Source of the DNA: Flavobacteriales bacterium | GTDB lineage: Bacteria > Bacteroidota > Bacteroidia > Flavobacteriales > BACL11 | Assembly: GCA_002697505.1 (NCBI GenBank) | Contig: NZWA01000089.1 | Span: forward strand, 1-40,997 | Direction of reading: 5' to 3' | DNA length: 40,997 nt | Part shown: positions 1 through 40,997 of the stretch, in pieces | Position numbering within the stretch: the first letter of the stretch is position 1 | How the letters are laid out: every line of letters starts with the position of its first letter | Translations under genes and position numbers: made by a program | The notes under the pieces: generated by a model | The model's input: the letters and a program-made list of their open reading frames with translations, nothing else | Databases searched by the model: none | What the model was told of the DNA's origin: nothing

Positions 1-960
1 GGTGGTAATCCTTGTTTAGAACAATCATTAGAATCATATGAGTTATGTTGTTTAGTAGAAACATTTCCTGATAACCATGATGACTTTGAAGATTATGCAC
101 GAACACTAAAATATGCATACTTATATGCAAAAACCGTAACACTTGGAAGAACACATTGGTCAGACACAAATCGTGTTATGTTGAGAAACAGAAGAATCGG
201 TTGTTCAGTAAGTGGTGTTGCACAATTTATAACTCACAGAGGTTTAGATGAGTTAAAGGAATGGTTAAATGATGGATACGATGTCATACAAGATTGGGAT
301 GATGTATATTCTGATTGGTTTGCTATACCAAAATCAATTAAAACTACTTCAGTTAAACCGAGTGGTACCGTTTCATTATTGGCTGGTAGTACTCCAGGTT
401 TACATTATCCCGAAAGTAGGTTCTATATAAGAAGAATTAGATTATCAATCAATTCGGAGTTAGTTGAACCATTGAAGAAGGCAGGTTATAAAATAGAACC
501 TGCATTTGGTTCTGAAGATTCAACATTGGTAGTTGAGATACCAGTTGATGTTGGTGAAGGAATAAGGACTGCAGGTGACCTAAGTATTTGGGAACAATTC
601 AGTTTGGCCGCCTTCCTACAAAGACATTGGGCAGACAATCAAGTTAGTTGTACCGTAACTTTTAATCCTGAAACAGAGAGTGAAGAGATACCAAATGTAT
701 TGAATTATTTTCAATATCATTTGAAAGGTATTAGTTTACTACCAAGACATGATTATGGTGCATACAAACAGATGCCTTATGAAGCGATTGATGAAAAAGA
801 ATATAATAAACAAATAAGTAAACTTGGGAAGTTATCATTTGGTGTAATCAAATCAGAAGAGGCCAACATAGAAAAATTCTGTGATGGAGACTTTTGTGAT
901 GTAGAAGAAATCACACCAACTGCAGGTGATAACGATGACCAAGAATATACAAATGGTTAA
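1..960 (+). CDS. nrdJ: Ribonucleotide reductase, class II (adenosylcobalamin-dependent, NrdJ/RTPR-like), C-terminal part; 5' end lies outside the window
   Basis: Frame 1 is open from nt 1, so track ORF 178..960 is only the part after the first Met. Translation starts GGNPCLEQSLESYELCCLVE. This is the NPC-x-E thiyl-radical loop, with a second Cys 11 residues downstream. The C-terminal tail has a CDGDFC cysteine pair like the re-reduction pair of RTPR-type enzymes. Confidence 0.7.
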   Translation, partial: GGNPCLEQSLESYELCCLVETFPDNHDDFEDYARTLKYAYLYAKTVTLGRTHWSDTNRVMLRNRRIGCSVSGVAQFITHRGLDELKEWLNDGYDVIQDWDDVYSDWFAIPKSIKTTSVKPSGTVSLLAGSTPGLHYPESRFYIRRIRLSINSELVEPLKKAGYKIEPAFGSEDSTLVVEIPVDVGEGIRTAGDLSIWEQFSLAAFLQRHWADNQVSCTVTFNPETESEEIPNVLNYFQYHLKGISLLPRHDYGAYKQMPYEAIDEKEYNKQISKLGKLSFGVIKSEEANIEKFCDGDFCDVEEITPTAGDNDDQEYTNG

Positions 961-1037
961 AGGTTTCACATACCCTGGCAGAAGGCACACCAGAATAAAA
1001 ATGTGCTGTTCACAAGTAAACAAACAAGGAGATGATT

Positions 1038-3767
1038 ATGAAATATCGTAATCTAATCGCATCAATGGTATTGATGACAGGATTGTTCGCACAATCTATT
1101 GTTGGAACTATCGTTGATGTTGACTCAAATCCACTTGAGGGAGCTAATGTCGTAGTTCTCGGAACAGATTTAGGTGGAGTATCAGATGAAACTGGTGCTT
1201 TTTCTATTAATGTTTCCGAGGGAACCTATGATGTAGTGGCTTCTTTCATTGGTTACTCTTCAATAACTAAATCAGTAGTTGTTGAGGGTGTATCTACATT
1301 AGAATTCGTATTGGATTTTGATGTGGTTTCCTTATCAGATGTTGAGGTGTTAGCATCTCGTGCATCTGAAACAACACCTGTGGCATACACTAATGTTAGT
1401 AAAGAAGAAATGGAAGTTCGTCTTGGTTCACAAGATATTCCAATGATTCTTAACACAACACCAAGTGTTTATGCTACTCAACAAGGTGGTGGTGCGGGTG
1501 ACGCTCGTATCAACATTCGTGGTTTCAATCAAAGAAATGTTGCAGTGATGATTAATGGTGTTCCCCAAAATGATATGGAGAACGGATGGGTCTATTGGTC
1601 TAATTGGGATGGAGTAGGAGATGCTACTTCTTCAATTCAGGTTCAAAGAGGTCTATCAGCTGTTAATTTGGCAACACCTTCTATTGGTGGAACTATGAAT
1701 ATCATTACCGACCCAACATCTTTTGAAAAGGGTGGGAAGTTCAAACAAGAAGCTGGTGATGGTGGTTTTCTTAAAACTACTTTCAACTATAATACTGGTC
1801 TTTTACTTAATGACAAGTTAGCTTTGAGTGGAACTATTGTTCGTAAAACTGGTGATGGAATCATTGATGGAACTTGGACTGATGCATGGGCATACTACTT
1901 TGGTGGTAGTTATGCCGTGAGTGAAGACCAAAGGTTTGAATTATACGCCATCGGTGCTCCACAACGACATGGACAAAATCTATATAAACAGAACATCGCA
2001 ACTTATTCACAAGAGTTAGCAGGTAGTGTTGATGGATATGACACTACAGCTTTTTCAGAAGGTAATAAGTTTGAGACTGAAGCTGGTAGATTGTTTAATC
2101 AAAATGTCGCACCTATTGACCCATCATATACTGGTCAACAATATTGGTATATGTATGGTGCAAGAACAACTAATAGATTCAACAAGAACTTCTTGAACGA
2201 AAGAGAGAACTTCTTCCATAAACCATTAGTGAATTTAAATCACTTCTTAACTATCAATGATAAAACAAGATTAAGTTCTGTTTTATATTGGAGTGGTGGT
2301 TCTGGTGGTGGTACTGGTACATATGGTAGTGTATCAAGAACACCAGCAGTTGAAGGAGAAAGATGGTATGCAAGTTCACCATGGGCTTGGGATTGGAATG
2401 CAGAGATTGCACAAAATTCCGATAACATTGATGAGAACTTCTCTACCACAGAAAATCGTTCAACAGGTATCCTTCGTAATTCTATTAATCGTCAGAACAC
2501 ATATGGTTTGATTTCTAAATTAAACTATGAGTTGAATGACAACTTAGAACTACAAGTTGGATTAGATTGGAGAACTGCTCGTATAGAACACGCTCGTGAA
2601 GTTCGTGATTTATTGGGTGGAGATTACTATGTTGATTATGCAGACGATAACTTTGAAGAAGGTAAAGTCGTGAGACTCGGTGACGAGATTGCATATCACA
2701 ACGAAACAACCGTAGATTGGTTAGGTGGATTCGTTCAAGGTAATTATACTACAGAAAAACTAAACCTATATGGTATGGGTGGAGTTTCTTCTATTGAGTA
2801 TTCTTATCAAGACCATTTCACTATTGCAGATGAAGTAATTACTGCAGACCCAATCACAACTTACCAAGTTAAAGGTGGTGCATTATATAATGTAAATGAG
2901 AACCTTGGAGTATTCATCAATAGTGGATATGTCCAAAAGGCTCCTATCTTAGATAATGTTATCACTTATGATGGAGTAGTTGCAACAGACCCAGACAATG
3001 AGAAATTCTTACATAATGAGTTTGGTGCAAACTTCGGTACACAAAAACTTGGAGTTAGAGTTAGTGCATACAATACTGATTGGCAAGATAGAAACCTTAC
3101 AAAATCTGTACAAACAGGTCAAGGTTCATCAGGTGATACTGATGTTATCTTCCTAAAAGGTGTAAATCAGAAACACCAAGGTCTTGAGATTGAAACTAAG
3201 ATTCAACCAAATGATATGGTAGAACTTGACTTAATCGCAAGTTTTGGTAATTGGAAATTTGATGGTGATGCCGATGGTACTTACCAAGAAAATGAGTACA
3301 ATGATGAAGGCCAAGTGATTGGTTATCAGACTACTGATTATGCATATGCACTTGATGGATTATATGTTGGTGATATGCCACAGACTGCCTATATTTTAGG
3401 TGTTACTCTTAAACCAATTAAAGGTTTGAGATTACAGGCACTATACAAAACATATGATAAAAACTATTCTGATTGGAGTCCAGACGCAAGAGAGATTGAA
3501 GATGGAGTCGCAGATAGAAGTCAAGTATGGGAAGCCCCAGGTTACTCAAAACTTGACTTACACGCATCATATAAACTTCCTATCAAGGGATACGACATTT
3601 CTTTAAATGCTCATGTATTCAACGCACTTGATGAAGTATTTGTACAAGATGCAGTTGATAATAGTAAATACAATGGGTTCGGTGATAAACTTCACTTGGC
3701 ACATAATGCAGAAGTATTCTTGGGTACACCAAGATATGCAAACATTGGAGTTTCTATTAACTTCTAA
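1038..3767 (+). CDS. TonB-dependent outer-membrane receptor with N-terminal CarboxypepD_reg-like domain (Bacteroidota-style architecture)
   Basis: Signal peptide MKYRNLIASMVLMTGLFA/QS. Beta-sandwich segment IVGTIVDVDSNPLEGANVVVLG...GYSSITKSVVV. Plug motifs (RINIRGFNQRNVAVMINGVPQND, SIQVQRG). Long Gly/Tyr/Asn-rich barrel ending ...GVSINF, a terminal-Phe OMP signature. AAGGAG at 1026-1031 favours ATG 1038 over ATG 1032. Confidence 0.85.
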   Translation: MKYRNLIASMVLMTGLFAQSIVGTIVDVDSNPLEGANVVVLGTDLGGVSDETGAFSINVSEGTYDVVASFIGYSSITKSVVVEGVSTLEFVLDFDVVSLSDVEVLASRASETTPVAYTNVSKEEMEVRLGSQDIPMILNTTPSVYATQQGGGAGDARINIRGFNQRNVAVMINGVPQNDMENGWVYWSNWDGVGDATSSIQVQRGLSAVNLATPSIGGTMNIITDPTSFEKGGKFKQEAGDGGFLKTTFNYNTGLLLNDKLALSGTIVRKTGDGIIDGTWTDAWAYYFGGSYAVSEDQRFELYAIGAPQRHGQNLYKQNIATYSQELAGSVDGYDTTAFSEGNKFETEAGRLFNQNVAPIDPSYTGQQYWYMYGARTTNRFNKNFLNERENFFHKPLVNLNHFLTINDKTRLSSVLYWSGGSGGGTGTYGSVSRTPAVEGERWYASSPWAWDWNAEIAQNSDNIDENFSTTENRSTGILRNSINRQNTYGLISKLNYELNDNLELQVGLDWRTARIEHAREVRDLLGGDYYVDYADDNFEEGKVVRLGDEIAYHNETTVDWLGGFVQGNYTTEKLNLYGMGGVSSIEYSYQDHFTIADEVITADPITTYQVKGGALYNVNENLGVFINSGYVQKAPILDNVITYDGVVATDPDNEKFLHNEFGANFGTQKLGVRVSAYNTDWQDRNLTKSVQTGQGSSGDTDVIFLKGVNQKHQGLEIETKIQPNDMVELDLIASFGNWKFDGDADGTYQENEYNDEGQVIGYQTTDYAYALDGLYVGDMPQTAYILGVTLKPIKGLRLQALYKTYDKNYSDWSPDAREIEDGVADRSQVWEAPGYSKLDLHASYKLPIKGYDISLNAHVFNALDEVFVQDAVDNSKYNGFGDKLHLAHNAEVFLGTPRYANIGVSINF

Positions 3768-3775
3768 TTATAATT

Positions 3776-3807
3776 TGGGTGGTTGAAATATACCACCCAT
3801 TTTATTT
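3776..3807 (+). terminator. Rho-independent terminator after the receptor gene
   Basis: TGGGTGGT (3776-3783) pairs with ACCACCCA (3792-3799) around an 8-nt loop. The stem is followed by TTTTATTT. Confidence 0.7.
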
Positions 3808-3810
3808 AAA

Positions 3811-3847
3811 AAAAAGCTTGACAAGCATAGGGTTTTATTAGTATATT
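3811..3847 (+). promoter_or_regulatory. Class A sigma70-like promoter, copy 1 (A-tract, CTTGACA, ATAG, TATATT)
   Basis: AAAAAGCTTGACAAGCATAG...TATATT. The -35 TTGACA is at 3818-3823 and the -10 TATATT at 3842-3847, with an 18-nt spacer. The same architecture recurs at 15861, 35205 and 40061. Confidence 0.6.
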
Positions 3848-3878
3848 TAGTTATAAAATAAGGGACATTACAACCTAA

Positions 3879-6386
3879 ATGTATCAGAACATATATTTTG
3901 ACAATCGTAGACAGAAAGTTCATCTTTGGGATGACAAGAAAGGGTATTTGATTATACCTTATAAAAAGTATGCCTATGTAAAAAATTCAAATGGACATCA
4001 TGTTTCATTATATGGGGATAGATTAAAGAAAGTATTTAATTATGATAAAGAAGACCCAACACTACATGAATCAGATGTACCACCAACAACAAGATTTTTA
4101 GTAGACCAATATACAGACTCAGACGAAGTATCAGAAGGACATAGAAAAGTATTTTTTGATATTGAGGTTGAAGTCACCGATGGTTTTCCTGATGTGATGA
4201 AGGCAACCAATGTTATAACTTCTATTGCATTATACGATTTCATGACAGAGACATACTTTACTTATGTTTATGATGCAAAGAGAAGACTTACATCATATAC
4301 CAAAGATAATAAAATAGTAGAAGTATATGATACTGAATATGAGATGTTGAATAAGTTCTTTCAAAAGTATTTAGAAATTAAACCAACTATTATTAGTGGT
4401 TGGAACTCAGACTACTTTGATATTCCTTATCTATATAATAGGGCAGTAAATGTATTGGGTGTAAGTGTGGCAAACTTGATGTCACCAATATCAGAAGTTT
4501 ACTACAATGATTTTAAAAAGAGATATGTCATTGCAGGAGTTAGTTGTTTAGACTATCTATCATTATATAGAAAGTTTTCGTTCTCTCAACAATCAAGTTA
4601 TCGTTTAGATTATATCGGAGAAGTAGAAGTCAATATGAACAAGGTAGAATACGAAGGAACATTGAACGACCTATATGAAAATGACTTACAGACTTTCGTT
4701 GATTACAATATCCGAGATGTAAAAATATTAGTTGAGTTAGATAAGAAATTAAATTTGATTGAGATATCACGAGGTATTGCACACCTTGGACACATACCTT
4801 ATGAAGAAGTGTTTATGAGTTCAAGATATCTTGAAGGTGCTATATTAGTATACCTAAAGAAACTTGGTATTGTCGCACCTAACAAACCACCAAGACCAAA
4901 AACATTTGATGACGATAAGTTCGCAGGTGCCTATGTTCAACCACCACAAAAGGGTAAACATGATTGGGTATATGATTTGGATATCACAAGTATGTATCCG
5001 AGTGTGATTCGTTCATTAAATATATCACCAGAGACTAAACTTGGTAAGGTTGAAGGTTGGGAAGCAGAAGAATATTTAAAGAAAGATAATGTAAAGACCT
5101 ATACTATGAATGATAAGAAAGGTAAAGAGATAGGTAAGTTTACAAATGGTGAATTAGAAAATTATTTATTAACTAATGATATTAGTATTGCCTCTAATGG
5201 TGTTTTATATCGTACAGATAAACAAGGATTGATTCCTGCACTACTTACCAAGTGGTTCAATGAAAGAGTTGAAATGAGAAAACTTGTTAAGAAATATAAT
5301 GAAGAGGGTAATAAAGAATTAGAAGATTACTTTGATAGAAGACAATACATACAGAAGATTATTCTAAACTCTTTGTATGGTGTATTGGGTCTATCAGTAT
5401 TTAGATTTTATGACTTGGATAATGCAGAGGCAACGACTCTAACTGGTCAAGCCTTAATTAAGTTCAGTAAGAAGATAACGAATCATTTTTATAATAAAGA
5501 ACTTGGTACTAACAAAGACTATGTTATATACATAGATACTGATTCTATCTTTGCCTCTGCTATTCCATTGGTTGAAAAGAGATTCCCTAATCAAAATCTA
5601 AGTGACACAATGATGACACAAAGGATTATGGAAATTTGTAGTGAAGTACAAGACTATCTGAACGATAGTTATAATTTCTTTTCAAAGAAGTTTTGTAATG
5701 TAGAGATAGATAAACATGTATTTGATATTAAACAAGAGGTGGTTGCAAAGAGTGGATTGTTTATTACGAAGAAACGATATGGATTACGAATCATTAATGA
5801 TGCAGGTCGTAAAGTAAATAAGATTCATGTTAAAGGATTGGATACGGTTCGTAGTAACTTTGCAGTTGCGATGAAAGAATTATTGGGTAATGTATTGGAT
5901 GATATACTGGCAGATGTTCCAAAGGAAAAGATTGATGAAAGGATATCATTGTTCAAAAGAAATATGGAATCACTTCACTATGATGTTATGGCAAATCCAA
6001 TCGGTGTAAAGGGTATTGGTAAGTACGAGGTTGAGGAAGAAGACTCACCATTTAAGACATATAAAAAAGGATGTCCTGTACATGTAAAATCTGCAATCAA
6101 TTATAACTCATTATTAGACTATTGGTATGAGGGTAGAAAGTATGAAAGGATTACCAATGGTAGTAAAATTAAGTGGGTGTACTTGAAGAATAATGAGTTT
6201 GGATTTGATACAATAGGTTATAAAGGTTATGAAGACCCACCACAAATATTAGAATTAATTAAGACACATATAGACCATGATAGAATGTTTGAACAGGCAA
6301 TGAGTAAGAAGATTGGTATGTTCTATCAGGCAATGTCGTGGGATGCAGTAGTAGATAAAACAAAAAGTATAGAGAGGTTTTTCTAA
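3879..6386 (+). CDS. polB: Family B DNA polymerase (T4 gp43-like) with 3'-5' exonuclease domain
   Basis: Exo I FFDIEV, Exo II SGWNSDYFDIPYL, Exo III YNIRDV. Pol motif A DLDITSMYPSVI, motif B KIILNSLYGVLG, motif C YIDTDSIF. Confidence 0.95.
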   Translation: MYQNIYFDNRRQKVHLWDDKKGYLIIPYKKYAYVKNSNGHHVSLYGDRLKKVFNYDKEDPTLHESDVPPTTRFLVDQYTDSDEVSEGHRKVFFDIEVEVTDGFPDVMKATNVITSIALYDFMTETYFTYVYDAKRRLTSYTKDNKIVEVYDTEYEMLNKFFQKYLEIKPTIISGWNSDYFDIPYLYNRAVNVLGVSVANLMSPISEVYYNDFKKRYVIAGVSCLDYLSLYRKFSFSQQSSYRLDYIGEVEVNMNKVEYEGTLNDLYENDLQTFVDYNIRDVKILVELDKKLNLIEISRGIAHLGHIPYEEVFMSSRYLEGAILVYLKKLGIVAPNKPPRPKTFDDDKFAGAYVQPPQKGKHDWVYDLDITSMYPSVIRSLNISPETKLGKVEGWEAEEYLKKDNVKTYTMNDKKGKEIGKFTNGELENYLLTNDISIASNGVLYRTDKQGLIPALLTKWFNERVEMRKLVKKYNEEGNKELEDYFDRRQYIQKIILNSLYGVLGLSVFRFYDLDNAEATTLTGQALIKFSKKITNHFYNKELGTNKDYVIYIDTDSIFASAIPLVEKRFPNQNLSDTMMTQRIMEICSEVQDYLNDSYNFFSKKFCNVEIDKHVFDIKQEVVAKSGLFITKKRYGLRIINDAGRKVNKIHVKGLDTVRSNFAVAMKELLGNVLDDILADVPKEKIDERISLFKRNMESLHYDVMANPIGVKGIGKYEVEEEDSPFKTYKKGCPVHVKSAINYNSLLDYWYEGRKYERITNGSKIKWVYLKNNEFGFDTIGYKGYEDPPQILELIKTHIDHDRMFEQAMSKKIGMFYQAMSWDAVVDKTKSIERFF

Positions 6387-6826
6387 TGGCACGAGACCCA
6401 TTTAAAAAGATGATGTCAAATGTAAATATGTCATCACAAAATCAAGGTAGTACAAGAGGAAATTTAAACTCAAAACTAAAGAGAGAGTTAGCAGTTAGTA
6501 AAGAGGGTAGAATTTACAGATATAAAAAACAACTTGAAGTTGGTATAACAAGAGATGATTTGGAAGAACAATTTAAAAAACAAAAGGGTTGTGACTATTG
6601 GATGCCACATTATCAAATAGATTTGAATGAAATATTTGTACCACATTCAATCAAGGCACCATCAGTTGACAGATGGCCTGACCCAAAGGGTGGTTATGTC
6701 AAGGGTAATTTTGTAATCACTACAAGGTTTATGAATCTTGGTAGGTCTAATTATCCTGAAGATAAGTTTCAAGAATTTTTAAAAGAAATGTTTGGGGAAC
6801 CAACAAAAATTGAAAAATATTTTTGA
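6386..6826 (+). CDS. Hypothetical protein; the C-terminal segment resembles degenerate HNH/His-Me-finger nucleases
   Basis: TAATG coupling to polB. APSVDRWPDPKGGYVKGNFVITTRFMNLGRSN resembles the S-x-DRID-x-KGY-x-x-GN...N-x-x-K pattern of some phage HNH-annotated proteins. The match is weak. Confidence 0.4.
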   Translation: MARDPFKKMMSNVNMSSQNQGSTRGNLNSKLKRELAVSKEGRIYRYKKQLEVGITRDDLEEQFKKQKGCDYWMPHYQIDLNEIFVPHSIKAPSVDRWPDPKGGYVKGNFVITTRFMNLGRSNYPEDKFQEFLKEMFGEPTKIEKYF

Positions 6827-6857
6827 TTTTGAGAAAACTAATATATATGTATATATA
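6823..6857 (+). promoter_or_regulatory. Class B intergenic motif, copy 1 (TTGATT-N13-TATATATGTATATATA)
   Basis: TTGATT is at 6823-6828 and TATATATGTATATATA at 6842-6857, 29 nt upstream of the clamp ATG. The geometry is identical to the copy at 18802-18836. Confidence 0.45.
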
Positions 6858-6885
6858 TAGAATATTAACAATAGGAGAATGACAA

Positions 6886-7617
6886 ATGGATAAAAACAAA
6901 TTAGTTGGGTTTATCAACAAATATCATCTTGGTGGAGAGATAAAATCTACTAAGATTGAATCAAATGGAAAGTCACTTACAACAAGATTTATCTCAGGTG
7001 ATAAGTCTGTAGTTGGTAGTGTTAAAATGGATAAGTTTGATGCGTTTGACCCAAGTGAGATTGGAGTTTATAATACTTCACAATTATTATCACTACTTTC
7101 TGTAGTTGGTGATGATGTGGACTTCACAATAGATAACATGGGTGGAAAGTTTGTATCACTACAAATGAAAGACTCAGGTCATGGAACAACATCAAAATAT
7201 ATGTTGAGTGACTTAAGTGTTATCCCAACACCACCACCACTAAAAAACTTACCAAGTGAATTTGAATTAGAATTAAAATTAGATTCATATTTTATTGGTA
7301 CATTTATTAATGGTAAAGGTGCCTTACCTGAAACTGAAACATTTACAATCATTGCAGACAATGATAAAGTAAATATTGTAATTGGATTTTCTAACATTGC
7401 ATCCAATAGAGTTACAATACCTGTTAGTGTAGATAACTATTCAGATATTGAACCTATTTCATTCAGTGCTGAAATGTTTTCAAGTATATTAAGTGCGAAT
7501 AAAGAATGTCAAAATGCAACTATGAAAGTATCATCTGCAGGGTTATCAAAGATTAACTTCTCAATAGATGATTATGAATCAGAGTATTATTTAGTATCAA
7601 CACAATCTAATACATAA
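6886..7617 (+). CDS. Sliding clamp (T4 gp45-like)
   Basis: Size (243 aa) and position fit. SEIGVYNTSQLLSLLSVVGDDVDFTI aligns by eye with T4 gp45 FDVAIYDLNGFLGILSLVNDDAEIS. RBS AGGAG lies upstream. Confidence 0.65.
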   Translation: MDKNKLVGFINKYHLGGEIKSTKIESNGKSLTTRFISGDKSVVGSVKMDKFDAFDPSEIGVYNTSQLLSLLSVVGDDVDFTIDNMGGKFVSLQMKDSGHGTTSKYMLSDLSVIPTPPPLKNLPSEFELELKLDSYFIGTFINGKGALPETETFTIIADNDKVNIVIGFSNIASNRVTIPVSVDNYSDIEPISFSAEMFSSILSANKECQNATMKVSSAGLSKINFSIDDYESEYYLVSTQSNT

Positions 7618-8837
7618 TGTATTTATCGTACTTTGACAAATTCTATGATATGGAACCTTATCTTTACATAGATGAGGTTGAGTGGGAGTATATCAAAAAC
7701 ACCTTTGATAAACAAGATGTAAGAGAAAGTCTTGCAAAGGTTGCGATGTCTTACCCACCACCATACATGGATATATCTGAGAAAGATGCATTAAAACAAC
7801 TTCAGAAACTAAAAGGAATGAGACATAATGAAATTTTAGTTGAAGGAGAGTGGTTTGCACGAGAAGGTACAGAGTACAGATATGATTTAACTTTTGAAGG
7901 TAAACAACAATACTTCAAAAGAAATAATACAGGTAATGATTCAAGTAATTATTTTCAACAAAAGAATAGGTGGAGTGTTGATGGTACAATTGCACCAGGC
8001 CCACATAGAACATGGGAAAGTCATAAGTTTATGACAACATTAATTGGGTCTGCATACTCTCTAAAGTTACCTAAGATTGATAAGAGTGCATTTCGTGTAA
8101 TGATTGGATTGAGAAAATATATTTGTTCTCAATTCAAACCAAATGTTGCAAAGGTATTGTATGATAAATTAGAGAGTAAAAGTATCTTAGACTTTAGTGC
8201 GGGTTGGGGTGATAGACTTGCAGGATTCTATGCAAGTGAAACAGGTGAGTCTTATCTTGGGATAGACCCACGAAAAGAAAATCATCCCATCTATGAAGAA
8301 CAGAAACAATTCTATGAAAAACATAGAACTATGTTTGAGGTTGATAAAAAGAGTATGTTTGTAGAGTATCCTGCAGAGGACTTTGAATATCAAAAGAATA
8401 TGTATGATACCGTATTTACATCACCACCTTACTTTAGTGTTGAGAGATATAGTTATGATGACACTCAGAGTTGGGTAAGATATAAAGATATTGATACATG
8501 GAATACTCAGTTCTTACAAAAAACATTAGAAAAAATATGGCCTTCAATCAAAAGAGGTGGATATTTATTAGTGAACATTGCAGATGTATTTGCACGAACA
8601 GGTGGACAGAGAAACATGGTAGAGATATGTAATCCTATGAATAATTTCTTAAGTACATTCCACGATTCAGAATATAAAGGTTGTATTGGAATGGAGATGG
8701 CAAAGAGACCTAATAGTGGTGGTGCAGGAATGGCACGAGAGACAGATGAAAGGTTTCAAGACTCTACAATACAAAGAGCAGAGGAAACTAAGGATAAAAG
8801 ATTTTGTGAACCAATTTGGATTTGGAGAAAGTTATAA
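7617..8837 (+). CDS. SAM-dependent methyltransferase with SPPY motif (candidate orphan N6-adenine/N4-cytosine DNA methyltransferase)
   Basis: Motif I-like ILDFSAGWGDRLAG is followed about 75 aa later by motif IV-like VFTSPPYF, then GGYLLVNIADV. A long N-terminal region (~180 aa) has unknown function. Confidence 0.55.
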   Translation: MYLSYFDKFYDMEPYLYIDEVEWEYIKNTFDKQDVRESLAKVAMSYPPPYMDISEKDALKQLQKLKGMRHNEILVEGEWFAREGTEYRYDLTFEGKQQYFKRNNTGNDSSNYFQQKNRWSVDGTIAPGPHRTWESHKFMTTLIGSAYSLKLPKIDKSAFRVMIGLRKYICSQFKPNVAKVLYDKLESKSILDFSAGWGDRLAGFYASETGESYLGIDPRKENHPIYEEQKQFYEKHRTMFEVDKKSMFVEYPAEDFEYQKNMYDTVFTSPPYFSVERYSYDDTQSWVRYKDIDTWNTQFLQKTLEKIWPSIKRGGYLLVNIADVFARTGGQRNMVEICNPMNNFLSTFHDSEYKGCIGMEMAKRPNSGGAGMARETDERFQDSTIQRAEETKDKRFCEPIWIWRKL

Positions 8838-9760
8838 TGGATGAAATTAAAAATTCCCTATGGGTAGAAAAGTACCGACCTACAAGTCTTGACACTTATA
8901 TAGGTAATGAACACCTAAAGAGTAAGGTCAAGTTATATCTTGAGAGTGGAGATTTACCACACCTTCTATTGTTTGGTAGGGCTGGTACAGGTAAAACCAC
9001 TCTCGCTAAGTTACTCGTCAATAACATTGAATGTGATTATCTATACATCAATGCATCTGATGAGAGAAAACTTGAAATGGTAAGAGACAAGGTAAAAAAC
9101 TTTGCCTCTACTATTGGGTTTTCAAATATGAAAGTTGTGATTCTTGATGAGGCAGATTACATTACACCTGCATCACAGGCCGCACTTCGTAATCTTATGG
9201 AGACATTTAGTAAACATTGTAGGTTTATCTTAACTTGTAATTATGTTGAGAGAATCATTGACCCAATACAATCAAGGTGTCAATCATTTCAGATTATTCC
9301 ACCTGATAGAAAACAAGTTGCAGTACATCTAAGTGATATCCTACAGAAAGAAAAGGTTAATGCAAAGGTTGATGATATTGTAACAATAGTTAATAGTGGG
9401 TTTCCTGATTTAAGAAGAGTAATTAATGGTGCACAAAGACAAGTTGTAGATGGTGAGTTGATTATTGATGAGGGAATGAGTATACAAAACGACTATAAAG
9501 TAAAGGTATTAGAAATACTTAAGACACAAGATAAGAAAAACTCATTCAAGAATATAAGACAAGTACTTGCAGATTCAAAGGTAACAGACTTCTCAGACTT
9601 ATTTAGATTATTATTTGATACCGTGGATGATTGGGGTAAAGGTCATGTTGCAGAATGTATATTAGCATTGAGTCAGTATCAACAGAGTGATGCAGTAGTG
9701 GTAGATAAAGAGATAAATATCATGGCAATGTTTATAGAAATATTGGGAGTTATAAAATAG
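8837..9760 (+). CDS. Clamp loader AAA+ ATPase subunit (T4 gp44 / RFC small-subunit-like)
   Basis: LWVEKYRP RFC box, Walker A GRAGTGKTT, Walker B VVILDEAD, and a SRC motif (IQSRCQSF). ATG 8837 overlaps the upstream stop (TAATG). The track start at 8816 is an in-frame alternative. Confidence 0.9.
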   Translation: MDEIKNSLWVEKYRPTSLDTYIGNEHLKSKVKLYLESGDLPHLLLFGRAGTGKTTLAKLLVNNIECDYLYINASDERKLEMVRDKVKNFASTIGFSNMKVVILDEADYITPASQAALRNLMETFSKHCRFILTCNYVERIIDPIQSRCQSFQIIPPDRKQVAVHLSDILQKEKVNAKVDDIVTIVNSGFPDLRRVINGAQRQVVDGELIIDEGMSIQNDYKVKVLEILKTQDKKNSFKNIRQVLADSKVTDFSDLFRLLFDTVDDWGKGHVAECILALSQYQQSDAVVVDKEINIMAMFIEILGVIK

Positions 9761-11001
9761 TGTATGACTATTTAAGAGAAATTCCACCATCTTTTAAACA
9801 TGAATATGATAATTTAGTTAAAAATGATATACAGATAGAAGATTCGGTAAAATACCAACTTGTTATATTGGCATATAAAGAAGAAAATCTTATAGGTGAG
9901 TGTATAGAGTCTCTGATAAACCAAATTGCTTCTCCTGATGAGTTTGAAGTGTTGATTATAAATAATTGTTCTACTGAACAAGAATTTGATAATACTGAAT
10001 TAATAGTTAAAGAAAAATTAGATAAATATAAACACAATAATATACATTTAATAAATGTAAAATTTCCAAAAGAAATTGTAAGTTCTTCTTTGGCGGCAAA
10101 ATATGGTATGGACTTTGCATTATATAGGTGGAAAGATTATGTAGACTTCAACAATGGAATAGTTGCATTTTTTGGTGCAGATAATGTATTTGAAAACCAT
10201 TTTGTTTCAGAAGTATTGAAGACTTTCAACAATCCATCAAAGTATGATAATCCATATCAGTTGTATCCAATAGGGTTAGGTGAAGATAAGATAGATATTT
10301 TAATAACACATTGTGATGGTAACTATAAGTTTTCAAGTTTTGAGAATATAATTGATATTTCAGTTCTCAAACCTTATATAAATAAGATAGAAACTATGAA
10401 TGAGTTATTGGGAAAGTGGTATTATGAAAATTTTGATATAGTTTGGGGAGTAAAAAAAGAAAAGAAAGTAAATTTGGACGAAAGATTAATTTATAGACCT
10501 GATGGAAGTCCTGTTTGGCCTAAAACATTTAGGGCATCTGCATATAATGATTTGGGTGGTGTTGAGATTCAGGCACAAGAAGAACAGGCAATAATAATCA
10601 AAGCAGTGATTAATAACTATGTTGTAAAATTTAATGATTTAACAAACTTTACTCATATACAAAGGTTAGAAAAACCAAGAGTTCCTGATGGTAGTTTTAC
10701 ACAAGTGTTGAACGATAGTTTTCAGGCACACATAGATAAAAAAGAATTACAAGTTTATAAACTTGACTATTGGACAATGAGGAACAACATTGAGAAATAT
10801 TTTTATGAAAAAAAATTCTATGGTGATTGGAGACCAAAGTTTTTTTCAGAACAAGACTTAGATAAAATATTAAAAGAGTCAGGAGAATCATATTTATATT
10901 TTAAGAATAAGTTTATCCATCAGTTTCAAGATGAAATAAAAAAGAATTATAGAAAGACAAGCATTAATAATGTTATTAATGACATAAAGAAGAAGTTATA
11001 G
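9760..11001 (+). CDS. Divergent GT2-like (GT-A fold) protein with substituted Asp positions
   Basis: GTG start overlaps the gp44 stop. QLVILAYKEENLIGECIESLINQ...EVLIINNCST and IVAFFGADNVFENHF parallel the GT2 pattern (IPAYNEE...vvDDgStD / flDaDd), but with D-to-N/G replacements. Confidence 0.35.
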   Translation: MYDYLREIPPSFKHEYDNLVKNDIQIEDSVKYQLVILAYKEENLIGECIESLINQIASPDEFEVLIINNCSTEQEFDNTELIVKEKLDKYKHNNIHLINVKFPKEIVSSSLAAKYGMDFALYRWKDYVDFNNGIVAFFGADNVFENHFVSEVLKTFNNPSKYDNPYQLYPIGLGEDKIDILITHCDGNYKFSSFENIIDISVLKPYINKIETMNELLGKWYYENFDIVWGVKKEKKVNLDERLIYRPDGSPVWPKTFRASAYNDLGGVEIQAQEEQAIIIKAVINNYVVKFNDLTNFTHIQRLEKPRVPDGSFTQVLNDSFQAHIDKKELQVYKLDYWTMRNNIEKYFYEKKFYGDWRPKFFSEQDLDKILKESGESYLYFKNKFIHQFQDEIKKNYRKTSINNVINDIKKKL

Positions 11002-11011
11002 GAGTAACGAA

Positions 11012-11242
11012 ATGAATGACGAAAGACAATATCAAGAACCATTAGACATATCAAAGGCAGATACGATTCAATGTGAAGAGTGTGGAAACGCATCCTTTAT
11101 ACAATCATTTTTCTTAAAGAGAGTATCAGCATTGATGAGTCCAAATGGTAAAGAGGCAATCATACCAATCCAAGTATTTGCTTGTGGTAATTGTGGAACA
11201 ATACCAAAGAACATGATGAGTCAAATTCAACCGAGTGAGTAA
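11012..11242 (+). CDS. Small zinc-ribbon protein
   Basis: CEECG ... CGNCG pairs in 76 aa. Confidence 0.5.
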   Translation: MNDERQYQEPLDISKADTIQCEECGNASFIQSFFLKRVSALMSPNGKEAIIPIQVFACGNCGTIPKNMMSQIQPSE

Positions 11243-12651
11243 TGTATACTAAAGTTGGAGATGGACTACAAGTAGTAAGTGGTGACATAGTTAAGAGTTT
11301 AGTTGGTTTAGAGAATCTAACATACAAGATGTCAGAAGAATTCAACTCTGAAAGACTATGGACACCATCTCATCTTTCCATGGATAACGCCTACAAGACA
11401 GGATATATGGAATCATTCTCACATCAGGCATCTATAATTAATTCATACCATGGTGAAGAAAAAGGAATGTGTTCACCTACAGGATGTTATCATTGTTATA
11501 GTTTCTTAAAAGATAAAAGTGTTACAGATAAATCTTATGTAATGACAAGTAAATGTACACGAATAGAAGAAGAGTGTAATGATTTAGAAAGAATGTTTAA
11601 CTTCACTATATCAGAGATAGTGTTTGTTGGTACTGAGAAATATTGTGAGGATAATTTAAATAAGGCAATGACTTTAACATCACAAATGTTAGACCAACTT
11701 GGTATCAAATATTTTTATGAAGTTGCATCAGACCCATTCTTTGGTGATAAATCAGAGTTAAAAAGAAAAGTACAAATCAATAGTGGTTCTAAGATTGAGA
11801 TTAGAGCATGGATTCCTAACGAAGATAGACATGTTGCAATAGGTTCATTTAATCTACATGGTAGAAAGTTTGTTGATAAATTTAATATACAAGACTCAGA
11901 GATGACTGCATGTTTTGGTTGGGGATTAGAAAGATTTGTAGATGTTGTAAGTAAGTATGACAAAACCATAGATGAAACCAAAATCAACTTTAACTTCAAT
12001 ACTGATAACACTTTTATACCTGAAGTTAGAAAAAATGTAATTGATGGTAATGATGGTTGGTTATTGAGAGGTCAGACTTATTGGTTTGGTAGAAAACCTA
12101 TACATGAATATGAAATCCAAACACCAGATATTGGTGAGGTTGTCTATGAAGACATTGATACACTTGAACAACTTGATGGGTGGACATGGGAAATTCTACA
12201 AGGTCTCAAAGAATGGGACAGATTAAATATGGATTGGATTACCATAGAGACAAGAAAAACTTGGTTATGGGATTTAGAAACTGCAAAGAAAAGAATAAAA
12301 GATGGACACAATTTGTGTGCAATGTTTCACGATGGTAAAATGATACAATGGAATTGGTGGTTTATGGGTGAATTTACTTTTTATGACCACGAGTGGAATA
12401 TTGATATGAACTTACCTAAAGACCATTCTTATGGTGGATATTGGGCATGTTTACCTAAATATAGAACTTCAAGAAAACATGGTAAACTGATAGAACATTT
12501 CTACACTTATATTACAAACTATCTTATTAGAAAGAATATAAAATATGACTTGGCATATGTTGATGGTTGGAACAACAAGGCAATCAGTATACATAAGAAG
12601 ATGGGATATGTGGGTTACAATTGGATGGAAAATGAAAACTTTCTCAAATAA
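11242..12651 (+). CDS. Fusion: class II aminoacyl-tRNA-synthetase-like amino-acid ligase core (N-term ~240 aa) plus GNAT-like acyltransferase domain (C-term)
   Basis: N-terminal half: SPTGCYHCY, KCTRIEE (motif 2-like), FNFTISEIVFVG, ASDPFF, and VAIGSFNLHGRKFVDKFNI...CFGWGLERFV (motif 3-like GxGxxR). This matches seryl-tRNA-synthetase-like amino acid:carrier-protein ligases. C-terminal half: GGYWACLPKYR ... NNKAISIHKKMGY is GNAT-like. Confidence 0.5.
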   Translation: MYTKVGDGLQVVSGDIVKSLVGLENLTYKMSEEFNSERLWTPSHLSMDNAYKTGYMESFSHQASIINSYHGEEKGMCSPTGCYHCYSFLKDKSVTDKSYVMTSKCTRIEEECNDLERMFNFTISEIVFVGTEKYCEDNLNKAMTLTSQMLDQLGIKYFYEVASDPFFGDKSELKRKVQINSGSKIEIRAWIPNEDRHVAIGSFNLHGRKFVDKFNIQDSEMTACFGWGLERFVDVVSKYDKTIDETKINFNFNTDNTFIPEVRKNVIDGNDGWLLRGQTYWFGRKPIHEYEIQTPDIGEVVYEDIDTLEQLDGWTWEILQGLKEWDRLNMDWITIETRKTWLWDLETAKKRIKDGHNLCAMFHDGKMIQWNWWFMGEFTFYDHEWNIDMNLPKDHSYGGYWACLPKYRTSRKHGKLIEHFYTYITNYLIRKNIKYDLAYVDGWNNKAISIHKKMGYVGYNWMENENFLK

Positions 12652-12666
12652 TCAATATTTATAGAT

Positions 12667-14088
12667 ATGAACGATTCACAAAGACAAGCTTACGCAAATT
12701 TATTAAAAGAAAAAAGTTTACAGGTAGGAAATCTGTTTACTGGTAGTGCCTATTGGGATACTGAACATGAAGGTATGATATATGCCATGGATTGGATACC
12801 ACAAAGTGGTTCAATAAAACTATTAGAAATGAACACTAACATAGGATTAAGTGGTAGGATGAAACCATACTTTGATTTTAGTGAATTAGTAAGTCATATT
12901 ACAAGTTCTGGTCATACTACATGTACTTATCATGAAGACTATCTAAATTTCAATATAGAACCACAAAGAGTTGAAGACACTTTAGATATTTTTAAACAAC
13001 AACTTAGTTCAAGTTTATCATCTTCAGGATGTACATTTACACATGAATATAATCTATGGGATGAGGTTATACCAACACCATCTTCAACACATTATGTATT
13101 AAGACAAGGACATTCAAATTATCATAATGTTGATATATTATGTGAGAACAAAACTATATTTCGTAATTTTATAACAGGTAGTTTAGGTGAAGATTTCTTC
13201 CCTGCATTTGGTAGTAATATTTCATCGTCATTTAGTAATCCAACAAATGTACCTGATGTTGTTATCAAAGACCCAACTAAAGATATGGGTGTAGGAGTGT
13301 CTTTTACAGACTTTACAAGTGATAGAAATCAAATATATAATAATCATAATTATGTAGAACAATATATAGAACCTGAAATAGATAATAGTAGATATAGATT
13401 ATTTAGAAGTATCATATTGATTGGTAGTGGTAGTGTTAAATATTTGATAAAAAATCCTACTTATACAATTAACTATAGAAAGTTTGGACAACCAAGTGGT
13501 TCAGTTACAATTGGTTCACAAACCACTAATATTTATGATTATAATAATGTTAGAATATGGCAAACAGGACATTTTGAAGGTAACACACCAGTATCAATGT
13601 CTGATGGTTCGGTAAAAACGATTGGTAGTGTAAGTGCAGGTGAAGTTGTTAAGAGTGTAATAGTTGATAACTATCCAAAAAGAGATAATAGTTTTATTTC
13701 GTCAACAACTAATGTAAGTTGGCCTCAATATATACTTGATAAAGGTAATTGGACAGGTTCAATTGGTGAGTTGAGTGAATCAACAAGTTCAGTCAATAGT
13801 GTTCCACAAGTATATTCATGGGGATATTATGAATTAAATGGTTCTACAAAAGTTAATCCTGAAGACTCTATTATGGTTTATGATAATTCAAAATATCAAT
13901 TCAAACCAATGAGAGACATTAAAGTTAACGATGTTTTTGTTACAAAAGGATTTGTTACACAATCAGTATCATCTATAAATTTAGTGACTTCTGAATCTAT
14001 ATTTTATTCATTAGATTTAGAAACAGAAGATAGATATTTTGCAGGTGATGATACTAATTCGGTTATAACTTCCGATAGTTATTGGTAG
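12667..14088 (+). CDS. ATP-grasp-like protein with a C-terminal degenerate Hint (intein-like) domain
   Basis: KLLEMNTNIGLS (an E-x-N Mg site) and VVIKDPTKDMGVGVSF...YVEQYIEP resemble ATP-grasp blocks, but in unusual order. The C-terminal ~170 aa reads GNTPVSMSDGSVKTIGSVSAGEVV ... IKVNDVFVT ... IFYSLDLETEDRYFAG. This follows Hint block order but lacks Cys1, TxxH and the terminal HN. Confidence 0.4.
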   Translation: MNDSQRQAYANLLKEKSLQVGNLFTGSAYWDTEHEGMIYAMDWIPQSGSIKLLEMNTNIGLSGRMKPYFDFSELVSHITSSGHTTCTYHEDYLNFNIEPQRVEDTLDIFKQQLSSSLSSSGCTFTHEYNLWDEVIPTPSSTHYVLRQGHSNYHNVDILCENKTIFRNFITGSLGEDFFPAFGSNISSSFSNPTNVPDVVIKDPTKDMGVGVSFTDFTSDRNQIYNNHNYVEQYIEPEIDNSRYRLFRSIILIGSGSVKYLIKNPTYTINYRKFGQPSGSVTIGSQTTNIYDYNNVRIWQTGHFEGNTPVSMSDGSVKTIGSVSAGEVVKSVIVDNYPKRDNSFISSTTNVSWPQYILDKGNWTGSIGELSESTSSVNSVPQVYSWGYYELNGSTKVNPEDSIMVYDNSKYQFKPMRDIKVNDVFVTKGFVTQSVSSINLVTSESIFYSLDLETEDRYFAGDDTNSVITSDSYW

Positions 14089-14091
14089 GGA

Positions 14092-14379
14092 ATGAGTTCT
14101 TACTTAGTCGGAAATGTTATAATTAAAGATTCTTCTGAATACAGAAAGTATGAGAGAAGAATATTTCGTTATTTAAAAAAACATAATGGTAAATTACTTG
14201 TGTATGATGATAATCCAACATCAGTGCAAGGTAATATAGATGGTAGGTTATTGATTATGGAATTTCCAAATAAAAAAAGTGCATTAGAATTTTGGAATGA
14301 TGAAGATTATATAAAGATGTCGGAGAAATACAGATACCATTGTAGTGAAGTACAATTCGTAACTATAATAGGAGATTAG
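14092..14379 (+). CDS. DUF1330-family protein (dimeric alpha/beta-barrel)
   Basis: 95 aa. IKDSSEYRKYERRIFRYLKKHNGKLLVYDD...LLIMEFPNKKSALEFWNDEDY fits the DUF1330 pattern remembered from bacterial homologues. Confidence 0.5.
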   Translation: MSSYLVGNVIIKDSSEYRKYERRIFRYLKKHNGKLLVYDDNPTSVQGNIDGRLLIMEFPNKKSALEFWNDEDYIKMSEKYRYHCSEVQFVTIIGD

Positions 14380-14380
14380 T

Positions 14381-14872
14381 ATGTATGTATTAGAACACAA
14401 GGAGATTCCATTTAGTAGAATGGAAGTTGTAAAAGAAGATACACCAGAGTTAGATATTTTTTATGAACCTGATATGAAAAACTTTGAATACTATGATTCT
14501 GATGGAACACCAATAGGAATGTATATTATTTACAGAAATGATAAAAAAAATGTTGTTTGTGGTAGGAACTATTATATTTATAAACAACAGAGAACTAAAG
14601 GTTGGGGTTTAAATTGTATACTATCTTGTATCAATTATTCCTTTCAATTATATCCAGAGATTGATATCTTTTGTTGGTCTACTCATGTAGGTAATAAAGT
14701 TATGGACAGAATATGTTCAAAGATATATGAAGAAACAAGGACAGAAACCAATAATCCAAACATATTTGGTTTCAATGAACCACCACCATCTGAGTTACAT
14801 TCGGTTACAAGAAAATATATGGAAGAGTTTAATAAAAAATATCCAAAGGGTTTTAAAAGATTTAGAATATGA
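14381..14872 (+). CDS. GNAT-family N-acetyltransferase-like protein
   Basis: YKQQRTKGWGLNCIL matches GNAT motif A (Q/R-x-x-G-x-G/A). The size of 163 aa is typical. Confidence 0.4.
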   Translation: MYVLEHKEIPFSRMEVVKEDTPELDIFYEPDMKNFEYYDSDGTPIGMYIIYRNDKKNVVCGRNYYIYKQQRTKGWGLNCILSCINYSFQLYPEIDIFCWSTHVGNKVMDRICSKIYEETRTETNNPNIFGFNEPPPSELHSVTRKYMEEFNKKYPKGFKRFRI

Positions 14873-15303
14873 GTAAAGTTAAAGGTTTATTTGACCATGT
14901 AAAACAAATCACAAATGTACAGAGTCCTACATATTGGGATACATTAAGTGAGGGTGATAAAAAGACATGGAGTAATTACATGATTCACAGATTTCTTAGT
15001 ATGAAATCAGAGTGGATTCAATTGGTAAATGAAGTACAAAAGTATTGGGAGTTGGCTCCTAAGAATGTGTATCAGTTTTATATTGATGTACTACCACGAG
15101 GTAGAACTTTCCTTAAATACACAAAGTCAAAACATAAGTCAAAAGTAAATCCATGGGTTATGGAACACTTGACCGATTATTTTGAATGTAGTTCAAAAGA
15201 AGTAGATGATTACTTGGAGATATTAACACCACAACAAGTAAAGACAATCATCATGAAGTATGGTGTAGATGATAAACAACTAAAAACAATATGGAGTAAA
15301 TAA
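14869..15303 (+). CDS. Clamp loader small subunit (T4 gp62-like)
   Basis: WSNYMIHRFLS aligns with T4 YSKFMVENALS, DVLPRGRTFLKYTK with AVPRGKRYGKWAK, and VMEHLTDYFECSSKEVDDYLEIL with IIKLLAKRYQVNTNDAINYKSIL. Alignment by eye to T4 gp62. Confidence 0.55.
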   Translation: MSKVKGLFDHVKQITNVQSPTYWDTLSEGDKKTWSNYMIHRFLSMKSEWIQLVNEVQKYWELAPKNVYQFYIDVLPRGRTFLKYTKSKHKSKVNPWVMEHLTDYFECSSKEVDDYLEILTPQQVKTIIMKYGVDDKQLKTIWSK

Positions 15304-15863
15304 TGAGTAAGAATTATAGAAACGAAGAAGCATTTTATATGAAGGAAATGGAATGGGGTGTTAATTCAAAAACAAACACTACTTACATGAACTATGAATT
15401 TGATATAGATTCACTATATTCAACAATAGTGAAATGTGATTATTTGGTTAGAGTGAATCCCAATACAGATATCAATTTAAATATTGCTTCATATGGTGGT
15501 GATGTATATGCAATGTTAGGATTGGTAGATTATATCAAAGGACTATCAGTTAAAGTTAATACACATTGTGTTGGAACTTGTATGAGTGCTGCATCAGTAC
15601 TATTATCATGTGGTACAGGTACAAGAACAATCACTAAACATGGAACCGTAATGGTTCACGAAGGTTCAGCATTTGAGGCAGGTAAGACTACTGATGTTAT
15701 GAAAGGTGTTGACCACTTAAAAGATTTACAGAAAGATATTAATGAAATACTTGGTGAAGTTACAAATAAAGATGCAAGGTTTTGGGAACTTGCAGGAAGG
15801 AACGATTCATACTTTGATGCAGAAACTTGTTTAGAGTATGGAATTGTTGATAAAATTGTATAA
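15303..15863 (+). CDS. ClpP-family (S14) serine protease-like protein
   Basis: GGDVYAMLGLVDYI...VGTCMSAASVLLSCGTG..TVMVHEGS parallels ClpP GGSVTAGLAIYD...GQAASMGAFLL...VMIHQP. The Ser and His positions are kept. Confidence 0.7.
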   Translation: MSKNYRNEEAFYMKEMEWGVNSKTNTTYMNYEFDIDSLYSTIVKCDYLVRVNPNTDINLNIASYGGDVYAMLGLVDYIKGLSVKVNTHCVGTCMSAASVLLSCGTGTRTITKHGTVMVHEGSAFEAGKTTDVMKGVDHLKDLQKDINEILGEVTNKDARFWELAGRNDSYFDAETCLEYGIVDKIV

Positions 15864-15898
15864 AAAGCTTGACAAGTATAGTAAAAGTTTTGTATATT
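15861..15898 (+). promoter_or_regulatory. Class A promoter, copy 2
   Basis: TAAAAAGCTTGACAAGTATAG...TATATT. The -35 is at 15869-15874 and the -10 at 15893-15898, with an 18-nt spacer. Confidence 0.6.
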
Positions 15899-15923
15899 AA
15901 CATATGATAAATTGGAGAATAAT

Positions 15924-16310
15924 ATGAAAGTTATCAAGGATACGCCTAAGAGTAACTCAAGTAATGAGTATGTGGATGTTATAGAGTATATGGAAACAAA
16001 ATATCCACAGATGACATCAGAGTTTAAAAAAATACAACAAGACCAATATGAGTTGTTCTTAAAAAAACAACATGATTACGGCCCACAAAACATTGCAGTT
16101 GGTACTGCACTAAAAAATGATGAGGACAAAAGATTATCGTTGATGGGTATTTGGTTTAGGATTAATGATAAAGTAGAGAGAATCAAAACTCTTATTATGA
16201 GAGGTGACGATGGTTCGTTAGAGAATGAGGGTTTGGTAGATAGTTATTCAGATATCTCAAACTATGGAGTGATGGCACAAGTAGTCGCGAGAGGTAAATG
16301 GGCTAAGTAA
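15924..16310 (+). CDS. DUF1599 / MazG-like all-alpha nucleotide-pyrophosphohydrolase-fold protein
   Basis: KKQHDYGPQNIAVGT ... NDKVERIKTL ... DSYSDISNYGVMA fits the DUF1599 pattern. GGAG at 15914-15917 favours ATG 15924 over the TTG at 15912 used in the track. Confidence 0.5.
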   Translation: MKVIKDTPKSNSSNEYVDVIEYMETKYPQMTSEFKKIQQDQYELFLKKQHDYGPQNIAVGTALKNDEDKRLSLMGIWFRINDKVERIKTLIMRGDDGSLENEGLVDSYSDISNYGVMAQVVARGKWAK

Positions 16311-17140
16311 TGGACATTGGAATTGTTGGACAAGGTTATGTGGGAACTGCTATTAAAGTAGGATTTGAACCACACTATAATTACTTACATACTTATGATA
16401 AGTACGACCTTGCAAAATCTACCGTACCTAATTTAAAAGATTTAGTTGATAATTGTGAAGTTATATTCGTATGTGTTCCAACACCAATGAGAAAAGATGG
16501 GACTTGTTATACAGGTATTGTAGAAGAGGTAATTAGAGAGATTGATAGTTATGCAAATAATAATCCTATTGTAGTGATTAAGTCAACCGTACCACCAGGT
16601 ACTACTGATATTATGAACAAAAATTATTCAAATGTTACCGTAATATTTAATCCTGAGTTCTTAACAGAAGAAAACTTTTTGGAAGACTTTAAGAATCAGA
16701 AAAGAATTATATTGGGTGGTCAGAGAAATGGAACTAATAAACTCAGACAAATATACTCAAAGGTATTTCCACATGCAACTATAGTTAAGACTGGTAGTAA
16801 AACTGCAGAGATGGTAAAGTATTTTATCAACAACTTCTTGGCCACTAAAGTATCATTTGCAAATGAAATGTATAAGGTGTGTGAACAAGTAGATATTGAT
16901 TATGATAAAGTTGTAGAGTATGCAACTTATGATGAGAGATTAGGTAAATCCCATTGGGCAGTACCTGGTCCTGATGGTGACCATGGATTTGGTGGTCATT
17001 GTTTACCAAAAGATTTAAGTGCGATTATCAATCAATTTGAAACATATGGTTTATTAGAGGCAGTTGAAAGTGTCAATGACCAAGTTCGTGATAATCGTGA
17101 TTGGGAAGAAATGAAAGGAAGAGCAATAATAGATGAGTAG
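16310..17140 (+). CDS. UDP-glucose/GDP-mannose 6-dehydrogenase-family protein lacking the C-terminal UDP-binding domain
   Basis: GIVGQGYVGTA Rossmann motif, VIKSTVPPGTT, NPEFLTEENFLEDF, AEMVKYFINNFLATKVSFANEM, and the catalytic-Cys motif FGGHCLPKD. Only 276 aa, against ~390-450 aa for canonical enzymes. Confidence 0.75.
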   Translation: MDIGIVGQGYVGTAIKVGFEPHYNYLHTYDKYDLAKSTVPNLKDLVDNCEVIFVCVPTPMRKDGTCYTGIVEEVIREIDSYANNNPIVVIKSTVPPGTTDIMNKNYSNVTVIFNPEFLTEENFLEDFKNQKRIILGGQRNGTNKLRQIYSKVFPHATIVKTGSKTAEMVKYFINNFLATKVSFANEMYKVCEQVDIDYDKVVEYATYDERLGKSHWAVPGPDGDHGFGGHCLPKDLSAIINQFETYGLLEAVESVNDQVRDNRDWEEMKGRAIIDE

Positions 17141-17966
17141 AATTAGTTATAGTCAATTCAGTAAGTGGGATAAATGTCCATACACTTGGAAATTAGATTA
17201 TGTAGACAAGGTTAGTACATTCAAGGGAAACATATATACATTATTTGGTTCTGCAATCCATGAAACTATTCAGGCATACTTAGTTGCATATTATAATAAA
17301 ACTATCAAATATGCAGACTCACTTCCATTACATGATATTCTACAATACAGAATGGAAGAGAATTATAAGAAGTCCAAAGAACAACATGGTGATGATTTTG
17401 ATGTATCATTGGATGATATGAAAGAGTTCTTCCAAGATGGTATCAATATTATTGATGAGTTCTTGAAAAGAAAATCAAGTTACTTTCCTAAGAAAAGTAC
17501 TGAGTTAGTTGGTATTGAGTTAGACTTAAATCAGAACTTAGATAACAAACTAACTTTCATTGGATATATGGATGTGGTTATACATAATAAGAAAACAGGT
17601 CGTATTAAAATCATTGATATCAAAACCGCAACAATGGGTTGGAACAAATACATGAAGGCTGATAAGAACAAGACTAATCAGTTGTTATTGTACAAGAAGT
17701 TTTTTGCAGACCAAGCAGATATTCCAATTGATAAAATAGATGTTGAATATTTAATATTAAAGAGAAGATTATATGAGAATATAGTTTATCCACAAAAAAG
17801 AATACAAGTGTTTACACCAGCAAGTGGTAAACCAAGTATCAATAAGGTTATGACAAGATTAGACGAGTTTATGTCTGAGTGTTATGATGAAGATGGTAAC
17901 ATTATTGACAATGATTACCAAAAGTGTGAAAAACACAAAAAATGTAGATTATGTAAGGATTTATAA
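17133..17966 (+). CDS. PD-(D/E)XK nuclease, Cas4/RecB-like, with a putative 4-Cys cluster
   Basis: N-terminal Cys (WDKCPY), GYMDVV...IKIIDIKT (D...D-x-K), QLLLYKKFF (QxxxY), and C-terminal CEKHKKCRLC. Confidence 0.7.
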   Translation: MSRISYSQFSKWDKCPYTWKLDYVDKVSTFKGNIYTLFGSAIHETIQAYLVAYYNKTIKYADSLPLHDILQYRMEENYKKSKEQHGDDFDVSLDDMKEFFQDGINIIDEFLKRKSSYFPKKSTELVGIELDLNQNLDNKLTFIGYMDVVIHNKKTGRIKIIDIKTATMGWNKYMKADKNKTNQLLLYKKFFADQADIPIDKIDVEYLILKRRLYENIVYPQKRIQVFTPASGKPSINKVMTRLDEFMSECYDEDGNIIDNDYQKCEKHKKCRLCKDL

Positions 17967-18430
17967 TGATTACACCAACACTAAGGTTAAAGTTATCAGA
18001 TTTTATTGATAAACCATGGGAACAAGATGTATTAGATGAATTATCTAATGTAGGGAATGAAGTATTTCAAAACCAATTCACGATTTATTTTTGGTATGAT
18101 AGAAATACAGAATCAATAGATTTGAGTAGGTTAAGTCAGTTCTTGAAACAAAGAGAATCTGAAACTAACAAACCACAAAAAACTATTATCAGACCAGAGT
18201 TTTTTGATAAACAAGTATTTTTTATTTGGTACGATGTAATACCAAGAAGTATACACGAAAATAACCACATTCAATACTCAAGATTTAGTTGGTTGTATAG
18301 TGACCCAAGTACAGGTATAGTTGAAGGTATTAAAAACTTTAAAGAGACTTGGGAATTTGTATCAAGAGACCCAGAAAGAAGACCAAGGAAACAAAAAAGA
18401 AATGATGATGAAAGTAGCAATCATAGGTAG
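17966..18430 (+). CDS. Hypothetical protein with a basic C-terminal tail
   Basis: Coupled ORF (TAATG with the upstream gene). No recognisable motif. Confidence 0.5.
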   Translation: MITPTLRLKLSDFIDKPWEQDVLDELSNVGNEVFQNQFTIYFWYDRNTESIDLSRLSQFLKQRESETNKPQKTIIRPEFFDKQVFFIWYDVIPRSIHENNHIQYSRFSWLYSDPSTGIVEGIKNFKETWEFVSRDPERRPRKQKRNDDESSNHR

Positions 18431-18809
18431 TAGAAGTTATACTAACAAAAGAAAGATAAAAGATTTTGTCTTCAAGTTAAAAGAAAAAGTTGGAGATGAT
18501 TTAGTAATAGTAAGTGGTGGAGCAAAACAAGGTTCTGATAAATATGCAAAACAATATGCACTTGAGTTTGATATAAATTACTCAGAGTTCCCACCATACC
18601 ACGAACCACATAATCAACATTGTGTATATGGTGCATTTAGATACAATAAACAATATAGTGTTGGTAATTACCATAAAAGAAATAAAGACTTAGTAGAATA
18701 TAGTGACAATGTGGTTGCATTTTGTACAGAAGGTAAGATAACAGATGGTACAGGTTCTGCATTAAAGTCCGCAAAAAAAATAGATAAAAAAGTAATTATT
18801 TTTGATTAA
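18402..18809 (+). CDS. DUF2493 (SLOG-superfamily, DprA/Smf-like Rossmann) protein
   Basis: VAIIGSRSY...LVIVSGGAKQGSDKYAKQYA...KRNKDLVEYSDNVVAF...GTGSALKSAKK fits the DUF2493 pattern. The likely start is the ATGATGATG at 18402-18410 rather than the track start at 18321. Confidence 0.55.
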   Translation: MMMKVAIIGSRSYTNKRKIKDFVFKLKEKVGDDLVIVSGGAKQGSDKYAKQYALEFDINYSEFPPYHEPHNQHCVYGAFRYNKQYSVGNYHKRNKDLVEYSDNVVAFCTEGKITDGTGSALKSAKKIDKKVIIFD

Positions 18810-18836
18810 CAAGATACTTATATATATGTATATATA
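18802..18836 (+). promoter_or_regulatory. Class B intergenic motif, copy 2
   Basis: TTGATT is at 18802-18807 and TATATATGTATATATA at 18821-18836, 24 nt upstream of ATG 18860. Confidence 0.45.
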
Positions 18837-18859
18837 GATAACAAACAAAAGAGATTATT

Positions 18860-19054
18860 ATGAGTGAAGACAAATTGACATCAGTAAAAGTTATTGATGA
18901 GTTATATCGTAAGTTCAAAGAGAAATCCATCTCTGAAGACTTTTCATTACAGAAATTAGTAAATCGTAGTTTACATTTATTTGTATATGATGAAGATTTT
19001 AAGGATAAAGTATTAAAAAATAGTGACTTGGAAACAAGTGGTTCTAAATATTAA
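18860..19054 (+). CDS. Small protein, possibly a ribbon-helix-helix DNA-binding protein
   Basis: TSVKVIDELYRKFKEKS...SLQKLVNRSLHLFV has a beta-strand/helix/helix pattern typical of Arc/CopG-like proteins. Weak. Confidence 0.3.
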   Translation: MSEDKLTSVKVIDELYRKFKEKSISEDFSLQKLVNRSLHLFVYDEDFKDKVLKNSDLETSGSKY

Positions 19055-19064
19055 GAGGTTATAG

Positions 19065-20489
19065 ATGCAATTACCAAAACTACAGAAGGTTTCTTCAAGA
19101 CCAAAAAAGAAGAAAATCTTATTGTTGTCAGACGATTTAAGGATGCATAGTGGAGTCGGTACTATGTCAAGAGAAATAGTATTCGGAACTATTGATAAGT
19201 ACGATTGGGTTCAAGTAGGTGGTGCTATCAAACATCCTGATAATGGTAAGATAGTTGATATGAATCAGGCAGTTAGAGAAGAGACTGGTGTAGAGGATGC
19301 ATCATTAAAAATTTATCCAATTGATGGTTATGGAAATCAAGAGATAGTTAGACAACTATTGGTAGAAGAAAAACCAGATGCCATCCTACACTATACAGAC
19401 CCAAGATTTTGGATTTGGTTATATCAAATGGAACACGAGATAAGACAAAGTATTCCAATATTTTATTACAATATATGGGACAACCTACCTTATCCAACAT
19501 GGAATGAACCATTCTATGAGTCTTGTGATTTGATTATGAATATTTCAAAACAAACACATAACATAGTTCATAATGTATGTAAAAATAAACCAAGGACAGA
19601 TTGGGATTCAACTTATATACCACATGGTATCAATGAAAAACATTTTTATCCAATCGTTGATGAAGACGAAACATTCAAAGTAAATAAACTAAGAAATGAA
19701 TTGTTCCAAGGTACTGAAGTAGAATTTTGTATACTATTCATCAATAGAAATATCAGAAGAAAGATGACTTCAGATTTAATTATGGCATTCAAAACATTCG
19801 CAGATGGATTGACAGAAGAACAAAGAAAGAAAGTTGGATTTGTTTTACATACTGAACCAGTTGATAATAATGGAACAGACTTACCTGCAGTTATTGAAGA
19901 GTTATGTCCTGACTTAAACATTGTATTTTCAAAGGATAAACTTAATAATGAAGGAATGAATCAACTCTATAATGCAGTTGACCTTACCGTGAATATTGCA
20001 TCTAATGAAGGATTCGGATTAGGAACTTGTGAATCTCTAATGTGTGGAACACCAATCATAGTAAATGTTACAGGTGGACTACAAGACCAATGTGGGTTCA
20101 AATTTAGAGACCATTTCTTAACTTACAAAGATTATACTAAGATTGAATCACTACACGATTGGAGAAAGTGGGAAAACAATAAAGATTTAACATATGGTGA
20201 ATGGGTAAAACCAGTATGGCCGAGAACTCGTTCAGTTCAAGGTTCAGTACCAACACCATTTATTATGGATGATAGAGTTGATTGGGTTGATGTTGCAGAT
20301 GCATTAAGATATTGGTATGATAAATCACCAGAAGAGAGAAAAGAGGCAGGACTACTTGGACATGAATTCGTAACAGGTGATAATGGTATGATGAGTGCAA
20401 GACACATGAGTGAGTTATTCATAGACCACATGGAAACTGCGTTTGAAAAGTGGACACCAAGAAAAAGTTATGAGGTACATGAAGTATGA
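19065..20489 (+). CDS. Glycosyltransferase, GT-B fold (GT4-like)
   Basis: C-terminal NEGFGLGTCESLMCGTPIIVNVTGGLQDQ (EX7E-type motif). N-terminal KILLLSDD...GVGT. Confidence 0.75.
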   Translation: MQLPKLQKVSSRPKKKKILLLSDDLRMHSGVGTMSREIVFGTIDKYDWVQVGGAIKHPDNGKIVDMNQAVREETGVEDASLKIYPIDGYGNQEIVRQLLVEEKPDAILHYTDPRFWIWLYQMEHEIRQSIPIFYYNIWDNLPYPTWNEPFYESCDLIMNISKQTHNIVHNVCKNKPRTDWDSTYIPHGINEKHFYPIVDEDETFKVNKLRNELFQGTEVEFCILFINRNIRRKMTSDLIMAFKTFADGLTEEQRKKVGFVLHTEPVDNNGTDLPAVIEELCPDLNIVFSKDKLNNEGMNQLYNAVDLTVNIASNEGFGLGTCESLMCGTPIIVNVTGGLQDQCGFKFRDHFLTYKDYTKIESLHDWRKWENNKDLTYGEWVKPVWPRTRSVQGSVPTPFIMDDRVDWVDVADALRYWYDKSPEERKEAGLLGHEFVTGDNGMMSARHMSELFIDHMETAFEKWTPRKSYEVHEV

Positions 20490-21808
20490 GTAAACCATTA
20501 ATATTAGTTACAGGACCAGTTGCCACAAGAAGTGGATATGGTAACCACACAAGAGATATTTGTAGAGCATTGATTGAAAGGGATAAGTATGATATCAGAA
20601 TCCAATCTATGAGATGGGGAAACACACCATTAAATGCATTGGAAGAACATAATCCACACCATAGAGAGATTCATAAAAGAATATTAAAACAACCTTCAAT
20701 GGAAAAACAACCAGATGTACATTTACATATAAGTGTACCAAATGAATTTCAACCATTGGCAAAAAAGAATATTGGAATTACTGCAGGTATAGAACACACA
20801 ATCCCACCAGGTCAATGGGTAGAGGGAATGAATCGTATGGATGTAAATATTATTACATCTGAATGGAGTGCAGTTAATTTCAAGAATGTATCATACGATA
20901 AGAAAGATAATCAAGGTAAGTTAATAGGACAACTAAAAGTTAATAGTCCGATGACTACATTATTTGAAGGTGCAGACCCTGACATATTTAAAGAAACAAA
21001 TGAGTTTTCAAAACAACTTGTTAGTGAGTTTGAGAAAATATCTACTGATTGGAATTTTTTATATACAGGTCATTGGTTACAAGGTGGTTTAGGTGAAGAC
21101 AGAAAAGATGTCGGTATGATGATTAAAGTATTTTTAGAAGTATTTAAGAATCACAAGAATCCACCAGGACTTATACTGAAATCAAGTAGTGCAGGATTCT
21201 CAGTTGTTGATAGGGAAGATATCAAAAAGAAGATTGATTATATCAAGAGAGATATAAAGGCAAAAACACTTCCTAAAATTTGGTTACTACATGGTGACTT
21301 AACAGATGACGAAATGAATCAATTATATAATCATCCAAAAGTAAAGGCACATTTATCATTCACACATGGTGAAGGATTTGGTAGACCATTATTAGAGGCA
21401 TCATTTAGTGGTAAACCTATTATTGCACCATGTGAAACTGGTCAAAAAGATTTCCTTGATGAAAACAATACCGTAAAACTACCTGGTCAATATGTAAAGG
21501 TTCCAAATAGGTCTTTTCCTAAAGAATTTTATGTTGATACTTGTGAGTGGTTTGGTGTAAACTATGGACTTGCATCTCAAATAATTAGAGATGTACATAA
21601 AAACTATACAAAGTATGCTGTCAAGGGTAAGAAACTGATGTTACTTAATAGAAGAATGTTTACTCATGATAAAATGAGAGAGAAATTAGAAGAGATAGTT
21701 GACCAACAATTATCATCACTTCCAAAACAAGTTGATATAAAGTTACCTAACATGAAAAAAGAAGACAAAAAAGAAGACAAAGGTTTACCTAAGTTAAGGA
21801 AGATATAA
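20486..21808 (+). CDS. Glycosyltransferase, GT-B fold (GT1/GT4-like)
   Basis: ILVTGPVATRSGYG at the N-terminus. HGEGFGRPLLEASFSGKPIIAPCETGQKDFL at the C-terminus. Confidence 0.65.
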   Translation: MSKPLILVTGPVATRSGYGNHTRDICRALIERDKYDIRIQSMRWGNTPLNALEEHNPHHREIHKRILKQPSMEKQPDVHLHISVPNEFQPLAKKNIGITAGIEHTIPPGQWVEGMNRMDVNIITSEWSAVNFKNVSYDKKDNQGKLIGQLKVNSPMTTLFEGADPDIFKETNEFSKQLVSEFEKISTDWNFLYTGHWLQGGLGEDRKDVGMMIKVFLEVFKNHKNPPGLILKSSSAGFSVVDREDIKKKIDYIKRDIKAKTLPKIWLLHGDLTDDEMNQLYNHPKVKAHLSFTHGEGFGRPLLEASFSGKPIIAPCETGQKDFLDENNTVKLPGQYVKVPNRSFPKEFYVDTCEWFGVNYGLASQIIRDVHKNYTKYAVKGKKLMLLNRRMFTHDKMREKLEEIVDQQLSSLPKQVDIKLPNMKKEDKKEDKGLPKLRKI

Positions 21809-22251
21809 TGTCAGAAGTAAAAACTAAATGTCCAAATTGTTTTTCTGAGAATCAATGTTTTGAAGAATCTACTGAACACTTTACTTCCTATATTTGTTTT
21901 AAATGTGGGTTCACAAGTAATTCATATTACAAAAATGATACAGAAGAACTAAAAAAGGCAGTTGAATCGTCAACACAATTGATGAATGAGATATCATTAT
22001 TTGACTATGATAGGAAAATAACTTGGTTTCCATCAGTATTAAACATGGGTAAGTTTGGAATAATTTATCCAGATGGTACTAAAAATAATTGGGTGTGGAA
22101 GTTTGCACAAGTAACTAAGTTAACAGAAGAAGAACAGAAAGACCCACAATATGAGGGACATGAACATAAATTAGATGTTGATAATGCACAATCATATGGA
22201 CAACATGAGTTTATGAATGCATGTAAAGATATGGGAATAATTAAAGAATGA
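21808..22251 (+). CDS. Hypothetical zinc-ribbon protein
   Basis: CPNCFSENQC ... CFKCGF near the N-terminus. Confidence 0.45.
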   Translation: MSEVKTKCPNCFSENQCFEESTEHFTSYICFKCGFTSNSYYKNDTEELKKAVESSTQLMNEISLFDYDRKITWFPSVLNMGKFGIIYPDGTKNNWVWKFAQVTKLTEEEQKDPQYEGHEHKLDVDNAQSYGQHEFMNACKDMGIIKE

Positions 22252-22733
22252 AGAACACATCTTGGGAAAGAGTTCAACCAGGTCAAATAGTTTCTTTTGT
22301 TTATAAGAATAAAAATGAAACAAAAGGAATCAAGAGAACCGTATTATGTTTAAGTAAAAGACATCCATATAGAAAGAAGAATGGAAGACTTACATACTTT
22401 TTTGTAGGGTTACAATTAGACACTGCCGTATCAAGACCAATAACTGCATCAAAGTTTCAGTCATTGATTGAACAATTTGGTGGACTAAGTAAAGATAAAA
22501 GGATTACCGAGGTTGGTAACTTTGAAGACACTATGTCAGTATCGGATATTAGACAATTATACAAAACACTAAAAGATTTCATAGAGAAGTATAAAATATT
22601 CAGAACATACAATTTAAGAGAATGTAGAAAAAGAAGAGTTTATCTTGAAGACGATTATCGTTATTTACCAAAAGAGTCTATGGATGATTTACTATTAGAA
22701 CAACAAATATCGGAAATAGATTTTGAACTATGA
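22248..22733 (+). CDS. Hypothetical protein
   Basis: Coupled ORF (ATGA overlap). No motif recognised. Confidence 0.5.
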   Translation: MKNTSWERVQPGQIVSFVYKNKNETKGIKRTVLCLSKRHPYRKKNGRLTYFFVGLQLDTAVSRPITASKFQSLIEQFGGLSKDKRITEVGNFEDTMSVSDIRQLYKTLKDFIEKYKIFRTYNLRECRKRRVYLEDDYRYLPKESMDDLLLEQQISEIDFEL

Positions 22734-23356
22734 AGATTACTTATGGTATAACCGTTCATAATGAACATGAAGAGATAAAGAAACTACTTGAGTTTCTTGT
22801 TGAACATCGTGATGAGGGTGATGAAATTGTTATATGTGATGATTACTCTGATTATCAATGTTGGAGAGTATTTGATGAATACATACATGGACAATATCCT
22901 GACATAGTTTTTTATGAACAACAATTAAATAATGATTTCGCAAGAAAGAAAAATTCAGTTATAGAAAAATCAACAGGTGACTATATATTTCATTTGGATG
23001 CAGACGAAATACCTAATGAAGTTCTCATGTCACAATTAAAAACCATACTTGAAATTAATGATGTAGATTTGATTTGGATTCCAAGAATCAATACGGTTGA
23101 TGGTATCACACAAGACCACATCAATAAGTGGGGATGGGTAGTAACAGAAAAAGGTTGGGTTAATTTTCCTGACTATCAAAGTAGAGTTTTTAGAAACCGA
23201 GATGATATAAGGTGGGAGAGACCAGTACATGAAAGGATTACAGGTTGTAAGACTTACTCACATCTACCACCACATGAAGAGTTATGTATTTATCATCCAA
23301 AAACAATAGAGAAACAAGAAAAACAAAATGAGTTATATAGTAAAATTATTAGATGA
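22730..23356 (+). CDS. Glycosyltransferase family 2-like (GT-A fold)
   Basis: ITYGITVHNEHEEIKKLLEFL...EIVICDDYSD and HLDADE (DxD). Confidence 0.7.
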   Translation: MKITYGITVHNEHEEIKKLLEFLVEHRDEGDEIVICDDYSDYQCWRVFDEYIHGQYPDIVFYEQQLNNDFARKKNSVIEKSTGDYIFHLDADEIPNEVLMSQLKTILEINDVDLIWIPRINTVDGITQDHINKWGWVVTEKGWVNFPDYQSRVFRNRDDIRWERPVHERITGCKTYSHLPPHEELCIYHPKTIEKQEKQNELYSKIIR

Positions 23357-24080
23357 ACTTAAAGACCAAGGTGTCGTAGGTATAAAACAATCATTTGAAG
23401 ATGAAGGTGTATTAGATTCAGACCTTTGGAAAATATCTAAAGTATGTAGAGACTTAGACTTAAAGTTAAGTGTTAAGATTGGTGGTTGTGAGGCTATCTC
23501 TGATATAAATCGTTGTATTGATTTAGAAGTTAATGGTATAGTTGCACCAATGATTGAGTCAAGGTTTGCATTACAAAAGTTTTCAGAGTCTATAAATAAG
23601 TTACCTTATCATGGTAACAAGTTTATTAATATTGAAAGTGTACAGGCATACAAGAATTTAAATGATATATTAGAATCACCTACAAGTAAAATGTTAAGTG
23701 GTATTGTAGTAGGTCGTTCTGATTTAACTAAGTCATTTGGATATGGAAAACAAGATGTTATGTCAGATGAAATTTGTAGAGTAGTAACCTACATACTACA
23801 AGAGTCAAAAAAGTTAGGAATGAAAACATATATGGGTGGAAATATTGGTACTCAAAGTATAGAATTTATTCAAGAGTTATTCAATAAGGGATTCTTAGAT
23901 TGTATTGAGACACGAAATGTTATCTTAGGATTAGATGAAAGTAATATAAATGATTTAAGTAAAATCATTTCACATATGTTAGAGTGGGAATCTTTGTGGT
24001 TGGAAAGTAAGGCAACACATTATAACAGATTCTCAACAGAGTATAATACAAGGTCAAAAGAAATACAAGATAGATTATGA
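23328..24080 (+). CDS. HpcH/HpaI-aldolase / PEP-pyruvate-domain superfamily TIM-barrel enzyme
   Basis: GIVAPMIESRFALQKF ... INIESVQAYKNLNDILE ... GIVVGRSDLTKSFG parallels the PmVes...iEt..a..n..eI...G..DLs motif blocks. Confidence 0.5.
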   Translation: MSYIVKLLDELKDQGVVGIKQSFEDEGVLDSDLWKISKVCRDLDLKLSVKIGGCEAISDINRCIDLEVNGIVAPMIESRFALQKFSESINKLPYHGNKFINIESVQAYKNLNDILESPTSKMLSGIVVGRSDLTKSFGYGKQDVMSDEICRVVTYILQESKKLGMKTYMGGNIGTQSIEFIQELFNKGFLDCIETRNVILGLDESNINDLSKIISHMLEWESLWLESKATHYNRFSTEYNTRSKEIQDRL

Positions 24081-25201
24081 CAAGACAAGAACAATTACAA
24101 GAGTTATTCCACAATAACCAATATTTTAAAATGATATGTGGTGCAGGTAACGAAGATACCGAAGAAGTCAGAAGACTTGCAATGATTTATACATTGGCAG
24201 GTGCAAAAGGATTAGATATTTCAACAACACCTGATGTAGTAAAGGCGGCGATGGATGGTATTGATAGGGCATATGATATATCAGATAAACTTGGTATTGA
24301 TATTGGTGTAAGACCATATATTATGGTTAGTGTTGGAATGCCAGGTGACCATCATGTAAGAAAGGCACTTATAAATGAAGATACTTGTGTTAAGTGTGGT
24401 TTATGTGTTGCACCAGTTTGTCCTACAGAAGCGATTGAACCTATTCAAATAAAAGTTGAGACTGCATTTGTGATTACTGAGAAATGTATTGGGTGTGGTG
24501 CATGTAGTGCAGTTTGTCCTATTGTAGAGTGTATAACTTATAGTCATAATGAAAAGGCATTAGAAGAATTATTACCACAATGTTTAGAGTTAGGTGCAGA
24601 GAATATAGAGTTACACGCGGCAGTTGCAGAAACTGATGTAATTATGAAAGAATGGGAAATGGTTATTAAGGCAAATCCTGATGGACATAATAGTATGTGT
24701 TTAGATAGATTACACATTGGAAACTTTCAATTAAAAGATAGAATTGAAAAGGCATTGGAGATGACTAAACCAGGTTTAATGATATTACAGGCAGATGGTT
24801 ATCCAATGAGTGGTGGTAGAAATGATTTCAATACAACATTACAGGCAGTTGCAACTGCAGATGTAGTTAATAAACAATTTAACATGAGATTAAATAAGAA
24901 AGATAAACAATTAATATACAAAAGAAGAAGAGAGTTAAATGTTGTATTATCAGGTGGAACTAATTCATTAACTGCAGACTTGGCACTACAAGGTAATGTA
25001 AGATTCCAAGGAGTTGCAGTTGGAACATTTGCAAGAAACTTAATTTACAAACATATTAAAGAAGTCTACGATTATAATGATATGGAATTTTATAATGATT
25101 TAAATAATATTCGTGAAGCATATCTTATTGGAAAACAATTAGTAGATAGTAACATAAATAAAGGTGAAAGTTATGGGTCAAACACTTATATTCGCAGTTG
25201 A
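24077..25201 (+). CDS. Fe-S protein with 2x[4Fe-4S] ferredoxin motifs in a TIM-barrel-like context (LdpA-like)
   Basis: CVKCGLCVAPVCP and CIGCGACSAVCP. The N-terminal KMICGAGNED...IYTLAGAKGLDISTTPDVVKAAMDGI resembles cyanobacterial LdpA-type proteins, as far as I recall them. Confidence 0.55.
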   Translation: MTRQEQLQELFHNNQYFKMICGAGNEDTEEVRRLAMIYTLAGAKGLDISTTPDVVKAAMDGIDRAYDISDKLGIDIGVRPYIMVSVGMPGDHHVRKALINEDTCVKCGLCVAPVCPTEAIEPIQIKVETAFVITEKCIGCGACSAVCPIVECITYSHNEKALEELLPQCLELGAENIELHAAVAETDVIMKEWEMVIKANPDGHNSMCLDRLHIGNFQLKDRIEKALEMTKPGLMILQADGYPMSGGRNDFNTTLQAVATADVVNKQFNMRLNKKDKQLIYKRRRELNVVLSGGTNSLTADLALQGNVRFQGVAVGTFARNLIYKHIKEVYDYNDMEFYNDLNNIREAYLIGKQLVDSNINKGESYGSNTYIRS

Positions 25202-25544
25202 TTTTGATGGTTGTTTAGCAGAATTTGATTTTCCAAGTATAGGAGAACAAACTTCAAAACAAAAAAAATTAATGAATATTTTAAAAAAATTACAAGACAA
25301 AGGACATAAATTAATATTATGGACAAGTAGAGGTGAACCTGCACTACAAGAAGCAATTGATTGGTGTGAAGAAAAGGGATTGATATTTGATATGCATCAA
25401 GTTAATCCATTTACCAAAAAGATATCAGGACCGAGTCCTAAGATAATTGCAGACTATTATATTGATGATAAGGCATTAGAATTTGGTGATAATGAATCAC
25501 GAGACAGAACACTATTTTTATTGGAGAGATTGTTAGATGAGTAG
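25173..25544 (+). CDS. HAD-superfamily phosphatase-like protein
   Basis: FAVDFDGCL (motif I), ILWTSRG (motif II), YIDDKA (motif IV). AAGGTGA upstream favours ATG 25173 over the GTG at 25164. Confidence 0.55.
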   Translation: MGQTLIFAVDFDGCLAEFDFPSIGEQTSKQKKLMNILKKLQDKGHKLILWTSRGEPALQEAIDWCEEKGLIFDMHQVNPFTKKISGPSPKIIADYYIDDKALEFGDNESRDRTLFLLERLLDE

Positions 25545-26205
25545 GAAAAAAATAACCGCAGTGGTTCCTATTAGAAAAGGGTCACAAAGGATAATAGACA
25601 AGAACTTTATTCCATTTGTTGATGGGAAGAGTTTACTTGAGGTCAAACTTGAAATATTGAAGAAGATTACTTTAATTGATGAAATTATTGTTAATACTGA
25701 TTCAGATAAGGCATTAGAGATTGCAGACAAATATGGTGTTAGTAAAAAAGAAAGAGAACCATACTTTGCAAGTAATGAGTGTACCAATAGTGAGTTCTTT
25801 CAGAACATGGCAGAAACAACTGATACAGATTATTTAATCTATAGTCCATGTACTGCACCATTAGTTGAAGAGAGTACTTATTATGATTTCATTAATAGGT
25901 TTATCAATGGTATAGATAATGGACACGATAGTTTGACTACCGTAAATGTATTAAAACACCATATGTGGTTAGATGGAAAACCATTGAACTATGACCCAAA
26001 GAATTCACCAAATACACAAGACCTACCTGATATCTACAAACTAACTTATAGTCTTTCAATTATAGAAAGAGAGGCAATGTTAGAGTGTAAAAATATAGTT
26101 GGTAACACACCACACTTTTATCAGATAGATGAAGTTGAGGGAGTTGATATTGATAATCAGATTGACTTTGATTTTGCAAAGTTTTTATATGGGAGAGTAA
26201 AATAA
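25537..26205 (+). CDS. Acylneuraminate/ulosonate cytidylyltransferase family (CMP-sugar synthetase, NeuA/PseF/KdsB-like)
   Basis: ITAVVPIRKGSQRIIDKNFIPFVDGKSLLEVKLEIL...EIIVNTDSD matches aiIPARgGSKrl..KN...l.GkpLi...vsTDs. Confidence 0.75.
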   Translation: MSRKKITAVVPIRKGSQRIIDKNFIPFVDGKSLLEVKLEILKKITLIDEIIVNTDSDKALEIADKYGVSKKEREPYFASNECTNSEFFQNMAETTDTDYLIYSPCTAPLVEESTYYDFINRFINGIDNGHDSLTTVNVLKHHMWLDGKPLNYDPKNSPNTQDLPDIYKLTYSLSIIEREAMLECKNIVGNTPHFYQIDEVEGVDIDNQIDFDFAKFLYGRVK

Positions 26206-26885
26206 TGAAAGATTTCAATTTATTGAAAGATATTTATAAAGACAAAGACATTTATGTCATTAGTGGAGGCCCTTCACTTAATCACATAGATAAGAGTTTT
26301 TTTGAAAACAAAATAGTCCTTGGAGTAAATGACATATTCAGATACTTTGATTGTGATTATGTAGTTGTAAAAGATTGTAATGAAGAACCAAGGTTTACAA
26401 GATTGGTACAAGAACTAAAAGAAAAAGATATACCATTAATCTATAGTCAGTACTATAAAGGTTATGAAGAAAAGGGATTAAATAATTGTGATAATCCTAA
26501 TTCATACATGTTCACACACAACCCAAGAAAAAAAGATTTTGATATGGAGATGATGGAACTTGATATTGACGAGGAGATTATTGTTAGTCGTTCAACCGTA
26601 ACAACTGCAATACATATTGCATATTATATGGGTGCAAAAAATATCATACTATGTGGACATGATGGTGGAGAGATTGATGGTCAAATGTATTATCATGAAT
26701 ATGTAGAGAAAGATTGGAAGTCTGCAAGTAATTGGGATGGTATAAAAGGATTCTTAAACAACATGGAAAGAGAGACAATTGCACTAAAACAATTATTAAA
26801 TTTTCATGATGTAAATATTTGTTCAATGAATCCATTTATTAATTTACGATTAGAAGGAACTAAATTTGAAACTTATAAGATATAG
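26205..26885 (+). CDS. DUF115 (MptE-like / motility-accessory-factor-type) putative nonulosonic-acid transferase
   Basis: DIYVISGGPSLNHID...IVLGVNDIFRYFDCDYVVVKD ... ILCGHDG resembles the GxGPSL...D core of Maf/DUF115 and CstII-like sialyltransferases. Confidence 0.5.
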   Translation: MKDFNLLKDIYKDKDIYVISGGPSLNHIDKSFFENKIVLGVNDIFRYFDCDYVVVKDCNEEPRFTRLVQELKEKDIPLIYSQYYKGYEEKGLNNCDNPNSYMFTHNPRKKDFDMEMMELDIDEEIIVSRSTVTTAIHIAYYMGAKNIILCGHDGGEIDGQMYYHEYVEKDWKSASNWDGIKGFLNNMERETIALKQLLNFHDVNICSMNPFINLRLEGTKFETYKI

Positions 26886-26894
26886 GAGATAAAG

Positions 26895-27797
26895 ATGAAT
26901 ATATTAGTAACAGGTGGAGCAGGATTTATAGGAACGAACTTAATTGAAAGATTATTGGAAGATGGTCATAAGGTAGTCAGTATAGATAATTACTCAACAG
27001 GATTTGAAACGAATGAGATAGAACATGAAAATGTAACCTATCATAATGTGGATTTAAGAGATGCAATTGATTTTGATTTCTTTATGGAGAATCCAGATTT
27101 AATTTATCATCTTGCAGCACTACCAAGAATCCAACCATCATTTGAGTTCCCTGCATTAACCTTTGAGGCAAATGTACTTGGAACAATTAATTTGTTGGAG
27201 TGGATTAGAAGTAAAGAAAATAAAATACCTATAGTTTATGCAGGGTCAAGTAGTTTTCATGGTGGAGTATACAAGAATCCTTACACATTTACAAAGTGGC
27301 AAGGTGAAGAAGTAGTTCAGATGTATCATAAAACATACGATATACCGATGAGTATATGTAGATTTTATAATGTATATGGCCCACACCAATTAACTGAGGG
27401 TGAATATTGTACCGTAATTGGTATCTTTGAGAAACAATTCCGAGAAGGTAAAGAACTAACTATTACAGGTGATGGTGAACAGAGAAGAGATTTTACTCAT
27501 GTGTTTGATATCGTAGATGGATTTGTAAAATGTGGTAATTCTTTAGTAATTCCAAATGCCTATAACGCCAAAGTTGATGGAGAAATTTTTGAATTGGGTA
27601 AGGGTGAAAATCATTCAATAAATGTAATCGCTCAATCATTTGATTCAGGATATACTTACATACCTAAAAGACCAGGTGAAGTTCAAGAAACACTTTGTAC
27701 AGATACAAAGGCACATGAATTATTAGGTTGGAAACCTACAATAGATGTATTAGATTACATTGAAGGAGTAAGAGTCTTATGGACAGAAAAAATGTAG
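26895..27797 (+). CDS. NAD-dependent nucleotide-sugar epimerase/dehydratase (extended SDR)
   Basis: ILVTGGAGFIGTNL, a catalytic YTFTK (YxxxK), and YAGSSS. Confidence 0.85.
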   Translation: MNILVTGGAGFIGTNLIERLLEDGHKVVSIDNYSTGFETNEIEHENVTYHNVDLRDAIDFDFFMENPDLIYHLAALPRIQPSFEFPALTFEANVLGTINLLEWIRSKENKIPIVYAGSSSFHGGVYKNPYTFTKWQGEEVVQMYHKTYDIPMSICRFYNVYGPHQLTEGEYCTVIGIFEKQFREGKELTITGDGEQRRDFTHVFDIVDGFVKCGNSLVIPNAYNAKVDGEIFELGKGENHSINVIAQSFDSGYTYIPKRPGEVQETLCTDTKAHELLGWKPTIDVLDYIEGVRVLWTEKM

Positions 27798-28531
27798 TAT
27801 TTATGACTTGTATGGATGGTGCACCAGATATATTAGATTATAAAGAATGGTGTTTTAAATCATGGGACTATTGGTGTAAAAAAAATAATGTAGAATTATT
27901 TGTACTTGACCAAGAGATAAAAGACAAGTCAATTATGAAACCAACATGGCAAAGATGGTGGGTACATGAAATACTTGAGTCTAATGAAATAGAATATGAC
28001 CAAGTTGCATTAGTAGATGTGGACACAATGGTTCATTGGGATTGTCCTAATTTCTTTGAACAAACAGATGGTGAGTTCAGTGCAGTGATGGATAAGTTTA
28101 ATATTGAATGGACACATAATAGTATTAAAGGTTATCAAGACTTCTGGCCTGATGTAAAGTTTGATTGGACAAGTTATTTTAATTGTGGATTCATAGTGAT
28201 GAGTAAGAAACACAAAGGTTTATGTAAAGAGATTATAGACTTTTATCTTGAGAATGAAGATGAACTCAGAAAAAGACAACATGAAACACTTAAGAAAGGG
28301 TCAGACCAAACACCAATCAACTACATGATTCGTGCAAGTGAACACGAACTGAAATATCTTGATGAAAGGTTTAACTTATCACAATTACATCTGAGAGGTG
28401 TTTTGGGTGGATTATGTCCTATGTGGGAAGTTGGTCATGTATGGCACTTCAATGGATTTGAAAAAACACAAAGGAATCAATTAATGATGCAAGTATGGAA
28501 TCAAATCAAGGAGAACTATGAAGAAAATTAG
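27779..28531 (+). CDS. GT-A fold glycosyltransferase (GT8-like)
   Basis: VALVDVDTMV (DxD) followed by YFNCGFIVMSKKH, like GT8 ylDsDiiv ... NsGvml. Confidence 0.5.
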   Translation: MDRKNVVFMTCMDGAPDILDYKEWCFKSWDYWCKKNNVELFVLDQEIKDKSIMKPTWQRWWVHEILESNEIEYDQVALVDVDTMVHWDCPNFFEQTDGEFSAVMDKFNIEWTHNSIKGYQDFWPDVKFDWTSYFNCGFIVMSKKHKGLCKEIIDFYLENEDELRKRQHETLKKGSDQTPINYMIRASEHELKYLDERFNLSQLHLRGVLGGLCPMWEVGHVWHFNGFEKTQRNQLMMQVWNQIKENYEEN

Positions 28532-28745
28532 ACATAGTAAATTACCAATCACATTAGAATCATCAGACCCATTAACACCTGAGATGTTACATACTATACA
28601 ATTAAATCTTATGTATGATGAAAAAGATAGTAAAAGAGAAAATCTTCGTGGATGGGAATTGTGGGTAGATGAATATGGTGAATGGTTTAATCCATATCCA
28701 AAAGATAAAAACCAAATGGAGTTGTTTAATGAACTTAAAAAGTAA
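28518..28745 (+). CDS. Hypothetical protein
   Basis: 75-aa coupled ORF. No motif recognised. Confidence 0.4.
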   Translation: MKKIRHSKLPITLESSDPLTPEMLHTIQLNLMYDEKDSKRENLRGWELWVDEYGEWFNPYPKDKNQMELFNELKK

Positions 28746-29751
28746 ATATGCAATAGGTTGTCATGTAATGTTCTATGAAATAGAAATATTAGATGAATAT
28801 TTAAACTCAGTAAAGAAGGCAGTTGAGATAGTACAGAATCCTGAGAATATTATTGTTGAATTGTTTTTCAATATATCAGAATTTTTTGAAGAGATAGATA
28901 CTGAGACCACTACAAAAAAAGAACTGATAAAGAAATTCAATAGTAAGTGTTCAGAGATGTCTAAACTTGGAGTGTTAGTTAAGAGTCAAGTCTATGACCA
29001 AAACAAACCTTATTGTATTGCAGATTACAGAAGAGACTTTAATTATAAATGGTGTAATGTAGTTGATTATTTAGTATGGGGTGAAAGTGATTGTTTATTA
29101 CCAAGAGAATTCTTTCATGTGTTAGAGGGTGTAAAAGAATATGCAAACTCTCAAGAAATCTACAGATATACATTAACATTTGCACTTAGAAAAATGTGGG
29201 ACGAGAGTTGGAGAATATTAGAACATCCTGAATTTACCAATAAACCATATTACGATATGGACACCGAGGAAGATACTAAGTTGGCATTAAACTCACCATG
29301 GAGTATTAGATATACTATGAGTCAAGAAGAGATGGAAGAGGTAAATGACAAAACAGAAGAACTTGATGTTCAATTAATTACTTCACCTAAATTTGATGGT
29401 AGTTGTTTAGTAATGAGTTCAGATTTAGTGAGAGGTGGAGTTAATTTACCACCTGCAGTATCAATGGTAGGTGATGATACAAGTTTTATGGCAATGTGTC
29501 AGAAATTAATGGGTGATGACTATAGACAATTTGTTATTAAGAATGTACTAAAGGTTCATAATAGAAACCATCCAAGAAAAAGACTTTATGTTAAGGATGA
29601 AGATAAGTCCAAGTCCACACACTTCAAGAGAAGAGATAATAATTGGTATCAGACAATCACAAAGATGAGTAAAGGAAATTTAAATAAATTGTTTGGTGGA
29701 CAAGTTAAATTTAAAACATATGGGGAGTTCAAAGATGAAATCAAAAAATAG
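28729..29751 (+). CDS. Hypothetical protein (possibly a GT-A-like transferase)
   Basis: The first in-frame ATG is at 28729. The track start at 28669 would overlap the upstream ORF by 77 nt. WGESDCLLPREFF could be a DxD-like site. Weak. Confidence 0.4.
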   Translation: MNLKSKYAIGCHVMFYEIEILDEYLNSVKKAVEIVQNPENIIVELFFNISEFFEEIDTETTTKKELIKKFNSKCSEMSKLGVLVKSQVYDQNKPYCIADYRRDFNYKWCNVVDYLVWGESDCLLPREFFHVLEGVKEYANSQEIYRYTLTFALRKMWDESWRILEHPEFTNKPYYDMDTEEDTKLALNSPWSIRYTMSQEEMEEVNDKTEELDVQLITSPKFDGSCLVMSSDLVRGGVNLPPAVSMVGDDTSFMAMCQKLMGDDYRQFVIKNVLKVHNRNHPRKRLYVKDEDKSKSTHFKRRDNNWYQTITKMSKGNLNKLFGGQVKFKTYGEFKDEIKK

Positions 29752-30166
29752 AAGATGGTTACCAACATTAGGTGAGTTAATAGATAGATTAAGTATTCAT
29801 CAATTGAAAGAGTTATTTATACCTGAAAACAAGGACAACTATGCTCAAGAAATGAATGATATGGTTCATGATATTAATTTAATATTAAGAGAACACAAAG
29901 GTGAGATTACAGGTGAAGTCATTAGGGCCATTATAGTGTTATCACAAATGAACGCTCATATATGGTATAATGAATCACAAGTTCGTAAAGGTGAAAAGGG
30001 TAGTGATAATCTGATGTTAACTCATGGATTAAATGGAATTAGAAATACTGCCGTAAATAAAATCATGGAAGTGGTTGGTGGTAGAAAAGACTACAAGGTA
30101 GATTGTATTGCATCTGAATTTAAAGATTGGGAAGTAAGTTGGGATGTTCCAAGAAACAAGAAGTAG
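29735..30166 (+). CDS. Hypothetical helical protein (DUF4254-like)
   Basis: GGGGAG RBS lies 7 nt before ATG 29735. GELIDRLSIHQLKE ... NAHIWYNESQVR resembles DUF4254, a family often found next to glycosyltransferases. Low certainty. Confidence 0.35.
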   Translation: MKSKNRRWLPTLGELIDRLSIHQLKELFIPENKDNYAQEMNDMVHDINLILREHKGEITGEVIRAIIVLSQMNAHIWYNESQVRKGEKGSDNLMLTHGLNGIRNTAVNKIMEVVGGRKDYKVDCIASEFKDWEVSWDVPRNKK

Positions 30167-30350
30167 GTCAACACAAAAATCAATCACATGGAGATTGATT
30201 GCATTTAGTAATTCATGGATGATACTGGCATTAGGGTTGACTGAATTACCATTTTGGAATGCAGTGATTATGAATGTAACAGGAATGATAATGTTTTATT
30301 TCCATGAAAGAGTATGGAATAGAGTAAGGAGTGGAAGAAATGTTAATTAA
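30144..30350 (+). CDS. DUF2061-like small membrane protein
   Basis: KSITWRLIAFS...MFYFHERVWNRV fits the K-x-x-x-WR ... HER-x-W pattern of DUF2061. Confidence 0.4.
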   Translation: MFQETRSRSTQKSITWRLIAFSNSWMILALGLTELPFWNAVIMNVTGMIMFYFHERVWNRVRSGRNVN

Positions 30351-30579
30351 AATATTAAAAAAAATAAAAGATTGGGTAGACCCAAACTATTGGGCCGAGA
30401 AGATAGGTGAAGAGAGTGGTCTATATGATAAGGCAAGAAATTCAAAGTCTCGTAAATGGGTTGATAGTTTAGAGGGTTGGAAATGGTGGACATATCAAAT
30501 AGTCGGTGGTATTATATTTGTAATTATTATAGAGTTCCTACTTAATTTAGTCGGTATGACTATGTTACCTTGGAGATAA
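30331..30579 (+). CDS. Small membrane protein (C-terminal TM helix)
   Basis: WWTYQIVGGIIFVIIIEFLLNLVGMTMLPW is a hydrophobic segment. Confidence 0.45.
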   Translation: MEEMLIKILKKIKDWVDPNYWAEKIGEESGLYDKARNSKSRKWVDSLEGWKWWTYQIVGGIIFVIIIEFLLNLVGMTMLPWR

Positions 30580-30580
30580 A

Positions 30581-31255
30581 GTGACAGAAACAAATTTAAT
30601 AGTTGCAATAGATGATTTACATCCACAGAAAGGTTGGGGTTGTGAAGGTGATATTCAAGTAGAGTATCTAAAAGAACTCAATAAAAAATATGGAGTTAAA
30701 TTCAATTTATTTTGTCCAAGTTATTATCATAATGAATATCCATTAACAAAAGATTGGGTATCATATTGGAAACAATTTGATTGGGTGGAGTTGAGTAATC
30801 ATGGACATTACCACGATGTCAAAAAATACACCAAAGAAGAAATAGGTGAACAAGAATTCTTAGAATTAAATAAAGATGAGGCAGTGGATAGAGTTAGAGA
30901 TAGTTTAAATCTATGGGAACAATGTGGACACAAACCAAAAGGATTCAGAGCACCAGGTTGGGGAATATCACAAGAGGCTGCAGATGTAGTTAGTGAAAAC
31001 TTTGAATGGGTTGCACAACATGAACAAATCAATCAAGGTATACGATTTGACACTAAGTTATTTTGGGGTGCAGATGGTATTCATCAAAGTGATGATGTAA
31101 AATTATATGGAAACACATTTATGTTCCAATCACATATACAAGGAGATTGGAATGATAATACATGGAATGAAGAAAATTTTAACTATTTTCAGAGAATCTT
31201 AGACTATTTATTATCACAATTCAAAATAGAGTTCAAAACAATTTCAGAGTTATGA
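30581..31255 (+). CDS. Polysaccharide deacetylase-like (NodB/DUF2334-type) protein
   Basis: GTG start. IAIDDLHP, NHGHYHD and FRAPGWGIS correspond to the D-D, H-x-x-x-H and R-x-P-x-G blocks. Confidence 0.5.
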   Translation: MTETNLIVAIDDLHPQKGWGCEGDIQVEYLKELNKKYGVKFNLFCPSYYHNEYPLTKDWVSYWKQFDWVELSNHGHYHDVKKYTKEEIGEQEFLELNKDEAVDRVRDSLNLWEQCGHKPKGFRAPGWGISQEAADVVSENFEWVAQHEQINQGIRFDTKLFWGADGIHQSDDVKLYGNTFMFQSHIQGDWNDNTWNEENFNYFQRILDYLLSQFKIEFKTISEL

Positions 31256-32160
31256 AGATTACATTTTTTTCAGAGAGTCAAGTTAGAGGTAAAGTTCCAA
31301 GAGATTTTGAGAACGCTCGTACAGAGTTCGGATGGAGTATCGCGTTAGACGCAGAGTGGTGTCCAATAGGACAGGCACCAAGTGATAAATGTGATTTGGG
31401 TATTGTAATAATACCAAAGAACAATCCTAATATAAACATACGGACATTCAGAAGTTATTGTGATAAGGTTGCAGTAATGCAAGAAGGCCCTAATTGGTAT
31501 TTCCAAGATTATACTATTGATAAACAATTTCAATATTATAATGCATTGATAGATGCAGATTGGGTTTATTGTCATAACGAAAGTGATGTGAATTACTATC
31601 TTGGATTAGGTTGTAAAGATGTTAGAGTGATGAGAAGTTTGATGATTACTGATGGTTTGATTCCACGAAATGAGTGGGGTGATGGTACAATGATTGGTGG
31701 TAACTTTTGTAGTTGGTATGGTGGATTTGATTCCTATATGATTGCAAGACAGATAGGTAATCCTATTAGTTGTCCATCAATGGGTAGAAAACAAGAACAA
31801 GAAGATTTAATAGAGGACATAAATTATTTACCTTATATGAGTTGGAGAGATTGGATAAATAGTTTATCACAATATAATATAGGTATTCATTTAATGAGAA
31901 CACATGCAGCAGGAACCTTTAGTATGAATTGTGGGTTTCATGGAATTCCATGTATTGGATATAAGGGATTGGATACACAAGAGTTAATCCATCCATTAAC
32001 TTCAGTAGAGGTTGGTGATTTGGATAAGGCAGTTGAATTGGGTAAGAAACTAAAGGATGAAAAGTTTTATAAATTATGTAGTGAGACTGCAATGAAAAGA
32101 TTTAATGATTATTATACAGAGGAGGCGTGGTTAAAACATTGGAACAAAACAAACACATAG
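31252..32160 (+). CDS. Hypothetical protein, possibly a GT-B-fold glycosyltransferase
   Basis: HAAGTFSMNCGFHGIPCIGYKGLDTQE resembles the fG..lEAmA.G.PvI...gg..E segment. Weak. Confidence 0.3.
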   Translation: MKITFFSESQVRGKVPRDFENARTEFGWSIALDAEWCPIGQAPSDKCDLGIVIIPKNNPNINIRTFRSYCDKVAVMQEGPNWYFQDYTIDKQFQYYNALIDADWVYCHNESDVNYYLGLGCKDVRVMRSLMITDGLIPRNEWGDGTMIGGNFCSWYGGFDSYMIARQIGNPISCPSMGRKQEQEDLIEDINYLPYMSWRDWINSLSQYNIGIHLMRTHAAGTFSMNCGFHGIPCIGYKGLDTQELIHPLTSVEVGDLDKAVELGKKLKDEKFYKLCSETAMKRFNDYYTEEAWLKHWNKTNT

Positions 32161-33140
32161 AATTTTATCCAATTAGAGACATACTAATTGGTGTTCCATC
32201 TGAAGATGTTGCAACACATGACGCAGTTAATCCACACTTATCATTAGGTTATGAACCACCAAAAATAGAAGGATTTCCATTATTTGGTCAGATACAAATT
32301 CAAACAATAGAATTTTGTAATTTGAAATGTGACTTTTGTCCTAATCACTATATGATATGGGACAGGTTAGAGGGAAAGAAAAAAGGTATTCCTTATAATA
32401 TCATGTCTATTGAAAACTATACCAAAATAGTAAAGAACTTGGCAGACTTAAATTTTACTGGTAGAGTTTCACCTTATCTTATGAATGAACCATTAATGGA
32501 TAAAGATAGAATGGTAGAGATAATTGGAATAACAAGAAAATATTTACCAAAAAATCCAATCAAAATTAATACAAATGGAACAGGATTAACTACAGAACTT
32601 CTTGGTGATATGATTGATGCAGGACTAACTTCAATACAAATAGATGATTATTTTGATGATAGATATGCCACTAAATTACTAAAACAATTAGAACCATTTC
32701 AAGGTGTTAATGGTAAATGTTTTATTACATTGTCATCAAATTACAATGTGACACAAATGAAAAAAGGTATGTCAAAGGATAGTCACTTCGGCCCATTTAC
32801 ATTTTGGAATCGTGGTGGTTTAACAAATGTGAATCCTGATATGCCAGTTCCACAAAAAGATTGTCATTTTCCAAGTTCACAAATGTATATAAAGTGGAAT
32901 GGAGATGCATTGTTATGTTGTTGTGATTGGGAATATAAAGTGATACATGGTAATGTTATAAATGAAAGAATTGAAGATGTATGGATTAACGATTCATATA
33001 CTCATTACAGAGAGACATTAAAAAAAGGACAGAGAGATAAACTTAGAATGTGTAGAAAATGTAACAAAGGTGCATTTCCAAGTGAAGAGAAACGATTAGA
33101 ACATTTAAGAGAGTGGTTAAAAGAAAATGAAACCGATTAG
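32127..33140 (+). CDS. Radical SAM enzyme with a SPASM-like C-terminal Cys-rich domain
   Basis: CNLKCDFCPNH (CxxxCxxC). C-terminal CHFP...LLCCCDWE...CRKC. There is no ATG before the cluster motif, so the start must be GTG 32127 or TTG 32139. Confidence 0.75.
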   Translation: MVKTLEQNKHIEFYPIRDILIGVPSEDVATHDAVNPHLSLGYEPPKIEGFPLFGQIQIQTIEFCNLKCDFCPNHYMIWDRLEGKKKGIPYNIMSIENYTKIVKNLADLNFTGRVSPYLMNEPLMDKDRMVEIIGITRKYLPKNPIKINTNGTGLTTELLGDMIDAGLTSIQIDDYFDDRYATKLLKQLEPFQGVNGKCFITLSSNYNVTQMKKGMSKDSHFGPFTFWNRGGLTNVNPDMPVPQKDCHFPSSQMYIKWNGDALLCCCDWEYKVIHGNVINERIEDVWINDSYTHYRETLKKGQRDKLRMCRKCNKGAFPSEEKRLEHLREWLKENETD

Positions 33141-34314
33141 TTTTATAATACCAAGTAGAAATAATTTAACTTATCTGAAGTGGTGTTACGAAAGTATTCG
33201 TAAGAACTCATCAGTAGAACATGAGATATGTTTCGCAGATGACGCCTCAACAGATGGAACATTAGAACATATATTAGTTTGGATGAAGAGAGACAAAAAT
33301 ATCAAACTTCATGTAAACAAAGGCCCCGAAAGAGAAGGACTTACAATACTATATGATAAGTTAGTGAATGAGTACGCAACCAATGATAGAGTTGTGTTCT
33401 TTCATTCCGATATGTATTTGTGTCCAAATGCAGATAAAGAAATAGATAGGTTATTAGAAAAAGGTAAGGTTGTATCACTTACAAGAATAGAACCACCACT
33501 ACATCCTGATGGGCCAGAGAAAGTATTGAAAGACTTTGGAATAGAACCTGAAGAGTTTGATGAAGAAGGATTATTAGAGTTTCTTGAAGAAGACAAACAA
33601 GGTGAAGATAGAGTTACAGAGGGTGTGTTTGCACCTTGGGCAATATACAAGGAAGACTTCCAATCAATTGGTGGACACGATAAATTATTCAGACCACAAT
33701 CAAAAGAAGATTCAGATATATTCAATAGACTACATTTAAATGGTGTTAAGTTTATACAGACTTGGCAAGGTTATGTTTACCATATGACTTGTAGAGGTTC
33801 AAGATTTAATCCATCTGCAGGTGGTGCACCAGGTAAAGATAGTCCTGAATGGATTGAGACAACAACTAAAAATATGAGAAACTTCATAAGAAAATGGGGT
33901 ACTGCAGTCCAACATGATGAACATATGAAACCGATAGTCTCACCTAAATATGATATTGGTATTGTGATTGAGAATTATTGTGATTACAACATATTATCTA
34001 ATTGTGAACCATGGTGTAGTAATATATTTGTACCAGATGGTGGTTACTTACAAGAATATATTAAGAATGAACAACCAAGAACAGACTACTCATTGAGAAG
34101 AAGAGTTCATCGTGATAGGGCATATCCTAAAAATGGTATAGTGGTTAGAATTGATGGTGAACGATTAAACAATGAAAACTTTCAGTTCATTACAAAGTTA
34201 CCTGATATAATAAAAGATAGTGGTGATTTTGGTTCATTTGAATTAGGTATATTAAAAATTAGAATTACCAACCTACAAACTTCAGAGGAGACACTAATAA
34301 AAAATGATAATTAA
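33127..34314 (+). CDS. Glycosyltransferase family 2
   Basis: ISFIIPSRNNLTYLKWCYESI...EICFADDASTDGT is a classical GT2 N-terminus. A DxD-like FHSDMY follows. Confidence 0.8.
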   Translation: MKPISFIIPSRNNLTYLKWCYESIRKNSSVEHEICFADDASTDGTLEHILVWMKRDKNIKLHVNKGPEREGLTILYDKLVNEYATNDRVVFFHSDMYLCPNADKEIDRLLEKGKVVSLTRIEPPLHPDGPEKVLKDFGIEPEEFDEEGLLEFLEEDKQGEDRVTEGVFAPWAIYKEDFQSIGGHDKLFRPQSKEDSDIFNRLHLNGVKFIQTWQGYVYHMTCRGSRFNPSAGGAPGKDSPEWIETTTKNMRNFIRKWGTAVQHDEHMKPIVSPKYDIGIVIENYCDYNILSNCEPWCSNIFVPDGGYLQEYIKNEQPRTDYSLRRRVHRDRAYPKNGIVVRIDGERLNNENFQFITKLPDIIKDSGDFGSFELGILKIRITNLQTSEETLIKNDN

Positions 34315-34975
34315 TTTATTTGGAGATAGTTTTATATATGGGACTTGTGCACAACACCACGAAGATGGTAGAAGAATGGACATTGACTATTGGTTAACTA
34401 AAAAAGGTTGGAGTGTTAGTAATTATGGATATAATGGTTCAAATAATACTGAAGTATTATCTTCTATCAAAGAAAATCCATTTGGTGAAGAGTGTTTTTG
34501 TGTTGTGGGTGTAACATCATTCTTAAGAGAAAATTTACCATGGTTAGGTTTCGCATCTTCTTGGGGTAGAAATATTCTTAAAGAGGATAGATTTGACCAT
34601 CCAAATCTTGAGAATCCACAGACTAATGAATTATGGGAAGATTATTTAATTTATTGTTATGATGATGAATATTTTAATACAATATATAAAATTTGGTTAT
34701 TAAAGGTAAAACACTTACTTGATAATACACCTAATGTAAAAGGGTATTTATTTGTAAATACGGTAGAAAAGTATAAAAAACCTATGTTTGTGGAAAAAGA
34801 AAACTATTTATATACAGATAGTTCTATCACAGATATGTTGGTAGATAAAGAAGATGAGAAATTATTTGAAGGTGGACTAACTGAAGAAACATTCTTAGAA
34901 GGTAGAGCACATCCATCAACATTAGGATACAAATTAGTAGCAGAAGATATTCATGACATATTTCATAATACATAA
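34304..34975 (+). CDS. SGNH/GDSL-type hydrolase (esterase/O-acetyl-modifying enzyme)
   Basis: Block I IINLFGDSFIYGT, block II-like NYGYNGSN, block V-like RAHPSTLGYKLVAEDI. Confidence 0.5.
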   Translation: MIINLFGDSFIYGTCAQHHEDGRRMDIDYWLTKKGWSVSNYGYNGSNNTEVLSSIKENPFGEECFCVVGVTSFLRENLPWLGFASSWGRNILKEDRFDHPNLENPQTNELWEDYLIYCYDDEYFNTIYKIWLLKVKHLLDNTPNVKGYLFVNTVEKYKKPMFVEKENYLYTDSSITDMLVDKEDEKLFEGGLTEETFLEGRAHPSTLGYKLVAEDIHDIFHNT

Positions 34976-35204
34976 AGAAGAATCAAAAGAAAACTTGATG
35001 TTCAGTAGTAATATATTGGGTGAAGAAAGTTTAGGTTCATTTTATCCTGACCAAGGTTGGGTTGCACTAAATAATATGATTCATCAGAGTCCTGAATCAA
35101 TTAGTAACTACACGATTTTAGATGAAAAAGGAAAAACATTTACACTAACAGAATTGTTAGATAAAGTTGAGAAGTTAAAAATAAGAACCATGTGTGGAAG
35201 GTAA
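34953..35204 (+). CDS. Hypothetical protein
   Basis: 83-aa ORF. No motif recognised. Start uncertain. Confidence 0.4.
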   Translation: MTYFIIHKEESKENLMFSSNILGEESLGSFYPDQGWVALNNMIHQSPESISNYTILDEKGKTFTLTELLDKVEKLKIRTMCGR

Positions 35205-35242
35205 GAAAAGGCTTGACACATATAGTAAAGTTTTAGTATATT
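35205..35242 (+). promoter_or_regulatory. Class A promoter, copy 3
   Basis: GAAAAGGCTTGACACATATAG...TATATT. The -35 is at 35213-35218 and the -10 at 35237-35242, with an 18-nt spacer. It is followed at once by AAGGAG. Confidence 0.6.
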
Positions 35243-35254
35243 AAGGAGTTATAA

Positions 35255-35416
35255 ATGTCAAATTATAGTTGGGAAGATTGGGAAGAACTTGAAGAGGAGA
35301 CTTTCCGTGAAAGAATACAACCAAAAATAAAACCAAAAAGGAAGAAAAAAAGTTATGATGATATTACTAAAAAACAAACTAATCAAATCAATAAAAAACA
35401 TCCTAATAGGAAGTAG
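35255..35416 (+). CDS. Unlisted small ORF (53 aa, acidic N-terminus and Lys-rich C-terminus)
   Basis: AAGGAG at 35243-35248 lies 6 nt before ATG 35255. The product is MSNYSWEDWEELEEETFRERIQPKIKPKRKKKSYDD... It is below the track length cut-off and overlaps the next gene by 62 nt in another frame. Confidence 0.4.
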   Translation: MSNYSWEDWEELEEETFRERIQPKIKPKRKKKSYDDITKKQTNQINKKHPNRK

Positions 35417-35978
35417 TTTTTTATTTTTCATAGGGTGTGAATCTACATGGGAACAACTCTATGAAACATTTGGTAGTGATTACTCTTCATCAGAGTATCC
35501 TACATTTGAATTAGAATTAAGAATTGATTTACCACAAGATGAGAATGGATATTACCATCTTGAATTGGATGATGAAAACTGGCAAACTATCCAAAGGTTA
35601 GAGGGTAGAGTCATCAGTAGTAAAACAGACTACGAGTCTTGGGAACGAAATGATATGGAGTCATTGAAAATACATTGGCGTTCTAATTTATATTGGGTGT
35701 TAGGTGATACACTTGGATATATTATAAAATATGATTATACTGATGATGTTGAATATGTATCTTATGATACTACTTATGTCACAGGTTTTGATGGACAAGA
35801 AGTTCCAACAATAAATCCTTCATCTTATCCAACTATCAAAGACGATGGTACAGGTGAAATCAATACAATGTTTGCACCAGTCCAAACGATGGTTGGTGAT
35901 ACTGCATTTGTTAATGTATCATTTACAGACTGGCATAACGATTACAAGGACAAAACCTTTGGTATAATATTAGAATAG
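35355..35978 (+). CDS. Putative lipoprotein
   Basis: A basic N-terminus is followed by a hydrophobic core and a lipobox-like FIGC (…GSSFLFFIGC/ESTW). Confidence 0.55.
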   Translation: MMILLKNKLIKSIKNILIGSSFLFFIGCESTWEQLYETFGSDYSSSEYPTFELELRIDLPQDENGYYHLELDDENWQTIQRLEGRVISSKTDYESWERNDMESLKIHWRSNLYWVLGDTLGYIIKYDYTDDVEYVSYDTTYVTGFDGQEVPTINPSSYPTIKDDGTGEINTMFAPVQTMVGDTAFVNVSFTDWHNDYKDKTFGIILE

Positions 35979-35988
35979 GAGAGTAGAG

Positions 35989-36261
35989 TTGCAGTATGTT
36001 TTAGTAAATAAATTAGATGAAATAGTTGATAAAGTAGATATGAGTGATGTGGGTCTTAATGGAGCAAAGACTTATTTTGTTGGTAGAAAACAAATAGAAG
36101 TACAAGAATTTGATAAACTATGGAAAGTGATGAGTAGACAAGAATATGATACTCAGTTTGAGACAACAAATAGAAAACCATCATCAGTTGGTTATCAATG
36201 GTGGAAAGAAGATAAGGCCGAAACAGACGAGGCCATGAGTGGTAAGGATGGATTAGGATGA
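35989..36261 (+). CDS. Hypothetical protein
   Basis: TTG start preceded by AGGAGAG. 90 aa. No motif recognised. Confidence 0.4.
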   Translation: MQYVLVNKLDEIVDKVDMSDVGLNGAKTYFVGRKQIEVQEFDKLWKVMSRQEYDTQFETTNRKPSSVGYQWWKEDKAETDEAMSGKDGLG

Positions 36262-36371
36262 TTGAAACAATAATAACAATAGTTTTTTGTATTGTATTTT
36301 ACAGATTAAATGTAGAATTAGATAAAGATATTTTTGAACAATACAGAGATGTTGAAAGGGATATAAGATAA
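36258..36371 (+). CDS. Unlisted 37-aa single-TM protein (paralogue A)
   Basis: ATGA overlap with the upstream stop and TAATG overlap with the downstream start. The product is MIETIITIVFCIVFYRLNVELDKDIFEQYRDVERDIR. A diverged copy sits at 38477-38602. Confidence 0.55.
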   Translation: MIETIITIVFCIVFYRLNVELDKDIFEQYRDVERDIR

Positions 36372-36619
36372 TGGAAGCAGTATGGATTGCATTTAGTTGT
36401 GGAATATTTTTAGGTATAGTATTAGGTATATTAATATTAGGATTAGTTAGTATCAATAGAGATAACAAACTTCGTGATGATATAATGGACTTAAATGGTG
36501 AAATAGATGACTTAAGAACTCAAAGAGAGTTGTTAAAGAAAGAAATATTTAGATTAACCAAAAGAGGTAAACCACAACCAAGAAAAAGAAGACCTTATAA
36601 GAAAAATTATAAAAAATAA
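36371..36619 (+). CDS. Bitopic membrane protein: N-terminal TM, coiled coil, Arg/Lys-rich tail
   Basis: WIAFSCGIFLGIVLGILILGLV forms the TM helix. It is followed by DDIMDLNGEIDDLRTQRELLKKEIFRL and then KRGKPQPRKRRPYKKNYKK. Confidence 0.5.
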   Translation: MEAVWIAFSCGIFLGIVLGILILGLVSINRDNKLRDDIMDLNGEIDDLRTQRELLKKEIFRLTKRGKPQPRKRRPYKKNYKK

Positions 36620-37350
36620 TGATTCAGGCATCAGTATTTTCAATACCTAAAAGTAAAATAATGATATATACTGGTGCCAAACTTGGTTCAAGTCAAATAA
36701 GAAATATTTATTTAAGAAATGTCAATTATGAACACTTTGTGAGTGATGAAACTGATTATGAAAAATATGAAGATTATATTAAAGTATTTTTATATAGGAA
36801 TCCAATGGACAGATTCTTATCTGGTCAAGTCCAAGATTTGAGAGGATATTTTGAGGGTGTTGAATTTCATGAAGATATTTTTAAAAATAGACCAGATTTA
36901 GTTGATGATTTATACAGAATCTATACAGAGGAAAAAGATGAAGTTATTTATAACCACCATTCAATTATAGATTTACATGAAAGAATACATGTACTTAATA
37001 GATTTAAAGATTTAAATAAAGTTCATTTTATTAATCTAAAACAAGATTGGAGTAATTATTTAGAATGGTTTTTGTCTAAACAAATTGATAATTTTGATTG
37101 GGATAGAGAAAAACCCATAAATCACAAGTATGAAGTAAATACATTAAAAACTCTCTTAATACATGATGAACGATTTAAAAAAATAGATTTTATGGACAAC
37201 ATACTTACTGAAAAATACATTGAAGATATGAAGAAATCTATGGAAGTTTTTTCATATATTGAAACTCATAATAAAAATAGATTCATAACAAAGAGAGTTA
37301 CAAAAATCAGTAGAAAAAGTATTTTTTTTAAGGAGTTATTTTCCATATAA
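36619..37350 (+). CDS. Sulfotransferase-like protein (Sulfotransfer_2-type motifs)
   Basis: FSIPKSK (a 5'-PSB-like IPK-x-G/S) and VFLYRNPMDRFLSG (a 3'-PB-like RnP-x-x-R-x-x-S). Weak but specific-looking. Confidence 0.35.
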   Translation: MIQASVFSIPKSKIMIYTGAKLGSSQIRNIYLRNVNYEHFVSDETDYEKYEDYIKVFLYRNPMDRFLSGQVQDLRGYFEGVEFHEDIFKNRPDLVDDLYRIYTEEKDEVIYNHHSIIDLHERIHVLNRFKDLNKVHFINLKQDWSNYLEWFLSKQIDNFDWDREKPINHKYEVNTLKTLLIHDERFKKIDFMDNILTEKYIEDMKKSMEVFSYIETHNKNRFITKRVTKISRKSIFFKELFSI

Positions 37351-37363
37351 GTTTTTTAGAAGT

Positions 37364-37690
37364 TTGATATTTATAGTAGAATACAAACTATGGAGAATTA
37401 CCTTGAACCAAAAAGACAGAACAGAATTTGACCTAATCCACAATAAGATTGACCACATTACACAATCTATTGATGAGTTGAAACAAGAGATGGAGACTGC
37501 ACATTTAAAGACAGATGAAAATCTCAGTTTTATTAAAGAGAATCTATTCAATCCACACGAGGGATTATGGGCAGAAACAAAACTCAATACACAATTCAGA
37601 AAAGATTCACAGAAATGGAGAGGTGTGATTGGGACAGGTTTTGTAGGGTTATTGTTCAAACATATTTGGGACATGTTCAAAGTATCGTAG
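37364..37690 (+). CDS. Hypothetical coiled-coil protein with a C-terminal hydrophobic segment
   Basis: TTG start (uncertain). IDELKQEMETAHLKTDENL forms the coiled coil. The C-terminal segment is GVIGTGFVGLLFKHIW. Confidence 0.4.
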   Translation: MIFIVEYKLWRITLNQKDRTEFDLIHNKIDHITQSIDELKQEMETAHLKTDENLSFIKENLFNPHEGLWAETKLNTQFRKDSQKWRGVIGTGFVGLLFKHIWDMFKVS

Positions 37691-37745
37691 GTTATACATC
37701 AAAGTAACGACTCGCTTAATTTTTTTACAAAGTTTAGAAAATTTC

Positions 37746-37780
37746 TTGTATTTTTTCTATGAAGTTATATATGTATATAT
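37746..37780 (+). promoter_or_regulatory. Class B intergenic motif, copy 3 (slightly divergent)
   Basis: TTGTAT is at 37746-37751 and TATATATGTATATAT at 37766-37780. Confidence 0.35.
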
Positions 37781-37822
37781 GAGTGGGTATGATTCCAACA
37801 AAGTTTAAACGATTAGAAGAAA

Positions 37823-37847
37823 GGTGATTCACCTGTCGGTGAACACC
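37823..37847 (+). other. Strong stem-loop in the leader of the 37878 gene
   Basis: GGTGATTCACC tgtc GGTGAACACC forms 10 bp with one bulged A and a 4-nt loop, followed by ATTTCAT. It could be an attenuator, a terminator or a processing site. Confidence 0.45.
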
Positions 37848-37877
37848 ATTTCATAAATCAAATAAAGGATACAAATA

Positions 37878-38228
37878 ATGAAATTGGTCAAGTTATTATT
37901 AATGTTTTTGTTCGTGGGAGTACTGCGTTCCCAAACACATCAAACCGAGATAATTCCATATAGATTAGTTCCATCTCAAGCCGAGGGTTATGGTTGTTGG
38001 TTAGAGATTGAATTCATTGGATTACCGCAATCCATGATTGATAATGAGGAGTTGATGGATACTTTGCAACGATTAGTGGTGAGTAAGGAGACAGGCGAGA
38101 TAGGATTCCACGAGAGGGATTTCACTCGTGGTGGTAAACAATATGTTCTCGTGAAAATCCAAGTGCCTTCACCTTATAGTGTGATGCCGAAATCCGTTGA
38201 GATGAATGTAAAGGAATGGGATGAGTAG
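37878..38228 (+). CDS. Secreted/periplasmic hypothetical protein
   Basis: Signal peptide MKLVKLLLMFLFVGVLRS/QT. 116 aa. Confidence 0.55.
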   Translation: MKLVKLLLMFLFVGVLRSQTHQTEIIPYRLVPSQAEGYGCWLEIEFIGLPQSMIDNEELMDTLQRLVVSKETGEIGFHERDFTRGGKQYVLVKIQVPSPYSVMPKSVEMNVKEWDE

Positions 38229-38487
38229 AATGAATAATATCATGAATAATATTTTTGATATAATCATCTCATTGGTGCGAATCGGTGTAGAGTATATGAA
38301 AGAATTTATATTGAGCGTTGTAAAAACAATCAATAGTGATAAGATGATTGAAAGAAAGAAAGAGAATATGTGGAATGGTGGAGAGACAAATAAACACCAA
38401 CACGCGAATGGTTATGAAGTGAAAGATATCACCGATACACCATACGATGAAATTAATGTAATATATGATGGAGTATATGATGATTGA
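38221..38487 (+). CDS. Hypothetical protein
   Basis: 88-aa coupled ORF with a hydrophobic N-terminus. Confidence 0.45.
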   Translation: MSRMNNIMNNIFDIIISLVRIGVEYMKEFILSVVKTINSDKMIERKKENMWNGGETNKHQHANGYEVKDITDTPYDEINVIYDGVYDD

Positions 38488-38602
38488 ATGGATGGATACA
38501 ATAATAACAATAGTGTTTGTGATTGCGTTCTATAAATTGAATGTAAATCTTGATAGAGATATCTTTGAACAATATAGAGAAGTAGAGAGAGAATTAAGAT
38601 GA
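38477..38602 (+). CDS. Unlisted 41-aa single-TM protein (paralogue B of 36258-36371)
   Basis: The product is MMIEWMDTIITIVFVIAFYKLNVNLDRDIFEQYREVERELR. It overlaps the upstream stop. It aligns end to end with paralogue A. Confidence 0.55.
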   Translation: MMIEWMDTIITIVFVIAFYKLNVNLDRDIFEQYREVERELR

Positions 38603-38706
38603 CTATTATGGGTAATTACTGCGTTAATAGAATGGGAAGTAGAACACTCACCATGAGAACTATTATTCGTGAGAGAAAACTGCGTAAACTTCGTACCACA
38701 CGATAA
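38599..38706 (+). CDS. Unlisted 35-aa Arg-rich micro-ORF
   Basis: ATGA overlap with the upstream stop. The product is MTIMGNYCVNRMGSRTLTMRTIIRERKLRKLRTTR. Coding status uncertain. Confidence 0.3.
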   Translation: MTIMGNYCVNRMGSRTLTMRTIIRERKLRKLRTTR

Positions 38707-38707
38707 T

Positions 38708-38881
38708 ATGTGGGATTGGATACAACAAAACGCGTGGATTGTTATATGGATATTGTTAACACCTTTGATGTTGTTCATAGGAATGGTGCATTATATATTA
38801 CTTCAGTTCGAGAATTGGAAGTTAATGGATTGGGATAAAGACCGTTGGGATGATGATAATATGGAGGATTTATTCAAATGA
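38708..38881 (+). CDS. 57-aa single-TM protein
   Basis: The ATG at 38708 lies 2 nt after the upstream stop, whereas the track uses the GTG at 38669. TM helix AWIVIWILLTPLMLFIGMV. Acidic Trp/Asp-rich tail. Confidence 0.45.
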   Translation: MWDWIQQNAWIVIWILLTPLMLFIGMVHYILLQFENWKLMDWDKDRWDDDNMEDLFK

Positions 38882-38896
38882 TTTACGAGGTAAATA

Positions 38897-38989
38897 ATGA
38901 GTGATGCCAATATAATATACTTATGTATAATGTTTATGGTGAATGGATTTATATTAGGTGTAGTGTTGAGAGGGAACTTTTTAGAATGA
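38897..38989 (+). CDS. Unlisted 30-aa hydrophobic micro-ORF
   Basis: GAGG lies 6 nt upstream. The product is MSDANIIYLCIMFMVNGFILGVVLRGNFLE. Confidence 0.35.
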   Translation: MSDANIIYLCIMFMVNGFILGVVLRGNFLE

Positions 38990-39060
38990 TATACTTCTTA
39001 ATAGGAATTACTTTATTTTGTTGGATAATGGCAACCTACTATATAATAAAGGATGATTAA
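38986..39060 (+). CDS. Unlisted 24-aa hydrophobic micro-ORF
   Basis: ATGA overlap. The product is MIYFLIGITLFCWIMATYYIIKDD. Confidence 0.3.
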   Translation: MIYFLIGITLFCWIMATYYIIKDD

Positions 39061-39062
39061 CC

Positions 39063-39149
39063 ATGAGTGGATTCGAGAAAGCAACCATTAGGGTACTCTC
39101 TATCATTATAATAGGGTTATTCCTTATACTCTATCTTCGATTATTGTAA
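39063..39149 (+). CDS. Unlisted 28-aa hydrophobic micro-ORF
   Basis: The product is MSGFEKATIRVLSIIIIGLFLILYLRLL. It starts 2 nt after the preceding stop. Confidence 0.35.
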   Translation: MSGFEKATIRVLSIIIIGLFLILYLRLL

Positions 39150-39245
39150 ACACCACTTCGTGGGTTGCATATTCTGAGGAAATAACTATACCGATTTTTA
39201 AACACCACACTTAGACACTTTAAACCACTTTTCCCCCCTTTTTAT

Positions 39246-39278
39246 ATTTATTAACACAGATAAAGTGTGTTATTAAAT
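39246..39278. promoter_or_regulatory. Imperfect palindrome (13-nt arms, 12/13 paired, 7-nt spacer)
   Basis: ATTTATTAACACA gataaag TGTGTTATTAAAT, located upstream of the HTH gene. Confidence 0.4.
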
Positions 39279-39318
39279 CTATTCCGATATAGTGTTATAT
39301 ACTGCGTGTACCTTGGTC

Positions 39319-39335
39319 TATGACACTTTGTCATA
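39319..39335. promoter_or_regulatory. Palindromic operator-like site TATGACA-ctt-TGTCATA
   Basis: Perfect 7-bp arms. A near-identical copy lies at 40430-40445, and a half-site TATGACA overlaps the start codon at 39388-39394. Confidence 0.45.
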
Positions 39336-39388
39336 CATGGGTTTTTGATACCCTTTTTTGTAGCAAAAAATAATATTGCGGAGAAAGT

Positions 39389-40060
39389 ATGACAAAATTA
39401 CAGATAAAACCGAATAAACGAGGTAGACCTGCCAAGACTTATACCTATAATCAGATAAATCACGCTATTCAGAGTACTGAATCCATGAAAATGGCCAGTG
39501 AATATCTGAATATGAGTTATAATAATTTCAAAAAATGGGCAAAAATCCATAAATTATGGAACCCATTACCCACAAGTGCTGGTATAAGACGGCGTAATTC
39601 TGTTAAAATCAGCCCGCATAACCTTGAAAAAATCCTAAATGGGGAGAATCCTAGCCCTTATAGAGAGACAATTTTACTAAAAAAATGTTTCCAAGAGGGA
39701 TATTTGAAACAAGAATGTAGTTGTTGCGGTACTGATTTCTCATATATAGAGAATAATCTATGGCCTTTAGTATTGGACTTCCTCGATAAAAATCATAAAA
39801 ACACCAAACTTGAGAACTTACGAACACTATGCTTGAACTGTGTATATACATTACAGACAGGAATTAAGGGTTGGTATAGACATCGCAACATTCCATTGAA
39901 TGATGTAGTGGATAATAGGTTACCGCGTGATATACATATAGAACCACGAGAATCAGCTATATCCGTTACAACGGAGGATAACGCAGTACCTATAGAGGAT
40001 AACGAACAAAGCGTTGACTTCATCCCATTTGAAGAGTTCCAAAAAACTTTAGAAAATTAA
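39389..40060 (+). CDS. HTH-like N-terminal domain plus a Zn-ribbon/HNH-like (His-Me finger, catalytic His substituted) C-terminal domain; putative regulator or degenerate homing endonuclease
   Basis: The N-terminus is KRGRPAKTYTYNQINHAIQSTESMKMASEYLNMSYNNFKKWAK. The C-terminus is ECSCCG...LVLDFLDKNHKNTKLENLRTLCLNC, which parallels CxxC...l.vDHid.N..N...NL..lC..CN. Confidence 0.4.
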   Translation: MTKLQIKPNKRGRPAKTYTYNQINHAIQSTESMKMASEYLNMSYNNFKKWAKIHKLWNPLPTSAGIRRRNSVKISPHNLEKILNGENPSPYRETILLKKCFQEGYLKQECSCCGTDFSYIENNLWPLVLDFLDKNHKNTKLENLRTLCLNCVYTLQTGIKGWYRHRNIPLNDVVDNRLPRDIHIEPRESAISVTTEDNAVPIEDNEQSVDFIPFEEFQKTLEN

Positions 40061-40099
40061 AGAAAACACTTGACTCATATAGGGAAAAAGCCTTATATT
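40061..40099 (+). promoter_or_regulatory. Class A promoter, copy 4
   Basis: AGAAAACACTTGACTCATATAG...TATATT. The -35 TTGACT is at 40070-40075 and the -10 at 40094-40099, with an 18-nt spacer. Confidence 0.55.
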
Positions 40100-40177
40100 T
40101 AGGGTGTGCCCTTTTTTACATCGCGTGCAAGTTAGGATTGCGTGCCCGATATATTATCTTGAGTTAACCCGATTCGC

Positions 40178-40255
40178 TTAATGTATTACTTCAAGCGTGC
40201 TCCTGTTTTCACTTAAAGTAATACTTGAGGTTAAAGTAATACTCGAAGTGCGTAC
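40178..40255 (+). repeat. Repeat cluster: exact 13-mer TTAAAGTAATACT twice (40213-40225, 40231-40243) plus an inverted/variant copy TTAATGTATTACT (40178-40190)
   Basis: GTATTACTT (40183-40191) is the exact complement of AAGTAATAC at 40216-40224 and at 40234-40242. GCGTGC hexamers lie at 40123, 40140 and 40195. GTGCGTACT occurs at 40248 and 40531. Confidence 0.55.
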
Positions 40256-40397
40256 TCTTAATAATGATTTAATACAGTACAACACAACCAGCTTAGCTTG
40301 CAATAAAATATAATGCTAGCCTCACTATACAAGGGTATAATATGCAAGTCAAGCACAATGTGACAAAATAACAGACACACAAAACAATAGGGGGGCT

Positions 40398-40426
40398 CCC
40401 AGGCAATTAATCGTTAATGGGCTGGG
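40398..40426 (+). other. Imperfect stem-loop CCCAGGCAATTAA tcg TTAATGGGCTGGG
   Basis: 5 + 1 + 5 base pairs with two mismatches and a 3-nt loop, inside the gene-free region. Confidence 0.3.
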
Positions 40427-40429
40427 CTG

Positions 40430-40445
40430 TATGACAATTTGTCAG
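40430..40445. promoter_or_regulatory. Second copy of the TATGACA-NTT-TGTCA palindrome
   Basis: TATGACAattTGTCAg matches 14 of 15 positions of the site at 39319-39333. Confidence 0.45.
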
Positions 40446-40600
40446 ACTTGCCATACTCGTGCTTATATCGGCGTGGCTTTTTTTCCCTAAGCGAATTAAT
40501 AACACATTCTATCTCTATCGAGATATATGGGTGCGTACTATTATTTATCGCTAGCTTGATATTTAGTATTAATAAGGTTTGATTCATAGAAGGAGTTATT

Positions 40601-40699
40601 ATGCAGGAATTCAATACAATCGGTTTAGATATACATTTCTTAATAGTGGTGTTGATTATTATTATTGCTATGTTAGTATATGACTATTCACAGTCATGA
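40601..40699 (+). CDS. Unlisted 32-aa single-TM micro-ORF
   Basis: AGGAG at 40591-40595 lies 5 nt before the ATG. The product is MQEFNTIGLDIHFLIVVLIIIIAMLVYDYSQS. Confidence 0.4.
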   Translation: MQEFNTIGLDIHFLIVVLIIIIAMLVYDYSQS

Positions 40700-40997
40700 A
40701 TGTAGTACTCTCTATTATATTGTTCTTTATACTACCATGTATATTATTATCAAGAGGTACTATCGCAGAAGATAACTTTGAACCTCAATTAGATAAGATT
40801 GCTCATTTAGGTGTATCGTTTGGTTTATACTATACATTCTATACATTATATAGTGATTCGTTATTAATCACTTTATCTGATAGTATACCGATTCCATTAC
40901 ACTCTATGATTAGTGCCACCGCGATTGGATTCTCTTATGAAGTATATCAGAGTACCACATTCTCGAAGAGTGATGGATTTAGTAAACACGATATGGT
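40696..40997 (+). CDS. Membrane protein, 3' end outside the window (possibly VanZ-like)
   Basis: ATGA overlap with the upstream stop. The frame stays open to the window end. The product reads MNVVLSIILFFILPCILL...DKIAHLGVSFGLYYTF...YEVYQSTTFSKSDGFS. The DK..H and E..Q...D spacing recalls VanZ-type proteins. Weak. Confidence 0.4.
   Translation, partial: MNVVLSIILFFILPCILLSRGTIAEDNFEPQLDKIAHLGVSFGLYYTFYTLYSDSLLITLSDSIPIPLHSMISATAIGFSYEVYQSTTFSKSDGFSKHDM

Follow-up and report, generated by a model that had tools for sequence, protein, structure and literature searches.

A complete TonB-dependent outer-membrane receptor (TBDR) is encoded as a near-core gene by a widespread lineage of marine T4-like phages. 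The gene was found in a stretch of 40,997 nucleotides (the window), between a class II ribonucleotide reductase (RNR) gene, nrdJ, and a DNA polymerase gene, polB. The balance of evidence leans towards a working TonB-dependent transporter (TBDT) that was captured once from a Marinimicrobia (SAR406) host by an ancestral marine T4-like phage and has been kept as a near-core gene for energised uptake. Judged from sequence, energised nutrient uptake during infection is the most likely function, and the phages probably raise the nutrient uptake of infected cells in this way. An auxiliary nutrient-uptake role had already been raised in an earlier note on this DNA, and it is the reading that best fits the conservation pattern described below. 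The gene is part of a self-contained cassette consisting of a pseudoknot leader, a ribosome-binding site (RBS), the open reading frame (ORF) and a terminator, which is an insertion after the nrdJ stop codon and before the early promoter of polB. The features are as follows:

178..960, + strand: 3' part of nrdJ, class II (B12-dependent) RNR (phrog_367, E 3e-54), cut by the window start
964..973, + strand: conserved box TTTCACATAC, 3' of the nrdJ stop and 5' of the pseudoknot
974..1007, + strand: H-type pseudoknot in the TBDR 5' leader, supported by covariation
974-978 with 990-994, + strand: pseudoknot helix P1, by pairing
984-989 with 1002-1007, + strand: pseudoknot helix P2, by pairing
995-1001, + strand: A-rich loop 3 of the pseudoknot
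1026..1031, + strand: RBS AAGGAG, 6 nt before ATG 1038, read from the sequence
1038..3767, + strand: TBDR gene (TonB-dependent transporter), 909 aa; longest-ORF start at 1032
1038-1094, + strand: TBDR signal peptide, by inspection
1098-1349, + strand: CarboxypepD_reg N-terminal domain, by Pfam
1338-1364 (aa 103-111), + strand: TonB box DVEVLASRA, between N-terminal domain and plug, assigned at motif level
1368-1694, + strand: plug, Pfam PF07715
about 1725-3764, + strand: beta-barrel, by structure model
3776..3807, + strand: intrinsic terminator closing the cassette, a GGGTGG...CCACCC hairpin (3776-3799) plus T run
3818..3847, + strand: sigma-70-type promoter TTGACA-N18-TATATT for polB, 11 of 12 consensus positions
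3879..6386, + strand: polB, T4-type family B DNA polymerase (gp43-like; Pfam DNA_pol_B; phrog_262, E 2e-179)

The longest ORF (1032..3767, + strand) would encode 911 residues. Since AAGGAG directly abuts the ATG at 1032, and the ATG at 1038 is the only start kept in relatives, translation almost certainly begins at 1038. The succession of GGAG, spacer and ATG is kept in all phage TBDR leaders. Domain coordinates in residues follow the 911-aa numbering, counted from 1032. The predicted signal peptide, MKYRNLIASMVLMTGLFAQ with S following the cleavage point, was recognised by inspection from its basic n-region, hydrophobic core and FAQ cleavage motif, and its residues L18, F19 and Q21 are invariant across 16 diverse phage copies. 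Pfam CarbopepD_reg_2 matches aa 23-106 (58.7 bits) and Pfam Plug matches aa 113-221 (55.6 bits; cut-off 23.9), with positions 3-107 of the 107 in the profile aligned. The TonB box that the earlier note had proposed looking for is present between these domains; its EVLASRA portion is invariant across 62 phage copies, and its A and R are nearly invariant among 143 family members. The protein ends in ...INF, with Phe directly before the stop codon in all 80 complete phage copies, and thus carries the C-terminal aromatic residue (BAM beta-signal) of the TBDT superfamily.

The Pfam barrel model PF00593 does not match TBDR at E<=0.01, yet it matches the cellular orthologues. An AlphaFold2 model built from a 143-sequence alignment reached a pLDDT of 85.1 and a pTM of 0.81; a single-sequence run (pLDDT 29) was discarded. 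DSSP assigns about 22-24 long strands to the model, in which a predicted barrel encloses the plug, in agreement with the architecture of 22-stranded transporters. Foldseek matched it to PqqU, Fiu, FhuA, YncD and FecA (E about 5e-41 to 1e-31; target-normalised TM 0.7-0.82), with 819-890 columns aligned to 22-strand transporters. The earlier description of a complete receptor with signal peptide, CarboxypepD_reg domain, plug, barrel and terminal Phe holds; for the recommended profile and structure check, the plug was recovered by Pfam and the barrel by the structure model, but not by PF00593.

Solved TBDTs (PqqU 9c4o, YncD 6v81, FhuA 1by3, FecA 1kmo, Fiu 6bpm) share with the phage protein the plug-in-barrel fold, Pfam Plug, TonB box, signal peptide and C-terminal Phe. 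Unlike them, the phage TBDR is about 250 aa longer, has a CarboxypepD_reg N-terminal domain and long loops, and is encoded by a lytic-type phage. The structural matches are generic, comprising siderophore, PQQ and copper transporters at 12-14% identity, and name no substrate. Sequence and profile searches of the PDB gave matches confined to the N-terminal 230 residues, the closest being 9gbc_A, a 'TonB-linked outer membrane receptor' (aa 24-229), and 9hfj_A, the N-terminal domain of a SusC homologue. The SusC/RagA transporters of Bacteroidota (TIGR04056) have the same CarboxypepD_reg domain before TonB box and plug, but TBDR scores only 58.4 bits against their cut-off of 368.25, over aa 23-181. 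No SusD/RagB-like gene adjoins TBDR in the phage, where polB lies downstream, and none recurs in 80 cellular loci.

The genes flanking TBDR encode gp32, UvsX, RNase H, a gp41-like helicase, NrdJ, PolB and a clamp loader. Its position inside a phage replication module, between RNR and polymerase, was correctly read in the earlier note, and the phage is T4-like. The nrdJ gene immediately precedes the cassette, and full-length orthologues of its product comprise 672 aa with RNR_Alpha and RNR-II_ins_dom domains; the best named phage match of PolB is 45.5% identical. No terminator is present between nrdJ and the cassette, so TBDR is probably co-transcribed with the nucleotide-metabolism and replication genes. 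On the other side, nearly all relatives have a GC-rich hairpin, its stem covarying, after the TBDR stop codon, and 38 of 57 have a terminator by a strict hairpin-plus-T-run rule. The conserved RBS and this covarying stem bear out the proposal that the gene carries both signals of its own. The polB promoter forms the downstream border of the insertion: in two TBDR-less relatives, L229 and L238, it lies directly 3' of nrdJ, giving an empty site. The phage TBDR is placed in a nucleotide-metabolism module; a large glycan-biosynthesis island is also found in the window. No tRNA genes, sought there as host clues, were detected.

At least 336 IMG/VR contigs carry TBDR copies, 71-99% identical. The order nrdJ-TBDR-polB was found in about 80 of 80 TBDR-seeded loci and, among polB-seeded loci whose upstream DNA extends for at least 2.9 kb, in 44 of 45. 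A virome search for such synteny, suggested earlier together with a check for chimerism, has therefore returned hundreds of independent contigs, which exclude an assembly chimera. In curated collections, a full-size receptor is as rare as had been claimed: an INPHARED megablast with a 25 kb query gave no match, an INPHARED protein search gave matches of <=31% identity only (full-length about 30%), and BFVD held one unrelated TBDR-like protein. The INPHARED protein matches, mostly short human-gut 'Bacteriophage sp.' contigs and huge-phage plug fragments, were rejected as relatives. Literature searches turned up neither an account of this gene nor one of T4-like SAR406 phages that carry it; pelagiphage Skadi is said to have a TonB-dependent receptor, but that gene belongs to its structural module and is unrelated.

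The gene is under purifying selection and better conserved than PolB. None of 81 phage copies contains an internal stop, the median dN/dS is 0.14 (PolB, 0.18) and the median pairwise identity is 74% (PolB, 59%). The plug, 76% invariant, and the TonB box are the most conserved parts; the signal peptide varies, and variation is greatest in the N-terminal domain and in several segments of the barrel (aa 600-750). This pattern is expected of energised transport and not of a passive decoy. The phage TBDR retains all of the roughly 130 columns that are invariant over 143 phage and cellular sequences. Distances for TBDR and PolB correlate weakly (Spearman 0.38), making some exchange of the gene among phages likely; a dS comparison of the two genes was not taken as evidence of exchange, as its pairs had been pre-selected on TBDR identity.

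The nearest cellular homologues occur in Marinimicrobia (SAR406) MAGs and SAGs, at 60-73% identity (about 69%) over the full length; their surroundings, with dnaG, cvpA and SRAP, are genuinely cellular. All 50 bootstraps recover the phage copies as one clade, and 41 of the 50 place it within Marinimicrobia, whereas homologues from Bacteroidota are only 46-50% identical. Thus, neither the Bacteroidota host hint drawn earlier from the domain architecture nor a donor among Bacteroidota SusC/TBDR families, for which a phylogeny had been proposed, was upheld. The wider orthologue family, named 'TonB-dependent receptor', spans Marinimicrobia, Calditrichota, Ignavibacteriota, Balneolota, Bacteroidota and Cloacimonadota (46-54% identity outside Marinimicrobia). 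Its members have full-length homology to and the same architecture as the phage protein, but stand amid housekeeping genes or beside a PF01663 phosphodiesterase, and lack the pseudoknot leader of the phage gene. A highly conserved, as yet uncharacterised family of FCB-superphylum transporters is thereby flagged as important enough for carriage by a virus.

By phylogeny, divergence and composition, the transfer from Marinimicrobia to phage was single and ancient. CpG observed/expected is 0.52 in TBDR and polB alike, and TBDR GC3 (0.23) falls among phage genes (0.13-0.26); this agreement points to an old rather than a recent transfer. Overall GC is higher in TBDR (0.37) than in its neighbours (0.31-0.32), owing to amino-acid composition and not to codon third positions. 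Raw CpG counts made earlier by hand were about right (1 per 41 nt over 1032-1400, 1 per 81 in polB, 1 per 143 in the glycan island), but the more recent cellular origin read from them does not survive normalisation. Phage copies have diverged among themselves to 68% identity, as deep as the distance to the nearest cellular copies. One 4.3-kb contig binned to a Marinimicrobia MAG, L082, falls inside the phage clade without the phage leader. The phages probably infect Marinimicrobia, an assignment drawn from this one gene. It offers a concrete host link between a globally distributed T4-like phage clade and SAR406, which is of interest because the phylum is abundant; the literature on SAR406 viruses yielded only SAG-associated viral contigs and no isolates.

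The leader of the phage gene contains a new, phage-specific H-type pseudoknot, missed in the earlier reading and found only upstream of TBDR. Of the cells in an alignment of 53 distinct sequences, 97.3% are paired; compensatory changes occur at 6 of 11 base pairs, and the observed covariation was reached by none of 500 shuffles; the G-U pairs are compatible with the + strand only. A covariance model gave one match in the window and none in 80 cellular loci, and all 101 evaluable IMG/VR instances lie directly upstream of a TBDR ORF. The structure was absent from host leaders, searched with a regular expression and the covariance model. No Rfam match was obtained at gathering scores, and permissive scans of two leader variants (141-nt stretches) returned one 12-bit noise match for one and nothing for the other. 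The nested MFE fold of the leader does not stand out (z = 0.10), as expected for so short a pseudoknot. The box TTTCACATAC occurs in most but not all phage TBDR leaders, and a similar TTCACATACCCC is present in the leader of one cellular orthologue (L084).

Most likely, the pseudoknot controls translation or mRNA stability, and would do so by binding a protein or a ligand. In T4, a pseudoknot in the gene 32 mRNA leader is a translational operator. It is likewise an H-type pseudoknot at the 5' side of its leader, with an unstructured A-rich stretch running into the RBS; the TBDR element has no sequence similarity to it, precedes a transporter gene, and its protein binding is putative. Class I preQ1 and SAM-II riboswitches have the same order of elements (P1 5', loop, P2 5' ending ACACC, P1 3', A-rich loop 3, P2 3') and a similar size, about 34 nt, but in the TBDR leader P2 is a stable 6-bp helix, the RBS lies outside the fold and Rfam scores are at noise. 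With 18 nt separating it from the RBS downstream, the pseudoknot leaves that site free and so gives no clear sign of a classical translational riboswitch. Two other candidate roles were rejected: the distance to the nrdJ stop varies (about 6 to 35 nt), against a stop-codon readthrough signal, and the A-rich loop is not conserved as the T4 late promoter sequence TATAAATA. This compact, covariation-supported RNA is directly testable for ligand or protein binding.

Explanations other than uptake were also weighed. It is extremely improbable that the gene is a chimera, a mis-binned bacterial fragment or a recent, decaying passenger without a phage role. Its higher GC, the missing match to the Pfam barrel model and the near-absence of full-length TBDRs from curated phage collections could be read in this way; against these stand the same junctions in contigs from many samples, the intactness and purifying selection of all copies, phage-like GC3 and normalised CpG, the amino-acid basis of the GC difference and the phage-specific leader RNA. 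Remodelling of the cell surface, with TBDR as a decoy, a replacement of the host receptor orthologue or a block to superinfection or re-adsorption, and with transport irrelevant, seems unlikely. In its favour, phages commonly use TBDRs as receptors and are known to interfere with them, and the structural matches include FhuA in complex with pb5 and with Llp, the T5 lipoprotein. The glycan island suggests that the phage invests in changing the envelope, and variability is highest in the N-terminal domain and in the barrel segments at aa 600-750. However, a decoy would not need the TonB box and plug that are conserved best. Long loop motifs, among them GAPQRHGQNLYKQN and NERENFFHKP, have been preserved all the way from phage to Bacteroidota proteins, which speaks for a common ligand. 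Moreover, additional receptors would increase, not decrease, adsorption of phages using them, and pre-existing host receptors would stay in the membrane.

Import of cobalamin, supplying the adenosylcobalamin cofactor of the phage class II RNR, is quite unlikely. In essentially all loci TBDR adjoins nrdJ with no terminator between, the nrdJ product has the class II insertion domain, and marine virioplankton widely carry B12-dependent RNR (bioRxiv 10.1101/2023.03.13.532061). JGI auto-annotation names a few members 'outer membrane cobalamin receptor', but these names are generic KO transfers, and other members are called 'iron complex receptor'. Scans of the window and of 22 loci of cellular orthologues detected no riboswitch, for cobalamin or otherwise, no NCBIfam BtuB-type or B12 model matched TBDR at E<=0.01, BtuB was not among the top 50 structural matches, and btuF, btuCD and btuG-like neighbours are absent from the cellular loci. 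In addition, L229 and L238 retain nrdJ without the transporter. Thus, no evidence for cobalamin uptake was found beyond adjacency to nrdJ.

For energised uptake, the protein would be exported by Sec via its signal peptide, inserted into the outer membrane by BAM via the C-terminal Phe signal, and energised by host TonB-ExbBD through the invariant TonB box, so that uptake of one conserved small substrate would rise during phage replication. Genes for TonB, ExbB and ExbD were not found among about 38 window ORFs scanned, and function would therefore depend entirely on host machinery. With its cellular origin nested in Marinimicrobia, its viral flanks nrdJ and polB and a dN/dS of 0.14, the gene has the marks of a phage auxiliary metabolic gene. 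Cyanophage pstS and phoA are auxiliary metabolic genes for nutrient acquisition. Like TBDR, they are host-derived uptake components in marine T4-like phages that presumably relieve a nutrient bottleneck during replication; unlike TBDR, a 909-aa outer-membrane active transporter needing Sec, BAM and TonB, they are periplasmic binding proteins or enzymes, and the host lineage differs. To our knowledge, phage auxiliary genes known so far have soluble or inner-membrane functions. If uptake holds, viral reprogramming would extend to the cell surface and to the first step of nutrient capture there, which depends on energy.

Gene neighbourhoods weakly suggest that the substrate is a nucleotide-derived or other organophosphate compound, which might feed phage DNA synthesis. 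A bolder and distinctly tentative reading is that phages of SAR406 carry the first known virus-encoded TonB-dependent uptake system, in which the near-core TBDR imports a nucleotide-related or organophosphate compound or a cofactor, fuelling a genome of about 200 kb, while the undescribed pseudoknot class senses a ligand or is the operator to which a phage protein binds. In Bacteroidetes, phosphate depletion is known to induce TBDTs (PMC8115612). The PF01663 gene is absent from 3.4 Mb of phage loci, is merely nearby at two Marinimicrobia loci, and is linked to orthologues only 46-50% identical to the phage TBDR. Among cellular loci, this secreted nucleotide pyrophosphatase/phosphodiesterase lies 3' of the orthologue, co-oriented and at 3-326 nt, in 13 of 69, from four distant lineages. 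An e(P4)-type acid phosphatase is found upstream of the orthologue at three cellular loci, and a deoxynucleoside kinase downstream at three Marinimicrobia loci.

The reading frame between nrdJ and polB shows the testable hallmarks of the TonB-dependent transporter superfamily. It is flanked on one side by the 3' part of a class II ribonucleotide reductase (RNR) gene and on the other by the gene for a T4-type DNA polymerase (PolB), with a clamp loader and then a long glycan-biosynthesis island farther downstream. The elements of the transporter cassette and the adjoining polB promoter are as follows.

964-973, forward strand: conserved box TTTCACATAC, between the nrdJ stop codon and the pseudoknot in most phage loci
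974-1007, forward strand: pseudoknot CCTGG-CAGAA-GGCACA-CCAGA-ATAAAAA-TGTGCT, conserved in the spacer between nrdJ and the transporter gene
1026-1031, forward strand: Shine-Dalgarno sequence AAGGAG, abutting an ATG at 1032, with a second ATG at 1038, 6 nt on
1032-3767, forward strand: transporter gene, 911 aa by the longest reading frame
3776-3799, forward strand: terminator hairpin with a T run after it, closing the transporter gene
3818-3847, forward strand: promoter TTGACA-N18-TATATT, 5' of polB

Comparison of leaders identified the ATG at 1038 as the sole start codon kept in relatives, which implies a predicted product that almost certainly starts there and comprises 909 aa. The dedicated ribosome-binding site and terminator described in the earlier note are both present. 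That note had also described a receptor complete with signal peptide, CarboxypepD_reg domain, plug, barrel, and terminal Phe, and this architecture was borne out. The N-terminus, MKYRNLIASMVLMTGLFAQ followed by S, resembles a signal peptide as judged by eye, and Pfam recognized two domains, one CarboxypepD_reg-like at aa 23-106 (58.7 bits) and the other a TonB-dependent receptor Plug at aa 113-221 (55.6 bits). The TonB box proposed for checking has a candidate in the TonB-box-like DVEVLASRA, located between these two domains, and the C-terminal residue is Phe. The plug was thus recovered by Pfam, whereas no barrel model was found in the protein at E<=0.01; the barrel emerged from structure prediction. 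An AlphaFold2 model built on 143 homologues (mean pLDDT 85.1, pTM 0.81) shows an extended series of antiparallel strands that begins at residue 232 and reaches the C-terminus, and Foldseek aligned it with solved TonB-dependent transporters over 819-890 columns, in the order PqqU (E 5e-41), Fiu, FhuA, YncD, and FecA, with a target-normalized TM of at most 0.82. By this predicted model, the beta-barrel is confirmed.

The gene belongs to a widespread gene order. At least 336 contigs in IMG/VR encode relatives, and the best 80 of these, picked by similarity to the query, are full length at 71-99% identity. The earlier note had proposed searching viromes for syntenic contigs, and they exist: the order RNR-transporter-PolB is held in practically all of the best 80 loci, even with PolB down to 46-60% identity. 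A search seeded with PolB gave 45 loci that extend 2.9 kb or more upstream of polB; 44 of them carry the full transporter gene, whose 3' end is seen in the shorter loci. On contigs of 58-216 kb (JGI, Tara/ENA, and one NCBI assembly), it follows genes for gp32, UvsX, RNase H, a gp41-like helicase, and a 672-aa NrdJ. In two related phages, L229 and L238 (PolB ~60% identical), the transporter gene is absent, and the nrdJ stop codon is followed directly by the same TTGACA...TATATT promoter and polB (L229:4380-4600; L238:1620-1780). This empty site defines the inserted unit as leader, reading frame, and terminator. One of the phage contigs with the transporter region, CABWZM010000007.1 (L356, 58.5 kb), lies within the NCBI assembly GCA_902509825.1, whose accession style suggests a single-cell genome. 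Separately, the transporter gene and polB are usually ~100 nt apart, but in some relatives (e.g., L360:5835-6215, and L025, L039, L047, and L062) the spacer measures 450-2400 nt and holds extra small reading frames, such as one of 126 aa; this spacer is an insertion hot spot.

Such recurrence bears on whether the region could be an assembly chimera or a mere passenger. Both are excluded by the gene order, kept in practically all of the best 80 of at least 336 contigs and in the PolB-seeded loci, and by the state of the gene itself: none of the 81 copies contains an internal stop, and median dN/dS is 0.14, versus 0.18 for PolB. A comparison of dS between the two genes was left out as evidence, being biased by pair selection. 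By these comparisons, the transporter gene appears as a trait of the phage lineage. All 80 complete copies end in Phe and a stop codon. The transporters have a median identity between pairs of 74%, compared with 59% in PolB and 83% in the RNR fragment. Among the phage copies, 76% of the plug and 41% of the barrel are invariant, as is EVLASRA of the TonB box, with free variation in the signal peptide and N-terminal domain. Over 143 phage and cellular sequences, ~130 columns are invariant, long loop motifs among them. This uneven conservation of plug, TonB box, and loop motifs reads as the signature of a transporter still obliged to bind TonB and one particular ligand. Some phage pairs have near-identical transporters with PolB just 60-70% identical, and the two distances correlate weakly (Spearman 0.38, pairwise among the phage loci L001-L081), which hints at exchange of the cassette among phages.

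Energized uptake during infection is the most likely role, as predicted from sequence, because the protein keeps its export and insertion signals, its TonB box and most of its plug are invariant, and the ligand-side motifs are conserved family-wide. A decoy or superinfection-exclusion factor is an unlikely alternative, as neither role would account for conservation being strongest in the TonB box and plug. Import of cobalamin for NrdJ is suggested by the adjacency of the two genes and their probable co-transcription. However, no B12 riboswitch occurs at the examined loci, the protein does not match the BtuB model and fails the defining features of BtuB, no btu genes are found among the neighbors, and L229 and L238 possess nrdJ without the transporter; this reading is accordingly quite improbable. 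For energized uptake, the substrate is named neither by the structure, since the best fold matches are generic, nor by riboswitches, none of which were found in the window or in 22 cellular orthologue loci.

The neighborhoods of the cellular orthologues offer one lead. In 13 of the 69 cellular loci with enough downstream DNA (L119, L129, L133, L135, L137, L143, L145, L146, L149, L150, L152, L157, and L159), a secreted PF01663 nucleotide pyrophosphatase/phosphodiesterase gene lies 3' of the orthologue on the same strand, at a distance of 3-326 nt. These loci belong to Calditrichia, Melioribacteraceae, Bacteroidales/Bacteroidetes, and Gracilimonas (including Gracilimonas amylolytica); the two genes thus appear to form a conserved pair in four distant lineages, for an uncharacterized transporter family. 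Three cellular loci have an e(P4)-type acid phosphatase upstream of the orthologue, and three Marinimicrobia loci have a deoxynucleoside kinase downstream of it. In Bacteroidetes, phosphate depletion has been reported to induce TonB-dependent transporters tied to the use of organophosphorus compounds (PMC8115612). Together with the place of the gene in the phage nucleotide-metabolism module, these observations suggest, as a tentative best guess, that the substrate is nucleotide-derived or an organophosphate. The PF01663 association is weak in Marinimicrobia and absent from the phage loci examined.

The leader of the gene contains an RNA element that the earlier note did not include. Block 1 pairs with block 4 and block 3 with block 6, the third loop being A-rich; since the helices are interleaved, the element is an H-type pseudoknot. 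In an ungapped alignment of 53 distinct leader sequences, standard pairs occupy 97.3% of cells, and helix 2 is 100% paired. Both sides have changed in 6 of the 11 pairs, giving CTGG/CCAG, CAGG/CCTG, and TAGG/CCTA in helix 1 and GCACA/TGTGC, ACACA/TGTGT, and ACGCA/TGCGT in helix 2. The observed covariation was reached by none of 500 shuffles, slid controls collapsed, and the few G-U pairs are compatible with the sense strand only. A covariance model gave one hit in the window (46.6 bits), one in the phage locus L081, and none in 1.3 Mb of cellular loci or in the empty-site phages. An exact-pattern scan of IMG/VR recovered it in at least 120 contigs, with all 101 evaluable instances directly 5' of a transporter gene. 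No match was found in Rfam, including permissive scans of two variants. The pseudoknot lies 18 nt upstream of the ribosome-binding site, with which it does not pair; the stretch between them is unstructured and A/C-rich. In this layout of 5' pseudoknot, unstructured stretch, and ribosome-binding site, the leader resembles the T4 gene 32 operator, and the topology of the pseudoknot resembles that of class I preQ1 riboswitches; membership in either class is unsupported. One cellular orthologue (L084) has in its leader a box, TTCACATACCCC, similar to the conserved TTTCACATAC; the two may represent a promoter or regulator site common to phage and cell.

A scan of GTDB species genomes yielded 583 relatives. 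The closest are full-length proteins at 60-73% identity in MAGs and single-cell genomes of Candidatus Neomarinimicrobiota/Marinimicrobia (SAR406); the next, at 46-54%, come from Calditrichia, Ignavibacteria, Cloacimonadota, Balneolales, and Bacteroidota. Phage flanks were found at none of 80 cellular orthologue loci, likewise picked by similarity to the query, and the Marinimicrobia copies neighbor dnaG, cvpA, gatB/yqeY-like, SRAP, and methylase genes. The phylogeny proposed for finding the donor lineage, built by neighbor joining only, placed 62 distinct phage transporters in one clade (50/50 bootstraps) inside Marinimicrobia sequences (41/50). The identity between phage and nearest cellular protein (~69%) equals the lowest identity between phages (68%), so the capture from cells was single and old. 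Low-GC Marinimicrobia loci have 29-32% GC, which matches the 32% of the window. The host hint, which had pointed to Bacteroidota, should read SAR406, as far as one gene can indicate. The raw CpG counts of the earlier note were roughly right on recount, but the recent cellular origin drawn from them did not hold: CpG observed/expected is 0.52 in the transporter gene and polB alike, GC3 (0.23) falls within the range of neighboring genes (0.13-0.26), and the higher total GC is due to amino-acid content; nothing signals recent arrival. A 4.3-kb contig binned to a Marinimicrobia MAG (L082, JAFMFP010000048.1) encodes a transporter placed within the phage clade (67-75% identity), without nrdJ or the pseudoknot leader and with 985 nt of ORF-free DNA upstream; it could reflect back-transfer from phage to cell, or another phage or different mobile context. 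Canonical promoters of the TTGACA/TATAAT type occur 5' of polB in the window and of the transporter gene in Marinimicrobia and Calditrichia loci (L087, L092, L108, and L111). Bacteroidota promoters are of the -33/-7 type, and these promoters fit a host RNA polymerase using sigma-70-type ones instead.

Among known systems, NCBIfam matches are confined to the N-terminus, and the protein falls short of SusC/RagA both on score (58 bits versus a cut-off of 368) and in lacking a SusD partner. Curated phage resources hold almost nothing similar, in agreement with the earlier view that full-size receptors are rare in phages: INPHARED has no close match, BFVD has a single unrelated 'TonB-dependent receptor SusC [uncultured marine phage]' at 12% identity, and PHROGs matches only the plug, in one family without known function. 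Full-text literature searches turned up no account of the gene or of T4-like SAR406 phages, and just short myovirus fragments have been reported from Marinimicrobia single cells (PMC4611503). Both the protein family and the auxiliary-gene concept are known; a near-core outer-membrane active transporter in a phage clade, carrying its own undescribed leader RNA, is unprecedented in form. Two short human-gut 'Bacteriophage sp.' contigs in INPHARED (MT837399.1 and MT837128.1) encode full-length receptors ~30% identical to that of the window, and plug-like fragments occur in several huge phages (LR756501-3, LR745206); these may be genuine phage genes or contaminating bacterial sequence.

Elsewhere in the window, the following were observed.

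7617-8837, forward strand: one or two N6/N4 DNA-methylase-like genes (weak Pfam hits), between the presumed sliding clamp and clamp loader
9760-34314, forward strand: large island of sugar and envelope genes
11242-12651, forward strand: class II aaRS-like protein, interspersed in the island
15303-15863, forward strand: ClpP, likewise interspersed

The island encodes several family 2 glycosyltransferases, a UDP-glucose dehydrogenase, an NAD-dependent epimerase/dehydratase, a cytidylyltransferase, an MptE-like protein, a 4Fe-4S protein, and a radical SAM/SPASM enzyme, with a PD-(D/E)XK nuclease and a DUF1599 nucleotide-modification domain also interspersed. The methylase-like genes recur at the same position in L081 and L356.

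What the first reader, a model, noticed from the sequence alone, without database searches (positions are those of the whole stretch)
9760..14872. Undescribed six-gene cassette combining three amino-acid-activating/transferring enzyme types (aaRS-like, ATP-grasp-like, two GNATs)
The cassette is tightly coupled and wedged between the two clamp-loader genes. Its six genes are:
- a GT2-like protein whose canonical Asp positions are substituted (LIINNCST, GADN);
- a CxxC...CxxC zinc ribbon;
- a class-II aaRS-like::GNAT fusion;
- an ATP-grasp-like::Hint-like protein;
- a DUF1330 protein;
- a stand-alone GNAT.

Three independent chemistries for forming amide or ester bonds with amino acids are co-located. 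I recognise no carrier protein, NRPS module or precursor peptide. Plausible outputs include an aminoacylated or peptidyl small molecule, an aminoacylated sugar feeding the downstream glycan island, an amino-acid-type nucleobase hypermodification, or covalent modification of a host target. I am not aware of a characterised phage system with this composition.
Basis: inference. Interest (0 to 1): 0.82.

Follow-up and report, generated by a model that had tools for sequence, protein, structure and literature searches.

The report
Phage amino-acid ligase island variant
Between the two clamp-loader genes of an uncultured marine T4-like phage lies a rare version of a widespread, swappable gene island whose core is two unusual fusion enzymes that probably join an amino acid to another molecule without tRNA or a carrier protein; the product is unknown.

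Summary
The six + strand ORFs exist at the stated coordinates, tightly packed between gp44-like and gp62-like clamp-loader genes. Most domain calls hold:
- A is GT2-like with NN in place of DD.
- B is a CxxC...CxxC zinc ribbon.
- C is an amino-acid:[carrier-protein]-ligase-like class II aaRS core fused to a GNAT.
- D is a circularly permuted, glutathione-synthetase-like ATP-grasp fused to a degenerate Hint domain.
- E is DUF1330.
- F could not be confirmed as a GNAT.

They are not a fixed six-gene unit. In about 135 related loci, only GNAT plus D is constant. B is probably a backbone gene: it occurs in 217 viral contigs, some with no island at all. A and E are sporadic. F is restricted to the window's lineage.

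The window carries a rare variant (15 viral contigs) of a widespread island that normally reads GNAT, D, 2-5 2OG oxygenases and often a B12 radical SAM enzyme. In the variant the GNAT has gained the aaRS-like domain. D has lost the Hint 'HN' motif and the short [I/L]PPK tail. The oxygenases are gone.

Best reading (inferred): a tRNA-free, carrier-free module that makes an aminoacyl or peptidyl amide conjugate. The acceptor is unresolved (small amine or amino sugar, nucleobase, or protein). No cultured phage has C or D.

The parts
8816..9760 (+). gp44-like clamp-loader ATPase (left flank, backbone)
   Evidence: PHROG 168 5.9e-82; Pfam AAA and DNA_pol3_delta2. 71-99% identical in all related loci.
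9760..11001 (+). A: GT2-like protein (413 aa) with NN in place of the DD nucleotide-binding motif. A sporadic accessory gene.
   Evidence: Pfam PF00535 1e-9. PDB 6p61 alignment IIINDGSTD vs LIINNCSTE. Alignment with the window's two other GT2 genes. Present only in the window, L017/L018/L032/L034/L113/L114; found outside the island in L058/L060.
11012..11242 (+). B: 76-aa CxxC...CxxC zinc-ribbon protein. Most likely a backbone gene of the clamp-loader module rather than a cassette member.
   Evidence: Four Cys and a conserved SALVSPxGxEA loop are invariant. 217 relatives in viral contigs. gp44-B-gp62 occurs with no island in L107 and L109, and HolB-B-clamp loader A occurs in Microcystis phage Mel-JY01. 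dN/dS 0.04-0.14, like gp44 and gp62. No family or PDB match.
11242..11961 (+). C, N-terminal domain (aa 1-240): class II aaRS catalytic core of the amino-acid:[carrier-protein]-ligase / methanogen-SerRS type. No tRNA-binding domain.
   Evidence: Pfam PF00587 3.8e-8. phmmer vs PDB: Bll0957 1.6e-13. NCBIfam aa--[ACP] ligase 9e-28, but 97 bits against a cutoff of 357. Foldseek 3mey 5e-15. Zn ligands C82/E125/C224, motif 2 R107/E109 and motif 3 R231 are invariant in 10 homologues.
12082..12651 (+). C, C-terminal domain (aa ~281-469): GNAT-fold domain, homologous to the stand-alone GNAT that precedes D in nearly all islands.
   Evidence: hhalign of C's C-terminal domain vs island GNAT clusters: 94-96% probability, E 1e-7 to 8e-9. 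Those GNATs pass Pfam Acetyltransf_1 (2e-7 and 2.4e-6). Model secondary structure is beta-beta-beta-beta-alpha-beta-alpha. No direct Pfam hit for C.
12667..13551 (+). D, N-terminal domain (aa 1-~295): divergent, circularly permuted ATP-grasp ligase (glutathione synthetase / GspS / YgiC-like).
   Evidence: Foldseek 7uk6 3.8e-5, 5oes 7e-5, 2io7 1.4e-4, 1m0t 1.7e-4. D42/E54/N56 (Mg triad spacing as in Ddl), K201 and E231 are invariant across 20 homologues, with E-x-N preceding the Lys as in eukaryotic GSH synthetase. Only 23 representative clusters in 1.84 billion proteins. No Pfam, NCBIfam or PHROG hit.
13564..14088 (+). D, C-terminal domain (aa ~300-473): Hint-fold domain lacking the Cys1 and terminal His-Asn autoprocessing residues.
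   Evidence: Foldseek BIL2 6tmm 3.4e-5, Hedgehog 6tyy/1at0 and inteins. Homologues P0020-28 and P0033-36 have Pfam Hint/PT-HINT/Intein hits. The window D ends ...VITSDSYW where canonical D has ...LVHN+[IL]PPK.
14092..14379 (+). E: DUF1330 protein (95 aa). A sporadic accessory gene.
   Evidence: Pfam PF07045 5.2e-15. Present only in the window, L019/L021/L030/L035/L115.
14381..14872 (+). F: 163-aa protein of unknown fold. It follows D only in the window's lineage. GNAT assignment unverified.
   Evidence: Pfam Acetyltransf_1 E = 0.07, below cutoff. No PDB hit alone or as a profile. hhalign vs island GNATs <1%. The RxxGxG-like 'RTKGWG' motif is present in F but absent from its 31-33% identical F' relatives.
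14869..15303 (+). gp62-like clamp-loader small subunit (right flank, backbone)
   Evidence: PHROG 225 9.8e-17; Pfam Phage_clamp_A 0.0033.

Best explanation
The interval holds a rare, derived variant of a widespread hypervariable island. The island is inserted in the clamp-loader operon of an uncultured marine T4-like phage clade. The closest cultured DNA polymerase is 45% identical, from Microcystis phage Mel-JY01.

**Working core.** The core is C plus D, with F as a lineage-specific helper. B is a backbone zinc-ribbon gene. A and E are optional passengers.

**Proposed mechanism.**
1. C's aaRS-like domain binds a small amino acid on its Cys-Glu-Cys zinc site and makes the aminoacyl-AMP. The motifs are shown; the activity is inferred.
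2. There is no tRNA-binding domain and no carrier protein. The aminoacyl group is therefore passed to free CoA, as aa:CP ligases can do in vitro, or directly to an amine. This step is inferred.
3. The fused GNAT domain then either transfers that aminoacyl group from CoA to an acceptor amine, or caps the new alpha-amine with acetyl-CoA, as MshD does in mycothiol synthesis. This step is inferred.
4. D's glutathione-synthetase-like ATP-grasp domain uses ATP to make a second amide bond between a carboxylate and an amine. Its Hint domain has lost its cleavage residues and now serves only as a binding or structural module. The fold and the catalytic triad are shown; the substrates are unknown.

**Output.** The product would be a small aminoacyl or peptidyl amide conjugate on an unidentified amine-bearing acceptor.

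**Relation to the common island form.** There, the equivalent building block may be the short [I/L]-P-P-K peptide encoded at the end of D, after the Hint 'HN' cleavage motif. The window's lineage appears to have replaced that supply with an aaRS-like amino-acid activator.
For: **C, N-terminal domain.** Its best hit by sequence, NCBIfam model and fold is the aa:[carrier protein] ligase. The Zn ligands and motif 2/3 residues are invariant.

**CoA as possible acceptor.** aa:CP ligases aminoacylate free CoA (PMC5370406, section 7, read). PDB 3pzc is Bll0957 bound to CoA.

**No carrier or tRNA.** No carrier motif, tRNA or RNA family was found in the window.

**C, C-terminal domain.** It is homologous to the Pfam-positive GNATs that sit immediately upstream of D in C-less islands. 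The GNAT-D adjacency is essentially universal across the loci.

**D.** The fold matches GSH synthetase, GspS and YgiC plus Hint. D42/E54/N56/K201/E231 are invariant.

**Other adenylating enzymes occupy the slot before the GNAT in sister islands.**
- A truncated ANL-type enzyme, NCBIfam 1.6e-17.
- A QueC-like PP-loop protein.

**Reciprocal pattern.**
- 58 of 58 distinct C-less D proteins keep ..LVHN + [IL]P..K. The tail either ends the protein or is followed by Cys1 of a second Hint.
- 13 of 16 D proteins from C-containing islands lack it. The other three carry a non-homologous regex match.
- 2OG oxygenase genes average 3.2 per island (range 2-5) without C and 0.44 with C.

**Selection.** Purifying selection acts on all six genes.

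**Minimal natural island.** It is B-C-D-F only, in L005-L007 and L117.
Against: - No activity, substrate or product is known for any member.
- The D model is only moderately confident (pLDDT 66; TM 0.27-0.31 over two domains), and D has no sequence-level link to any ATP-grasp family.
- C's GNAT domain has a degenerate acyl-CoA motif and no direct Pfam hit, so its donor cannot be predicted.
- The CoA relay is an inference from in-vitro side activities of distant homologues scoring 97 bits against a 357-bit family cutoff.
- The link to the [IL]PPK tail is correlative.
- The acceptor is unidentified. Neighbouring genes point in several directions: sugar enzymes, transporters, sulfotransferases, and DNA-modification-associated domains.
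Confidence: 0.42

Rival explanations
1. Amino-sugar route (mycothiol-like logic). The acceptor is a de-N-acetylated amino sugar or nucleotide sugar. C ligates an amino acid to the sugar amine and its GNAT acetylates it. D adds a further residue. The product feeds the phage's glycan or nonulosonic-acid genes, or is a free glycoside.
For: - In sister C-containing islands a PIG-L deacetylase and sulfotransferases sit between C and D (L008, L015, L116, L118).
- Lineage III embeds B-C-D among GT25, Gly_transf_sug and DegT genes.
- The window has the GT2-like A and, downstream, UDP-Glc dehydrogenase, GT4, GT2, a CMP-sugar synthetase, an MptE/Maf-like protein and an epimerase.
- The set GT + PIG-L + aaRS-like ligase + GNAT is the enzyme logic of mycothiol synthesis (MshA-D). 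This rests on established knowledge and is alluded to in PMC2922099.
Against: - The window and its minimal relatives (B-C-D-F) have no PIG-L or deacetylase in the island.
- A is sporadic and has non-canonical catalytic residues.
- The downstream glycan genes are backbone genes, shared also by C-less phages.
- MshC is a class I CysRS paralogue, not a class II one.
Confidence: 0.2
2. Protein or peptide modification. C and D add amino acids to a protein or ribosomal peptide. Candidate targets are the zinc-ribbon B (as LysW-type carrier or RiPP-like precursor), a virion protein, or a host protein. D's Hint domain would act as the protein-binding module.
For: - B precedes the enzymes in nearly every island and has an invariant exposed loop.
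- Zinc-ribbon carrier plus ATP-grasp ligase is the LysW/LysX arrangement (established knowledge).
- Sister islands are rich in typical peptide-tailoring enzymes: SPASM and B12 radical SAM enzymes, P4H-type 2OG oxygenases, Asp/Arg hydroxylase, and a ClpP-like protease next to B.
- Canonical D carries autoprocessing Hint motifs and a conserved short tail.
Against: - B persists without any island.
- B's C-terminus is not conserved, ending in E, Q, S or D, unlike LysW's invariant terminal Glu.
- B evolves like a backbone gene.
- The window lineage has lost the oxygenases, the radical SAM enzymes and the Hint catalytic residues.
Confidence: 0.15
3. DNA or nucleobase hypermodification. The island decorates a modified base in phage DNA, or a nucleobase precursor such as a 7-deazaguanine carboxylate, with an amino acid or peptide. 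The swappable island would diversify the modification against host restriction.
For: - The island sits inside the polymerase-clamp-clamp-loader operon.
- The backbone next to it encodes DUF1599 ('nucleotide modification associated domain 1'), a PD-(D/E)XK nuclease, a cpYpsA/YAcAr SLOG protein and a DNA-methylase-like protein.
- Some sister islands carry a QueC-like protein (8e-9).
- Lineage V couples C and D with a Vut_1/YhhQ-type transporter (3e-46) and a PfkB kinase.
- Alternative island types sit on near-identical backbones, with gp44 91-92% identical both with and without C. This pattern fits an arms-race locus.
Against: - No base hydroxymethylase, aGPT-pyrophosphorylase, DpdA/TGT or 5-hmdU kinase was seen in the 41-kb window.
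- The 2OG enzymes match P4H-type PF13640, not TET/JBP.
- The QueC and Vut_1 genes are not in the window's lineage.
Confidence: 0.12
4. One reading: all six genes form one dedicated biosynthetic cassette with three independent amino-acid chemistries acting in a single pathway.
For: The six genes are co-directional, nearly contiguous, and all under purifying selection. No promoter or terminator signal above chance separates them.
Against: - Gene content differs among phages with 94-99% identical gp44: A,B,C,D,F'; B,C,D,E,F; B,C,D,F',ANL; and B,C,D,F.
- B occurs 14 times more often than C, and also alone.
- F is not verifiably a GNAT.
Confidence: 0.06

Closest known systems
Amino acid:[carrier protein] ligases (Bll0957 / Atu2573 type; NCBIfam NF005479; PDB 3mey, 4h2s)
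   Same: Truncated class II aaRS catalytic core related to methanogen-type SerRS. It has the Cys-Glu-Cys zinc site, motifs 2 and 3, and no tRNA-binding domain. It is the best hit for C by sequence, family model and fold.
   Different: C scores far below the family cutoff (97 vs 357 bits). No carrier protein or phosphopantetheinyl transferase is nearby. C is fused to a GNAT domain, and it is phage-encoded.
aaRS::GNAT-fold fusions that work through aminoacyl-tRNA (fungal AspRS::MprF-like/DUF2156 proteins; mycobacterial LysRS-MprF; VlmL/VlmA pair)
   Same: An aaRS-type activating module is coupled, in one polypeptide or one operon, to a GNAT-fold transferase that moves the amino acid to a non-ribosomal acceptor (PMC2922099).
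   Different: Those use complete aaRSs with tRNA-binding domains and Fem/MprF-type tandem GNAT domains. C has only the catalytic core and a single small GNAT related to acetyltransferases, so a tRNA intermediate is unlikely.
Mycothiol / bacillithiol pathway (GT, PIG-L deacetylase, aaRS-like Cys ligase MshC, GNAT MshD)
   Same: The enzyme logic is the same: an aaRS paralogue amide-links an amino acid to a freed sugar amine, and a GNAT then acetylates it. PIG-L lies next to C in sister islands.
   Different: MshC is a class I enzyme. There is no PIG-L in the window, no evidence for cysteine, and an extra ATP-grasp::Hint enzyme.
Eukaryotic-type glutathione synthetase and glutathionylspermidine-synthetase-like ATP-grasp ligases (GspS, YgiC, YjfC)
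   Same: These are the best fold matches for D's N-terminal domain. The motif order is permuted in the same way (E-x-N before the ATP-binding Lys), and the Mg triad, Lys and Glu are conserved.
   Different: There is no detectable sequence homology (no Pfam or NCBIfam hit). D is fused to a Hint domain and restricted to one phage clade.
Hint-superfamily autoprocessing domains (inteins, Hedgehog Hog domain, bacterial intein-like and BUBL BIL domains)
   Same: D's C-terminal domain has the Hint fold. Canonical island homologues keep the terminal His-Asn and a downstream Cys1 Hint with a TxxH block.
   Different: The window's copy lacks Cys1, the TxxH block and the terminal HN, so it is not expected to cleave or splice. 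Fusion to an ATP-grasp ligase has not been described in the literature searched.
LysW/LysX amino-group carrier protein system
   Same: A small zinc-ribbon protein is encoded next to an ATP-grasp ligase.
   Different: B lacks LysW's conserved acidic C-terminal tail and terminal Glu and persists without the ligase. D is not a RimK/LysX-type ATP-grasp.

Membership tests
Amino acid:[carrier protein] ligase (NF005479) | Class II aaRS catalytic core with motif 2 (fRxE) and motif 3 (GxGxxR) | tested here: met
   PF00587 3.8e-8. R107/E109 and R231 align to Bll0957 and are invariant in 10 homologues.
Amino acid:[carrier protein] ligase (NF005479) | Active-site zinc bound by Cys-Glu-Cys, as in methanogen-type SerRS | tested here: met
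   C82, E125 and C224 align with Bll0957 chain residues C151, E196 and C299 and are invariant. Metal binding itself was not tested.
Amino acid:[carrier protein] ligase (NF005479) | No tRNA-binding or anticodon-binding domain | tested here: met
   The model and fold search cover only the catalytic core (272 aligned columns to the 296-residue Bll0957 chain). The rest of C is the GNAT domain.
Amino acid:[carrier protein] ligase (NF005479) | Cognate phosphopantetheinylated carrier protein encoded alongside | tested here: not met
   No PP-binding Pfam hit among the window ORFs scanned. No GxDS[LIVM] motif in any of the 483 ORFs of 130 aa or less across 111 loci, or in small ORFs of the window.
Amino acid:[carrier protein] ligase (NF005479) | Score above the curated family (equivalog) cutoff | tested here: not met
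   97.1 bits against a cutoff of 357.
GNAT acyl-CoA N-acyltransferase (C, C-terminal domain) | Recognisable GNAT core (beta4-alpha3 acyl-CoA motif, beta5-alpha4) | tested here: inconclusive
   No Pfam hit in any of the 10 C homologues. However, hhalign gives 94-96% probability to island GNAT clusters whose members pass Acetyltransf_1. The motif is degenerate: 'YRTSRKHGKL'.
GNAT (stand-alone F) | Significant match to a GNAT family or fold | tested here: not met
   Pfam E = 0.07 and 13.8 bits against a 20.7 cutoff. No PDB hit. hhalign <1% to island GNATs.
ATP-grasp carboxylate-amine ligase (glutathione synthetase-like, permuted) | ATP-grasp fold | tested here: met
   Foldseek probability 1.00, E 4e-5 to 2e-4, to 7uk6, 5oes, 2io7, 7uka and 1m0t. 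The model confidence is moderate (pLDDT 66).
ATP-grasp carboxylate-amine ligase (glutathione synthetase-like, permuted) | Mg-binding acid...E-x-N triad, ATP-binding Lys, hinge Glu | tested here: met
   D42, E54, N56, K201 and E231 are invariant in 20 homologues. Assigning these residues to those roles is by motif analogy (inference).
ATP-grasp carboxylate-amine ligase (glutathione synthetase-like, permuted) | Sequence-family membership (Pfam or NCBIfam) | tested here: not met
   No hit in Pfam, NCBIfam, PHROGs or PDB sequences.
Hint / intein superfamily | Hint fold | tested here: met
   6tmm 3.4e-5, 4o1s, 6tyy, 1at0 and 2lwy. Viral Hint proteins match as well. Homologues carry PF07591, PF01079 and PF14890.
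Hint / intein superfamily | Catalytic Cys/Ser at position 1, TxxH block and terminal His-Asn | tested here: not met
   The window D has '..TGHFEGNT..' at the start, no TxxH block, and ends '..VITSDSYW'. Canonical relatives end '..LVHN'.
LysW-type amino-group carrier protein (for B) | Conserved acidic C-terminal tail ending in Glu, used as the attachment site | tested here: not met
   C-termini are ..QPSE..IASQ..IGLTS and ..ISLDD.
RiPP-type pathway | Dedicated precursor peptide co-varying with the tailoring enzymes | tested here: inconclusive
   B does not co-vary with the enzymes. A candidate peptide, the [IL]PPK tail after Hint HN, exists in C-less islands but not in the window.
GT2 glycosyltransferase (for A) | GT-A fold with DD (nucleotide) and DxD (metal) motifs | tested here: inconclusive
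   Pfam GT2 is above its cutoff (39 bits vs 23.3). The DD motif is replaced by NN, and DxD is reduced to a single Asp ('GADN').

The most novel reading that the evidence does not exclude
The island family at this site may be a new kind of phage-encoded peptide-conjugate pathway.

- In the common form, the building block would be a ribosomally made 4-5 residue peptide ([I/L]-P-P-x-K). It forms the C-terminal tail of the ATP-grasp::Hint enzyme itself.
- That tail would be released by Hint Asn-cyclisation, or activated as a thioester by a second, Cys1-bearing Hint.
- It would then be tailored by prolyl/lysyl-hydroxylase-type 2OG oxygenases, a B12 radical SAM enzyme and the GNAT, and ligated by the ATP-grasp domain.
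- The window's variant would be the same pathway after a ribosomal-to-non-ribosomal switch. The Hint is dead, the tail and oxygenases are lost, and an aaRS-like amino-acid activator fused to the GNAT supplies the residue through aminoacyl-AMP or aminoacyl-CoA, with neither tRNA nor carrier protein.
Probability: 0.15. Interest if true: 0.9.

Novelty: new variant of a known kind. Interest (0 to 1): 0.66.

Why it matters
**Two undescribed protein architectures emerge.**
- A carrier-less aa:CP-ligase-like core fused to a GNAT.
- A permuted ATP-grasp fused to Hint domains. This family is confined to 23 representative clusters among 1.84 billion proteins.

**The island is common.** The two architectures sit in an island present in at least about 200 marine viral contigs. 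The site is swapped between closely related phages, which is the signature of an arms-race or host-manipulation locus.

**If C works as proposed.** It would be a natural example of an aaRS core feeding an acyltransferase through aminoacyl-AMP or aminoacyl-CoA. That intermediate has long been discussed for the origin of peptide synthesis.

**If the Hint-tail idea is right.** It would define a new way of releasing a peptide natural product.

**Annotation.** The zinc-ribbon B should be treated as a clamp-loader-module gene, and GT2-like A and DUF1330 E as passengers.

Tried and rejected
- **Nucleotide search against cultured phages.** A blastn search of the whole interval found only a 163-bp gp44 match to Pelagibacter phage Mosig.
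- **D against sequence libraries.** Pfam, PHROGs, NCBIfam and PDB sequences gave nothing.
- **B against PDB.** As a profile it gave only generic zinc-ribbon noise, E > 0.1.
- **F as a GNAT.** Rejected as unproven.
- **The 259-aa protein before the GNAT as a split aaRS domain.** Rejected: hhalign gives no similarity. It is GDSL/SGNH-like instead.
- **LysW-type carrier role for B.** Rejected because its C-terminus is variable and it occurs without the island.
- **Bacterial relatives of D.** One alignment had no usable conserved stretch. The other pattern matched 7 stretches in genome contigs, none homologous.
- **Literature searches.** Searches for ATP-grasp + Hint + phage, aa:CP ligases, and pelagimyophage islands found no description of this system.
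- **Regulatory and RNA signals.** The promoter/terminator scan showed nothing above shuffled expectation. No tRNA or Rfam family was found.
- **Decay or pseudogene explanation.** Rejected because catalytic residues are invariant and dN/dS is 0.04-0.29.

Full report
**1. What is in the sequence.**
Six + strand ORFs occupy 9760-14872 exactly as described. Their spacers run from -4 to +15 nt.
- They lie between a gp44-like clamp-loader ATPase (8816-9760; PHROG 168, 5.9e-82) and a gp62-like small subunit (14869-15303; PHROG 225, 9.8e-17).
- The window is AT-rich (about 31% G+C), with all genes on one strand.
- The phage has no close cultured relative. The best DNA-polymerase match is 45% identity to Microcystis phage Mel-JY01, and the only nucleotide match is 163 bp of gp44.
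- No promoter or terminator signal exceeds chance. No tRNA or Rfam family is present.

**2. The six proteins.**
- **A** is GT2-like (PF00535, 1e-9). It has NN for the DD motif and a single Asp left of the DxD.
- **B** is a 76-aa CxxC...CxxC zinc ribbon with no family or structure match.
- **C, N-terminal domain (aa 1-240)** is a class II aaRS catalytic core.
  - Its nearest relative is the amino acid:[carrier protein] ligase Bll0957. This holds by phmmer (1.6e-13), by NCBIfam (9e-28, but 97 bits against a 357-bit cutoff) and by Foldseek (5e-15).
  - The Cys-Glu-Cys zinc ligands and the motif 2/3 residues are invariant in its ten homologues.
- **C, C-terminal domain (aa ~281-469)** gives no Pfam hit. 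It is nevertheless homologous (hhalign 94-96%) to small stand-alone proteins in related loci that pass Pfam's GNAT model.
- **D** has no sequence-family hit.
  - Its AF2 model (pLDDT 66) matches eukaryotic glutathione synthetase, GspS and YgiC/YjfC in the first ~295 residues. It matches BIL, Hedgehog and intein Hint domains in the rest.
  - The invariant residues D42, E54-x-N56, K201 and E231 have the spacing of an ATP-grasp Mg triad, Lys and hinge Glu. Their permuted order is the one known from eukaryotic glutathione synthetase (the role assignment is inference).
  - More distant D homologues carry Pfam Hint, PT-HINT and intein domains.
- **E** is DUF1330 (5e-15).
- **F** could not be shown to be a GNAT.
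- All six genes are under purifying selection (dN/dS 0.04-0.29).

**3. The genes are not one cassette.**
I collected about 135 related loci from metagenome and viral contigs. I compared gene order between gp44 and gp62.
- Phages whose gp44 is 94-99% identical to the window's carry different sets: A-B-C-D-F', B-C-D-E-F, B-C-D-F'-ANL or B-C-D-F.
- A also occurs outside the island in L058 and L060.
- E is confined to a handful of near-identical relatives.
- F (or a 31-33% identical F') follows D only in this lineage.

**4. B is probably a backbone gene.**
- It has 217 relatives in viral contigs against 15 for C.
- In L107 and L109 the order is simply gp44-B-gp62.
- In Microcystis phage Mel-JY01, the closest cultured relative, a B homologue sits between HolB and the clamp-loader A subunit with no island.
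- Its dN/dS resembles that of gp44 and gp62.
- A functional tie to the island cannot be excluded. I put it at about one in four.

**5. The real conserved unit.**
In 104 of 109 loci (redundant set) a D homologue is present. A GNAT, or C, lies immediately upstream of it. The common island reads as follows.
- B.
- Then variable genes: a GDSL/SGNH-like 259-aa protein, methyltransferases, a truncated ANL adenylating enzyme, a Zn-dependent alcohol dehydrogenase (Zn-ADH), a QueC-like protein and a SPASM radical SAM enzyme.
- Then GNAT, D, 2-5 P4H-type 2OG-Fe(II) oxygenases, an optional B12 radical SAM enzyme, and gp62.

The aaRS-like domain is found only fused to the GNAT, in a minority of islands. 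Those islands fall into several lineages.
- **Lineage I** is the window type.
- **Lineage II** has PIG-L, sulfotransferases, a radical SAM enzyme and an MFS transporter.
- **Lineage III** is embedded among glycosyltransferases and DegT.
- **Lineage V** has a PfkB kinase, DUF5020, a Vut_1 transporter and a sulfotransferase.

Backbones with 91-92% identical gp44 carry either island type, so the island is exchanged by recombination. Mosaicism is also visible within the island: against L033, C is 97% identical but D only 85%.

**6. A reciprocal pattern.**
- In 58 of 58 distinct D proteins from C-less islands, the first Hint domain ends in ..LVHN followed by a short [I/L]-P-(P)-x-K/R tail.
- That tail either ends the protein (IPKR, LPPK, IPGKD and similar) or is followed by the Cys1 of a second Hint domain that has a TxxH block.
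- In 13 of 16 D proteins from C-containing islands, the HN and the tail are absent. The other three carry a non-homologous match to the regular expression.
- The window's D ends ..VITSDSYW.
- 2OG oxygenase genes average 3.2 (range 2-5) per C-less island and 0.44 per C-containing island.

**7. Mechanism.**
*Shown:*
- C has an intact aa:CP-ligase-type active site, no tRNA-binding domain, and a fused GNAT-fold domain.
- D has an ATP-grasp-type catalytic constellation and a Hint fold without cleavage residues.
- No carrier protein is encoded.

*From the literature:*
- aa:CP ligases activate Gly or Ala and can aminoacylate free CoA and cysteine as well as their carrier (PMC5370406). A Bll0957-CoA complex is in the PDB (3pzc).
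- aaRS modules fused to, or paired with, GNAT-fold transferases are known, but they work through aminoacyl-tRNA (PMC2922099).

*Inferred:*
- C makes an aminoacyl-AMP and passes the residue to CoA or directly to an amine.
- Its GNAT either transfers that residue or N-acetylates it.
- D forms a second amide bond at the expense of ATP.
- The dead Hint domain holds a ligand or partner.
- Adenylating enzymes of three unrelated folds (aaRS-like, ANL, PP-loop/QueC-like) occupy the slot before the GNAT in different islands. This supports an 'activate, transfer, ligate' logic with interchangeable activators.

**8. The acceptor is unresolved.**
- **Amino sugar.** Sugar enzymes and PIG-L next to C in sister lineages favour an amino-sugar acceptor, following mycothiol-like logic.
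- **Soluble metabolite.** Transporters, a kinase and sulfotransferases favour a soluble metabolite.
- **DNA or nucleobase.** The replication-operon location, the neighbouring DUF1599/SLOG/PD-(D/E)XK genes, and the QueC-like and Vut_1 genes in other lineages keep a DNA or nucleobase target alive.
- **Peptide or protein.** The radical SAM, 2OG oxygenase, ClpP-like and Hint content of the common island favours a peptide or protein substrate.

None of these accessory genes is in the window's own minimal island (B-C-D-F). I therefore commit only to a small aminoacyl/peptidyl amide conjugate and rank the acceptors as rivals.

**9. Comparison with known systems.**
- C works like an aa:CP ligase. It fails membership on two tested features: no carrier, and a score far below the family cutoff.
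- D works like a glutathione-synthetase/GspS-type ATP-grasp but belongs to no sequence family. It is confined to 23 representative clusters in 1.84 billion proteins. No relative was found in 185,579 prokaryotic genomes by the pattern scan (limited sensitivity).
- D's Hint domain has the fold but not the catalytic residues.
- B fails the LysW test.
- No paper in the searchable library describes the island or either fusion.

**10. Verdict.**
The unit was drawn wrongly, and one of the three 'chemistries' (F) is unverified.
- What is there is a rare, derived variant of a widespread, uncharacterised, recombining phage island built on two undescribed fusion enzymes.
- It is a new variant of known amide-forming enzyme logic.
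- There is a modest chance (about 0.15) that the island family represents a new way of making peptide conjugates.

Noticed in passing
window 1032-3767: A 911-aa protein with CarboxypepD_reg plus TonB-dependent-receptor Plug domains (SusC-like N-terminus) lies between an unknown gene and the DNA polymerase. It is conserved (62-99%) at the same place in related phage contigs. This is an outer-membrane-receptor-like gene in a phage replication module, and it hints at a Bacteroidota host.
   Followed up: partly
L013:6750-8561, L048, L044 and 55 other D homologues (C-less islands): The first Hint domain of canonical D ends ..LVHN followed by a conserved [I/L]-P-(P)-x-K/R tail. The tail either terminates the protein or is followed by Cys1 of a second, Hedgehog-like Hint that lacks a terminal HN. 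This may be a Hint-released or thioester-activated short peptide.
   Followed up: partly
L028:7374-14502; L120-L130: One C-containing island lineage consistently couples C and two D paralogues with a PfkB-family kinase, DUF5020, a Vut_1 (YhhQ-type) transporter (3e-46) and a Sulfotransfer_4 enzyme. It often follows a DUF4494 protein and a second, divergent ClpP-like protease.
   Followed up: partly
L008:8574-18290; L015; L116; L118: Another C-containing lineage places a sulfotransferase and a PIG-L deacetylase between C and D. These are followed by a radical SAM enzyme, a 267-aa unknown, an MFS/acetyl-CoA-transporter-like membrane protein, a 2OG oxygenase and a second sulfotransferase. An unusual SPASM-first radical SAM protein lies upstream of B.
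   Followed up: partly
L031:7084-7773; L016:4971-5660; L042:7569-8315: Truncated (229-248 aa) ANL-superfamily adenylating enzymes (TTGSTGKPK, GYGSTE; NCBIfam acyl-CoA ligase 1.6e-17) occur after F' in close relatives of the window. They occur before the GNAT in some C-less islands.
   Followed up: partly
window 15303-15863 and 15912-18809: A ClpP-family protease gene lies directly after gp62. It is followed by DUF1599 ('nucleotide modification associated domain 1'), UDP-glucose dehydrogenase, a PD-(D/E)XK nuclease, a DUF2515-like protein and a cpYpsA/YAcAr SLOG protein. All are backbone genes in the relatives and suggest DNA or nucleotide modification.
   Followed up: no
window 19065-34314: A long glycan-type region contains two GT4-like genes, two GT2 genes, an HpcH-like aldolase, an LdpA-like 4Fe-4S protein, a CMP-sugar synthetase (CTP_transf_3), an MptE/Maf-like protein, an NAD epimerase/dehydratase, DUF2334 and a SPASM radical SAM enzyme (32127-33140). 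It resembles nonulosonic-acid synthesis and protein glycosylation loci.
   Followed up: no
window 7617-8837: A 406-aa protein with a weak DNA N6/N4-methylase match (PF01555, 3e-4; PHROG 12517, 4e-14) lies immediately upstream of gp44 and overlaps it by 22 nt. A second copy, about 50% identical, is present in some relatives.
   Followed up: no
L033 / L016 versus window 11242-14088: There is mosaic ancestry inside the island. C is 97% identical to the window but the adjacent D is only 85%, with gp44 at 94%. This indicates recombination breakpoints between C and D.
   Followed up: no
L111 (Microcystis phage Mel-JY01, record 77524-77769) and L110 (Flavobacterium phage immuto, 43062-43295): Remote B homologues exist in cultured phages. 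In Mel-JY01 the homologue lies between the HolB-like ATPase and the clamp-loader A subunit. In the Flavobacterium phage it is annotated 'Zn-finger protein' in an unrelated neighbourhood.
   Followed up: partly

Follow-up and report, generated by a model that had tools for sequence, protein, structure and literature searches.

A marine phage protein that fuses a class II aminoacyl-tRNA synthetase-like ligase core to a GNAT-fold domain: a candidate enzyme of aminoacyl transfer

What might a phage do with a single polypeptide in which a class II aminoacyl-tRNA synthetase (aaRS)-like ligase core is joined to a GNAT-fold domain? aaRS-like enzymes that act outside translation are few, and each of them (MshC, PoxA, the amino acid:[carrier protein] ligases, and ErdS) has revealed new chemistry; to our knowledge, no physiological role has been established for the amino acid:[carrier protein] ligases. 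The fusion described here combines two known parts in a new way. It lies on a stretch of 40,997 nucleotides (contig NZWA01000089.1 of assembly GCA_002697505.1; here called the window), the source of which is an uncultured marine T4-like phage. A ligase core that is naturally fused to the transferase presumed to act after it, and that comes without a carrier protein, makes a directly testable one-protein system, and such a system can show the destination of the activated amino acid. The features discussed below are collected in Table 1.

Table 1. Coordinates, on the window, of the fusion gene, its parts, and its genomic setting
Feature	Position	Strand	Remarks
Variable island	9760-14872	+	Between clamp-loader genes gp44 (8816-9760) and gp62 (14869-15303)
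Whole fusion ORF	11242-12651	+	469 aa plus stop; class II aaRS-like ligase and GNAT-fold domain
Class II aaRS catalytic core, residues 1-235	11242-11946	+	Amino acid:[carrier protein] ligase/atypical SerRS type, without tRNA-binding arm
Cys82	11485-11487	+	Aligns with presumed Zn ligand Cys131 of Bll0957; invariant in family
Motif 2, KCTRIEE	11551-11571	+	R107/E109 align with R159/E161 of Bll0957; invariant
Glu125	11614-11616	+	Aligns with presumed Zn ligand Glu176 of Bll0957; invariant
Residues 168-178, GDKSELKRKVQ	11743-11775	+	Aligns with the Bll0957 segment that differs between native 3MEY and engineered 4H2W
Cys224 and motif 3, FGWGLERFV	11911-11940	+	Cys224 aligns with Cys279 of Bll0957 (presumed third Zn ligand), R231 with R286
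Linker, residues 236-280	11947-12081	+	Variable; pLDDT <50 in parts, conservation poor
Divergent GNAT-fold domain, residues ~281-469	12082-12648	+	Top 50 Foldseek matches all GNAT; profile reaches Acetyltransf_1
β4-α3 loop, PKYRTSRKHGKL	12454-12489	+	GNAT motif A position; R408 invariant, loop length varies
β5-α4 segment, DGWNNKAISIHKKMGY	12562-12609	+	GNAT motif B position
Cluster 1 gene	12667-14088	+	473 aa; sole gene accompanying the fusion in every locus

The gene was called as one intact ORF, running from ATG to stop and encoding 469 amino acids. All five motifs quoted in a sequence-only reading of this DNA could be located in it: KCTRIEE (residues 104 to 110), FNFTISEIVFVG (residues 119 to 130), ASDPFF (residues 162 to 167), FGWGLERFV (residues 225 to 233), and NNKAISIHKKMGY (residues 444 to 456). 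The concern that two genes might have been joined by a sequencing-error frameshift was refuted, since the same uninterrupted two-domain ORF is found in nine protein clusters (41 to 88% identity, 450 to 473 aa) and on 13 viral contigs. Continuous ORFs of 447 to 473 aa were recovered from independent assemblies of many samples at 41 to 97% identity, with catalytic residues conserved in both halves, and no evidence favoring an artifact was found; a frameshift artifact, or a decaying pseudogene, thus has a negligible probability. The predicted model of the full-length fusion reached a pTM of only 0.60.

Searching elsewhere for the same domain fusion, as the sequence-only reading had suggested, returned more than 20 contigs of marine origin, either viral or metagenomic, at 41 to 97% identity. 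The N-terminal domain is better conserved than the C-terminal domain across this family, and the occurrence of a conserved two-domain ORF at more than 20 loci indicates that the fusion is under selection. A pattern-based scan of 185,579 species genomes, which could miss distant homologs, found no cellular homolog of the fusion, and no viral structure in BFVD contains both domains.

Sequence, profile, and fold searches concur on the N-terminal domain. The Pfam family tRNA-synt_2b (PF00587) matches residues 76 to 235 (E = 3.8e-8, score above the gathering cutoff), PDB entry 3MEY, the amino acid:[carrier protein] ligase Bll0957, matches with E = 1.6e-13, and the NCBIfam model for amino acid--[ACP] ligases, NF005479, matches with E = 9e-28, its score of 97 bits being far below the equivalog cutoff of 357. 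Foldseek likewise placed 3mey at the top (E = 5e-15, TM-score of 0.68 on the target), and 3mey and the cores of SerRS, ThrRS, and ProRS match at E values from 1e-12 to 5e-15. Hence, both the class II synthetase core that had been proposed from the letters and its likeness to truncated SerRS-type amino acid:carrier-protein ligases are borne out, and the closest relative of this domain is the Gly:[carrier-protein] ligase Bll0957. The proposed absence of a tRNA-binding arm also holds: some 76 residues precede the core, modeled as a short hairpin and one helix, and the SerRS matches start at about residue 311 of a 527-aa chain.

The Zn-binding Cys residues and the motif 2 and motif 3 Arg residues all proved to be invariant and alignable to Bll0957. 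Specifically, the triad C82/E125/C224, for which the alignment partner was a Bll0957 ortholog, is invariant together with R107, E109, and R231 in 10 sequences with identity down to 41%; the counterparts C131, E176, and C279 of Bll0957 are residues that we take, from the structure papers, to be its Zn ligands. A second conserved element is the segment of residues 168 to 178, predicted with low pLDDT, where K170, L173, K174, and Q178 do not vary among the phage family members. Its equivalent in Bll0957 is presumably the carrier-protein-binding helix of Mocibob et al. 2013.

For the C-terminal half, none of 10 members drew a Pfam match, even with E values up to 10 allowed, and a sequence search of the PDB gave no match. 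The AlphaFold model of this half (pLDDT 76, model residues 45 to 234 mostly >70) has a secondary-structure order, β1-α1-α2-β2-4-α3-β5-α4-β6, that fits a GNAT fold. The best 50 Foldseek matches of this model, which was built from 10 sequences, are GNAT-fold proteins only, with a best E value of 8.5e-7 and TM-scores of only 0.4 to 0.5. A profile of the domain searched against a library of 1.84 billion proteins reached ordinary Acetyltransf_1 proteins, and this family link and the fold match together support the GNAT-like C terminus first seen in the sequence. R408 aligns with the signature Arg of the related Acetyltransf_1 proteins, the glycines of the Q/RxxGxG/A motif are out of register, and the loop contains a 3- to 4-residue indel within the family; the motif B segment has D441, G442, W443, N444, K453, and Y456 as invariant residues. 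The GNAT structural matches include MshD and a glucosamine N-acetyltransferase (E = 1e-4 to 5e-4). A kinship to the Fem and L/F aminoacyl-tRNA transferases, which the sequence-only reading had cited as GNAT-fold enzymes, is not supported. The nearest relatives are acyl-CoA-type GNATs, and MprF is not the nearest relative either, its domains standing at rank 41 and below in the Foldseek list (E ~8e-4). The FemAB and LPG_synthase_C models did not match the domain, which is a single small unit and not of the tandem DUF2156/Fem type.

Where the fusion resides says something about its possible acceptor. It is always found in the variable island between gp44 and gp62, among sugar-modifying genes. 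In the window, the island contains, in this order, a GT2 gene, a Zn-ribbon gene (11012-11242), the fusion, cluster 1, a DUF1330 gene, and a gene for a 163-aa protein (14381-14872), and the sugar genes of the whole window encode GT2, UDP-sugar dehydrogenase, 4,6-dehydratase-type epimerase, cytidylyltransferase, Maf-like, and GT4 proteins. In relatives, PIG-L deacetylase, DegT aminotransferase, and sulfotransferase genes adjoin the fusion; the PIG-L (MshB-family) de-N-acetylase gene is located directly beside it in two subfamilies (L005/L006/L020 and L007/L018) and is absent from window-type islands. The enzyme is best explained as part of a phage island for glycan and small-molecule decoration.

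Among the immediate neighbors, the cluster 1 protein has a Hint-like C-terminal domain, and its N-terminal domain matched nothing in Pfam, NCBIfam, PHROG, or PDB, profiles included; as a motif-level guess, this domain might be a permuted ATP-grasp. One cluster 1 relative, on a single 933-bp contig, is fused to an EVE domain, a domain regarded as a modified-base reader. We considered whether the Zn-ribbon gene, the fusion, and cluster 1 act together as a trio, in which the Zn-ribbon protein would be a carrier or acceptor in the manner of LysW. This was rejected because the Zn-ribbon gene belongs to the backbone: island-free phages such as Microcystis phage Mel-JY01 also have it between gp44 and gp62. 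The C-terminal tails of the Zn-ribbon proteins are not conserved. The 163-aa protein has a weak GNAT match only, and it was rejected as a paralog of the fusion GNAT, to which hhalign found no relation. A phmmer link of its group was also discarded, as it came via a mini-ANL enzyme, the two being merged by a fused ORF in L011.

No PP-binding or carrier protein was found among 48 scanned proteins of the window, nor was one found in related loci, either in the precomputed Pfam annotation or when a genuine carrier protein served as phmmer query; no phosphopantetheinyl transferase was found in the window or the related loci, and the window contains no tRNA gene. In a canonical amino acid:[carrier protein] ligase locus (L106), the carrier-protein gene lies immediately downstream of the ligase gene. 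Neither the GNAT domain nor cluster 1 occurs as a separate gene in the cellular ligase operons inspected, which comprised six Bradyrhizobium/Rhodopseudomonas loci and L106.

Is the activating half at least functionally bound to the transferase half? In sister phages, the same GNAT domain (E = 1e-39 in protein P0018) is fused to an ANL-superfamily adenylating module, the nearest solved relatives of which are almost all acyl-CoA synthetases, and this architecture recurs in 4 more contigs. It sits in the same island slot, with flanks nearly identical to those of two loci that carry the aaRS-like version (L021 and L022). The ANL-GNAT protein (P0018; loci L023, L107, and L108) and the fusion have the GNAT domain, the island slot, and the partner-gene family in common, whereas the adenylating modules are unrelated and the ANL version is accompanied by a flavin halogenase homolog and a FabH-like gene. 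By analogy, the trait shared by the aaRS-like and ANL modules would be a thioester that the GNAT can use. A module swap in situ before the same GNAT suggests that the intermediate is a thioester, possibly aminoacyl-CoA. The swap also lends independent support to the earlier proposal that the fusion couples activation to transfer, and we consider it probable that carboxylate activation and acyl transfer belong to one pathway.

As to the route, our preferred reading, put forward tentatively, is a bifunctional aminoacyl-transfer enzyme that is free of tRNA and carrier protein and works by a CoA-thioester relay to an amine, probably that of an amino sugar. The class II core would bind Zn via C82/E125/C224 and, judging from homology and its intact catalytic residues, use ATP to make the adenylate of a small amino acid. 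The aminoacyl group would then pass to a pantetheine-type thiol, most likely free CoA, to give aminoacyl-S-CoA, since such a thiol transfer is carried out by the amino acid:[carrier protein] ligases, to which the core is most closely related. The GNAT domain would use this thioester as the acyl donor and move the aminoacyl group to an amine, most likely on a sugar, either de-N-acetylated or 4-amino, that the products of the neighboring sugar-nucleotide and glycosyltransferase genes would make, and CoA would be recycled. The sequence-only reading had envisaged that the adenylate is handed directly to the acceptor; a thioester (CoA or pantetheine), or ligation followed by acetylation, is more in line with the known activities of the parent families.

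We know of no established physiological role for aminoacyl-CoA as an intermediate, and the CoA activity of amino acid:[carrier protein] ligases is an in vitro side reaction. Still, these ligases do aminoacylate free CoA-SH to aa~S-CoA (PMC5370406), seryl- or glycyl-CoA with an N-acetyltransferase has been proposed to aminoacylate the 4-amino sugar of gougerotin (PMC12835213), and the phage GNAT Mom has been proposed to take glycyl-CoA as its donor (PMC7824862). The degenerate Q/RxxGxG/A motif, the variable loop, the lack of a Pfam GNAT match, and the low pTM of the full-length model count against the relay, and the conserved residues 168 to 178 could mean that a macromolecular partner, for example host ACP, is used after all. 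More speculative is a general form of the proposal, which we regard as doubtful: a minimal amide-forming system that dispenses with ribosome, tRNA, and carrier protein, in which free CoA is the aminoacyl shuttle and an interchangeable adenylating module serves a fixed GNAT.

Would other routes account for the same protein? In the main rival, which follows the logic of MshB/MshC/MshD, the aaRS-like domain would move the adenylated amino acid directly onto the free amine of an amino sugar and the GNAT would N-acetylate the new alpha-amino group with acetyl-CoA, a route that we find possible but rather unlikely, and the same holds for its product, an N-acetyl-aminoacyl sugar. Amino sugars with an N-acetyl-aminoacyl group occur widely in bacterial surface glycans, and little is known of the enzymes behind them. 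The PIG-L gene beside the fusion in two subfamilies fits this route and the relay equally well, the MshD and glucosamine N-acetyltransferase matches of the GNAT favor capping, and the fusion of consecutive steps in one protein is a common pattern. Amine-acylating aaRS paralogs are known (PMC9437257; PMC2922099), with MshC, AsnA, and PoxA as precedents, and MshD is a precedent for a capping GNAT. However, the N-terminal domain has its nearest relatives among enzymes that acylate thiols and not amines, the sister ANL module is closest to CoA ligases, which is simpler to understand as a relay than as capping, and window-type islands do without PIG-L. Dependence on a carrier protein seems improbable. 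A regular amino acid:[carrier protein] ligase would in that case load host ACP/PCP or an unrecognized phage carrier, from which the GNAT takes the aminoacyl group; carrier-protein-dependent GNATs exist, and SbzI accepts aminoacyl-carrier proteins (PMC11685415). Such dependence would agree with the characterized activity of the closest family and with the high conservation of the segment aligned to the engineered Bll0957 helix. Against it, no carrier protein or phosphopantetheinyl transferase gene was found in the window or related loci, canonical ligases keep the carrier-protein gene adjacent, and the phage enzyme is without ~23 residues (103 to 125) and the N-terminal ~30 residues of Bll0957. 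Moreover, with the downstream transferase in the same chain, there is less need for a protein carrier that diffuses.

The same chemistry could be directed to another acceptor, either phage DNA (a Mom-like base or a sugar-modified base) or a protein, which we judge to be quite improbable. T4-like phages glycosylate their own DNA, the fusion gene lies within the replication module, and it adjoins a DUF1599 gene ("nucleotide modification associated") and a gene that weakly resembles DNA methylases. Mom, itself a GNAT, supplies a parallel through its proposed use of glycyl-CoA (PMC7824862), and the EVE fusion of one cluster 1 relative points the same way, but it comes from a single short contig. 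The neighbors look instead like polysaccharide or protein glycosylation genes (UDP-sugar dehydrogenase, 4,6-dehydratase, CMP-sugar synthetase, Maf-like protein, sulfotransferases, and an Acatn/MFS membrane protein), and no hydroxymethylase or base-modifying enzyme was identified. Very unlikely is a tRNA-dependent route as in ErdS, LysX, or Fem, where the core would charge tRNA and the GNAT would use the aminoacyl-tRNA. Known proteins in which a class II aaRS is covalently joined to a GNAT-fold transferase, namely AspRS-MprF-like proteins and LysX, are tRNA dependent (PMC9437257; PMC2922099), and MprF is among the weak structural matches. However, the phage protein has neither an anticodon-binding domain nor an N-terminal tRNA arm, its closest relatives have lost tRNA charging (PMC9437257), the window is devoid of tRNA genes, the transferase is one small GNAT without LPG_synthase_C or FemAB matches, and the ANL variant cannot charge tRNA.

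The exchange of adenylating modules in situ is a clean natural experiment, and the locus exposes a rich, unexplored island for glycan and small-molecule decoration in abundant marine T4-like phages. The enzyme might also explain how amino sugars acquire aminoacyl groups. If the reading of free CoA as a shuttle is true, aminoacyl-CoA would be a genuine biosynthetic intermediate, and the fusion could be the missing enzyme type for aminoacyl decoration of amino sugars; the decorated targets would be virions, host surface glycans, or Mom-like hypermodified phage DNA.

How does this enzyme compare with known systems? Gougerotin GouK/GouJ and Mom resemble it in a proposed aminoacyl-CoA donor and a GNAT that acylates an amine; they differ in being unfused and, as far as tested, unrelated in sequence, and they are themselves proposals only. 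The mycothiol enzymes MshB/MshC/MshD similarly bring together a deacetylase, an aaRS-like ligase, and a GNAT that act on an amino sugar, but MshC belongs to class I (CysRS-like), MshD has two GNAT units in tandem, each of the three enzymes is a protein of its own, and nothing in the phage system suggests a thiol product. Closer in architecture are fungal ErdS (AspRS-DUF2156) and mycobacterial LysX (LysRS-MprF), in which a class II activating enzyme is fused to a GNAT-fold transferase that puts the amino acid on a nonprotein acceptor (PMC9437257; PMC2922099). These two own a complete aaRS with an anticodon-binding domain, an aminoacyl-tRNA route, and a tandem DUF2156/MprF transferase, in contrast to the phage fusion, which has only the catalytic core, no tRNA-binding parts, and a single divergent GNAT resembling the acyl-CoA type.

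The best sequence and structure match of the phage N-terminal domain is provided by the amino acid:[carrier protein] ligases, reportedly described by Mocibob et al. in 2010 and 2013 as Bll0957 and Blr6284 of Bradyrhizobium and Atu2573 of Agrobacterium. In both groups the class II core is truncated and akin to the atypical SerRS of the methanogen type, the Zn site is Cys/Glu/Cys, the motif 2 and 3 residues are kept, and a tRNA-binding domain is lacking. Identity to the phage enzyme is only about 22%, however, and the fusion, unlike the ligase of L106, has no adjacent carrier-protein gene. The phage enzyme is set apart above all by its C-terminal GNAT, which is encoded by none of the cellular ligase loci inspected, and by its distribution, as the fusion has been found only in phages.

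The fusion gene is read in a single frame, and its uninterrupted ORF is kept across the family: nine clusters at 90% identity align over the whole protein (41 to 88% identity, 450 to 473 aa), IMG/VR contains the full-length ORF on thirteen contigs and its start on a fourteenth, and a deep profile search added four further subfamily representatives. This recurrence agrees with the single polypeptide proposed by the sequence-only reading and excludes a frameshift artefact joining two genes. All the motifs quoted in that reading were located in the protein, at residues 104 to 110, 119 to 130, 162 to 167, 225 to 233, and 444 to 456. No such fusion turned up when 185,579 species genomes of bacteria and archaea were scanned by pattern, INPHARED phages contain no full-length homologue, and no viral protein in BFVD has both domains. 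The fusion is thus a real and conserved protein, seen so far in phages only.

[quoted passage not shown] This locus, L106 4713-6208 (MT835751.1, "Bacteriophage sp.," human faeces; record unverified, may be bacterial), served as a contrast: the ligase is a stand-alone protein of 377 aa, the carrier protein immediately after it has a DSLG motif, and next comes a 518-aa protein without assigned function. BFVD also holds stand-alone class II aaRS-like cores of 185 to 222 aa from other phages (A0A141HRQ2, A0A2I7SAH4, A0A6J5M2P2, K7QJG2 of Escherichia phage phAPEC8, and A0A292GIB7), which resemble the N-terminal domain with TM values as high as 0.79.

The class II core expected in the N-terminal domain is recognized by Pfam tRNA-synt_2b over residues 76 to 235, above the gathering score. 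Among solved proteins, the closest in sequence is Bll0957, a Gly:[carrier protein] ligase of Bradyrhizobium (E=1.6e-13 against PDB sequences), followed by methanogen-type SerRS (E=1.8e-7, catalytic core alone matched). Foldseek with the AlphaFold model of the fusion (pLDDT 74.6) likewise ranks Bll0957 structures first (E=5e-15, TM 0.68 on target), then SerRS, ThrRS, and ProRS cores, which upholds the suggested closeness to truncated SerRS-type aa:CP ligases. The top NCBIfam model, amino acid--[acyl-carrier-protein] ligase, matches at E=9e-28, but the score is 97 bits where an equivalog would need 357, so that the two are divergently related rather than orthologous. A full-length Bll0957 orthologue recovered from a Bradyrhizobium contig was aligned to the fusion. 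C82, E125, and C224 align to C131, E176, and C279, which we take to be the Zn ligands; R107/E109 of motif 2 stand opposite R159/E161, and R231 of motif 3 stands opposite R286. None of these six fusion residues varies among the ten family members, whose identity falls as low as 41%. Bll0957 residues ~103 to 125 and ~30 N-terminal residues are missing from the phage protein, and the tRNA-binding arm is absent, as had been read from the sequence. Within the phage family, K170, L173, K174, and Q178 are invariant in a conserved segment aligned to the Bll0957 stretch that differs between native and "engineered" crystal constructs, presumably the carrier-protein-binding helix.

The C-terminal domain matches no Pfam model in any of the ten family members, and single-sequence and profile searches of PDB sequences returned nothing meaningful. 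A separate AlphaFold model of residues 236 to 469 has a confident core with the strand and helix order of GNAT, and its 50 best Foldseek matches are all GNAT proteins, led by VipF (E=8.5e-7), tandem GNATs, glucosamine N-acetyltransferase, and MshD; MprF aminoacyl-transferase domains are reached only near E~8e-4. An HMMER profile against 1.84 billion representatives retrieved only 36 proteins at E<=1e-3, which outside the family itself are ordinary small GNATs matching Acetyltransf_1 or FR47. Because model order, Foldseek matches, and this profile link agree, the GNAT-like C terminus noted earlier is a sound assignment for a modelled fold. In alignment with the small GNATs, R408 takes the place of the signature arginine (Q/RxxGxG/A, CoA-binding) and N444 falls in the beta5-alpha4 motif; the signature glycines are out of register in the family, with an indel in that loop among members. 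CoA binding by the domain is plausible.

Features of the window and related genes at other loci (L-numbers)
Feature	Location	Strand	Description
TonB-receptor-like protein	window 1032-3767	+	911 aa; CarboxypepD_reg and TonB-dependent-receptor Plug domains; SusC/TonB-receptor-like N terminus
Zn-ribbon gene	window 11012-11242	+	76 aa; two CxxC pairs; highly conserved KRxSAxxSPxGxEAxxP loop
Fusion ORF	window 11242-12651	+	one ATG-started frame, 469 codons
Fusion, N-terminal domain	residues 1-235		class II aaRS catalytic core
Fusion, C-terminal domain	residues ~281-469		GNAT fold
Cluster 1	window 12667-14088	+	N-domain without library match, Hint-like C-domain
Cluster 1, other members	L001 11372-12844; L007 2862-4457		
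Cluster 1, short paralogues (examples)	L001 6852-7685; L108 2772-3365		
DUF1330 protein	window 14092-14379	+	small gene near island
DUF1599 protein	window 15912-16310	+	nucleotide modification associated domain 1; small gene near island
YspA/SLOG-family protein	window 18321-18809	+	small gene near island
Sugar-pathway gene set	window 16310-34314	+	very large; interleaved with replication genes
ANL-GNAT genes	L023 427-2334; L107 3164-5068; L108 5610-7514		

Every locus places the fusion gene between the clamp-loader genes gp44 and gp62 of an uncultured marine T4-like myovirus, and in nearly all it is the first island gene after a small Zn-ribbon gene immediately upstream. The latter was rejected as a partner, being a backbone gene between gp44 and gp62 in island-less phages too, such as Microcystis phage Mel-JY01; its product, which occurs as well in Flavobacterium phage immuto and in a 484-kb uncultured phage, may be an unrecognized clamp-loader accessory. 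The only gene common to every island is cluster 1, whose N-domain is matched by no library. Its invariant residues are E54 and T57 (LLExNT), K162 and R166 (NKxxFR), P196, D197, and K201 (PDvvIK), and E231 (YxExYI). Taken in order, these recall the motifs of an ATP-grasp in which the Mg-binding ExN motif has been shifted to the N terminus, so that the domain could be a circularly permuted ATP-grasp. In the Hint-like C-terminal half, the nucleophile position is occupied by Thr, Ser, or Cys, and relatives P0061 to P0064 carry canonical Hint/intein domains. In P0058, an EVE domain is joined to part of the cluster 1 N-domain.

The other island genes vary, encoding GT2, GT25, Gly_transf_sug, DegT aminotransferase, sulfotransferases, an Acatn/MFS membrane protein, radical SAM enzymes, 2OG oxygenases, and methyltransferases; a PIG-L deacetylase adjoins the fusion in two subfamilies. 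The window (GC ~31%, AT-rich, all identified genes on the + strand) additionally encodes a UDP-sugar dehydrogenase (UDP-Glc/GDP-Man type), an NAD epimerase/4,6-dehydratase, two GT1/GT4 and two more GT2 enzymes, an HpcH aldolase, a CMP-sugar-type cytidylyltransferase, and Maf/MptE-like, DUF2334, radical SAM/SPASM, and 4Fe-4S LdpA-like proteins. The sugar genes suggest a phage-made nonulosonic-acid or 6-deoxy-amino-sugar glycan. DUF1599 and YspA/SLOG are families with links to the modification of nucleotides or bases. The TonB-receptor-like protein, unusual in phage, is conserved upstream of DNA polymerase in three other loci (L005, L012, and L014) and could point to a Bacteroidota host or to a receptor mimic.

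The same GNAT domain (E=1e-39) also occurs behind an AMP-binding (ANL) adenylating module in the 635-aa protein P0018; almost all nearest solved relatives of this module are acyl-CoA synthetases, and four more metagenome contigs carry the architecture. L108 has the order Zn-ribbon, short cluster 1 paralogue, flavin halogenase homologue, FabH-like gene, ANL-GNAT, and later gp62. Its Zn-ribbon and cluster 1 genes have near-identical counterparts in L021 and L022, where the aaRS-like-GNAT fusion occupies the slot; hence two unrelated adenylating modules have been swapped before one GNAT in sister phage genomes. ANL-GNAT neighbours, all between the Zn-ribbon gene and gp62, comprise a homologue of flavin-dependent tryptophan halogenases (PrnA, E=4e-53; cyanophage VirX1 also matched), a FabH/KAS III homologue, DUF7936, and a radical SAM enzyme. 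Elsewhere a weakly GNAT-like protein of 150 aa (homologue of window 14381-14872) is paired with a 229-aa mini-ANL enzyme beginning at TGSTGxPK; this second pairing occurs as adjacent genes in L009 (4532-5660), L013, and L015 and as one 375-aa ORF in L011 (12147-13274).

By analogy, the biochemistry common to both modules would be acyl-adenylate formation followed by transfer to a pantetheine thiol, and a GNAT needs an acyl thioester. Our best explanation, held tentatively, is a relay. Judging by homology and intact residues, the Zn-dependent core would form an aminoacyl-adenylate. The aminoacyl group might next be handed to a pantetheine thiol, that of CoA or another; the GNAT domain would then deliver it to an amine, which probably belongs to an amino sugar from the pathway that the phage encodes. 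The later steps are supported by the aminoacylation of free CoA by aa:CP ligases (PMC5370406), by seryl- or glycyl-CoA plus an N-acetyltransferase proposed for gougerotin (PMC12835213), and by glycyl-CoA proposed as the donor for Mom (PMC7824862).

The main rival, possible though somewhat less probable, follows MshB/MshC/MshD logic, with direct ligation to a de-acetylated amino sugar and N-acetyl capping by the GNAT; the adjoining PIG-L genes and the structural similarity of the GNAT domain to MshD are in its favor. Use of a host carrier protein is unlikely; no PP-binding carrier protein is found among the 48 window proteins or in related loci. DNA or protein as the acceptor is slightly less likely still. 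A tRNA-dependent route of the ErdS/LysX/Fem type is very improbable, and the window contains no tRNA gene. The fusion offers a one-protein test of where the amino acid from aa:CP-ligase-type enzymes goes and of whether these reactions truly pass through aminoacyl-CoA.

The literature searched contained no account of such an architecture. The fusion is predicted to work like the aa:CP ligases among class II synthetases and to be descended from that branch, from which it differs in having no operon carrier protein and in its sub-cutoff NCBIfam score. With ErdS and LysX it shares a class II activating enzyme fused to a GNAT-fold transferase, whereas their tRNA dependence and DUF2156-type transferase both appear from sequence to be absent. 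We regard the fusion as a new combination of known kinds of parts.

Follow-up and report, generated by a model that had tools for sequence, protein, structure and literature searches.

What a virus does with a long run of carbohydrate genes, and on which acceptor their product is placed, is the question raised by contig NZWA01000089.1 (GCA_002697505.1), whose positions 1 to 40,997 of the forward strand are referred to here as the window (40,997 nucleotides). From 19065 to about 35204 it carries about 24 ORFs, all on the + strand, with overlapping or abutting ends and a largest intergenic gap of 137 nt. In a comparison with L009, an 85% identical relative, dN/dS was 0.05-0.19 for each of the 18 genes compared, and these are therefore real, selected genes. 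This packed block, its purifying selection and the profile and fold matches described below bear out the first-pass annotation of a phage carbohydrate-gene island; the glycan island is real, and it belongs to an abundant uncultured marine T4-like phage of the Immutovirus/Mel-JY01-like T4-type. The share of the window attributed to carbohydrate enzymes, put earlier at roughly 40%, is reached only if unconfirmed ORFs, an upstream GT2 gene and a UDP-glucose dehydrogenase (UGDH) fragment are added, the confirmed ORFs amounting to about 30%. The co-oriented block probably ends at 35204, and the region's best sigma-70-like site (35213-35242) lies in the gap that follows. The island is located in a replication and nucleotide-metabolism module, beside a nuclease, DUF1599 and an SLOG protein, a setting in which one would look for genes of DNA modification; the position thus speaks for a rival explanation, DNA glycosylation, which is documented in T4-like phages with GT4-like enzymes and phage-encoded sugar-nucleotide genes (PMC13326640). 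This option was missing from the earlier reading.

The left end of the island is a scaffold of transferases. Its first gene (19065-20489, 474 aa) encodes a GT4-like GT-B glycosyltransferase matching Pfam Glycos_transf_1 (3e-6, score 27.2, gathering threshold 26.4) and GT4-conflict (2e-5), with a dN/dS of 0.11; it has a 50% orthologue in Microcystis phage Mel-JY01, a 45% one in Flavobacterium phage immuto and a 28% one in RM378. The second GT4-like GT-B enzyme (20486-21808, 440 aa) scores exactly at the same threshold (26.4, 6e-6) and matches immuto (7e-108) and Mel-JY01 (2e-97) in local phmmer searches; both GT4-like assignments are upheld by Pfam scores at or above threshold and by 45-50% orthologues labelled glycosyltransferases in the two cultured phages. 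Two small proteins follow (21808-22733), one of 147 aa that may contain a zinc ribbon and one of 161 aa, for which family searches gave no significant match; their dN/dS values are 0.07 and 0.19, and the former is conserved in immuto (2e-24). The last gene of the left scaffold (22730-23356, 208 aa) is a GT2 GT-A glycosyltransferase (Glycos_transf_2, 8e-17) conserved in immuto and Mel-JY01, whose top NCBIfam match is the peptide S-glycosyltransferase SunS (9e-11, far under the family cutoff).

Next to this scaffold stands a four-gene cassette of an HpcH-like aldolase, an LdpA-like Fe-S protein, a HAD phosphatase and a cytidylyltransferase. The first three, which are the most unusual genes of the island, had been overlooked in the first-pass annotation. 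The HpcH/HpaI-fold, class II oxo-acid aldolase-like enzyme (23328-24080) matches Pfam HpcH_HpaI (1.4e-6, score 28.2, gathering threshold 25); its model (pLDDT 95) retrieves SbnG, HpcH/HpaI, SwHKA and pyruvate kinase barrels as top Foldseek matches (E ~1e-9, TM 0.6), and E103/S104 and R130-S131-D132 are invariant in its family alignment (A1). The LdpA-like protein (24077-25201) is a barrel (DUF561/LdpA_C) into which a 2x[4Fe-4S] ferredoxin is inserted; it matches NCBIfam CircClkLdpA at 5e-42 over 10-328/360, although its 144 bits fall short of the cutoff (450), as well as Pfam Fer4_21 (3.5e-12) and LdpA_C (2e-6), and only its ferredoxin part has PDB matches. The small cap-less HAD phosphatase (25164-25544, 126 aa) matches the BT0820 family of NCBIfam (3e-21), and the CMP-sugar-acid synthetase (25537-26205) matches CTP_transf_3 (8e-10) and, over its full length, PseF (1.7e-18), with weaker KdsB models. 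Three cassette proteins tested had no match among GenBank phages (for the HpcH-like enzyme, tblastn against 50,697 phages returned zero matches, and the LdpA-like protein likewise had none); HpcH-like homologues do occur in giant-virus MAGs. The cassette is a real unit, because polysaccharide loci of marine bacteria keep it en bloc, at 56-69% identity, and because the HAD and LdpA-like genes are nearly always found together (21 and 22 of 71 viral loci) and are gained or lost jointly; IMG/VR contigs also carry it en bloc.

Directly adjoining the cytidylyltransferase is a MptE-like/DUF115 (Maf-type) gene, a putative CMP-sugar-acid transferase (26205-26885; Pfam MptE-like 3e-12, score 47 against a gathering threshold of 34.6, covering 14-168/171; dN/dS 0.05), for which a search of GenBank phages gave no match. 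It is followed by an extended SDR NDP-sugar epimerase/dehydratase (26895-27797; Pfam Epimerase 6e-50) with an immuto orthologue (7e-92) and NCBIfam matches to GalE, LegB and RmlB (~1e-31 to 1e-33), all under cutoff. The earlier assignments of the CMP-sugar synthetase, the DUF115/Maf-like transferase and the SDR enzyme all agree with these profiles. From these genes we infer a route in which the HpcH-fold aldolase would join pyruvate (or PEP) and an aldose or aldose phosphate into a 3-deoxy-2-ulosonic acid, the LdpA-like protein would carry out redox tailoring, the HAD enzyme would remove the phosphate, the PseF/KdsB-like enzyme would form the CMP-activated acid and the adjoining Maf/DUF115-like enzyme would transfer it. 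The proposed logic is that of KdsA-KdsC-KdsB, with a different C-C bond-forming enzyme.

In the marine group, the right scaffold begins with a retaining GT-A glycosyltransferase of GT8/GT34-like fold (27779-28531, 250 aa). Pfam, PDB sequence and PDB profile searches were all without match, and the earlier GT8-like call is sustained at the level of the fold: the model (pLDDT 90) finds PBCV-1 A64R as its best Foldseek PDB match (2p6w, E 1e-8, TMt 0.76), followed by GlyE, UGGT and glycogenin, its BFVD matches are GT34/GT8 proteins from phages and giant viruses, and D80-x-D82, N135-x-G137 and H223-x-N-G-F-x-K229 are invariant. Two conserved proteins of 360 aa and 157 aa (28669-30166), without family match beyond a weak DUF4254 hit for the latter, have positional counterparts among the homologues of L002, L165 and L009, and are followed by two tiny membrane proteins (30144-30579), one of 68 aa (DUF2061, 1.5e-6) and one of 82 aa with a single Kyte-Doolittle TM segment (30331-30579). 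The next protein (30581-31255) matches Pfam DUF2334 (9e-14) and, partially, an NCBIfam GlcNAc-phosphatidylglycerol deacetylase (6e-7); the earlier NodB-type call is in line with this family, which we take to be related to NodB deacetylases. Of the "one or two further" GT-like ORFs announced earlier, the gene at 31252-32160 (302 aa) is weakly suggested to be a divergent GT-B enzyme by four GT4 C-terminal domains, including BshA and WlaC, in a profile (A3) search of the PDB (E 0.011-0.07) and by an immuto "GDP-mannose-dependent mannosyltransferase" in local phmmer (1e-9). Its family is very abundant in marine phages (5,234 clusters at 90% identity, 419 representatives at 50%), and several homologues contain inteins, which typically sit in highly conserved proteins. 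The radical SAM/SPASM enzyme (32127-33140; Radical_SAM 5e-12, SPASM 2e-12), correctly recognised before, is confined to the window and the relatives closest to it, being missing from the L002 and L165 variants. The GT2 glycosyltransferase of the right scaffold (33127-34314, 395 aa; Glycos_transf_2 1.6e-12) has orthologues in immuto (5e-123), L165, L002 and Mel-JY01 (9e-12), so that both GT2 calls hold. The last two genes (34304-35204) encode a possible SGNH esterase of 223 aa, so called earlier, whose translation shows an N-terminal GDS motif and for which the profile search gives Lipase_GDSL_2 at E 0.17 only, and a conserved 83-aa protein.

In related viral contigs the island is conserved as a unit. 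The left scaffold (GT4, GT4, small protein, GT2) and the right one (GT8-like, unknown, DUF2334, GT-B-like, GT2) enclose a middle that is modular and variable: the HpcH cassette in the window and L260-L265; FdtA, three DegT genes, a formyltransferase and C-methyltransferases in L165/L166; and two WecE genes, a methyltransferase and an acetyltransferase in immuto. A series of PD-(D/E)XK nuclease, GT4, GT4, (small protein) and GT2 ... GT2 occupies the same genomic position in the Flavobacterium and Microcystis phages, immuto sharing the SDR and the GT-B-like gene as well, and the scaffold is thus retained among phages that infect different phyla. The conserved transferases would build a glycan backbone, to which the swappable cassette would supply a strain-specific unusual sugar.

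As to the acceptor, Pfam scans of the window ORFs detected no PGT, Wzx, Wzy, ABC transporter or GT-C family, and a Kyte-Doolittle scan no polytopic membrane protein, the membrane proteins seen being single-TM (30331, 36371, 38669) or, at 30144, the DUF2061 mini-membrane protein. Priming transferase, flippase, polymerase and exporter were likewise not found in the window with 10 kb upstream and 9 kb downstream (~60 kb) or in the 112 kb read from immuto, a cultured relative, in agreement with the earlier view that this is not a conventional Wzx/Wzy or ABC cluster. Since lipid-carrier priming enzyme, flippase and exporter are absent from these sequences and the scaffold is kept across host phyla, we take the acceptor to be phage-encoded, with virion or other phage proteins as the likeliest candidates. 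Remodelling of the host envelope, a second rival explanation, would account equally well for the derivation of the cassette and many tailoring genes from bacterial surface-polysaccharide loci with ABC transporters, and for the hypervariability of the right half of the island among near-identical phages. A host-specific surface acceptor would not predict a scaffold at the same position in phages of unrelated hosts. As for the two options offered earlier, glycosylation of proteins or the hijacking of lipid-linked intermediates of the host, the sequence does not decide between them, and the evidence leans to a phage-intrinsic acceptor.

We infer, tentatively and with a probability of roughly 0.4, that the island serves the cytoplasmic glycosylation of phage proteins, as a self-contained assembly line in which virion or other phage proteins would be glycosylated before assembly. 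The PseF-like and DUF115/Maf pair at 25537 and 26205 has the arrangement of the Maf systems of Campylobacter, Helicobacter and Aeromonas, islands in which cytidylyltransferase and Maf genes are adjacent and whose enzymes glycosylate flagellin in the cytoplasm, independently of lipids. The nearest characterised relatives of the enzymes at 27779 (A64R, GlyE, UGGT, glycogenin) and 22730 (SunS) act on proteins or peptides, which would favour a protein acceptor, and SPASM enzymes mostly modify peptides; these similarities are, however, weak, below family cutoffs and open to database bias, which counts against it. The strong constraint on the island genes, the abundance and inteins of the 31252 family and the variable middle are also counted in favour of a protein acceptor, and the lack of structural genes within the window against it; the literature searchable yielded no glycoproteomic data for immuto or Mel-JY01.

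Islands of this kind are on record for marine T4-like phages: those of pelagimyophages and cyanomyophages are large, hypervariable and rich in LPS-type glycosyltransferases and sugar-nucleotide genes, with 162 LPS-related proteins and an average size of 44.6 kb (PMC7029224), so that the scale of the present one, once likened to that of giant viruses, is not out of the ordinary. Some substance is left to the giant-virus analogy by the HpcH-like homologues in giant-virus MAGs and by the resemblance in predicted fold of the 27779 product to PBCV-1 A64R, its best solved-structure match, which glycosylates the capsid. Giant-virus fibril glycosylation clusters differ between clades, a variation comparable to that of the island middle. 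What sets this island apart is the combination of a conserved transferase scaffold with a swappable, uncharacterised sugar-acid pathway, and activated sugars would be made and joined into a complex glycan without membrane export genes.

Upstream of the island, and also on the + strand, a UDP-glucose/GDP-mannose dehydrogenase fragment (16310-17140, 276 aa) covers positions 70-181/187 of UDPG_MGDP_dh_N and the central domain in the Pfam scan and is missing the C-terminal domain, as the earlier truncated UGDH-like call implied; its dN/dS is 0.17 and its length is identical in all contigs displayed with the whole gene. The right fringe (35355-37350, + strand) encodes a lipoprotein-like protein of 207 aa and proteins of 90 aa, 82 aa (single-TM) and 243 aa, none with a match in family searches. 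The sulfotransferase-like call for the last of these (36619) comes down to a resemblance of motifs, profile searches giving no match, and the gene is missing from L001 and L002, two contigs that are 98% nucleotide-identical to the window from 37384 onward.

Judged by its replication genes, its upstream gene order and the many marine contigs that share its genes, the window is a piece of the genome of a marine T4-type myovirus, abundant but uncultured, that is related to the Immutovirus/Mel-JY01 group. Its long ORFs all lie on the + strand at a G+C content of about 31%, and its upstream half encodes the C-terminus of the ribonucleotide reductase NrdA, a family B DNA polymerase (PolB) of the T4 gp43 type, a clamp-loader ATPase, ClpP and a PD-(D/E)XK nuclease. 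The best match of PolB among GenBank phages is the Microcystis phage Mel-JY01 (45%), with the classical cyanomyophages, S-PM2 included, at about 33%. The 10 kb upstream, read from an IMG/VR contig of 98% identity, carry gp32, RecA, a 5'-3' exonuclease, a radical SAM enzyme and DnaB in the gene order of Flavobacterium phage vB_FspM_immuto (immuto). Many marine contigs from TARA, ENA and JGI contain window genes in identical or near-identical form, and NrdA relatives at 83-99% were found in more than 600 IMG/VR contigs. A SusC/RagA-type TonB-dependent outer-membrane receptor of 911 aa, with CarboxypepD_reg and Plug domains and a signal peptide, is encoded inside the replication module (1032-3767, + strand). 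Its GenBank phage matches reach only about 30%; two are near full length, in unannotated gut 'Bacteriophage sp.' fragments, and those in megaphages of about 630 kb are partial, covering some 20% of the protein. Such a receptor in a phage may hint at a Bacteroidota host or may serve nutrient uptake as an auxiliary gene. The pointers to a Bacteroidota host are this receptor, the BT0820-type HAD phosphatase of the island and the Flavobacterium phage relative, whereas the best GTDB genome match of the sugar cassette described below is SAR86.

The glycan island itself is a block of about 24 co-oriented ORFs (19065-35204; ORFs are named here by their start coordinates) whose ends overlap or abut, with gaps of at most 137 nt. 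The sole strong sigma-70-like site of the region (TTGACA-18-TATATT, 35213-35242, + strand) is located in the first sizeable gap 3' of the island. Comparison with an 85% identical contig (L009) gave dN/dS values of 0.05-0.19 for 18 of 18 genes, including ORFs without a family and a UDP-glucose dehydrogenase-like (UGDH) fragment; together with the identical gene structure in many independent contigs, these values rule out pseudogenes or an assembly artefact. The UGDH homologue (16310-17140, + strand) lacks the first 70 or so residues of the NAD domain and the entire C-terminal domain. With the same length in every displayed contig that holds the whole gene and a dN/dS of 0.17, it is a conserved truncated form and no pseudogene in decay.

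Profile searches bore out the larger part of the enzyme inventory proposed in the first-pass annotation, namely two GT4-like enzymes (19065, 20486), two GT2 enzymes (22730, 33127), a CMP-sugar synthetase (25537, a PseF/KdsB-like cytidylyltransferase), a Maf-like transferase (26205, with a DUF115/MptE-like domain), an extended SDR (26895), the DUF2334 protein called a 'NodB-type deacetylase' there (30581) and a radical SAM/SPASM enzyme (32127). The GT8-like call for 27779 stands at the level of fold, a GT-A fold near GT8, GT34 and GT24 structures, and lacks a match to PF01501 or any other sequence profile. Pfam returned nothing for this protein even at E up to 10, none of 120 homologues carries a Pfam domain, and its homologue profile found nothing in the PDB. 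An AlphaFold model built with 27 homologues (pLDDT 90) retrieved in Foldseek the capsid-glycosylating transferase A64R of PBCV-1 as best match, followed by GlyE, the UGGT catalytic domain and glycogenin (E 1e-8 to 1e-6 from A64R to glycogenin), and in the viral structure library BFVD it matched GT34/GT8 proteins of phages and giant viruses; the DxD motif, D80-x-D82, is invariant in the homologue alignment. For 31252, proposed as a further GT-like ORF, a divergent GT-B assignment is retained, the profile matches being weak: a profile of 34 homologues matched four GT4 C-terminal domains in the PDB at E 0.011-0.07. A local phmmer search matched an immuto 'mannosyltransferase' at 1e-9, and tblastn against GenBank phages gave no match. 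Two calls could be traced to motifs only. The SGNH esterase (34304) shows a GDS motif and a C-terminal 'AHP' in translation, matches Lipase_GDSL_2 at E 0.17 through block I alone and has no NCBIfam match; the sulfotransferase (36619) has no match in Pfam, NCBIfam, PHROGs or the PDB. Only its 'PKS' and 'RNPMDRFLS' motifs resemble PAPS-binding motifs. A variant island (L002) encodes an APS kinase (1609-1998) at about the place where the window has a 68-aa DUF2061 mini-membrane protein (30144-30350, + strand; 1.5e-6), and this kinase and the sulfotransferase-like motifs of 36619 hint at possible glycan sulfation in the lineage. Single-sequence PDB searches of 27779, 28669, 31252, 36619 and 26205 gave nothing meaningful, and PHROGs added nothing for ORFs of unknown role.

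The proposal that the island lacks membrane-bound assembly machinery held over the window, the 10 kb upstream and the 9 kb downstream, where no priming transferase, flippase, polymerase, exporter, GT-C enzyme or polytopic membrane protein was found. No Pfam family of WbaP/WecA-type polyprenyl-phosphate transferases was detected among the ORFs of these three regions, and in the window a Kyte-Doolittle scan yielded single-TM mini-proteins only and Pfam no transporter families. The components of seroconversion cassettes (GtrA, GtrB, a GT-C or acyltransferase-3 membrane enzyme) were likewise not detected in the window. The 9 kb downstream, read from contig L001, encode a carbamoyltransferase, a Methyltransf_24 protein and a GT25 enzyme, that is, further sugar-tailoring genes.

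Between the GT2 enzyme 22730 and the cytidylyltransferase 25537 lie three genes (23328, 24077 and 25164) missed by the earlier sequence-only reading; the cytidylyltransferase and these three make up a cassette of four genes. The first encodes a member of the HpcH/HpaI family both by profile (28.2 bits in Pfam, with a gathering threshold of 25) and by its barrel fold; its model (pLDDT 95) retrieved SbnG, HpcH, HpaI, SwHKA and pyruvate kinase barrels in Foldseek (E about 1e-9, TM about 0.6). E103 (in 'NIES') and D132 (in 'GRSDL'), 29 residues apart, are invariant in the alignment, and an equivalent of R70 of HpaI is not evident there. In HpaI, E149 and D175 bind the metal and R70 binds pyruvate, and E103/D132 are consistent with that Glu/Asp pair. 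The second gene encodes a full-length LdpA-like barrel with an inserted 2x[4Fe-4S] ferredoxin; it matches the NCBIfam LdpA model over its full length at E 5e-42, yet at 144 bits against a cutoff of 450, and is LdpA-like in architecture without being an LdpA orthologue. The third is a small HAD phosphatase of the BT0820 type (NCBIfam 3e-21). The cytidylyltransferase is a member of its family, scoring above the Pfam gathering threshold of CTP_transf_3, and matches PseF over its full length at 1.7e-18, but with 67 bits against a cutoff of 206. The adjoining 26205 has a near-complete MptE-like domain (47 bits, gathering threshold 34.6) in only 226 aa, without the flanking Maf domains. In the route that we propose, the HpcH-fold enzyme would condense pyruvate or PEP with an aldose or aldose phosphate to a 2-keto-3-deoxy acid, the Fe-S protein would tailor this acid, the HAD enzyme would dephosphorylate it, the cytidylyltransferase would activate it and the DUF115/Maf-like enzyme would transfer it. 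By analogy, this chemistry would mirror KdsA-KdsC-KdsB (CMP-Kdo) and NANS-NANP-CMAS (CMP-sialic acid), with the same order of steps for 23328-26205; the condensing enzyme differs, being an HpcH/pyruvate-kinase-type barrel instead of KdsA or NeuB, and the Fe-S protein is an addition.

Islands for flagellin nonulosonic acids (Pse/Leg with PseF/PtmB and Maf) offer a further comparison. There too a CTP_transf_3 enzyme adjoins a DUF115/MptE-like protein, all enzymes are soluble and the logic is that of cytoplasmic protein O-glycosylation, but the window has no NeuB/PseI synthase, no PseB/C/H/G and no flagellin, and employs instead an HpcH-fold C-C bond former, an LdpA-like Fe-S protein and a HAD enzyme. 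Pfam and NCBIfam searches of the window for NeuB, SAF and DegT families were negative, the HpcH-fold enzyme occupying that place.

All four cassette genes recur in the same order and at 56-69% identity in low-GC marine contigs, embedded in polysaccharide loci that also contain UGDH, SDRs, DegT, NeuB and an ABC transporter; the bacterial loci do have the exporter that the window lacks. In reference genomes, the HpcH family stands beside a cytidylyltransferase in SAR86 (54%) and Pelagibacteraceae (36-40%), and together with the LdpA-like gene and the HAD in Chloroflexota and Omnitrophota; the composition of the cassette varies, the LdpA-like gene and the HAD being missing in some reference genomes. 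More distant bacterial HpcH homologues (L024-L072), in Legionella, Coxiellaceae, Vampirovibrionales and Planctomycetota, neighbour a ThDP enzyme, a DHQS-like enzyme, an SDR, GtrA and GT2, which suggests a related but different sugar pathway in these Legionella-type neighbourhoods; GtrA adjoins the homologues there and not in the window. Among viruses, tblastn of the HpcH-like, LdpA-like and Maf-like proteins against 50,697 GenBank phage records gave no match, and an IMG/VR scan returned 71 viral contigs with the HpcH-like gene, 22 of them with the LdpA-like gene and 21 with the HAD, so that gain or loss affects the two jointly. Two IMG/VR contigs of close relatives of the phage (L262, L263) resemble window positions 23328-26885 closely in their HpcH (89-90%) and Maf-like (93%) proteins and lack the LdpA-like gene and the HAD; their cytidylyltransferase, which precedes the Maf-like gene, is only 59% identical to that of the window. 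This looks like a cassette-level swap inside one phage lineage, and since the type of cytidylyltransferase depends on whether LdpA and HAD are present, the comparison suggests that its two versions activate different acids. HpcH-like homologues at 33-39% also occur in about 12 contigs of giant-virus MAGs (L287, L298, L300-L309; IMG/VR GVMAG).

Neither a paper tying HpcH-type enzymes to cytidylyltransferases nor any account of the cassette was found in the searchable literature. The cassette appears to be uncharacterised and common to marine bacteria, phages and, in part, giant viruses, and in SAR86, SAR11, Chloroflexota and viruses it is a candidate for a new way of making an activated sugar acid. 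Two other origins or roles were considered and rejected. A PEP mutase/phosphonate pathway is at odds with the profile and fold matches of 23328, which are HpcH/HpaI-type aldolases, with a cytidylyltransferase of the PseF/KdsB and not the LicC/PntC type, and with a window that has no ThDP decarboxylase. A cyanophage origin, considered on account of LdpA, conflicts with an LdpA score far under the equivalog cutoff and with the nearest cassette homologues, which belong to SAR86, Chloroflexota, SAR11 and unassigned low-GC marine contigs.

Around this cassette, the transferases form a framework that is shared much more widely. The first GT4 (19065) has orthologues in immuto and Mel-JY01 at 45-50% and a more distant relative (28%) in Rhodothermus phage RM378, and both cultured relatives keep, at the same position and in the same order, the PD-(D/E)XK nuclease, GT4, GT4, (a small protein), GT2, variable sugar genes and a larger GT2; immuto additionally has an SDR and a GT-B related to 31252. 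In marine relatives, the right-hand part of the scaffold runs 27779-like, 28669-like, (SDR), 29693-like, DUF2334, 31252-like and GT2. What lies in the middle differs: in L165/L166, which belong to contigs of 120-173 kb, the HpcH cassette gives way to FdtA, three DegT aminotransferases, an N-formyltransferase, sugar C-methyltransferases and a 2OG oxygenase, and immuto has WecE-type aminotransferases, a methyltransferase and a PglB-like acetyltransferase. The L002 island, with its APS kinase, lacks the radical SAM, 34304 and 36619 genes, and its proteins are only 39-75% identical to those of the window, whereas from 37384 onwards L001 and L002 share 98% nucleotide identity with the window (proteins 99-100%); this switch marks a recombination boundary at 37384. 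A near-identical flank beside a diverged island, and middles that differ between relatives, indicate that the island combines a conserved transferase scaffold with a sugar-supply cassette that can be exchanged, and that its right half is hypervariable. A megablast search with the complete island retrieved nothing from GenBank phages.

The analysis shows an exclusively soluble set of enzymes under strong constraint, with its own nucleotide-sugar synthesis and seven or more transferase-type proteins, and a scaffold kept in phages whose hosts belong to different phyla. We favour, at a probability of about 0.4, the cytoplasmic glycosylation of a phage-encoded acceptor, most likely virion proteins, because steps for priming a lipid carrier and for export are lacking and because the scaffold is independent of the host. 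Several minor hints point towards a protein acceptor. In its predicted structure 27779 is nearest to protein glycosyltransferases, by sequence GT2 22730 has SunS as its best match, and cytidylyltransferase and Maf-like protein are paired as in the islands for flagellin glycosylation. Peptides are the usual substrates of SPASM enzymes, and inteins, which several 31252 homologues carry, typically reside in highly conserved proteins. Virion glycan data for immuto and Mel-JY01 were not found in the searchable literature. A precedent comes from mycobacteriophages, which encode transferases that attach sugars to their capsid and tail-tube proteins while these are in the cytoplasm (Freeman et al., 2023, in the summary given by PMC12619734); as summarized there, that system employs two or three transferases on host sugars, whereas the window has at least seven and its own sugar biosynthesis.

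The same genes could instead serve the remodelling of the host envelope, with phage sugars being placed on lipid-linked intermediates of O-antigen, capsule or general O-glycosylation at the cytoplasmic face and the host machinery for priming, flipping and ligation completing the product; the new surface would bar superinfection or the adsorption of progeny to lysing cells. This is the published reading of comparable islands in pelagimyophages and cyanomyophages (PMC7029224), and it would fit both the similarity of the cassette to genes of bacterial polysaccharide loci and the contrast between the right half of the island (39-75% at the amino-acid level) and its 98% identical flank, a pattern typical of arms races over surface recognition. 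The SusC-like receptor, a lipoprotein-like protein and the small membrane proteins of the window also imply that the phage does alter the envelope. Nevertheless, we regard this reading as unlikely: phages that infect different phyla, with different envelopes, share the conserved transferase scaffold, the window has none of the Gtr-type, Wzx-type or acyltransferase-3 components that known seroconverting phages have, and the investment of at least seven transferases is very large and strongly constrained. The marine T4-like islands resemble that of the window in their many glycosyltransferases with UGDH and epimerases, their prominent GT8-like enzymes, the absence of reported export machinery and their strong variability (PMC7029224). 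They differ in that the window belongs to another lineage, as its PolB identities and immuto-like gene order attest, in that its island follows the replication module and is not placed among tail-fibre genes, and in its combination of a cross-phylum scaffold, an exchangeable cassette and a CMP-acid/Maf-like module.

Glycosylation of DNA must also be weighed, as RB69 and DLP3 build arabinose oligomers on 5-hydroxycytosine by GT4-like enzymes with phage HAD and nucleotidyltransferase genes (PMC13326640). On this reading, the transferases or a part of them, chiefly the GT4-GT4-GT2 core by the PD-(D/E)XK nuclease, would glycosylate modified bases as a protection from restriction, resembling the glucosyl-hmC of T-even phages or the arabinosyl-5-hydroxycytosine of RB69/DLP3. 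T4-like phages assemble DNA oligosaccharides with GT4-like GT-B enzymes and their own HAD, nucleotidyltransferase and isomerase genes (PMC13326640; bioRxiv 2023.12.21.572611). Such genes lie near replication genes and vary between relatives, and DNA glycans, like the island, are hypervariable among close phages. The island sits in the replication module, near the nuclease, DUF1599 and an SLOG/DprA-like protein, and immuto has, elsewhere in its genome, a long ThyA homologue (423 aa); it also encodes an NTP pyrophosphohydrolase, a protein resembling thymidylate kinase and a DpdA/7-deazaguanine pathway. Even so, we hold this explanation to be quite improbable. Pyrimidine hydroxylases or hydroxymethylases, TET/JBP enzymes and dCTPase were not found in the window and its flanks of some 19 kb, about 60 kb in all, and the GT8-like 27779 resembles protein glycosyltransferases. 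The ThyA homologue of immuto used as a query gave 541 matches, and among the 80 loci listed none was on a window-linked contig. Described DNA glycans reach trisaccharides at most (PMC13326640; bioRxiv 2023.12.21.572611) and are exceeded by an acidic CMP-sugar as the activated sugar, a Maf-like transferase, DUF2334, at least seven transferases with far more tailoring enzymes, and the formylated or methylated amino sugars of variants. The genes for DUF1599 ('nucleotide modification associated domain 1'), DUF2515 and the SLOG/DprA-like protein (15912-16310 and 17966-18809, + strand), a short way upstream of the island, flank the UGDH fragment and the PD-(D/E)XK nuclease, and they bear on this alternative.

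A product held inside the cell would need no polyprenyl priming: the GT4 enzymes could glycosylate diacylglycerol or phosphatidylglycerol of the inner leaflet, with later enzymes extending and deacetylating the glycan, either in remodelling membrane lipids, for instance for phosphorus sparing during infection, or in making a lipoglycan. Marine bacteria are known to substitute glycolipids when phosphate is limiting. In NCBIfam, GT4 19065 matches alpha-monoglucosyl-diacylglycerol synthase (2e-7) and DUF2334 30581 matches GlcNAc-phosphatidylglycerol deacetylase (6e-7), and the UGDH fragment lies upstream of the island; both matches, however, are partial and far under the family cutoffs. A glycolipid or intracellular polymer leaves the CMP-acid/Maf module, the rare amino-sugar variants and the hypervariability unaccounted for, and we consider it very improbable.

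With a phage-protein acceptor as the preferred reading, the closest functional parallel would be giant viruses, in which A64R of PBCV-1 and its partners or the fibril clusters of Megavirinae likewise rely on their own nucleotide-sugar pathways and cytoplasmic transferases, involve no lipid-carrier route and produce clade-specific, rare bacterial-type sugars (PMC9614988), and whose MAGs hold HpcH-like genes. The window differs in being from a bacterial virus, and the relation of 27779 to A64R is one of fold only (9-14% identity). The first-pass annotation had likened the scale of the island to giant-virus machinery, which was overstated, since large glycan islands free of export genes have already been described in marine T4-like phages and the category is therefore known. 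New here are the lineage, the way in which a conserved scaffold is combined with an exchangeable cassette, that HpcH/LdpA-like/HAD/cytidylyltransferase cassette itself, and two cultured relatives that allow the acceptor to be determined. A fuller proposal, which we regard as doubtful in its entirety, is that abundant marine tailed phages may run an autonomous, giant-virus-like cytoplasmic protein glycosylation, in which the host-independent scaffold would decorate virion proteins and a terminal or side-chain sugar would be swapped between strains, here a new CMP-activated acid of the 3-deoxy-ulosonic type made by an undescribed HpcH-fold/LdpA-like/HAD route that SAR86, SAR11 and other marine bacteria would also use for surface polysaccharides.

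Few of the unexplained blocks in marine phage genomes are as large as islands of glycan genes, and whether this one addresses the virion, the DNA or the host surface is directly testable, as the lineage is abundant and two cultured relatives, immuto and Mel-JY01, carry the same scaffold. If the target is the virion, complex virus-encoded glycosylation would no longer be a speciality of giant viruses, and marine virions would bear a variable glycan layer affecting their adsorption, stickiness and decay.

Several observations concern the surroundings of the island and one of its protein families. The Pfam-less GT-B-like family of 31252-32160 (+ strand) comprises 5,234 clusters at 90% identity in public metagenomes, and inteins or Hint domains are present in six of its 50%-identity representatives (P0413, P0421, P0427, P0465, P0503, P0504), one with a LAGLIDADG domain; in five of the six the insertion lies about 240-270 residues in. 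Sugar genes continue past the window (L001 5950-14926) with a NodU/CmcH-type carbamoyltransferase, PhyH, Methyltransf_24, DUF6071 and GT25, between which lie an IMPDH/GMP-reductase-like gene, Cpn10, a phosphoribosyltransferase and a nucleoside phosphorylase; a search for an extension beyond L001 with its DUF6071 gene found relatives at 26-29% only. A second modification module lies outside the island at 9760-14088 (+ strand), comprising a GT2 of 413 aa, a 76-aa zinc-ribbon protein, a 473-aa protein without a family match and a class II aaRS-like 'amino acid-[acyl-carrier-protein] ligase' (9e-28 in NCBIfam). Upstream of the window, between the 5'-3' exonuclease and DnaB genes, there is a second radical SAM/SPASM protein (L088 6135-7265), in which the SPASM domain is N-terminal to the radical SAM core.

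What the first reader, a model, noticed from the sequence alone, without database searches (positions are those of the whole stretch)
23328..26885. Possible non-canonical route to a CMP-activated 3-deoxy-2-ulosonic (sialic/Kdo-like) acid
Five coupled genes form the module: an HpcH/HpaI-type (PEP/pyruvate-domain) TIM-barrel enzyme, a 2x[4Fe-4S] LdpA-like protein, a HAD phosphatase, a NeuA/KdsB-family cytidylyltransferase and a DUF115 (Maf/CstII-like) transferase. The last three are the usual back end of nonulosonic or octulosonic acid pathways: dephosphorylate, CMP-activate, transfer.

No NeuB/KdsA-type PEP-condensing synthase is recognisable anywhere in the window. HpcH-family enzymes are class II pyruvate aldolases that make 4-hydroxy-2-keto acids, which are formally 3-deoxy-2-ulosonic acids. 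The aldolase-fold protein may therefore replace the canonical synthase. The Fe-S protein would have an unexplained redox role.
Basis: inference. Interest (0 to 1): 0.72.

Follow-up and report, generated by a model that had tools for sequence, protein, structure and literature searches.

The report
NeuB-less CMP-sugar-acid module in phage
An uncultured marine phage carries a recurrent five-gene module that probably makes and CMP-activates an acidic keto-sugar without the usual NeuB/KdsA synthase, using a divergent aldolase-fold enzyme and an iron-sulfur barrel protein of unknown chemistry.

Summary
At 23328-26885 five overlapping + strand genes encode:
- a divergent HpcH/HpaI-fold enzyme ("HpcHw")
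- an LdpA-like TIM barrel with two [4Fe-4S] motifs
- a small capless HAD phosphatase
- a NeuA/PseF-type cytidylyltransferase (CMPT)
- a DUF115/MptE-like protein

No NeuB or KdsA is encoded anywhere in the window.

The set is not a chance neighbourhood. HpcHw sits beside its own CMPT in dozens of viral and bacterial loci (SAR11, SAR86). Where a NeuB is present, it comes with a second CMPT.

Four qualifications apply:
- HpcHw keeps both metal ligands but has Lys for the catalytic Arg and Asp for the catalytic His.
- The LdpA-like gene is optional. A sister phage lacks it and has a swapped CMPT and HAD.
- HpcHw also occurs with YerE-like TPP enzymes or with a second, canonical aldolase, so all it clearly supplies is some 2-oxo acid.
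- The DUF115 protein could be a transferase or a kinase.

I found no literature on this module, no solved relative of the LdpA-like barrel, and no copy of the HpcHw or LdpA-like gene in a deposited phage genome. It is a new variant of a known kind; the chemistry is inferred.

The parts
23328..24080 (+). HpcHw, a divergent HpcH/HpaI-fold metal-dependent 2-oxo-acid C-C lyase/synthase. It is the proposed backbone-forming step.
   Evidence: Pfam PF03328 scores 28.2 bits. The AF2 model has pLDDT 95.7. Foldseek top hits are SbnG, HpcH/HpaI/YfaU/GarL and PK barrels at TM about 0.6. The profile aligns E103 and D132 with the YfaU Mg ligands E153 and D179. K50 replaces the catalytic Arg and D25 replaces the His. 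808 homologues were found, with invariant motifs KQS[FT]EDEG, KIGGCEA, APM[IV]E, NIES and GRSDL.
24077..25201 (+). LdpA-like TIM barrel with an inserted 2x[4Fe-4S] ferredoxin domain (C104/107/110/115 and C137/140/143/147). It is an optional redox accessory, probably acting on a phosphorylated intermediate.
   Evidence: Pfam Fer4_21 and LdpA_C match, and NCBIfam LdpA scores 144 bits against a cut-off of 450. The AF2 model is a barrel with pLDDT 79 and a low-confidence Fe-S insert. There is no specific structural relative (TM at most 0.48) or sequence relative in PDB. Family-wide invariants are K18, D47, S85, D91, H93, K96, E178, H180, Q238, D240, GGxN296 and G312/G316/R320. The gene is absent from sister loci L074/L075, L081 and L008.
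25164..25544 (+). Small capless (C0) HAD phosphatase of the BT0820 type. The listed start is GTG; an ATG lies at 25173.
   Evidence: NCBIfam NF046079 scores 76 bits and PDB 2obb gives E 1.9e-14. The motifs D13-x-D15-G, T54/S55, K93 and D101-D102 can be read in the translation. In L074 and L081 it is replaced by an unrelated small HAD placed after the CMPT.
25537..26205 (+). NeuA/PseF-type CMP-ulosonate cytidylyltransferase (CMPT).
   Evidence: PF02348 scores 39.3 bits. TIGR03584 PseF scores 67 bits over the full length. KdsB models score at most 24 bits and there is no IspD hit. The PDB hits are NeuA enzymes only. The N-terminal PIRKGSQRxxDKN and C-terminal VDIDxxxDFD motifs are present.
26205..26885 (+). 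DUF115/MptE-like protein. It is either a Maf/sialyltransferase-like transferase for the CMP-acid or a (pyro)phosphokinase supplying a phospho-precursor.
   Evidence: PF01973 scores 47 bits. PHROG 4603, annotated 'alpha-2,3-sialyltransferase', scores 29.6 bits. A profile gives a weak hit to archaeal MptE 8sd5 at E 0.096. The gene co-occurs with the CMPT in viral modules. Homologous domains are fused to LdpA-like and HMGL-like enzymes in L067.
22730..23356 (+). GT2 glycosyltransferase that overlaps the first gene. It is context and a possible user of the product.
   Evidence: Pfam Glycos_transf_2 scores 62 bits. It is syntenic and 94% identical in L074.
26895..27797 (+). NAD-dependent sugar epimerase/dehydratase (GalE/LegB-like). 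It is context and a possible supplier of the sugar precursor.
   Evidence: Pfam Epimerase scores 170 bits. NCBIfam GalE scores 114 bits and LegB 108 bits.

Best explanation
The five genes form a module, inside a larger phage glycan-biosynthesis block, that builds and CMP-activates an acidic keto-sugar (a 2-ulosonic acid) without a NeuB/KdsA-type PEP-condensing synthase.

Proposed order of steps, all inferred:
1. HpcHw binds a 2-oxo acid, most simply pyruvate, through the conserved Mg2+ ligands E103 and D132. It condenses the enolate with a phosphorylated aldose to give a 3-deoxy-2-ulosonate phosphate.
2. When present, the LdpA-like Fe-S barrel performs a redox tailoring step on a phosphorylated intermediate.
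3. The capless HAD removes the phosphate, which makes the reversible aldol step irreversible.
4. The PseF/NeuA-like enzyme forms the CMP-acid.
5. The DUF115 protein, or one of the neighbouring glycosyltransferases, transfers the acid.

Shown: gene identities, folds, conserved residues, recurrent synteny, and absence of NeuB/KdsA. Inferred: every chemical step and the identity of the sugar.
For: -
- No NeuB/KdsA is present in the window.
- HpcHw is adjacent to a dedicated CMPT in window-like phages L072-L077, in minimal modules L074/L075/L081/L082 (MptE, HpcHw, CMPT, HAD'), in SAR11 loci L011-L017, in SAR86 locus L008 and in cellular loci L001/L070.
- L070 carries a complete Pse set (two dehydratase/epimerase-family (Polysacc_synt_2/Epimerase) genes upstream, candidate PseB; DegT/PseC; a PseG-like gene; an acetyltransferase; NeuB; and its own CMPT) in addition to the cassette with a second CMPT.
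- The number of CMPT genes equals the number of HpcH plus NeuB genes in 33 of 42 loci. Examples are 3 = 1 + 2 in L103/L136/L141 and 2 = 1 + 1 in L011/L014/L070.
- Everything found downstream of HpcHw across module types consumes a 2-oxo acid: CMPT, ALS/YerE-like TPP enzymes, or canonical HpcH aldolases.
- The window and L074 form a natural swap. Flanking genes are 87-98% identical, HpcHw 90% and DUF115 93%. LdpA is absent from L074, the CMPT is only 62% identical, and the HAD is non-orthologous (28%). This fits LdpA changing the molecule that the HAD and CMPT handle.
- The LdpA-family barrel keeps a standard phosphate-binding GGxN...GxxxGxxxR motif and acid/His residues at strand ends.
Against: - The catalytic Arg70 and His45 of HpaI-type aldolases are Lys50 and Asp25 here, so aldolase activity is not assured.
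- In L080, L083 and type B loci, HpcHw sits beside a canonical HpcH aldolase. In L067 and L068 the canonical enzyme, not HpcHw, pairs with LdpA, HAD and CMPT. HpcHw may therefore make a precursor rather than the backbone.
- Type B and type C modules have no CMPT within the fetched flanks (one of the 15, L087, has a weak CMPT-like ORF about 9 kb away).
- The DUF115 protein is unchanged across the LdpA swap and is fused to biosynthetic enzymes elsewhere, which fits an upstream kinase as well as a transferase.
- The host may supply NeuB or KdsA.
- The CMPT/synthase count uses redundant and truncated loci.
- No biochemical data exist, and I found no paper on the module.
Confidence: 0.45

Rival explanations
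1. Precursor or side-chain module. HpcHw, with LdpA and HAD, makes a small or unusual 2-oxo acid or aldehyde rather than the ulosonic backbone. Other enzymes use that compound. In the window the CMPT would activate an ulosonic acid whose backbone is made by a host NeuB/KdsA-type synthase or another aldolase.
For: - HpcHw-LdpA-HAD occurs upstream of a canonical HpcH aldolase plus CMPT in L080 and L083.
- The same trio occurs with an ALS/YerE-like TPP enzyme and RfbH(E1) but no nearby CMPT in L084-L097.
- In L067 and L068 an HMGL-like aldolase takes HpcHw's place next to LdpA.
- HpcHw lacks the catalytic Arg and His of pyruvate aldolases.
Against: - Minimal phage modules (L074, L081: DUF115, HpcHw, CMPT, HAD') contain no other C-C-forming enzyme.
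- Loci that hold NeuB always carry an extra CMPT for it.
- PseF/NeuA-type enzymes need a cyclic 2-ulosonic acid, which a small keto acid cannot form. This rests on established knowledge of the family.
Confidence: 0.27
2. Kinase reading of DUF115. The MptE-like protein is an ATP-dependent (pyro)phosphokinase that makes the phosphorylated aldose used by HpcHw. This would mirror the ManNAc kinase - synthase - phosphatase - CMP-synthetase order of animal sialic acid synthesis. Transfer of the acid would be done by a neighbouring glycosyltransferase.
For: - The only solved relative is the archaeal pyrophosphokinase MptE, and the match is weak (E 0.096).
- Its 226 aa is close to the 241 aa of that kinase.
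- MptE-like domains are fused to LdpA-like and HMGL-like biosynthetic enzymes in L067.
- The protein stays 93% identical across the LdpA/HAD/CMPT swap, as HpcHw does.
- A phosphatase is always present in the module.
Against: - A PHROG family annotated as sialyltransferase matches it.
- Pfam PF01973 also contains the Maf CMP-NulO transferases.
- In the viral modules examined the protein co-occurs with a CMPT.
- The fusion-domain hits are below the Pfam cut-off.
Confidence: 0.3
3. Phosphonate-type pathway. HpcHw acts like PEP mutase, and the module makes a CMP-linked phosphonate, in the way PepM-Ppd-PntC systems decorate glycans.
For: - The fold belongs to the same PEP/pyruvate superfamily.
- TPP enzymes and aminotransferases accompany HpcHw in type B and C loci.
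- Marine SAR11-type organisms are known phosphonate producers (from my own knowledge).
Against: - The PepM hallmark EDKxxxxxNS is absent; the sequence reads FEDEG.
- There is no Pfam PEP_mutase hit.
- The TPP enzyme is a three-domain ALS/YerE-like protein, not Ppd. The aminotransferase is an RfbH equivalog scoring 461 bits against a cut-off of 423.
- The CMPT is PseF/NeuA-like, not LicC/PntC-like.
- A hydrolytic HAD has no role in that pathway.
Confidence: 0.04

Closest known systems
Kdo and Kdn/Neu5Ac-9-P pathways (KdsA-KdsC-KdsB; Kdn9P synthase - BT1713 phosphatase - CMP-Kdn synthetase; NANS-NANP-CMAS)
   Same: The logic is the same: condense a C3 unit with a phosphorylated aldose, dephosphorylate with a capless HAD, then CMP-activate with a CTP_transf_3-family enzyme. 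The HAD and CMPT here belong to the same superfamilies.
   Different: - No NeuB/KdsA-type PEP-condensing synthase is present. A divergent HpcH/HpaI-fold enzyme sits in its place.
- An Fe-S TIM barrel is added.
- The HAD and CMPT score below the equivalog cut-offs of every named family.
HpcH/HpaI class II pyruvate aldolases (HpaI, YfaU, GarL, SwHKA) and SbnG
   Same: - The fold matches.
- The PMxE, xxES and GxxDL motifs match.
- Both metal ligands are kept.
- These enzymes make or cleave 4-hydroxy-2-oxo acids, which are 3-deoxy-2-ulosonic acids.
   Different: - Identity is only 12-18%.
- Lys replaces the catalytic Arg and Asp replaces the His.
- Invariant KQSFEDEG and KIGGCEA motifs are specific to this subfamily.
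- A 44-residue C-terminal helix is added.
- None of the known members is linked to a cytidylyltransferase.
Cyanobacterial LdpA (circadian-clock input protein) and plastid Ycf23/DUF561
   Same: It is homologous over residues 12-333. It has the same barrel plus 2x[4Fe-4S] insert architecture and the LdpA_C domain.
   Different: - It scores 144 bits against an equivalog cut-off of 450.
- It is encoded in glycan operons of heterotrophs and phages, next to aldolase-fold enzymes.
- LdpA itself has no known enzymatic activity.
Maf flagellin NulO-transferases, GT42 sialyltransferases and archaeal MptE
   Same: It is a member of Pfam PF01973, with the GGPS and GxDG motifs. It matches a PHROG family annotated as sialyltransferase.
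   Different: - It is a bare 226-aa domain without the flanking domains of Maf.
- No significant match to Maf or CstII sequences was found in PDB.
Yersiniose-type branched-sugar pathways (RfbH/E1 plus YerE)
   Same: Sister modules of types B and C combine HpcHw with an RfbH equivalog and an ALS/YerE-like TPP enzyme. That suggests the HpcHw product can serve as a 2-oxo-acid donor.
   Different: The window carries neither enzyme; it has a CMPT instead.

Membership tests
HpcH/HpaI aldolase/citrate-lyase family (PF03328) | The profile match reaches Pfam's gathering score. | tested here: met
   It scores 28.2 bits against a cut-off of 25, covering residues 57-165 only. All 120 listed homologues carry PF03328.
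HpcH/HpaI aldolase/citrate-lyase family (PF03328) | A (beta/alpha)8 barrel of the PEP/pyruvate superfamily. | tested here: met
   The AF2 model has pLDDT 95.7. Foldseek top hits are SbnG, HpcH, HpaI, YfaU, GarL and PK, with E from 1e-9 to 1e-7 and TM about 0.6.
HpcH/HpaI aldolase/citrate-lyase family (PF03328) | The two acidic divalent-metal ligands (YfaU E153/D179; HpaI E149/D175). | tested here: met
   E103 (NIES) and D132 (GRSDL) align to them and are invariant in 41 sequences.
HpcH/HpaI aldolase/citrate-lyase family (PF03328) | The catalytic Arg (HpaI R70) and the D-x-E-H motif (H45) of class II pyruvate aldolases. | tested here: not met
   Invariant K50 aligns with the Arg of canonical paralogues. 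S-F-E-D aligns with D-x-E-H.
NeuB / KdsA / DAHPS PEP-condensing synthases | A homologue is encoded in the window. | tested here: not met
   Pfam scans of all ORFs of 130 aa or more found none. jackhmmer found none either, with NeuB positive controls in other loci and no positive control for KdsA.
LdpA (NCBIfam NF045992 equivalog) | The score reaches the equivalog cut-off. | tested here: not met
   It scores 144 bits against 450, although the alignment spans residues 12-333.
LdpA / DUF561 architecture | A TIM barrel with two CxxCxxCxxxCP motifs inserted after strand 3, plus the LdpA_C domain. | tested here: met
   C104/107/110/115 and C137/140/143/147 are invariant. LdpA_C scores 27.8 bits against a cut-off of 22.2. 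AF2 models a barrel.
HAD phosphatase superfamily | Motifs I (DxDG), II (S/T), III (K) and IV (DD). | tested here: met
   D13-F-D15-G, T54/S55, K93 and D101-D102 can be read in the translation. PDB 2obb gives E 1.9e-14.
BT0820-family HAD (NF046079 equivalog) | The score reaches the cut-off. | tested here: not met
   It scores 76 bits against 165.
CMP-ulosonate cytidylyltransferases (PF02348: KdsB/NeuA/PseF/LegF) | The profile match reaches the gathering score, and the N-terminal PxRxGSxR...KN and C-terminal DxD motifs are present. | tested here: met
   PF02348 scores 39.3 bits against 22.6. The PDB hits are NeuA enzymes only. The motifs are visible in the translation.
PseF (TIGR03584 equivalog) | The score reaches the cut-off. 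| tested here: not met
   It scores 67 bits against 205.7, over the full length.
IspD/TarI cytidylyltransferases (PF01128) | A profile match. | tested here: not met
   No PF01128 hit was found for the window protein at E <= 0.01.
MptE-like / DUF115 (PF01973) | The profile match reaches the gathering score. | tested here: met
   It scores 47 bits against 34.6, covering residues 3-156.
Maf / GT42 sialyltransferase-like transferases | A CMP-sugar binding site and a catalytic His seen in a structure. | not testable with these tools
There is no PDB sequence hit to Maf or CstII. The only link is a PHROG annotated as sialyltransferase at 29.6 bits.
PEP mutase (ICL/PEPM) | The EDKxxxxxNS motif or a PF13714 match. 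| tested here: not met
   The sequence reads FEDEGVL and there is no PEP_mutase hit.

The most novel reading that the evidence does not exclude
HpcHw defines a third, pyruvate-dependent and metal-dependent class of ulosonic-acid synthase, non-homologous to NeuB/KdsA. SAR11, SAR86 and their phages would use it to make a so far undescribed CMP-activated sugar acid. The LdpA/Ycf23 family, known only as a cyanobacterial clock-input 'redox sensor' and as orphan plastid ORFs, would in fact be Fe-S oxidoreductases acting on sugar or keto-acid phosphates.
Probability: 0.3. Interest if true: 0.8.

Novelty: new variant of a known kind. Interest (0 to 1): 0.62.

Why it matters
CMP-activated ulosonic acids (sialic, pseudaminic and legionaminic acids, Kdo) cap cell surfaces and govern phage and immune recognition. 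Every known route to them starts with a NeuB/KdsA-type PEP-condensing synthase.

A widespread NeuB-independent route in abundant ocean bacteria and their phages would matter in several ways:
- It would add a new enzyme class and probably a new sugar to that chemistry.
- It would mean surveys that use NeuB as the marker for such sugars miss part of them.
- It would give the first enzymatic context for the LdpA/Ycf23 family.
- It would show phages carrying a self-contained acidic-sugar pathway, presumably to remodel the host surface or decorate virions.

The natural cassette swap, with and without LdpA, offers a ready-made experiment to find what the Fe-S enzyme does.

Tried and rejected
- **Close phage relatives.** blastn of 22700-27800 against GenBank phages found only a 110-nt epimerase match. 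tblastn of HpcHw and of the LdpA-like protein found nothing.
- **Literature.** Eight searches used the terms LdpA, HpcH, cytidylyltransferase, nonulosonic, ulosonic, Ycf23 and HpaI aldolase, in various combinations. None returned a paper on this module. [quoted passage not shown]
- **Third Fe-S cluster in the LdpA-like barrel.** I considered C21, C169 and C208 as ligands of an IspG/IspH-like site. I rejected this because these Cys are only about 43-57% conserved across the wider family.
- **Solved relative of the LdpA barrel.** Foldseek gave only generic TIM barrels at TM 0.48 or less. A profile with the Fe-S insert removed found nothing significant in PDB.
- **DUF115 against Maf/CstII by sequence.** Nothing was significant. 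The best hit was MptE at E 0.096.
- **Promoter and terminator scan of 18500-31500.** Results did not exceed those from shuffled sequence.
- **tRNAs.** None in the window.
- **PEP-mutase/phosphonate reading.** Rejected on motif, Pfam assignment and the type of partner enzymes.
- **An early impression that L080 and L083 lacked a CMPT.** This was wrong. Pfam showed a divergent CTP_transf_3 gene there.

Full report
**1. What is in the window**

The window has about 31% G+C, and almost all its genes are on the + strand. It encodes phage replication functions:
- a family B DNA polymerase (3879-6386)
- a clamp-loader ATPase (8816-9760)
- a PD-(D/E)XK nuclease
- a ClpP-like protease

It also carries a long block of glycan genes. 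A 98%-identical copy of the first gene lies on an IMG/VR viral contig. No deposited phage genome resembles the region.

The five ORFs of the finding are exactly where stated and overlap one another. Their assignments are:
- HpcH_HpaI: 28.2 bits.
- A 2x[4Fe-4S] LdpA-like protein: NCBIfam LdpA scores 144 bits over residues 12-333, far below the 450-bit equivalog cut-off.
- A 126-aa HAD: BT0820 type, PDB 2obb at E 1.9e-14.
- A CTP_transf_3 cytidylyltransferase: best model is PseF at 67 bits over the full length, and the best solved relatives are NeuA enzymes.
- A DUF115/MptE-like protein: 47 bits.

No NeuB or KdsA was found. Pfam scans covered every ORF of 130 aa or more. NeuB hits in other loci served as positive controls, and one was independently annotated PF03102. 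KdsA had no positive control.

**2. The aldolase-fold protein (HpcHw)**

It has more than 800 homologues, mostly from marine metagenomes. They share invariant motifs KQS[FT]EDEG, KIGGCEA, APM[IV]E, NIES and GRSDL.

With a 41-sequence alignment, AlphaFold gives a confident barrel (pLDDT 95.7) with a 44-residue C-terminal helix. Foldseek places it nearest SbnG, HpcH/HpaI, YfaU, GarL, the hydroxy-keto-acid aldolase SwHKA and pyruvate-kinase barrels. TM is about 0.6 and identity 12-18%.

A family profile aligns NIES and GRSDL to the YfaU stretch containing the Mg2+ ligands E153 and D179. I aligned HpcHw with canonical HpcH paralogues found in related loci. Invariant K50 occupies the position of the catalytic Arg, and S-F-E-D replaces the D-x-E-H motif.

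So HpcHw is a true member of the superfamily and keeps the metal/2-oxo-acid site. It is a distinct subfamily with altered catalytic residues. The PEP-mutase hallmark is absent.

**3. The Fe-S protein**

AlphaFold models a TIM barrel (pLDDT 79) with a poorly modelled ferredoxin insert at residues 105-148. Nothing in PDB is specifically similar, either by fold (TM at most 0.48) or by sequence after removing the insert.

The family is large, with 110 clusters at 50% identity scoring E <= 1e-30. Across 94 diverse members the invariant residues are:
- the eight ferredoxin Cys
- K18, D47, S85, D91, H93, K96, E178, H180, Q238 and D240
- a classical phosphate-binding pattern, GGxN296 and G312/G316/R320

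The extra Cys of the close relatives (C21, C169, C208) are not conserved family-wide, so a third cluster is unlikely. My inference is a metal- or acid/base-assisted active site that acts on a phosphorylated substrate and is wired to two electron-transfer clusters.

**4. Comparative genomics**

I fetched 59 genome loci, 80 viral loci and several metagenome contigs, then scanned their ORFs with the window's proteins.

| Module type | Gene content | Where found |
|---|---|---|
| A | HpcHw-LdpA-HAD-CMPT-DUF115 | window, L072, L073, L076, L077 |
| A without DUF115 | HpcHw-LdpA-HAD-CMPT | cellular O-antigen-like loci L001 and L070 |
| A' | DUF115, HpcHw, CMPT and a different small HAD; no LdpA | L074, L075, L081, L082 |
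| b | HpcHw-CMPT, or HpcHw-HAD-CMPT | SAR11 and SAR86 (L008, L011-L017) |
| Two-aldolase | HpcHw-LdpA-HAD-canonical HpcH-CMPT-DUF115 | L080, L083 |
| HMGL | HMGL-like aldolase-LdpA-HAD-canonical HpcH-CMPT | L067, L068 |
| B | ALS/YerE-like TPP enzyme-canonical HpcH-HpcHw-LdpA-HAD plus an RfbH equivalog; no adjacent CMPT | L084-L097 |
| C | HpcHw-SDR-AroB-related phospholyase (TIGR04425, 446 bits)-TPP enzyme-DegT-epimerase-GT2 | Legionella, Coxiellaceae, Planctomycetota, Vampirovibrionales and more than 40 viral contigs |

In L067, MptE-like domains are fused to both the HMGL-like and the LdpA-like protein.

Three conclusions follow.

First, HpcHw and a dedicated CMPT form a recurrent pair whether or not NeuB is present. 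L070 has a full Pse gene set with its own CMPT plus the cassette with a second CMPT. CMPT numbers equal HpcH plus NeuB numbers in 33 of 42 loci. That count includes redundant and truncated loci.

Second, every consumer found next to HpcHw acts on a 2-oxo acid: a CMP-transferase, a TPP enzyme or an aldolase. So its product is very likely a 2-oxo acid.

Third, LdpA is optional and always sits beside an aldolase-fold enzyme.

**5. A natural experiment**

L074 is a syntenic sister of the window. Flanking genes are 87-98% identical, HpcHw is 90% identical and the DUF115 protein 93%. The segment LdpA-HAD-CMPT is replaced by CMPT'-HAD'. The CMPT is only 62% identical, the HAD only 28%, and LdpA is missing.

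The simplest reading is that LdpA changes the molecule that the phosphatase and the cytidylyltransferase must handle. HpcHw's substrates would stay the same. The unchanged DUF115 protein is either tolerant of the change or acts upstream of it.

**6. Most likely mechanism (inferred)**

1. HpcHw condenses a Mg-bound 2-oxo-acid enolate, most simply pyruvate, with a phosphorylated aldose.
2. LdpA, when present, performs a redox tailoring step on a phospho-intermediate.
3. The HAD dephosphorylates the product.
4. The CMPT forms the CMP-acid. Hydrolysis of the phosphate and release of pyrophosphate pull the reversible aldol step forward.
5. The DUF115 protein or a neighbouring glycosyltransferase transfers the acid.

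I put this at about 0.45. The main rival, at about 0.27, is that HpcHw with LdpA and HAD supplies a precursor or side-chain keto acid, and the backbone comes from another enzyme or from the host. The support for that rival is the coexistence of HpcHw with canonical HpcH aldolases and with YerE-like enzymes, together with the altered catalytic residues.

The role of DUF115 is open. A sialyltransferase-annotated PHROG matches it and Pfam places it with Maf. Against that, it is fused to biosynthetic enzymes elsewhere and its weak nearest solved relative is the pyrophosphokinase MptE.

A phosphonate pathway is unlikely, at about 0.04.

**7. Comparison with known systems and novelty**

The logic matches the Kdo and Kdn/Neu5Ac-9-P pathways: synthase, then C0-type HAD, then CTP_transf_3 enzyme. 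The synthase, however, is replaced by a non-homologous and atypical HpcH-fold enzyme, and an LdpA-family Fe-S barrel is added.

None of the five proteins reaches an equivalog cut-off of a characterised family. The first two and the CMPT have no PHROG family. I found no paper on the module.

I rate it a new variant of a known kind. Interest is 0.62: a widespread, uncharacterised and experimentally tractable module, but with every chemical step still inferred.

Noticed in passing
L018-L066 (genomes) and L098-L151 (viral contigs), e.g. L058:3233-12591: A second conserved cassette is built around an HpcHw paralogue: DegT/RfbH-like, NDP-sugar epimerase/dehydratase, three-domain ALS/YerE-like TPP enzyme, SDR, AroB-related 'sugar phosphate phospholyase (cyclizing)' (TIGR04425, 446 bits), HpcHw and GT2. 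It is found in Legionella, Coxiellaceae, Planctomycetota (Singulisphaera acidiphila), Vampirovibrionales, a Wolbachia of Folsomia, and more than 40 viral contigs including giant-virus MAGs. It looks like an uncharacterised branched or carbocyclic sugar pathway.
   Followed up: partly
L067:2343-5686 (protein P0198 and its upstream neighbour): MptE-like/DUF115 domains appear fused to the C-terminus of an HMGL-like (DmpG/IPMS-type) enzyme and to the N-terminus of the LdpA-like protein in the same operon. The Pfam matches are weak (E 0.003 and 0.03). This is an odd arrangement for a terminal glycosyltransferase.
   Followed up: partly
L068:3297-12331: One contig carries two different aldolase+CMPT modules side by side. 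The first is HAD-GAPDH-like-CMPT-HpcH-PGDH-like 2-hydroxyacid dehydrogenase. The second is HMGL-like-LdpA-HAD-HpcH-CMPT. This suggests a family of interchangeable precursor-supply sets.
   Followed up: no
window 1032-3767: A 911-aa phage ORF has the N-terminal architecture of a Bacteroidota TonB-dependent receptor: CarboxypepD_reg-like domain plus Plug domain. No barrel match was found. It could be a receptor-binding or host-mimicking protein.
   Followed up: no
window 11242-12651: A 469-aa ORF has a weak class II aminoacyl-tRNA-synthetase core match (tRNA-synt_2b, 34 bits). It lies in the glycan block and no tRNA gene is in the window. It may be an amino-acid ligase that modifies a sugar.
   Followed up: no
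window 16310-17140: A UDP-glucose/GDP-mannose dehydrogenase homologue is only 276 aa. The match starts at position 70 of the NAD-binding profile and the C-terminal domain is missing. The upstream ORF (15912-16310) is a DUF1599 protein, not the missing N-terminus.
   Followed up: no
window 30581-34314: Further glycan-tailoring genes lie downstream: a DUF2334 (polysaccharide-deacetylase-like) protein, a radical SAM/SPASM enzyme (32127-33140) and a GT2 (33127-34314). The glycan block therefore spans more than 20 kb of the window.
   Followed up: no
window 18321-18809: A SLOG-family (YAcAr / DprA-like) protein sits next to a DUF2515 protein. SLOG domains are often linked to nucleotide or modified-base metabolism.
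   Followed up: no
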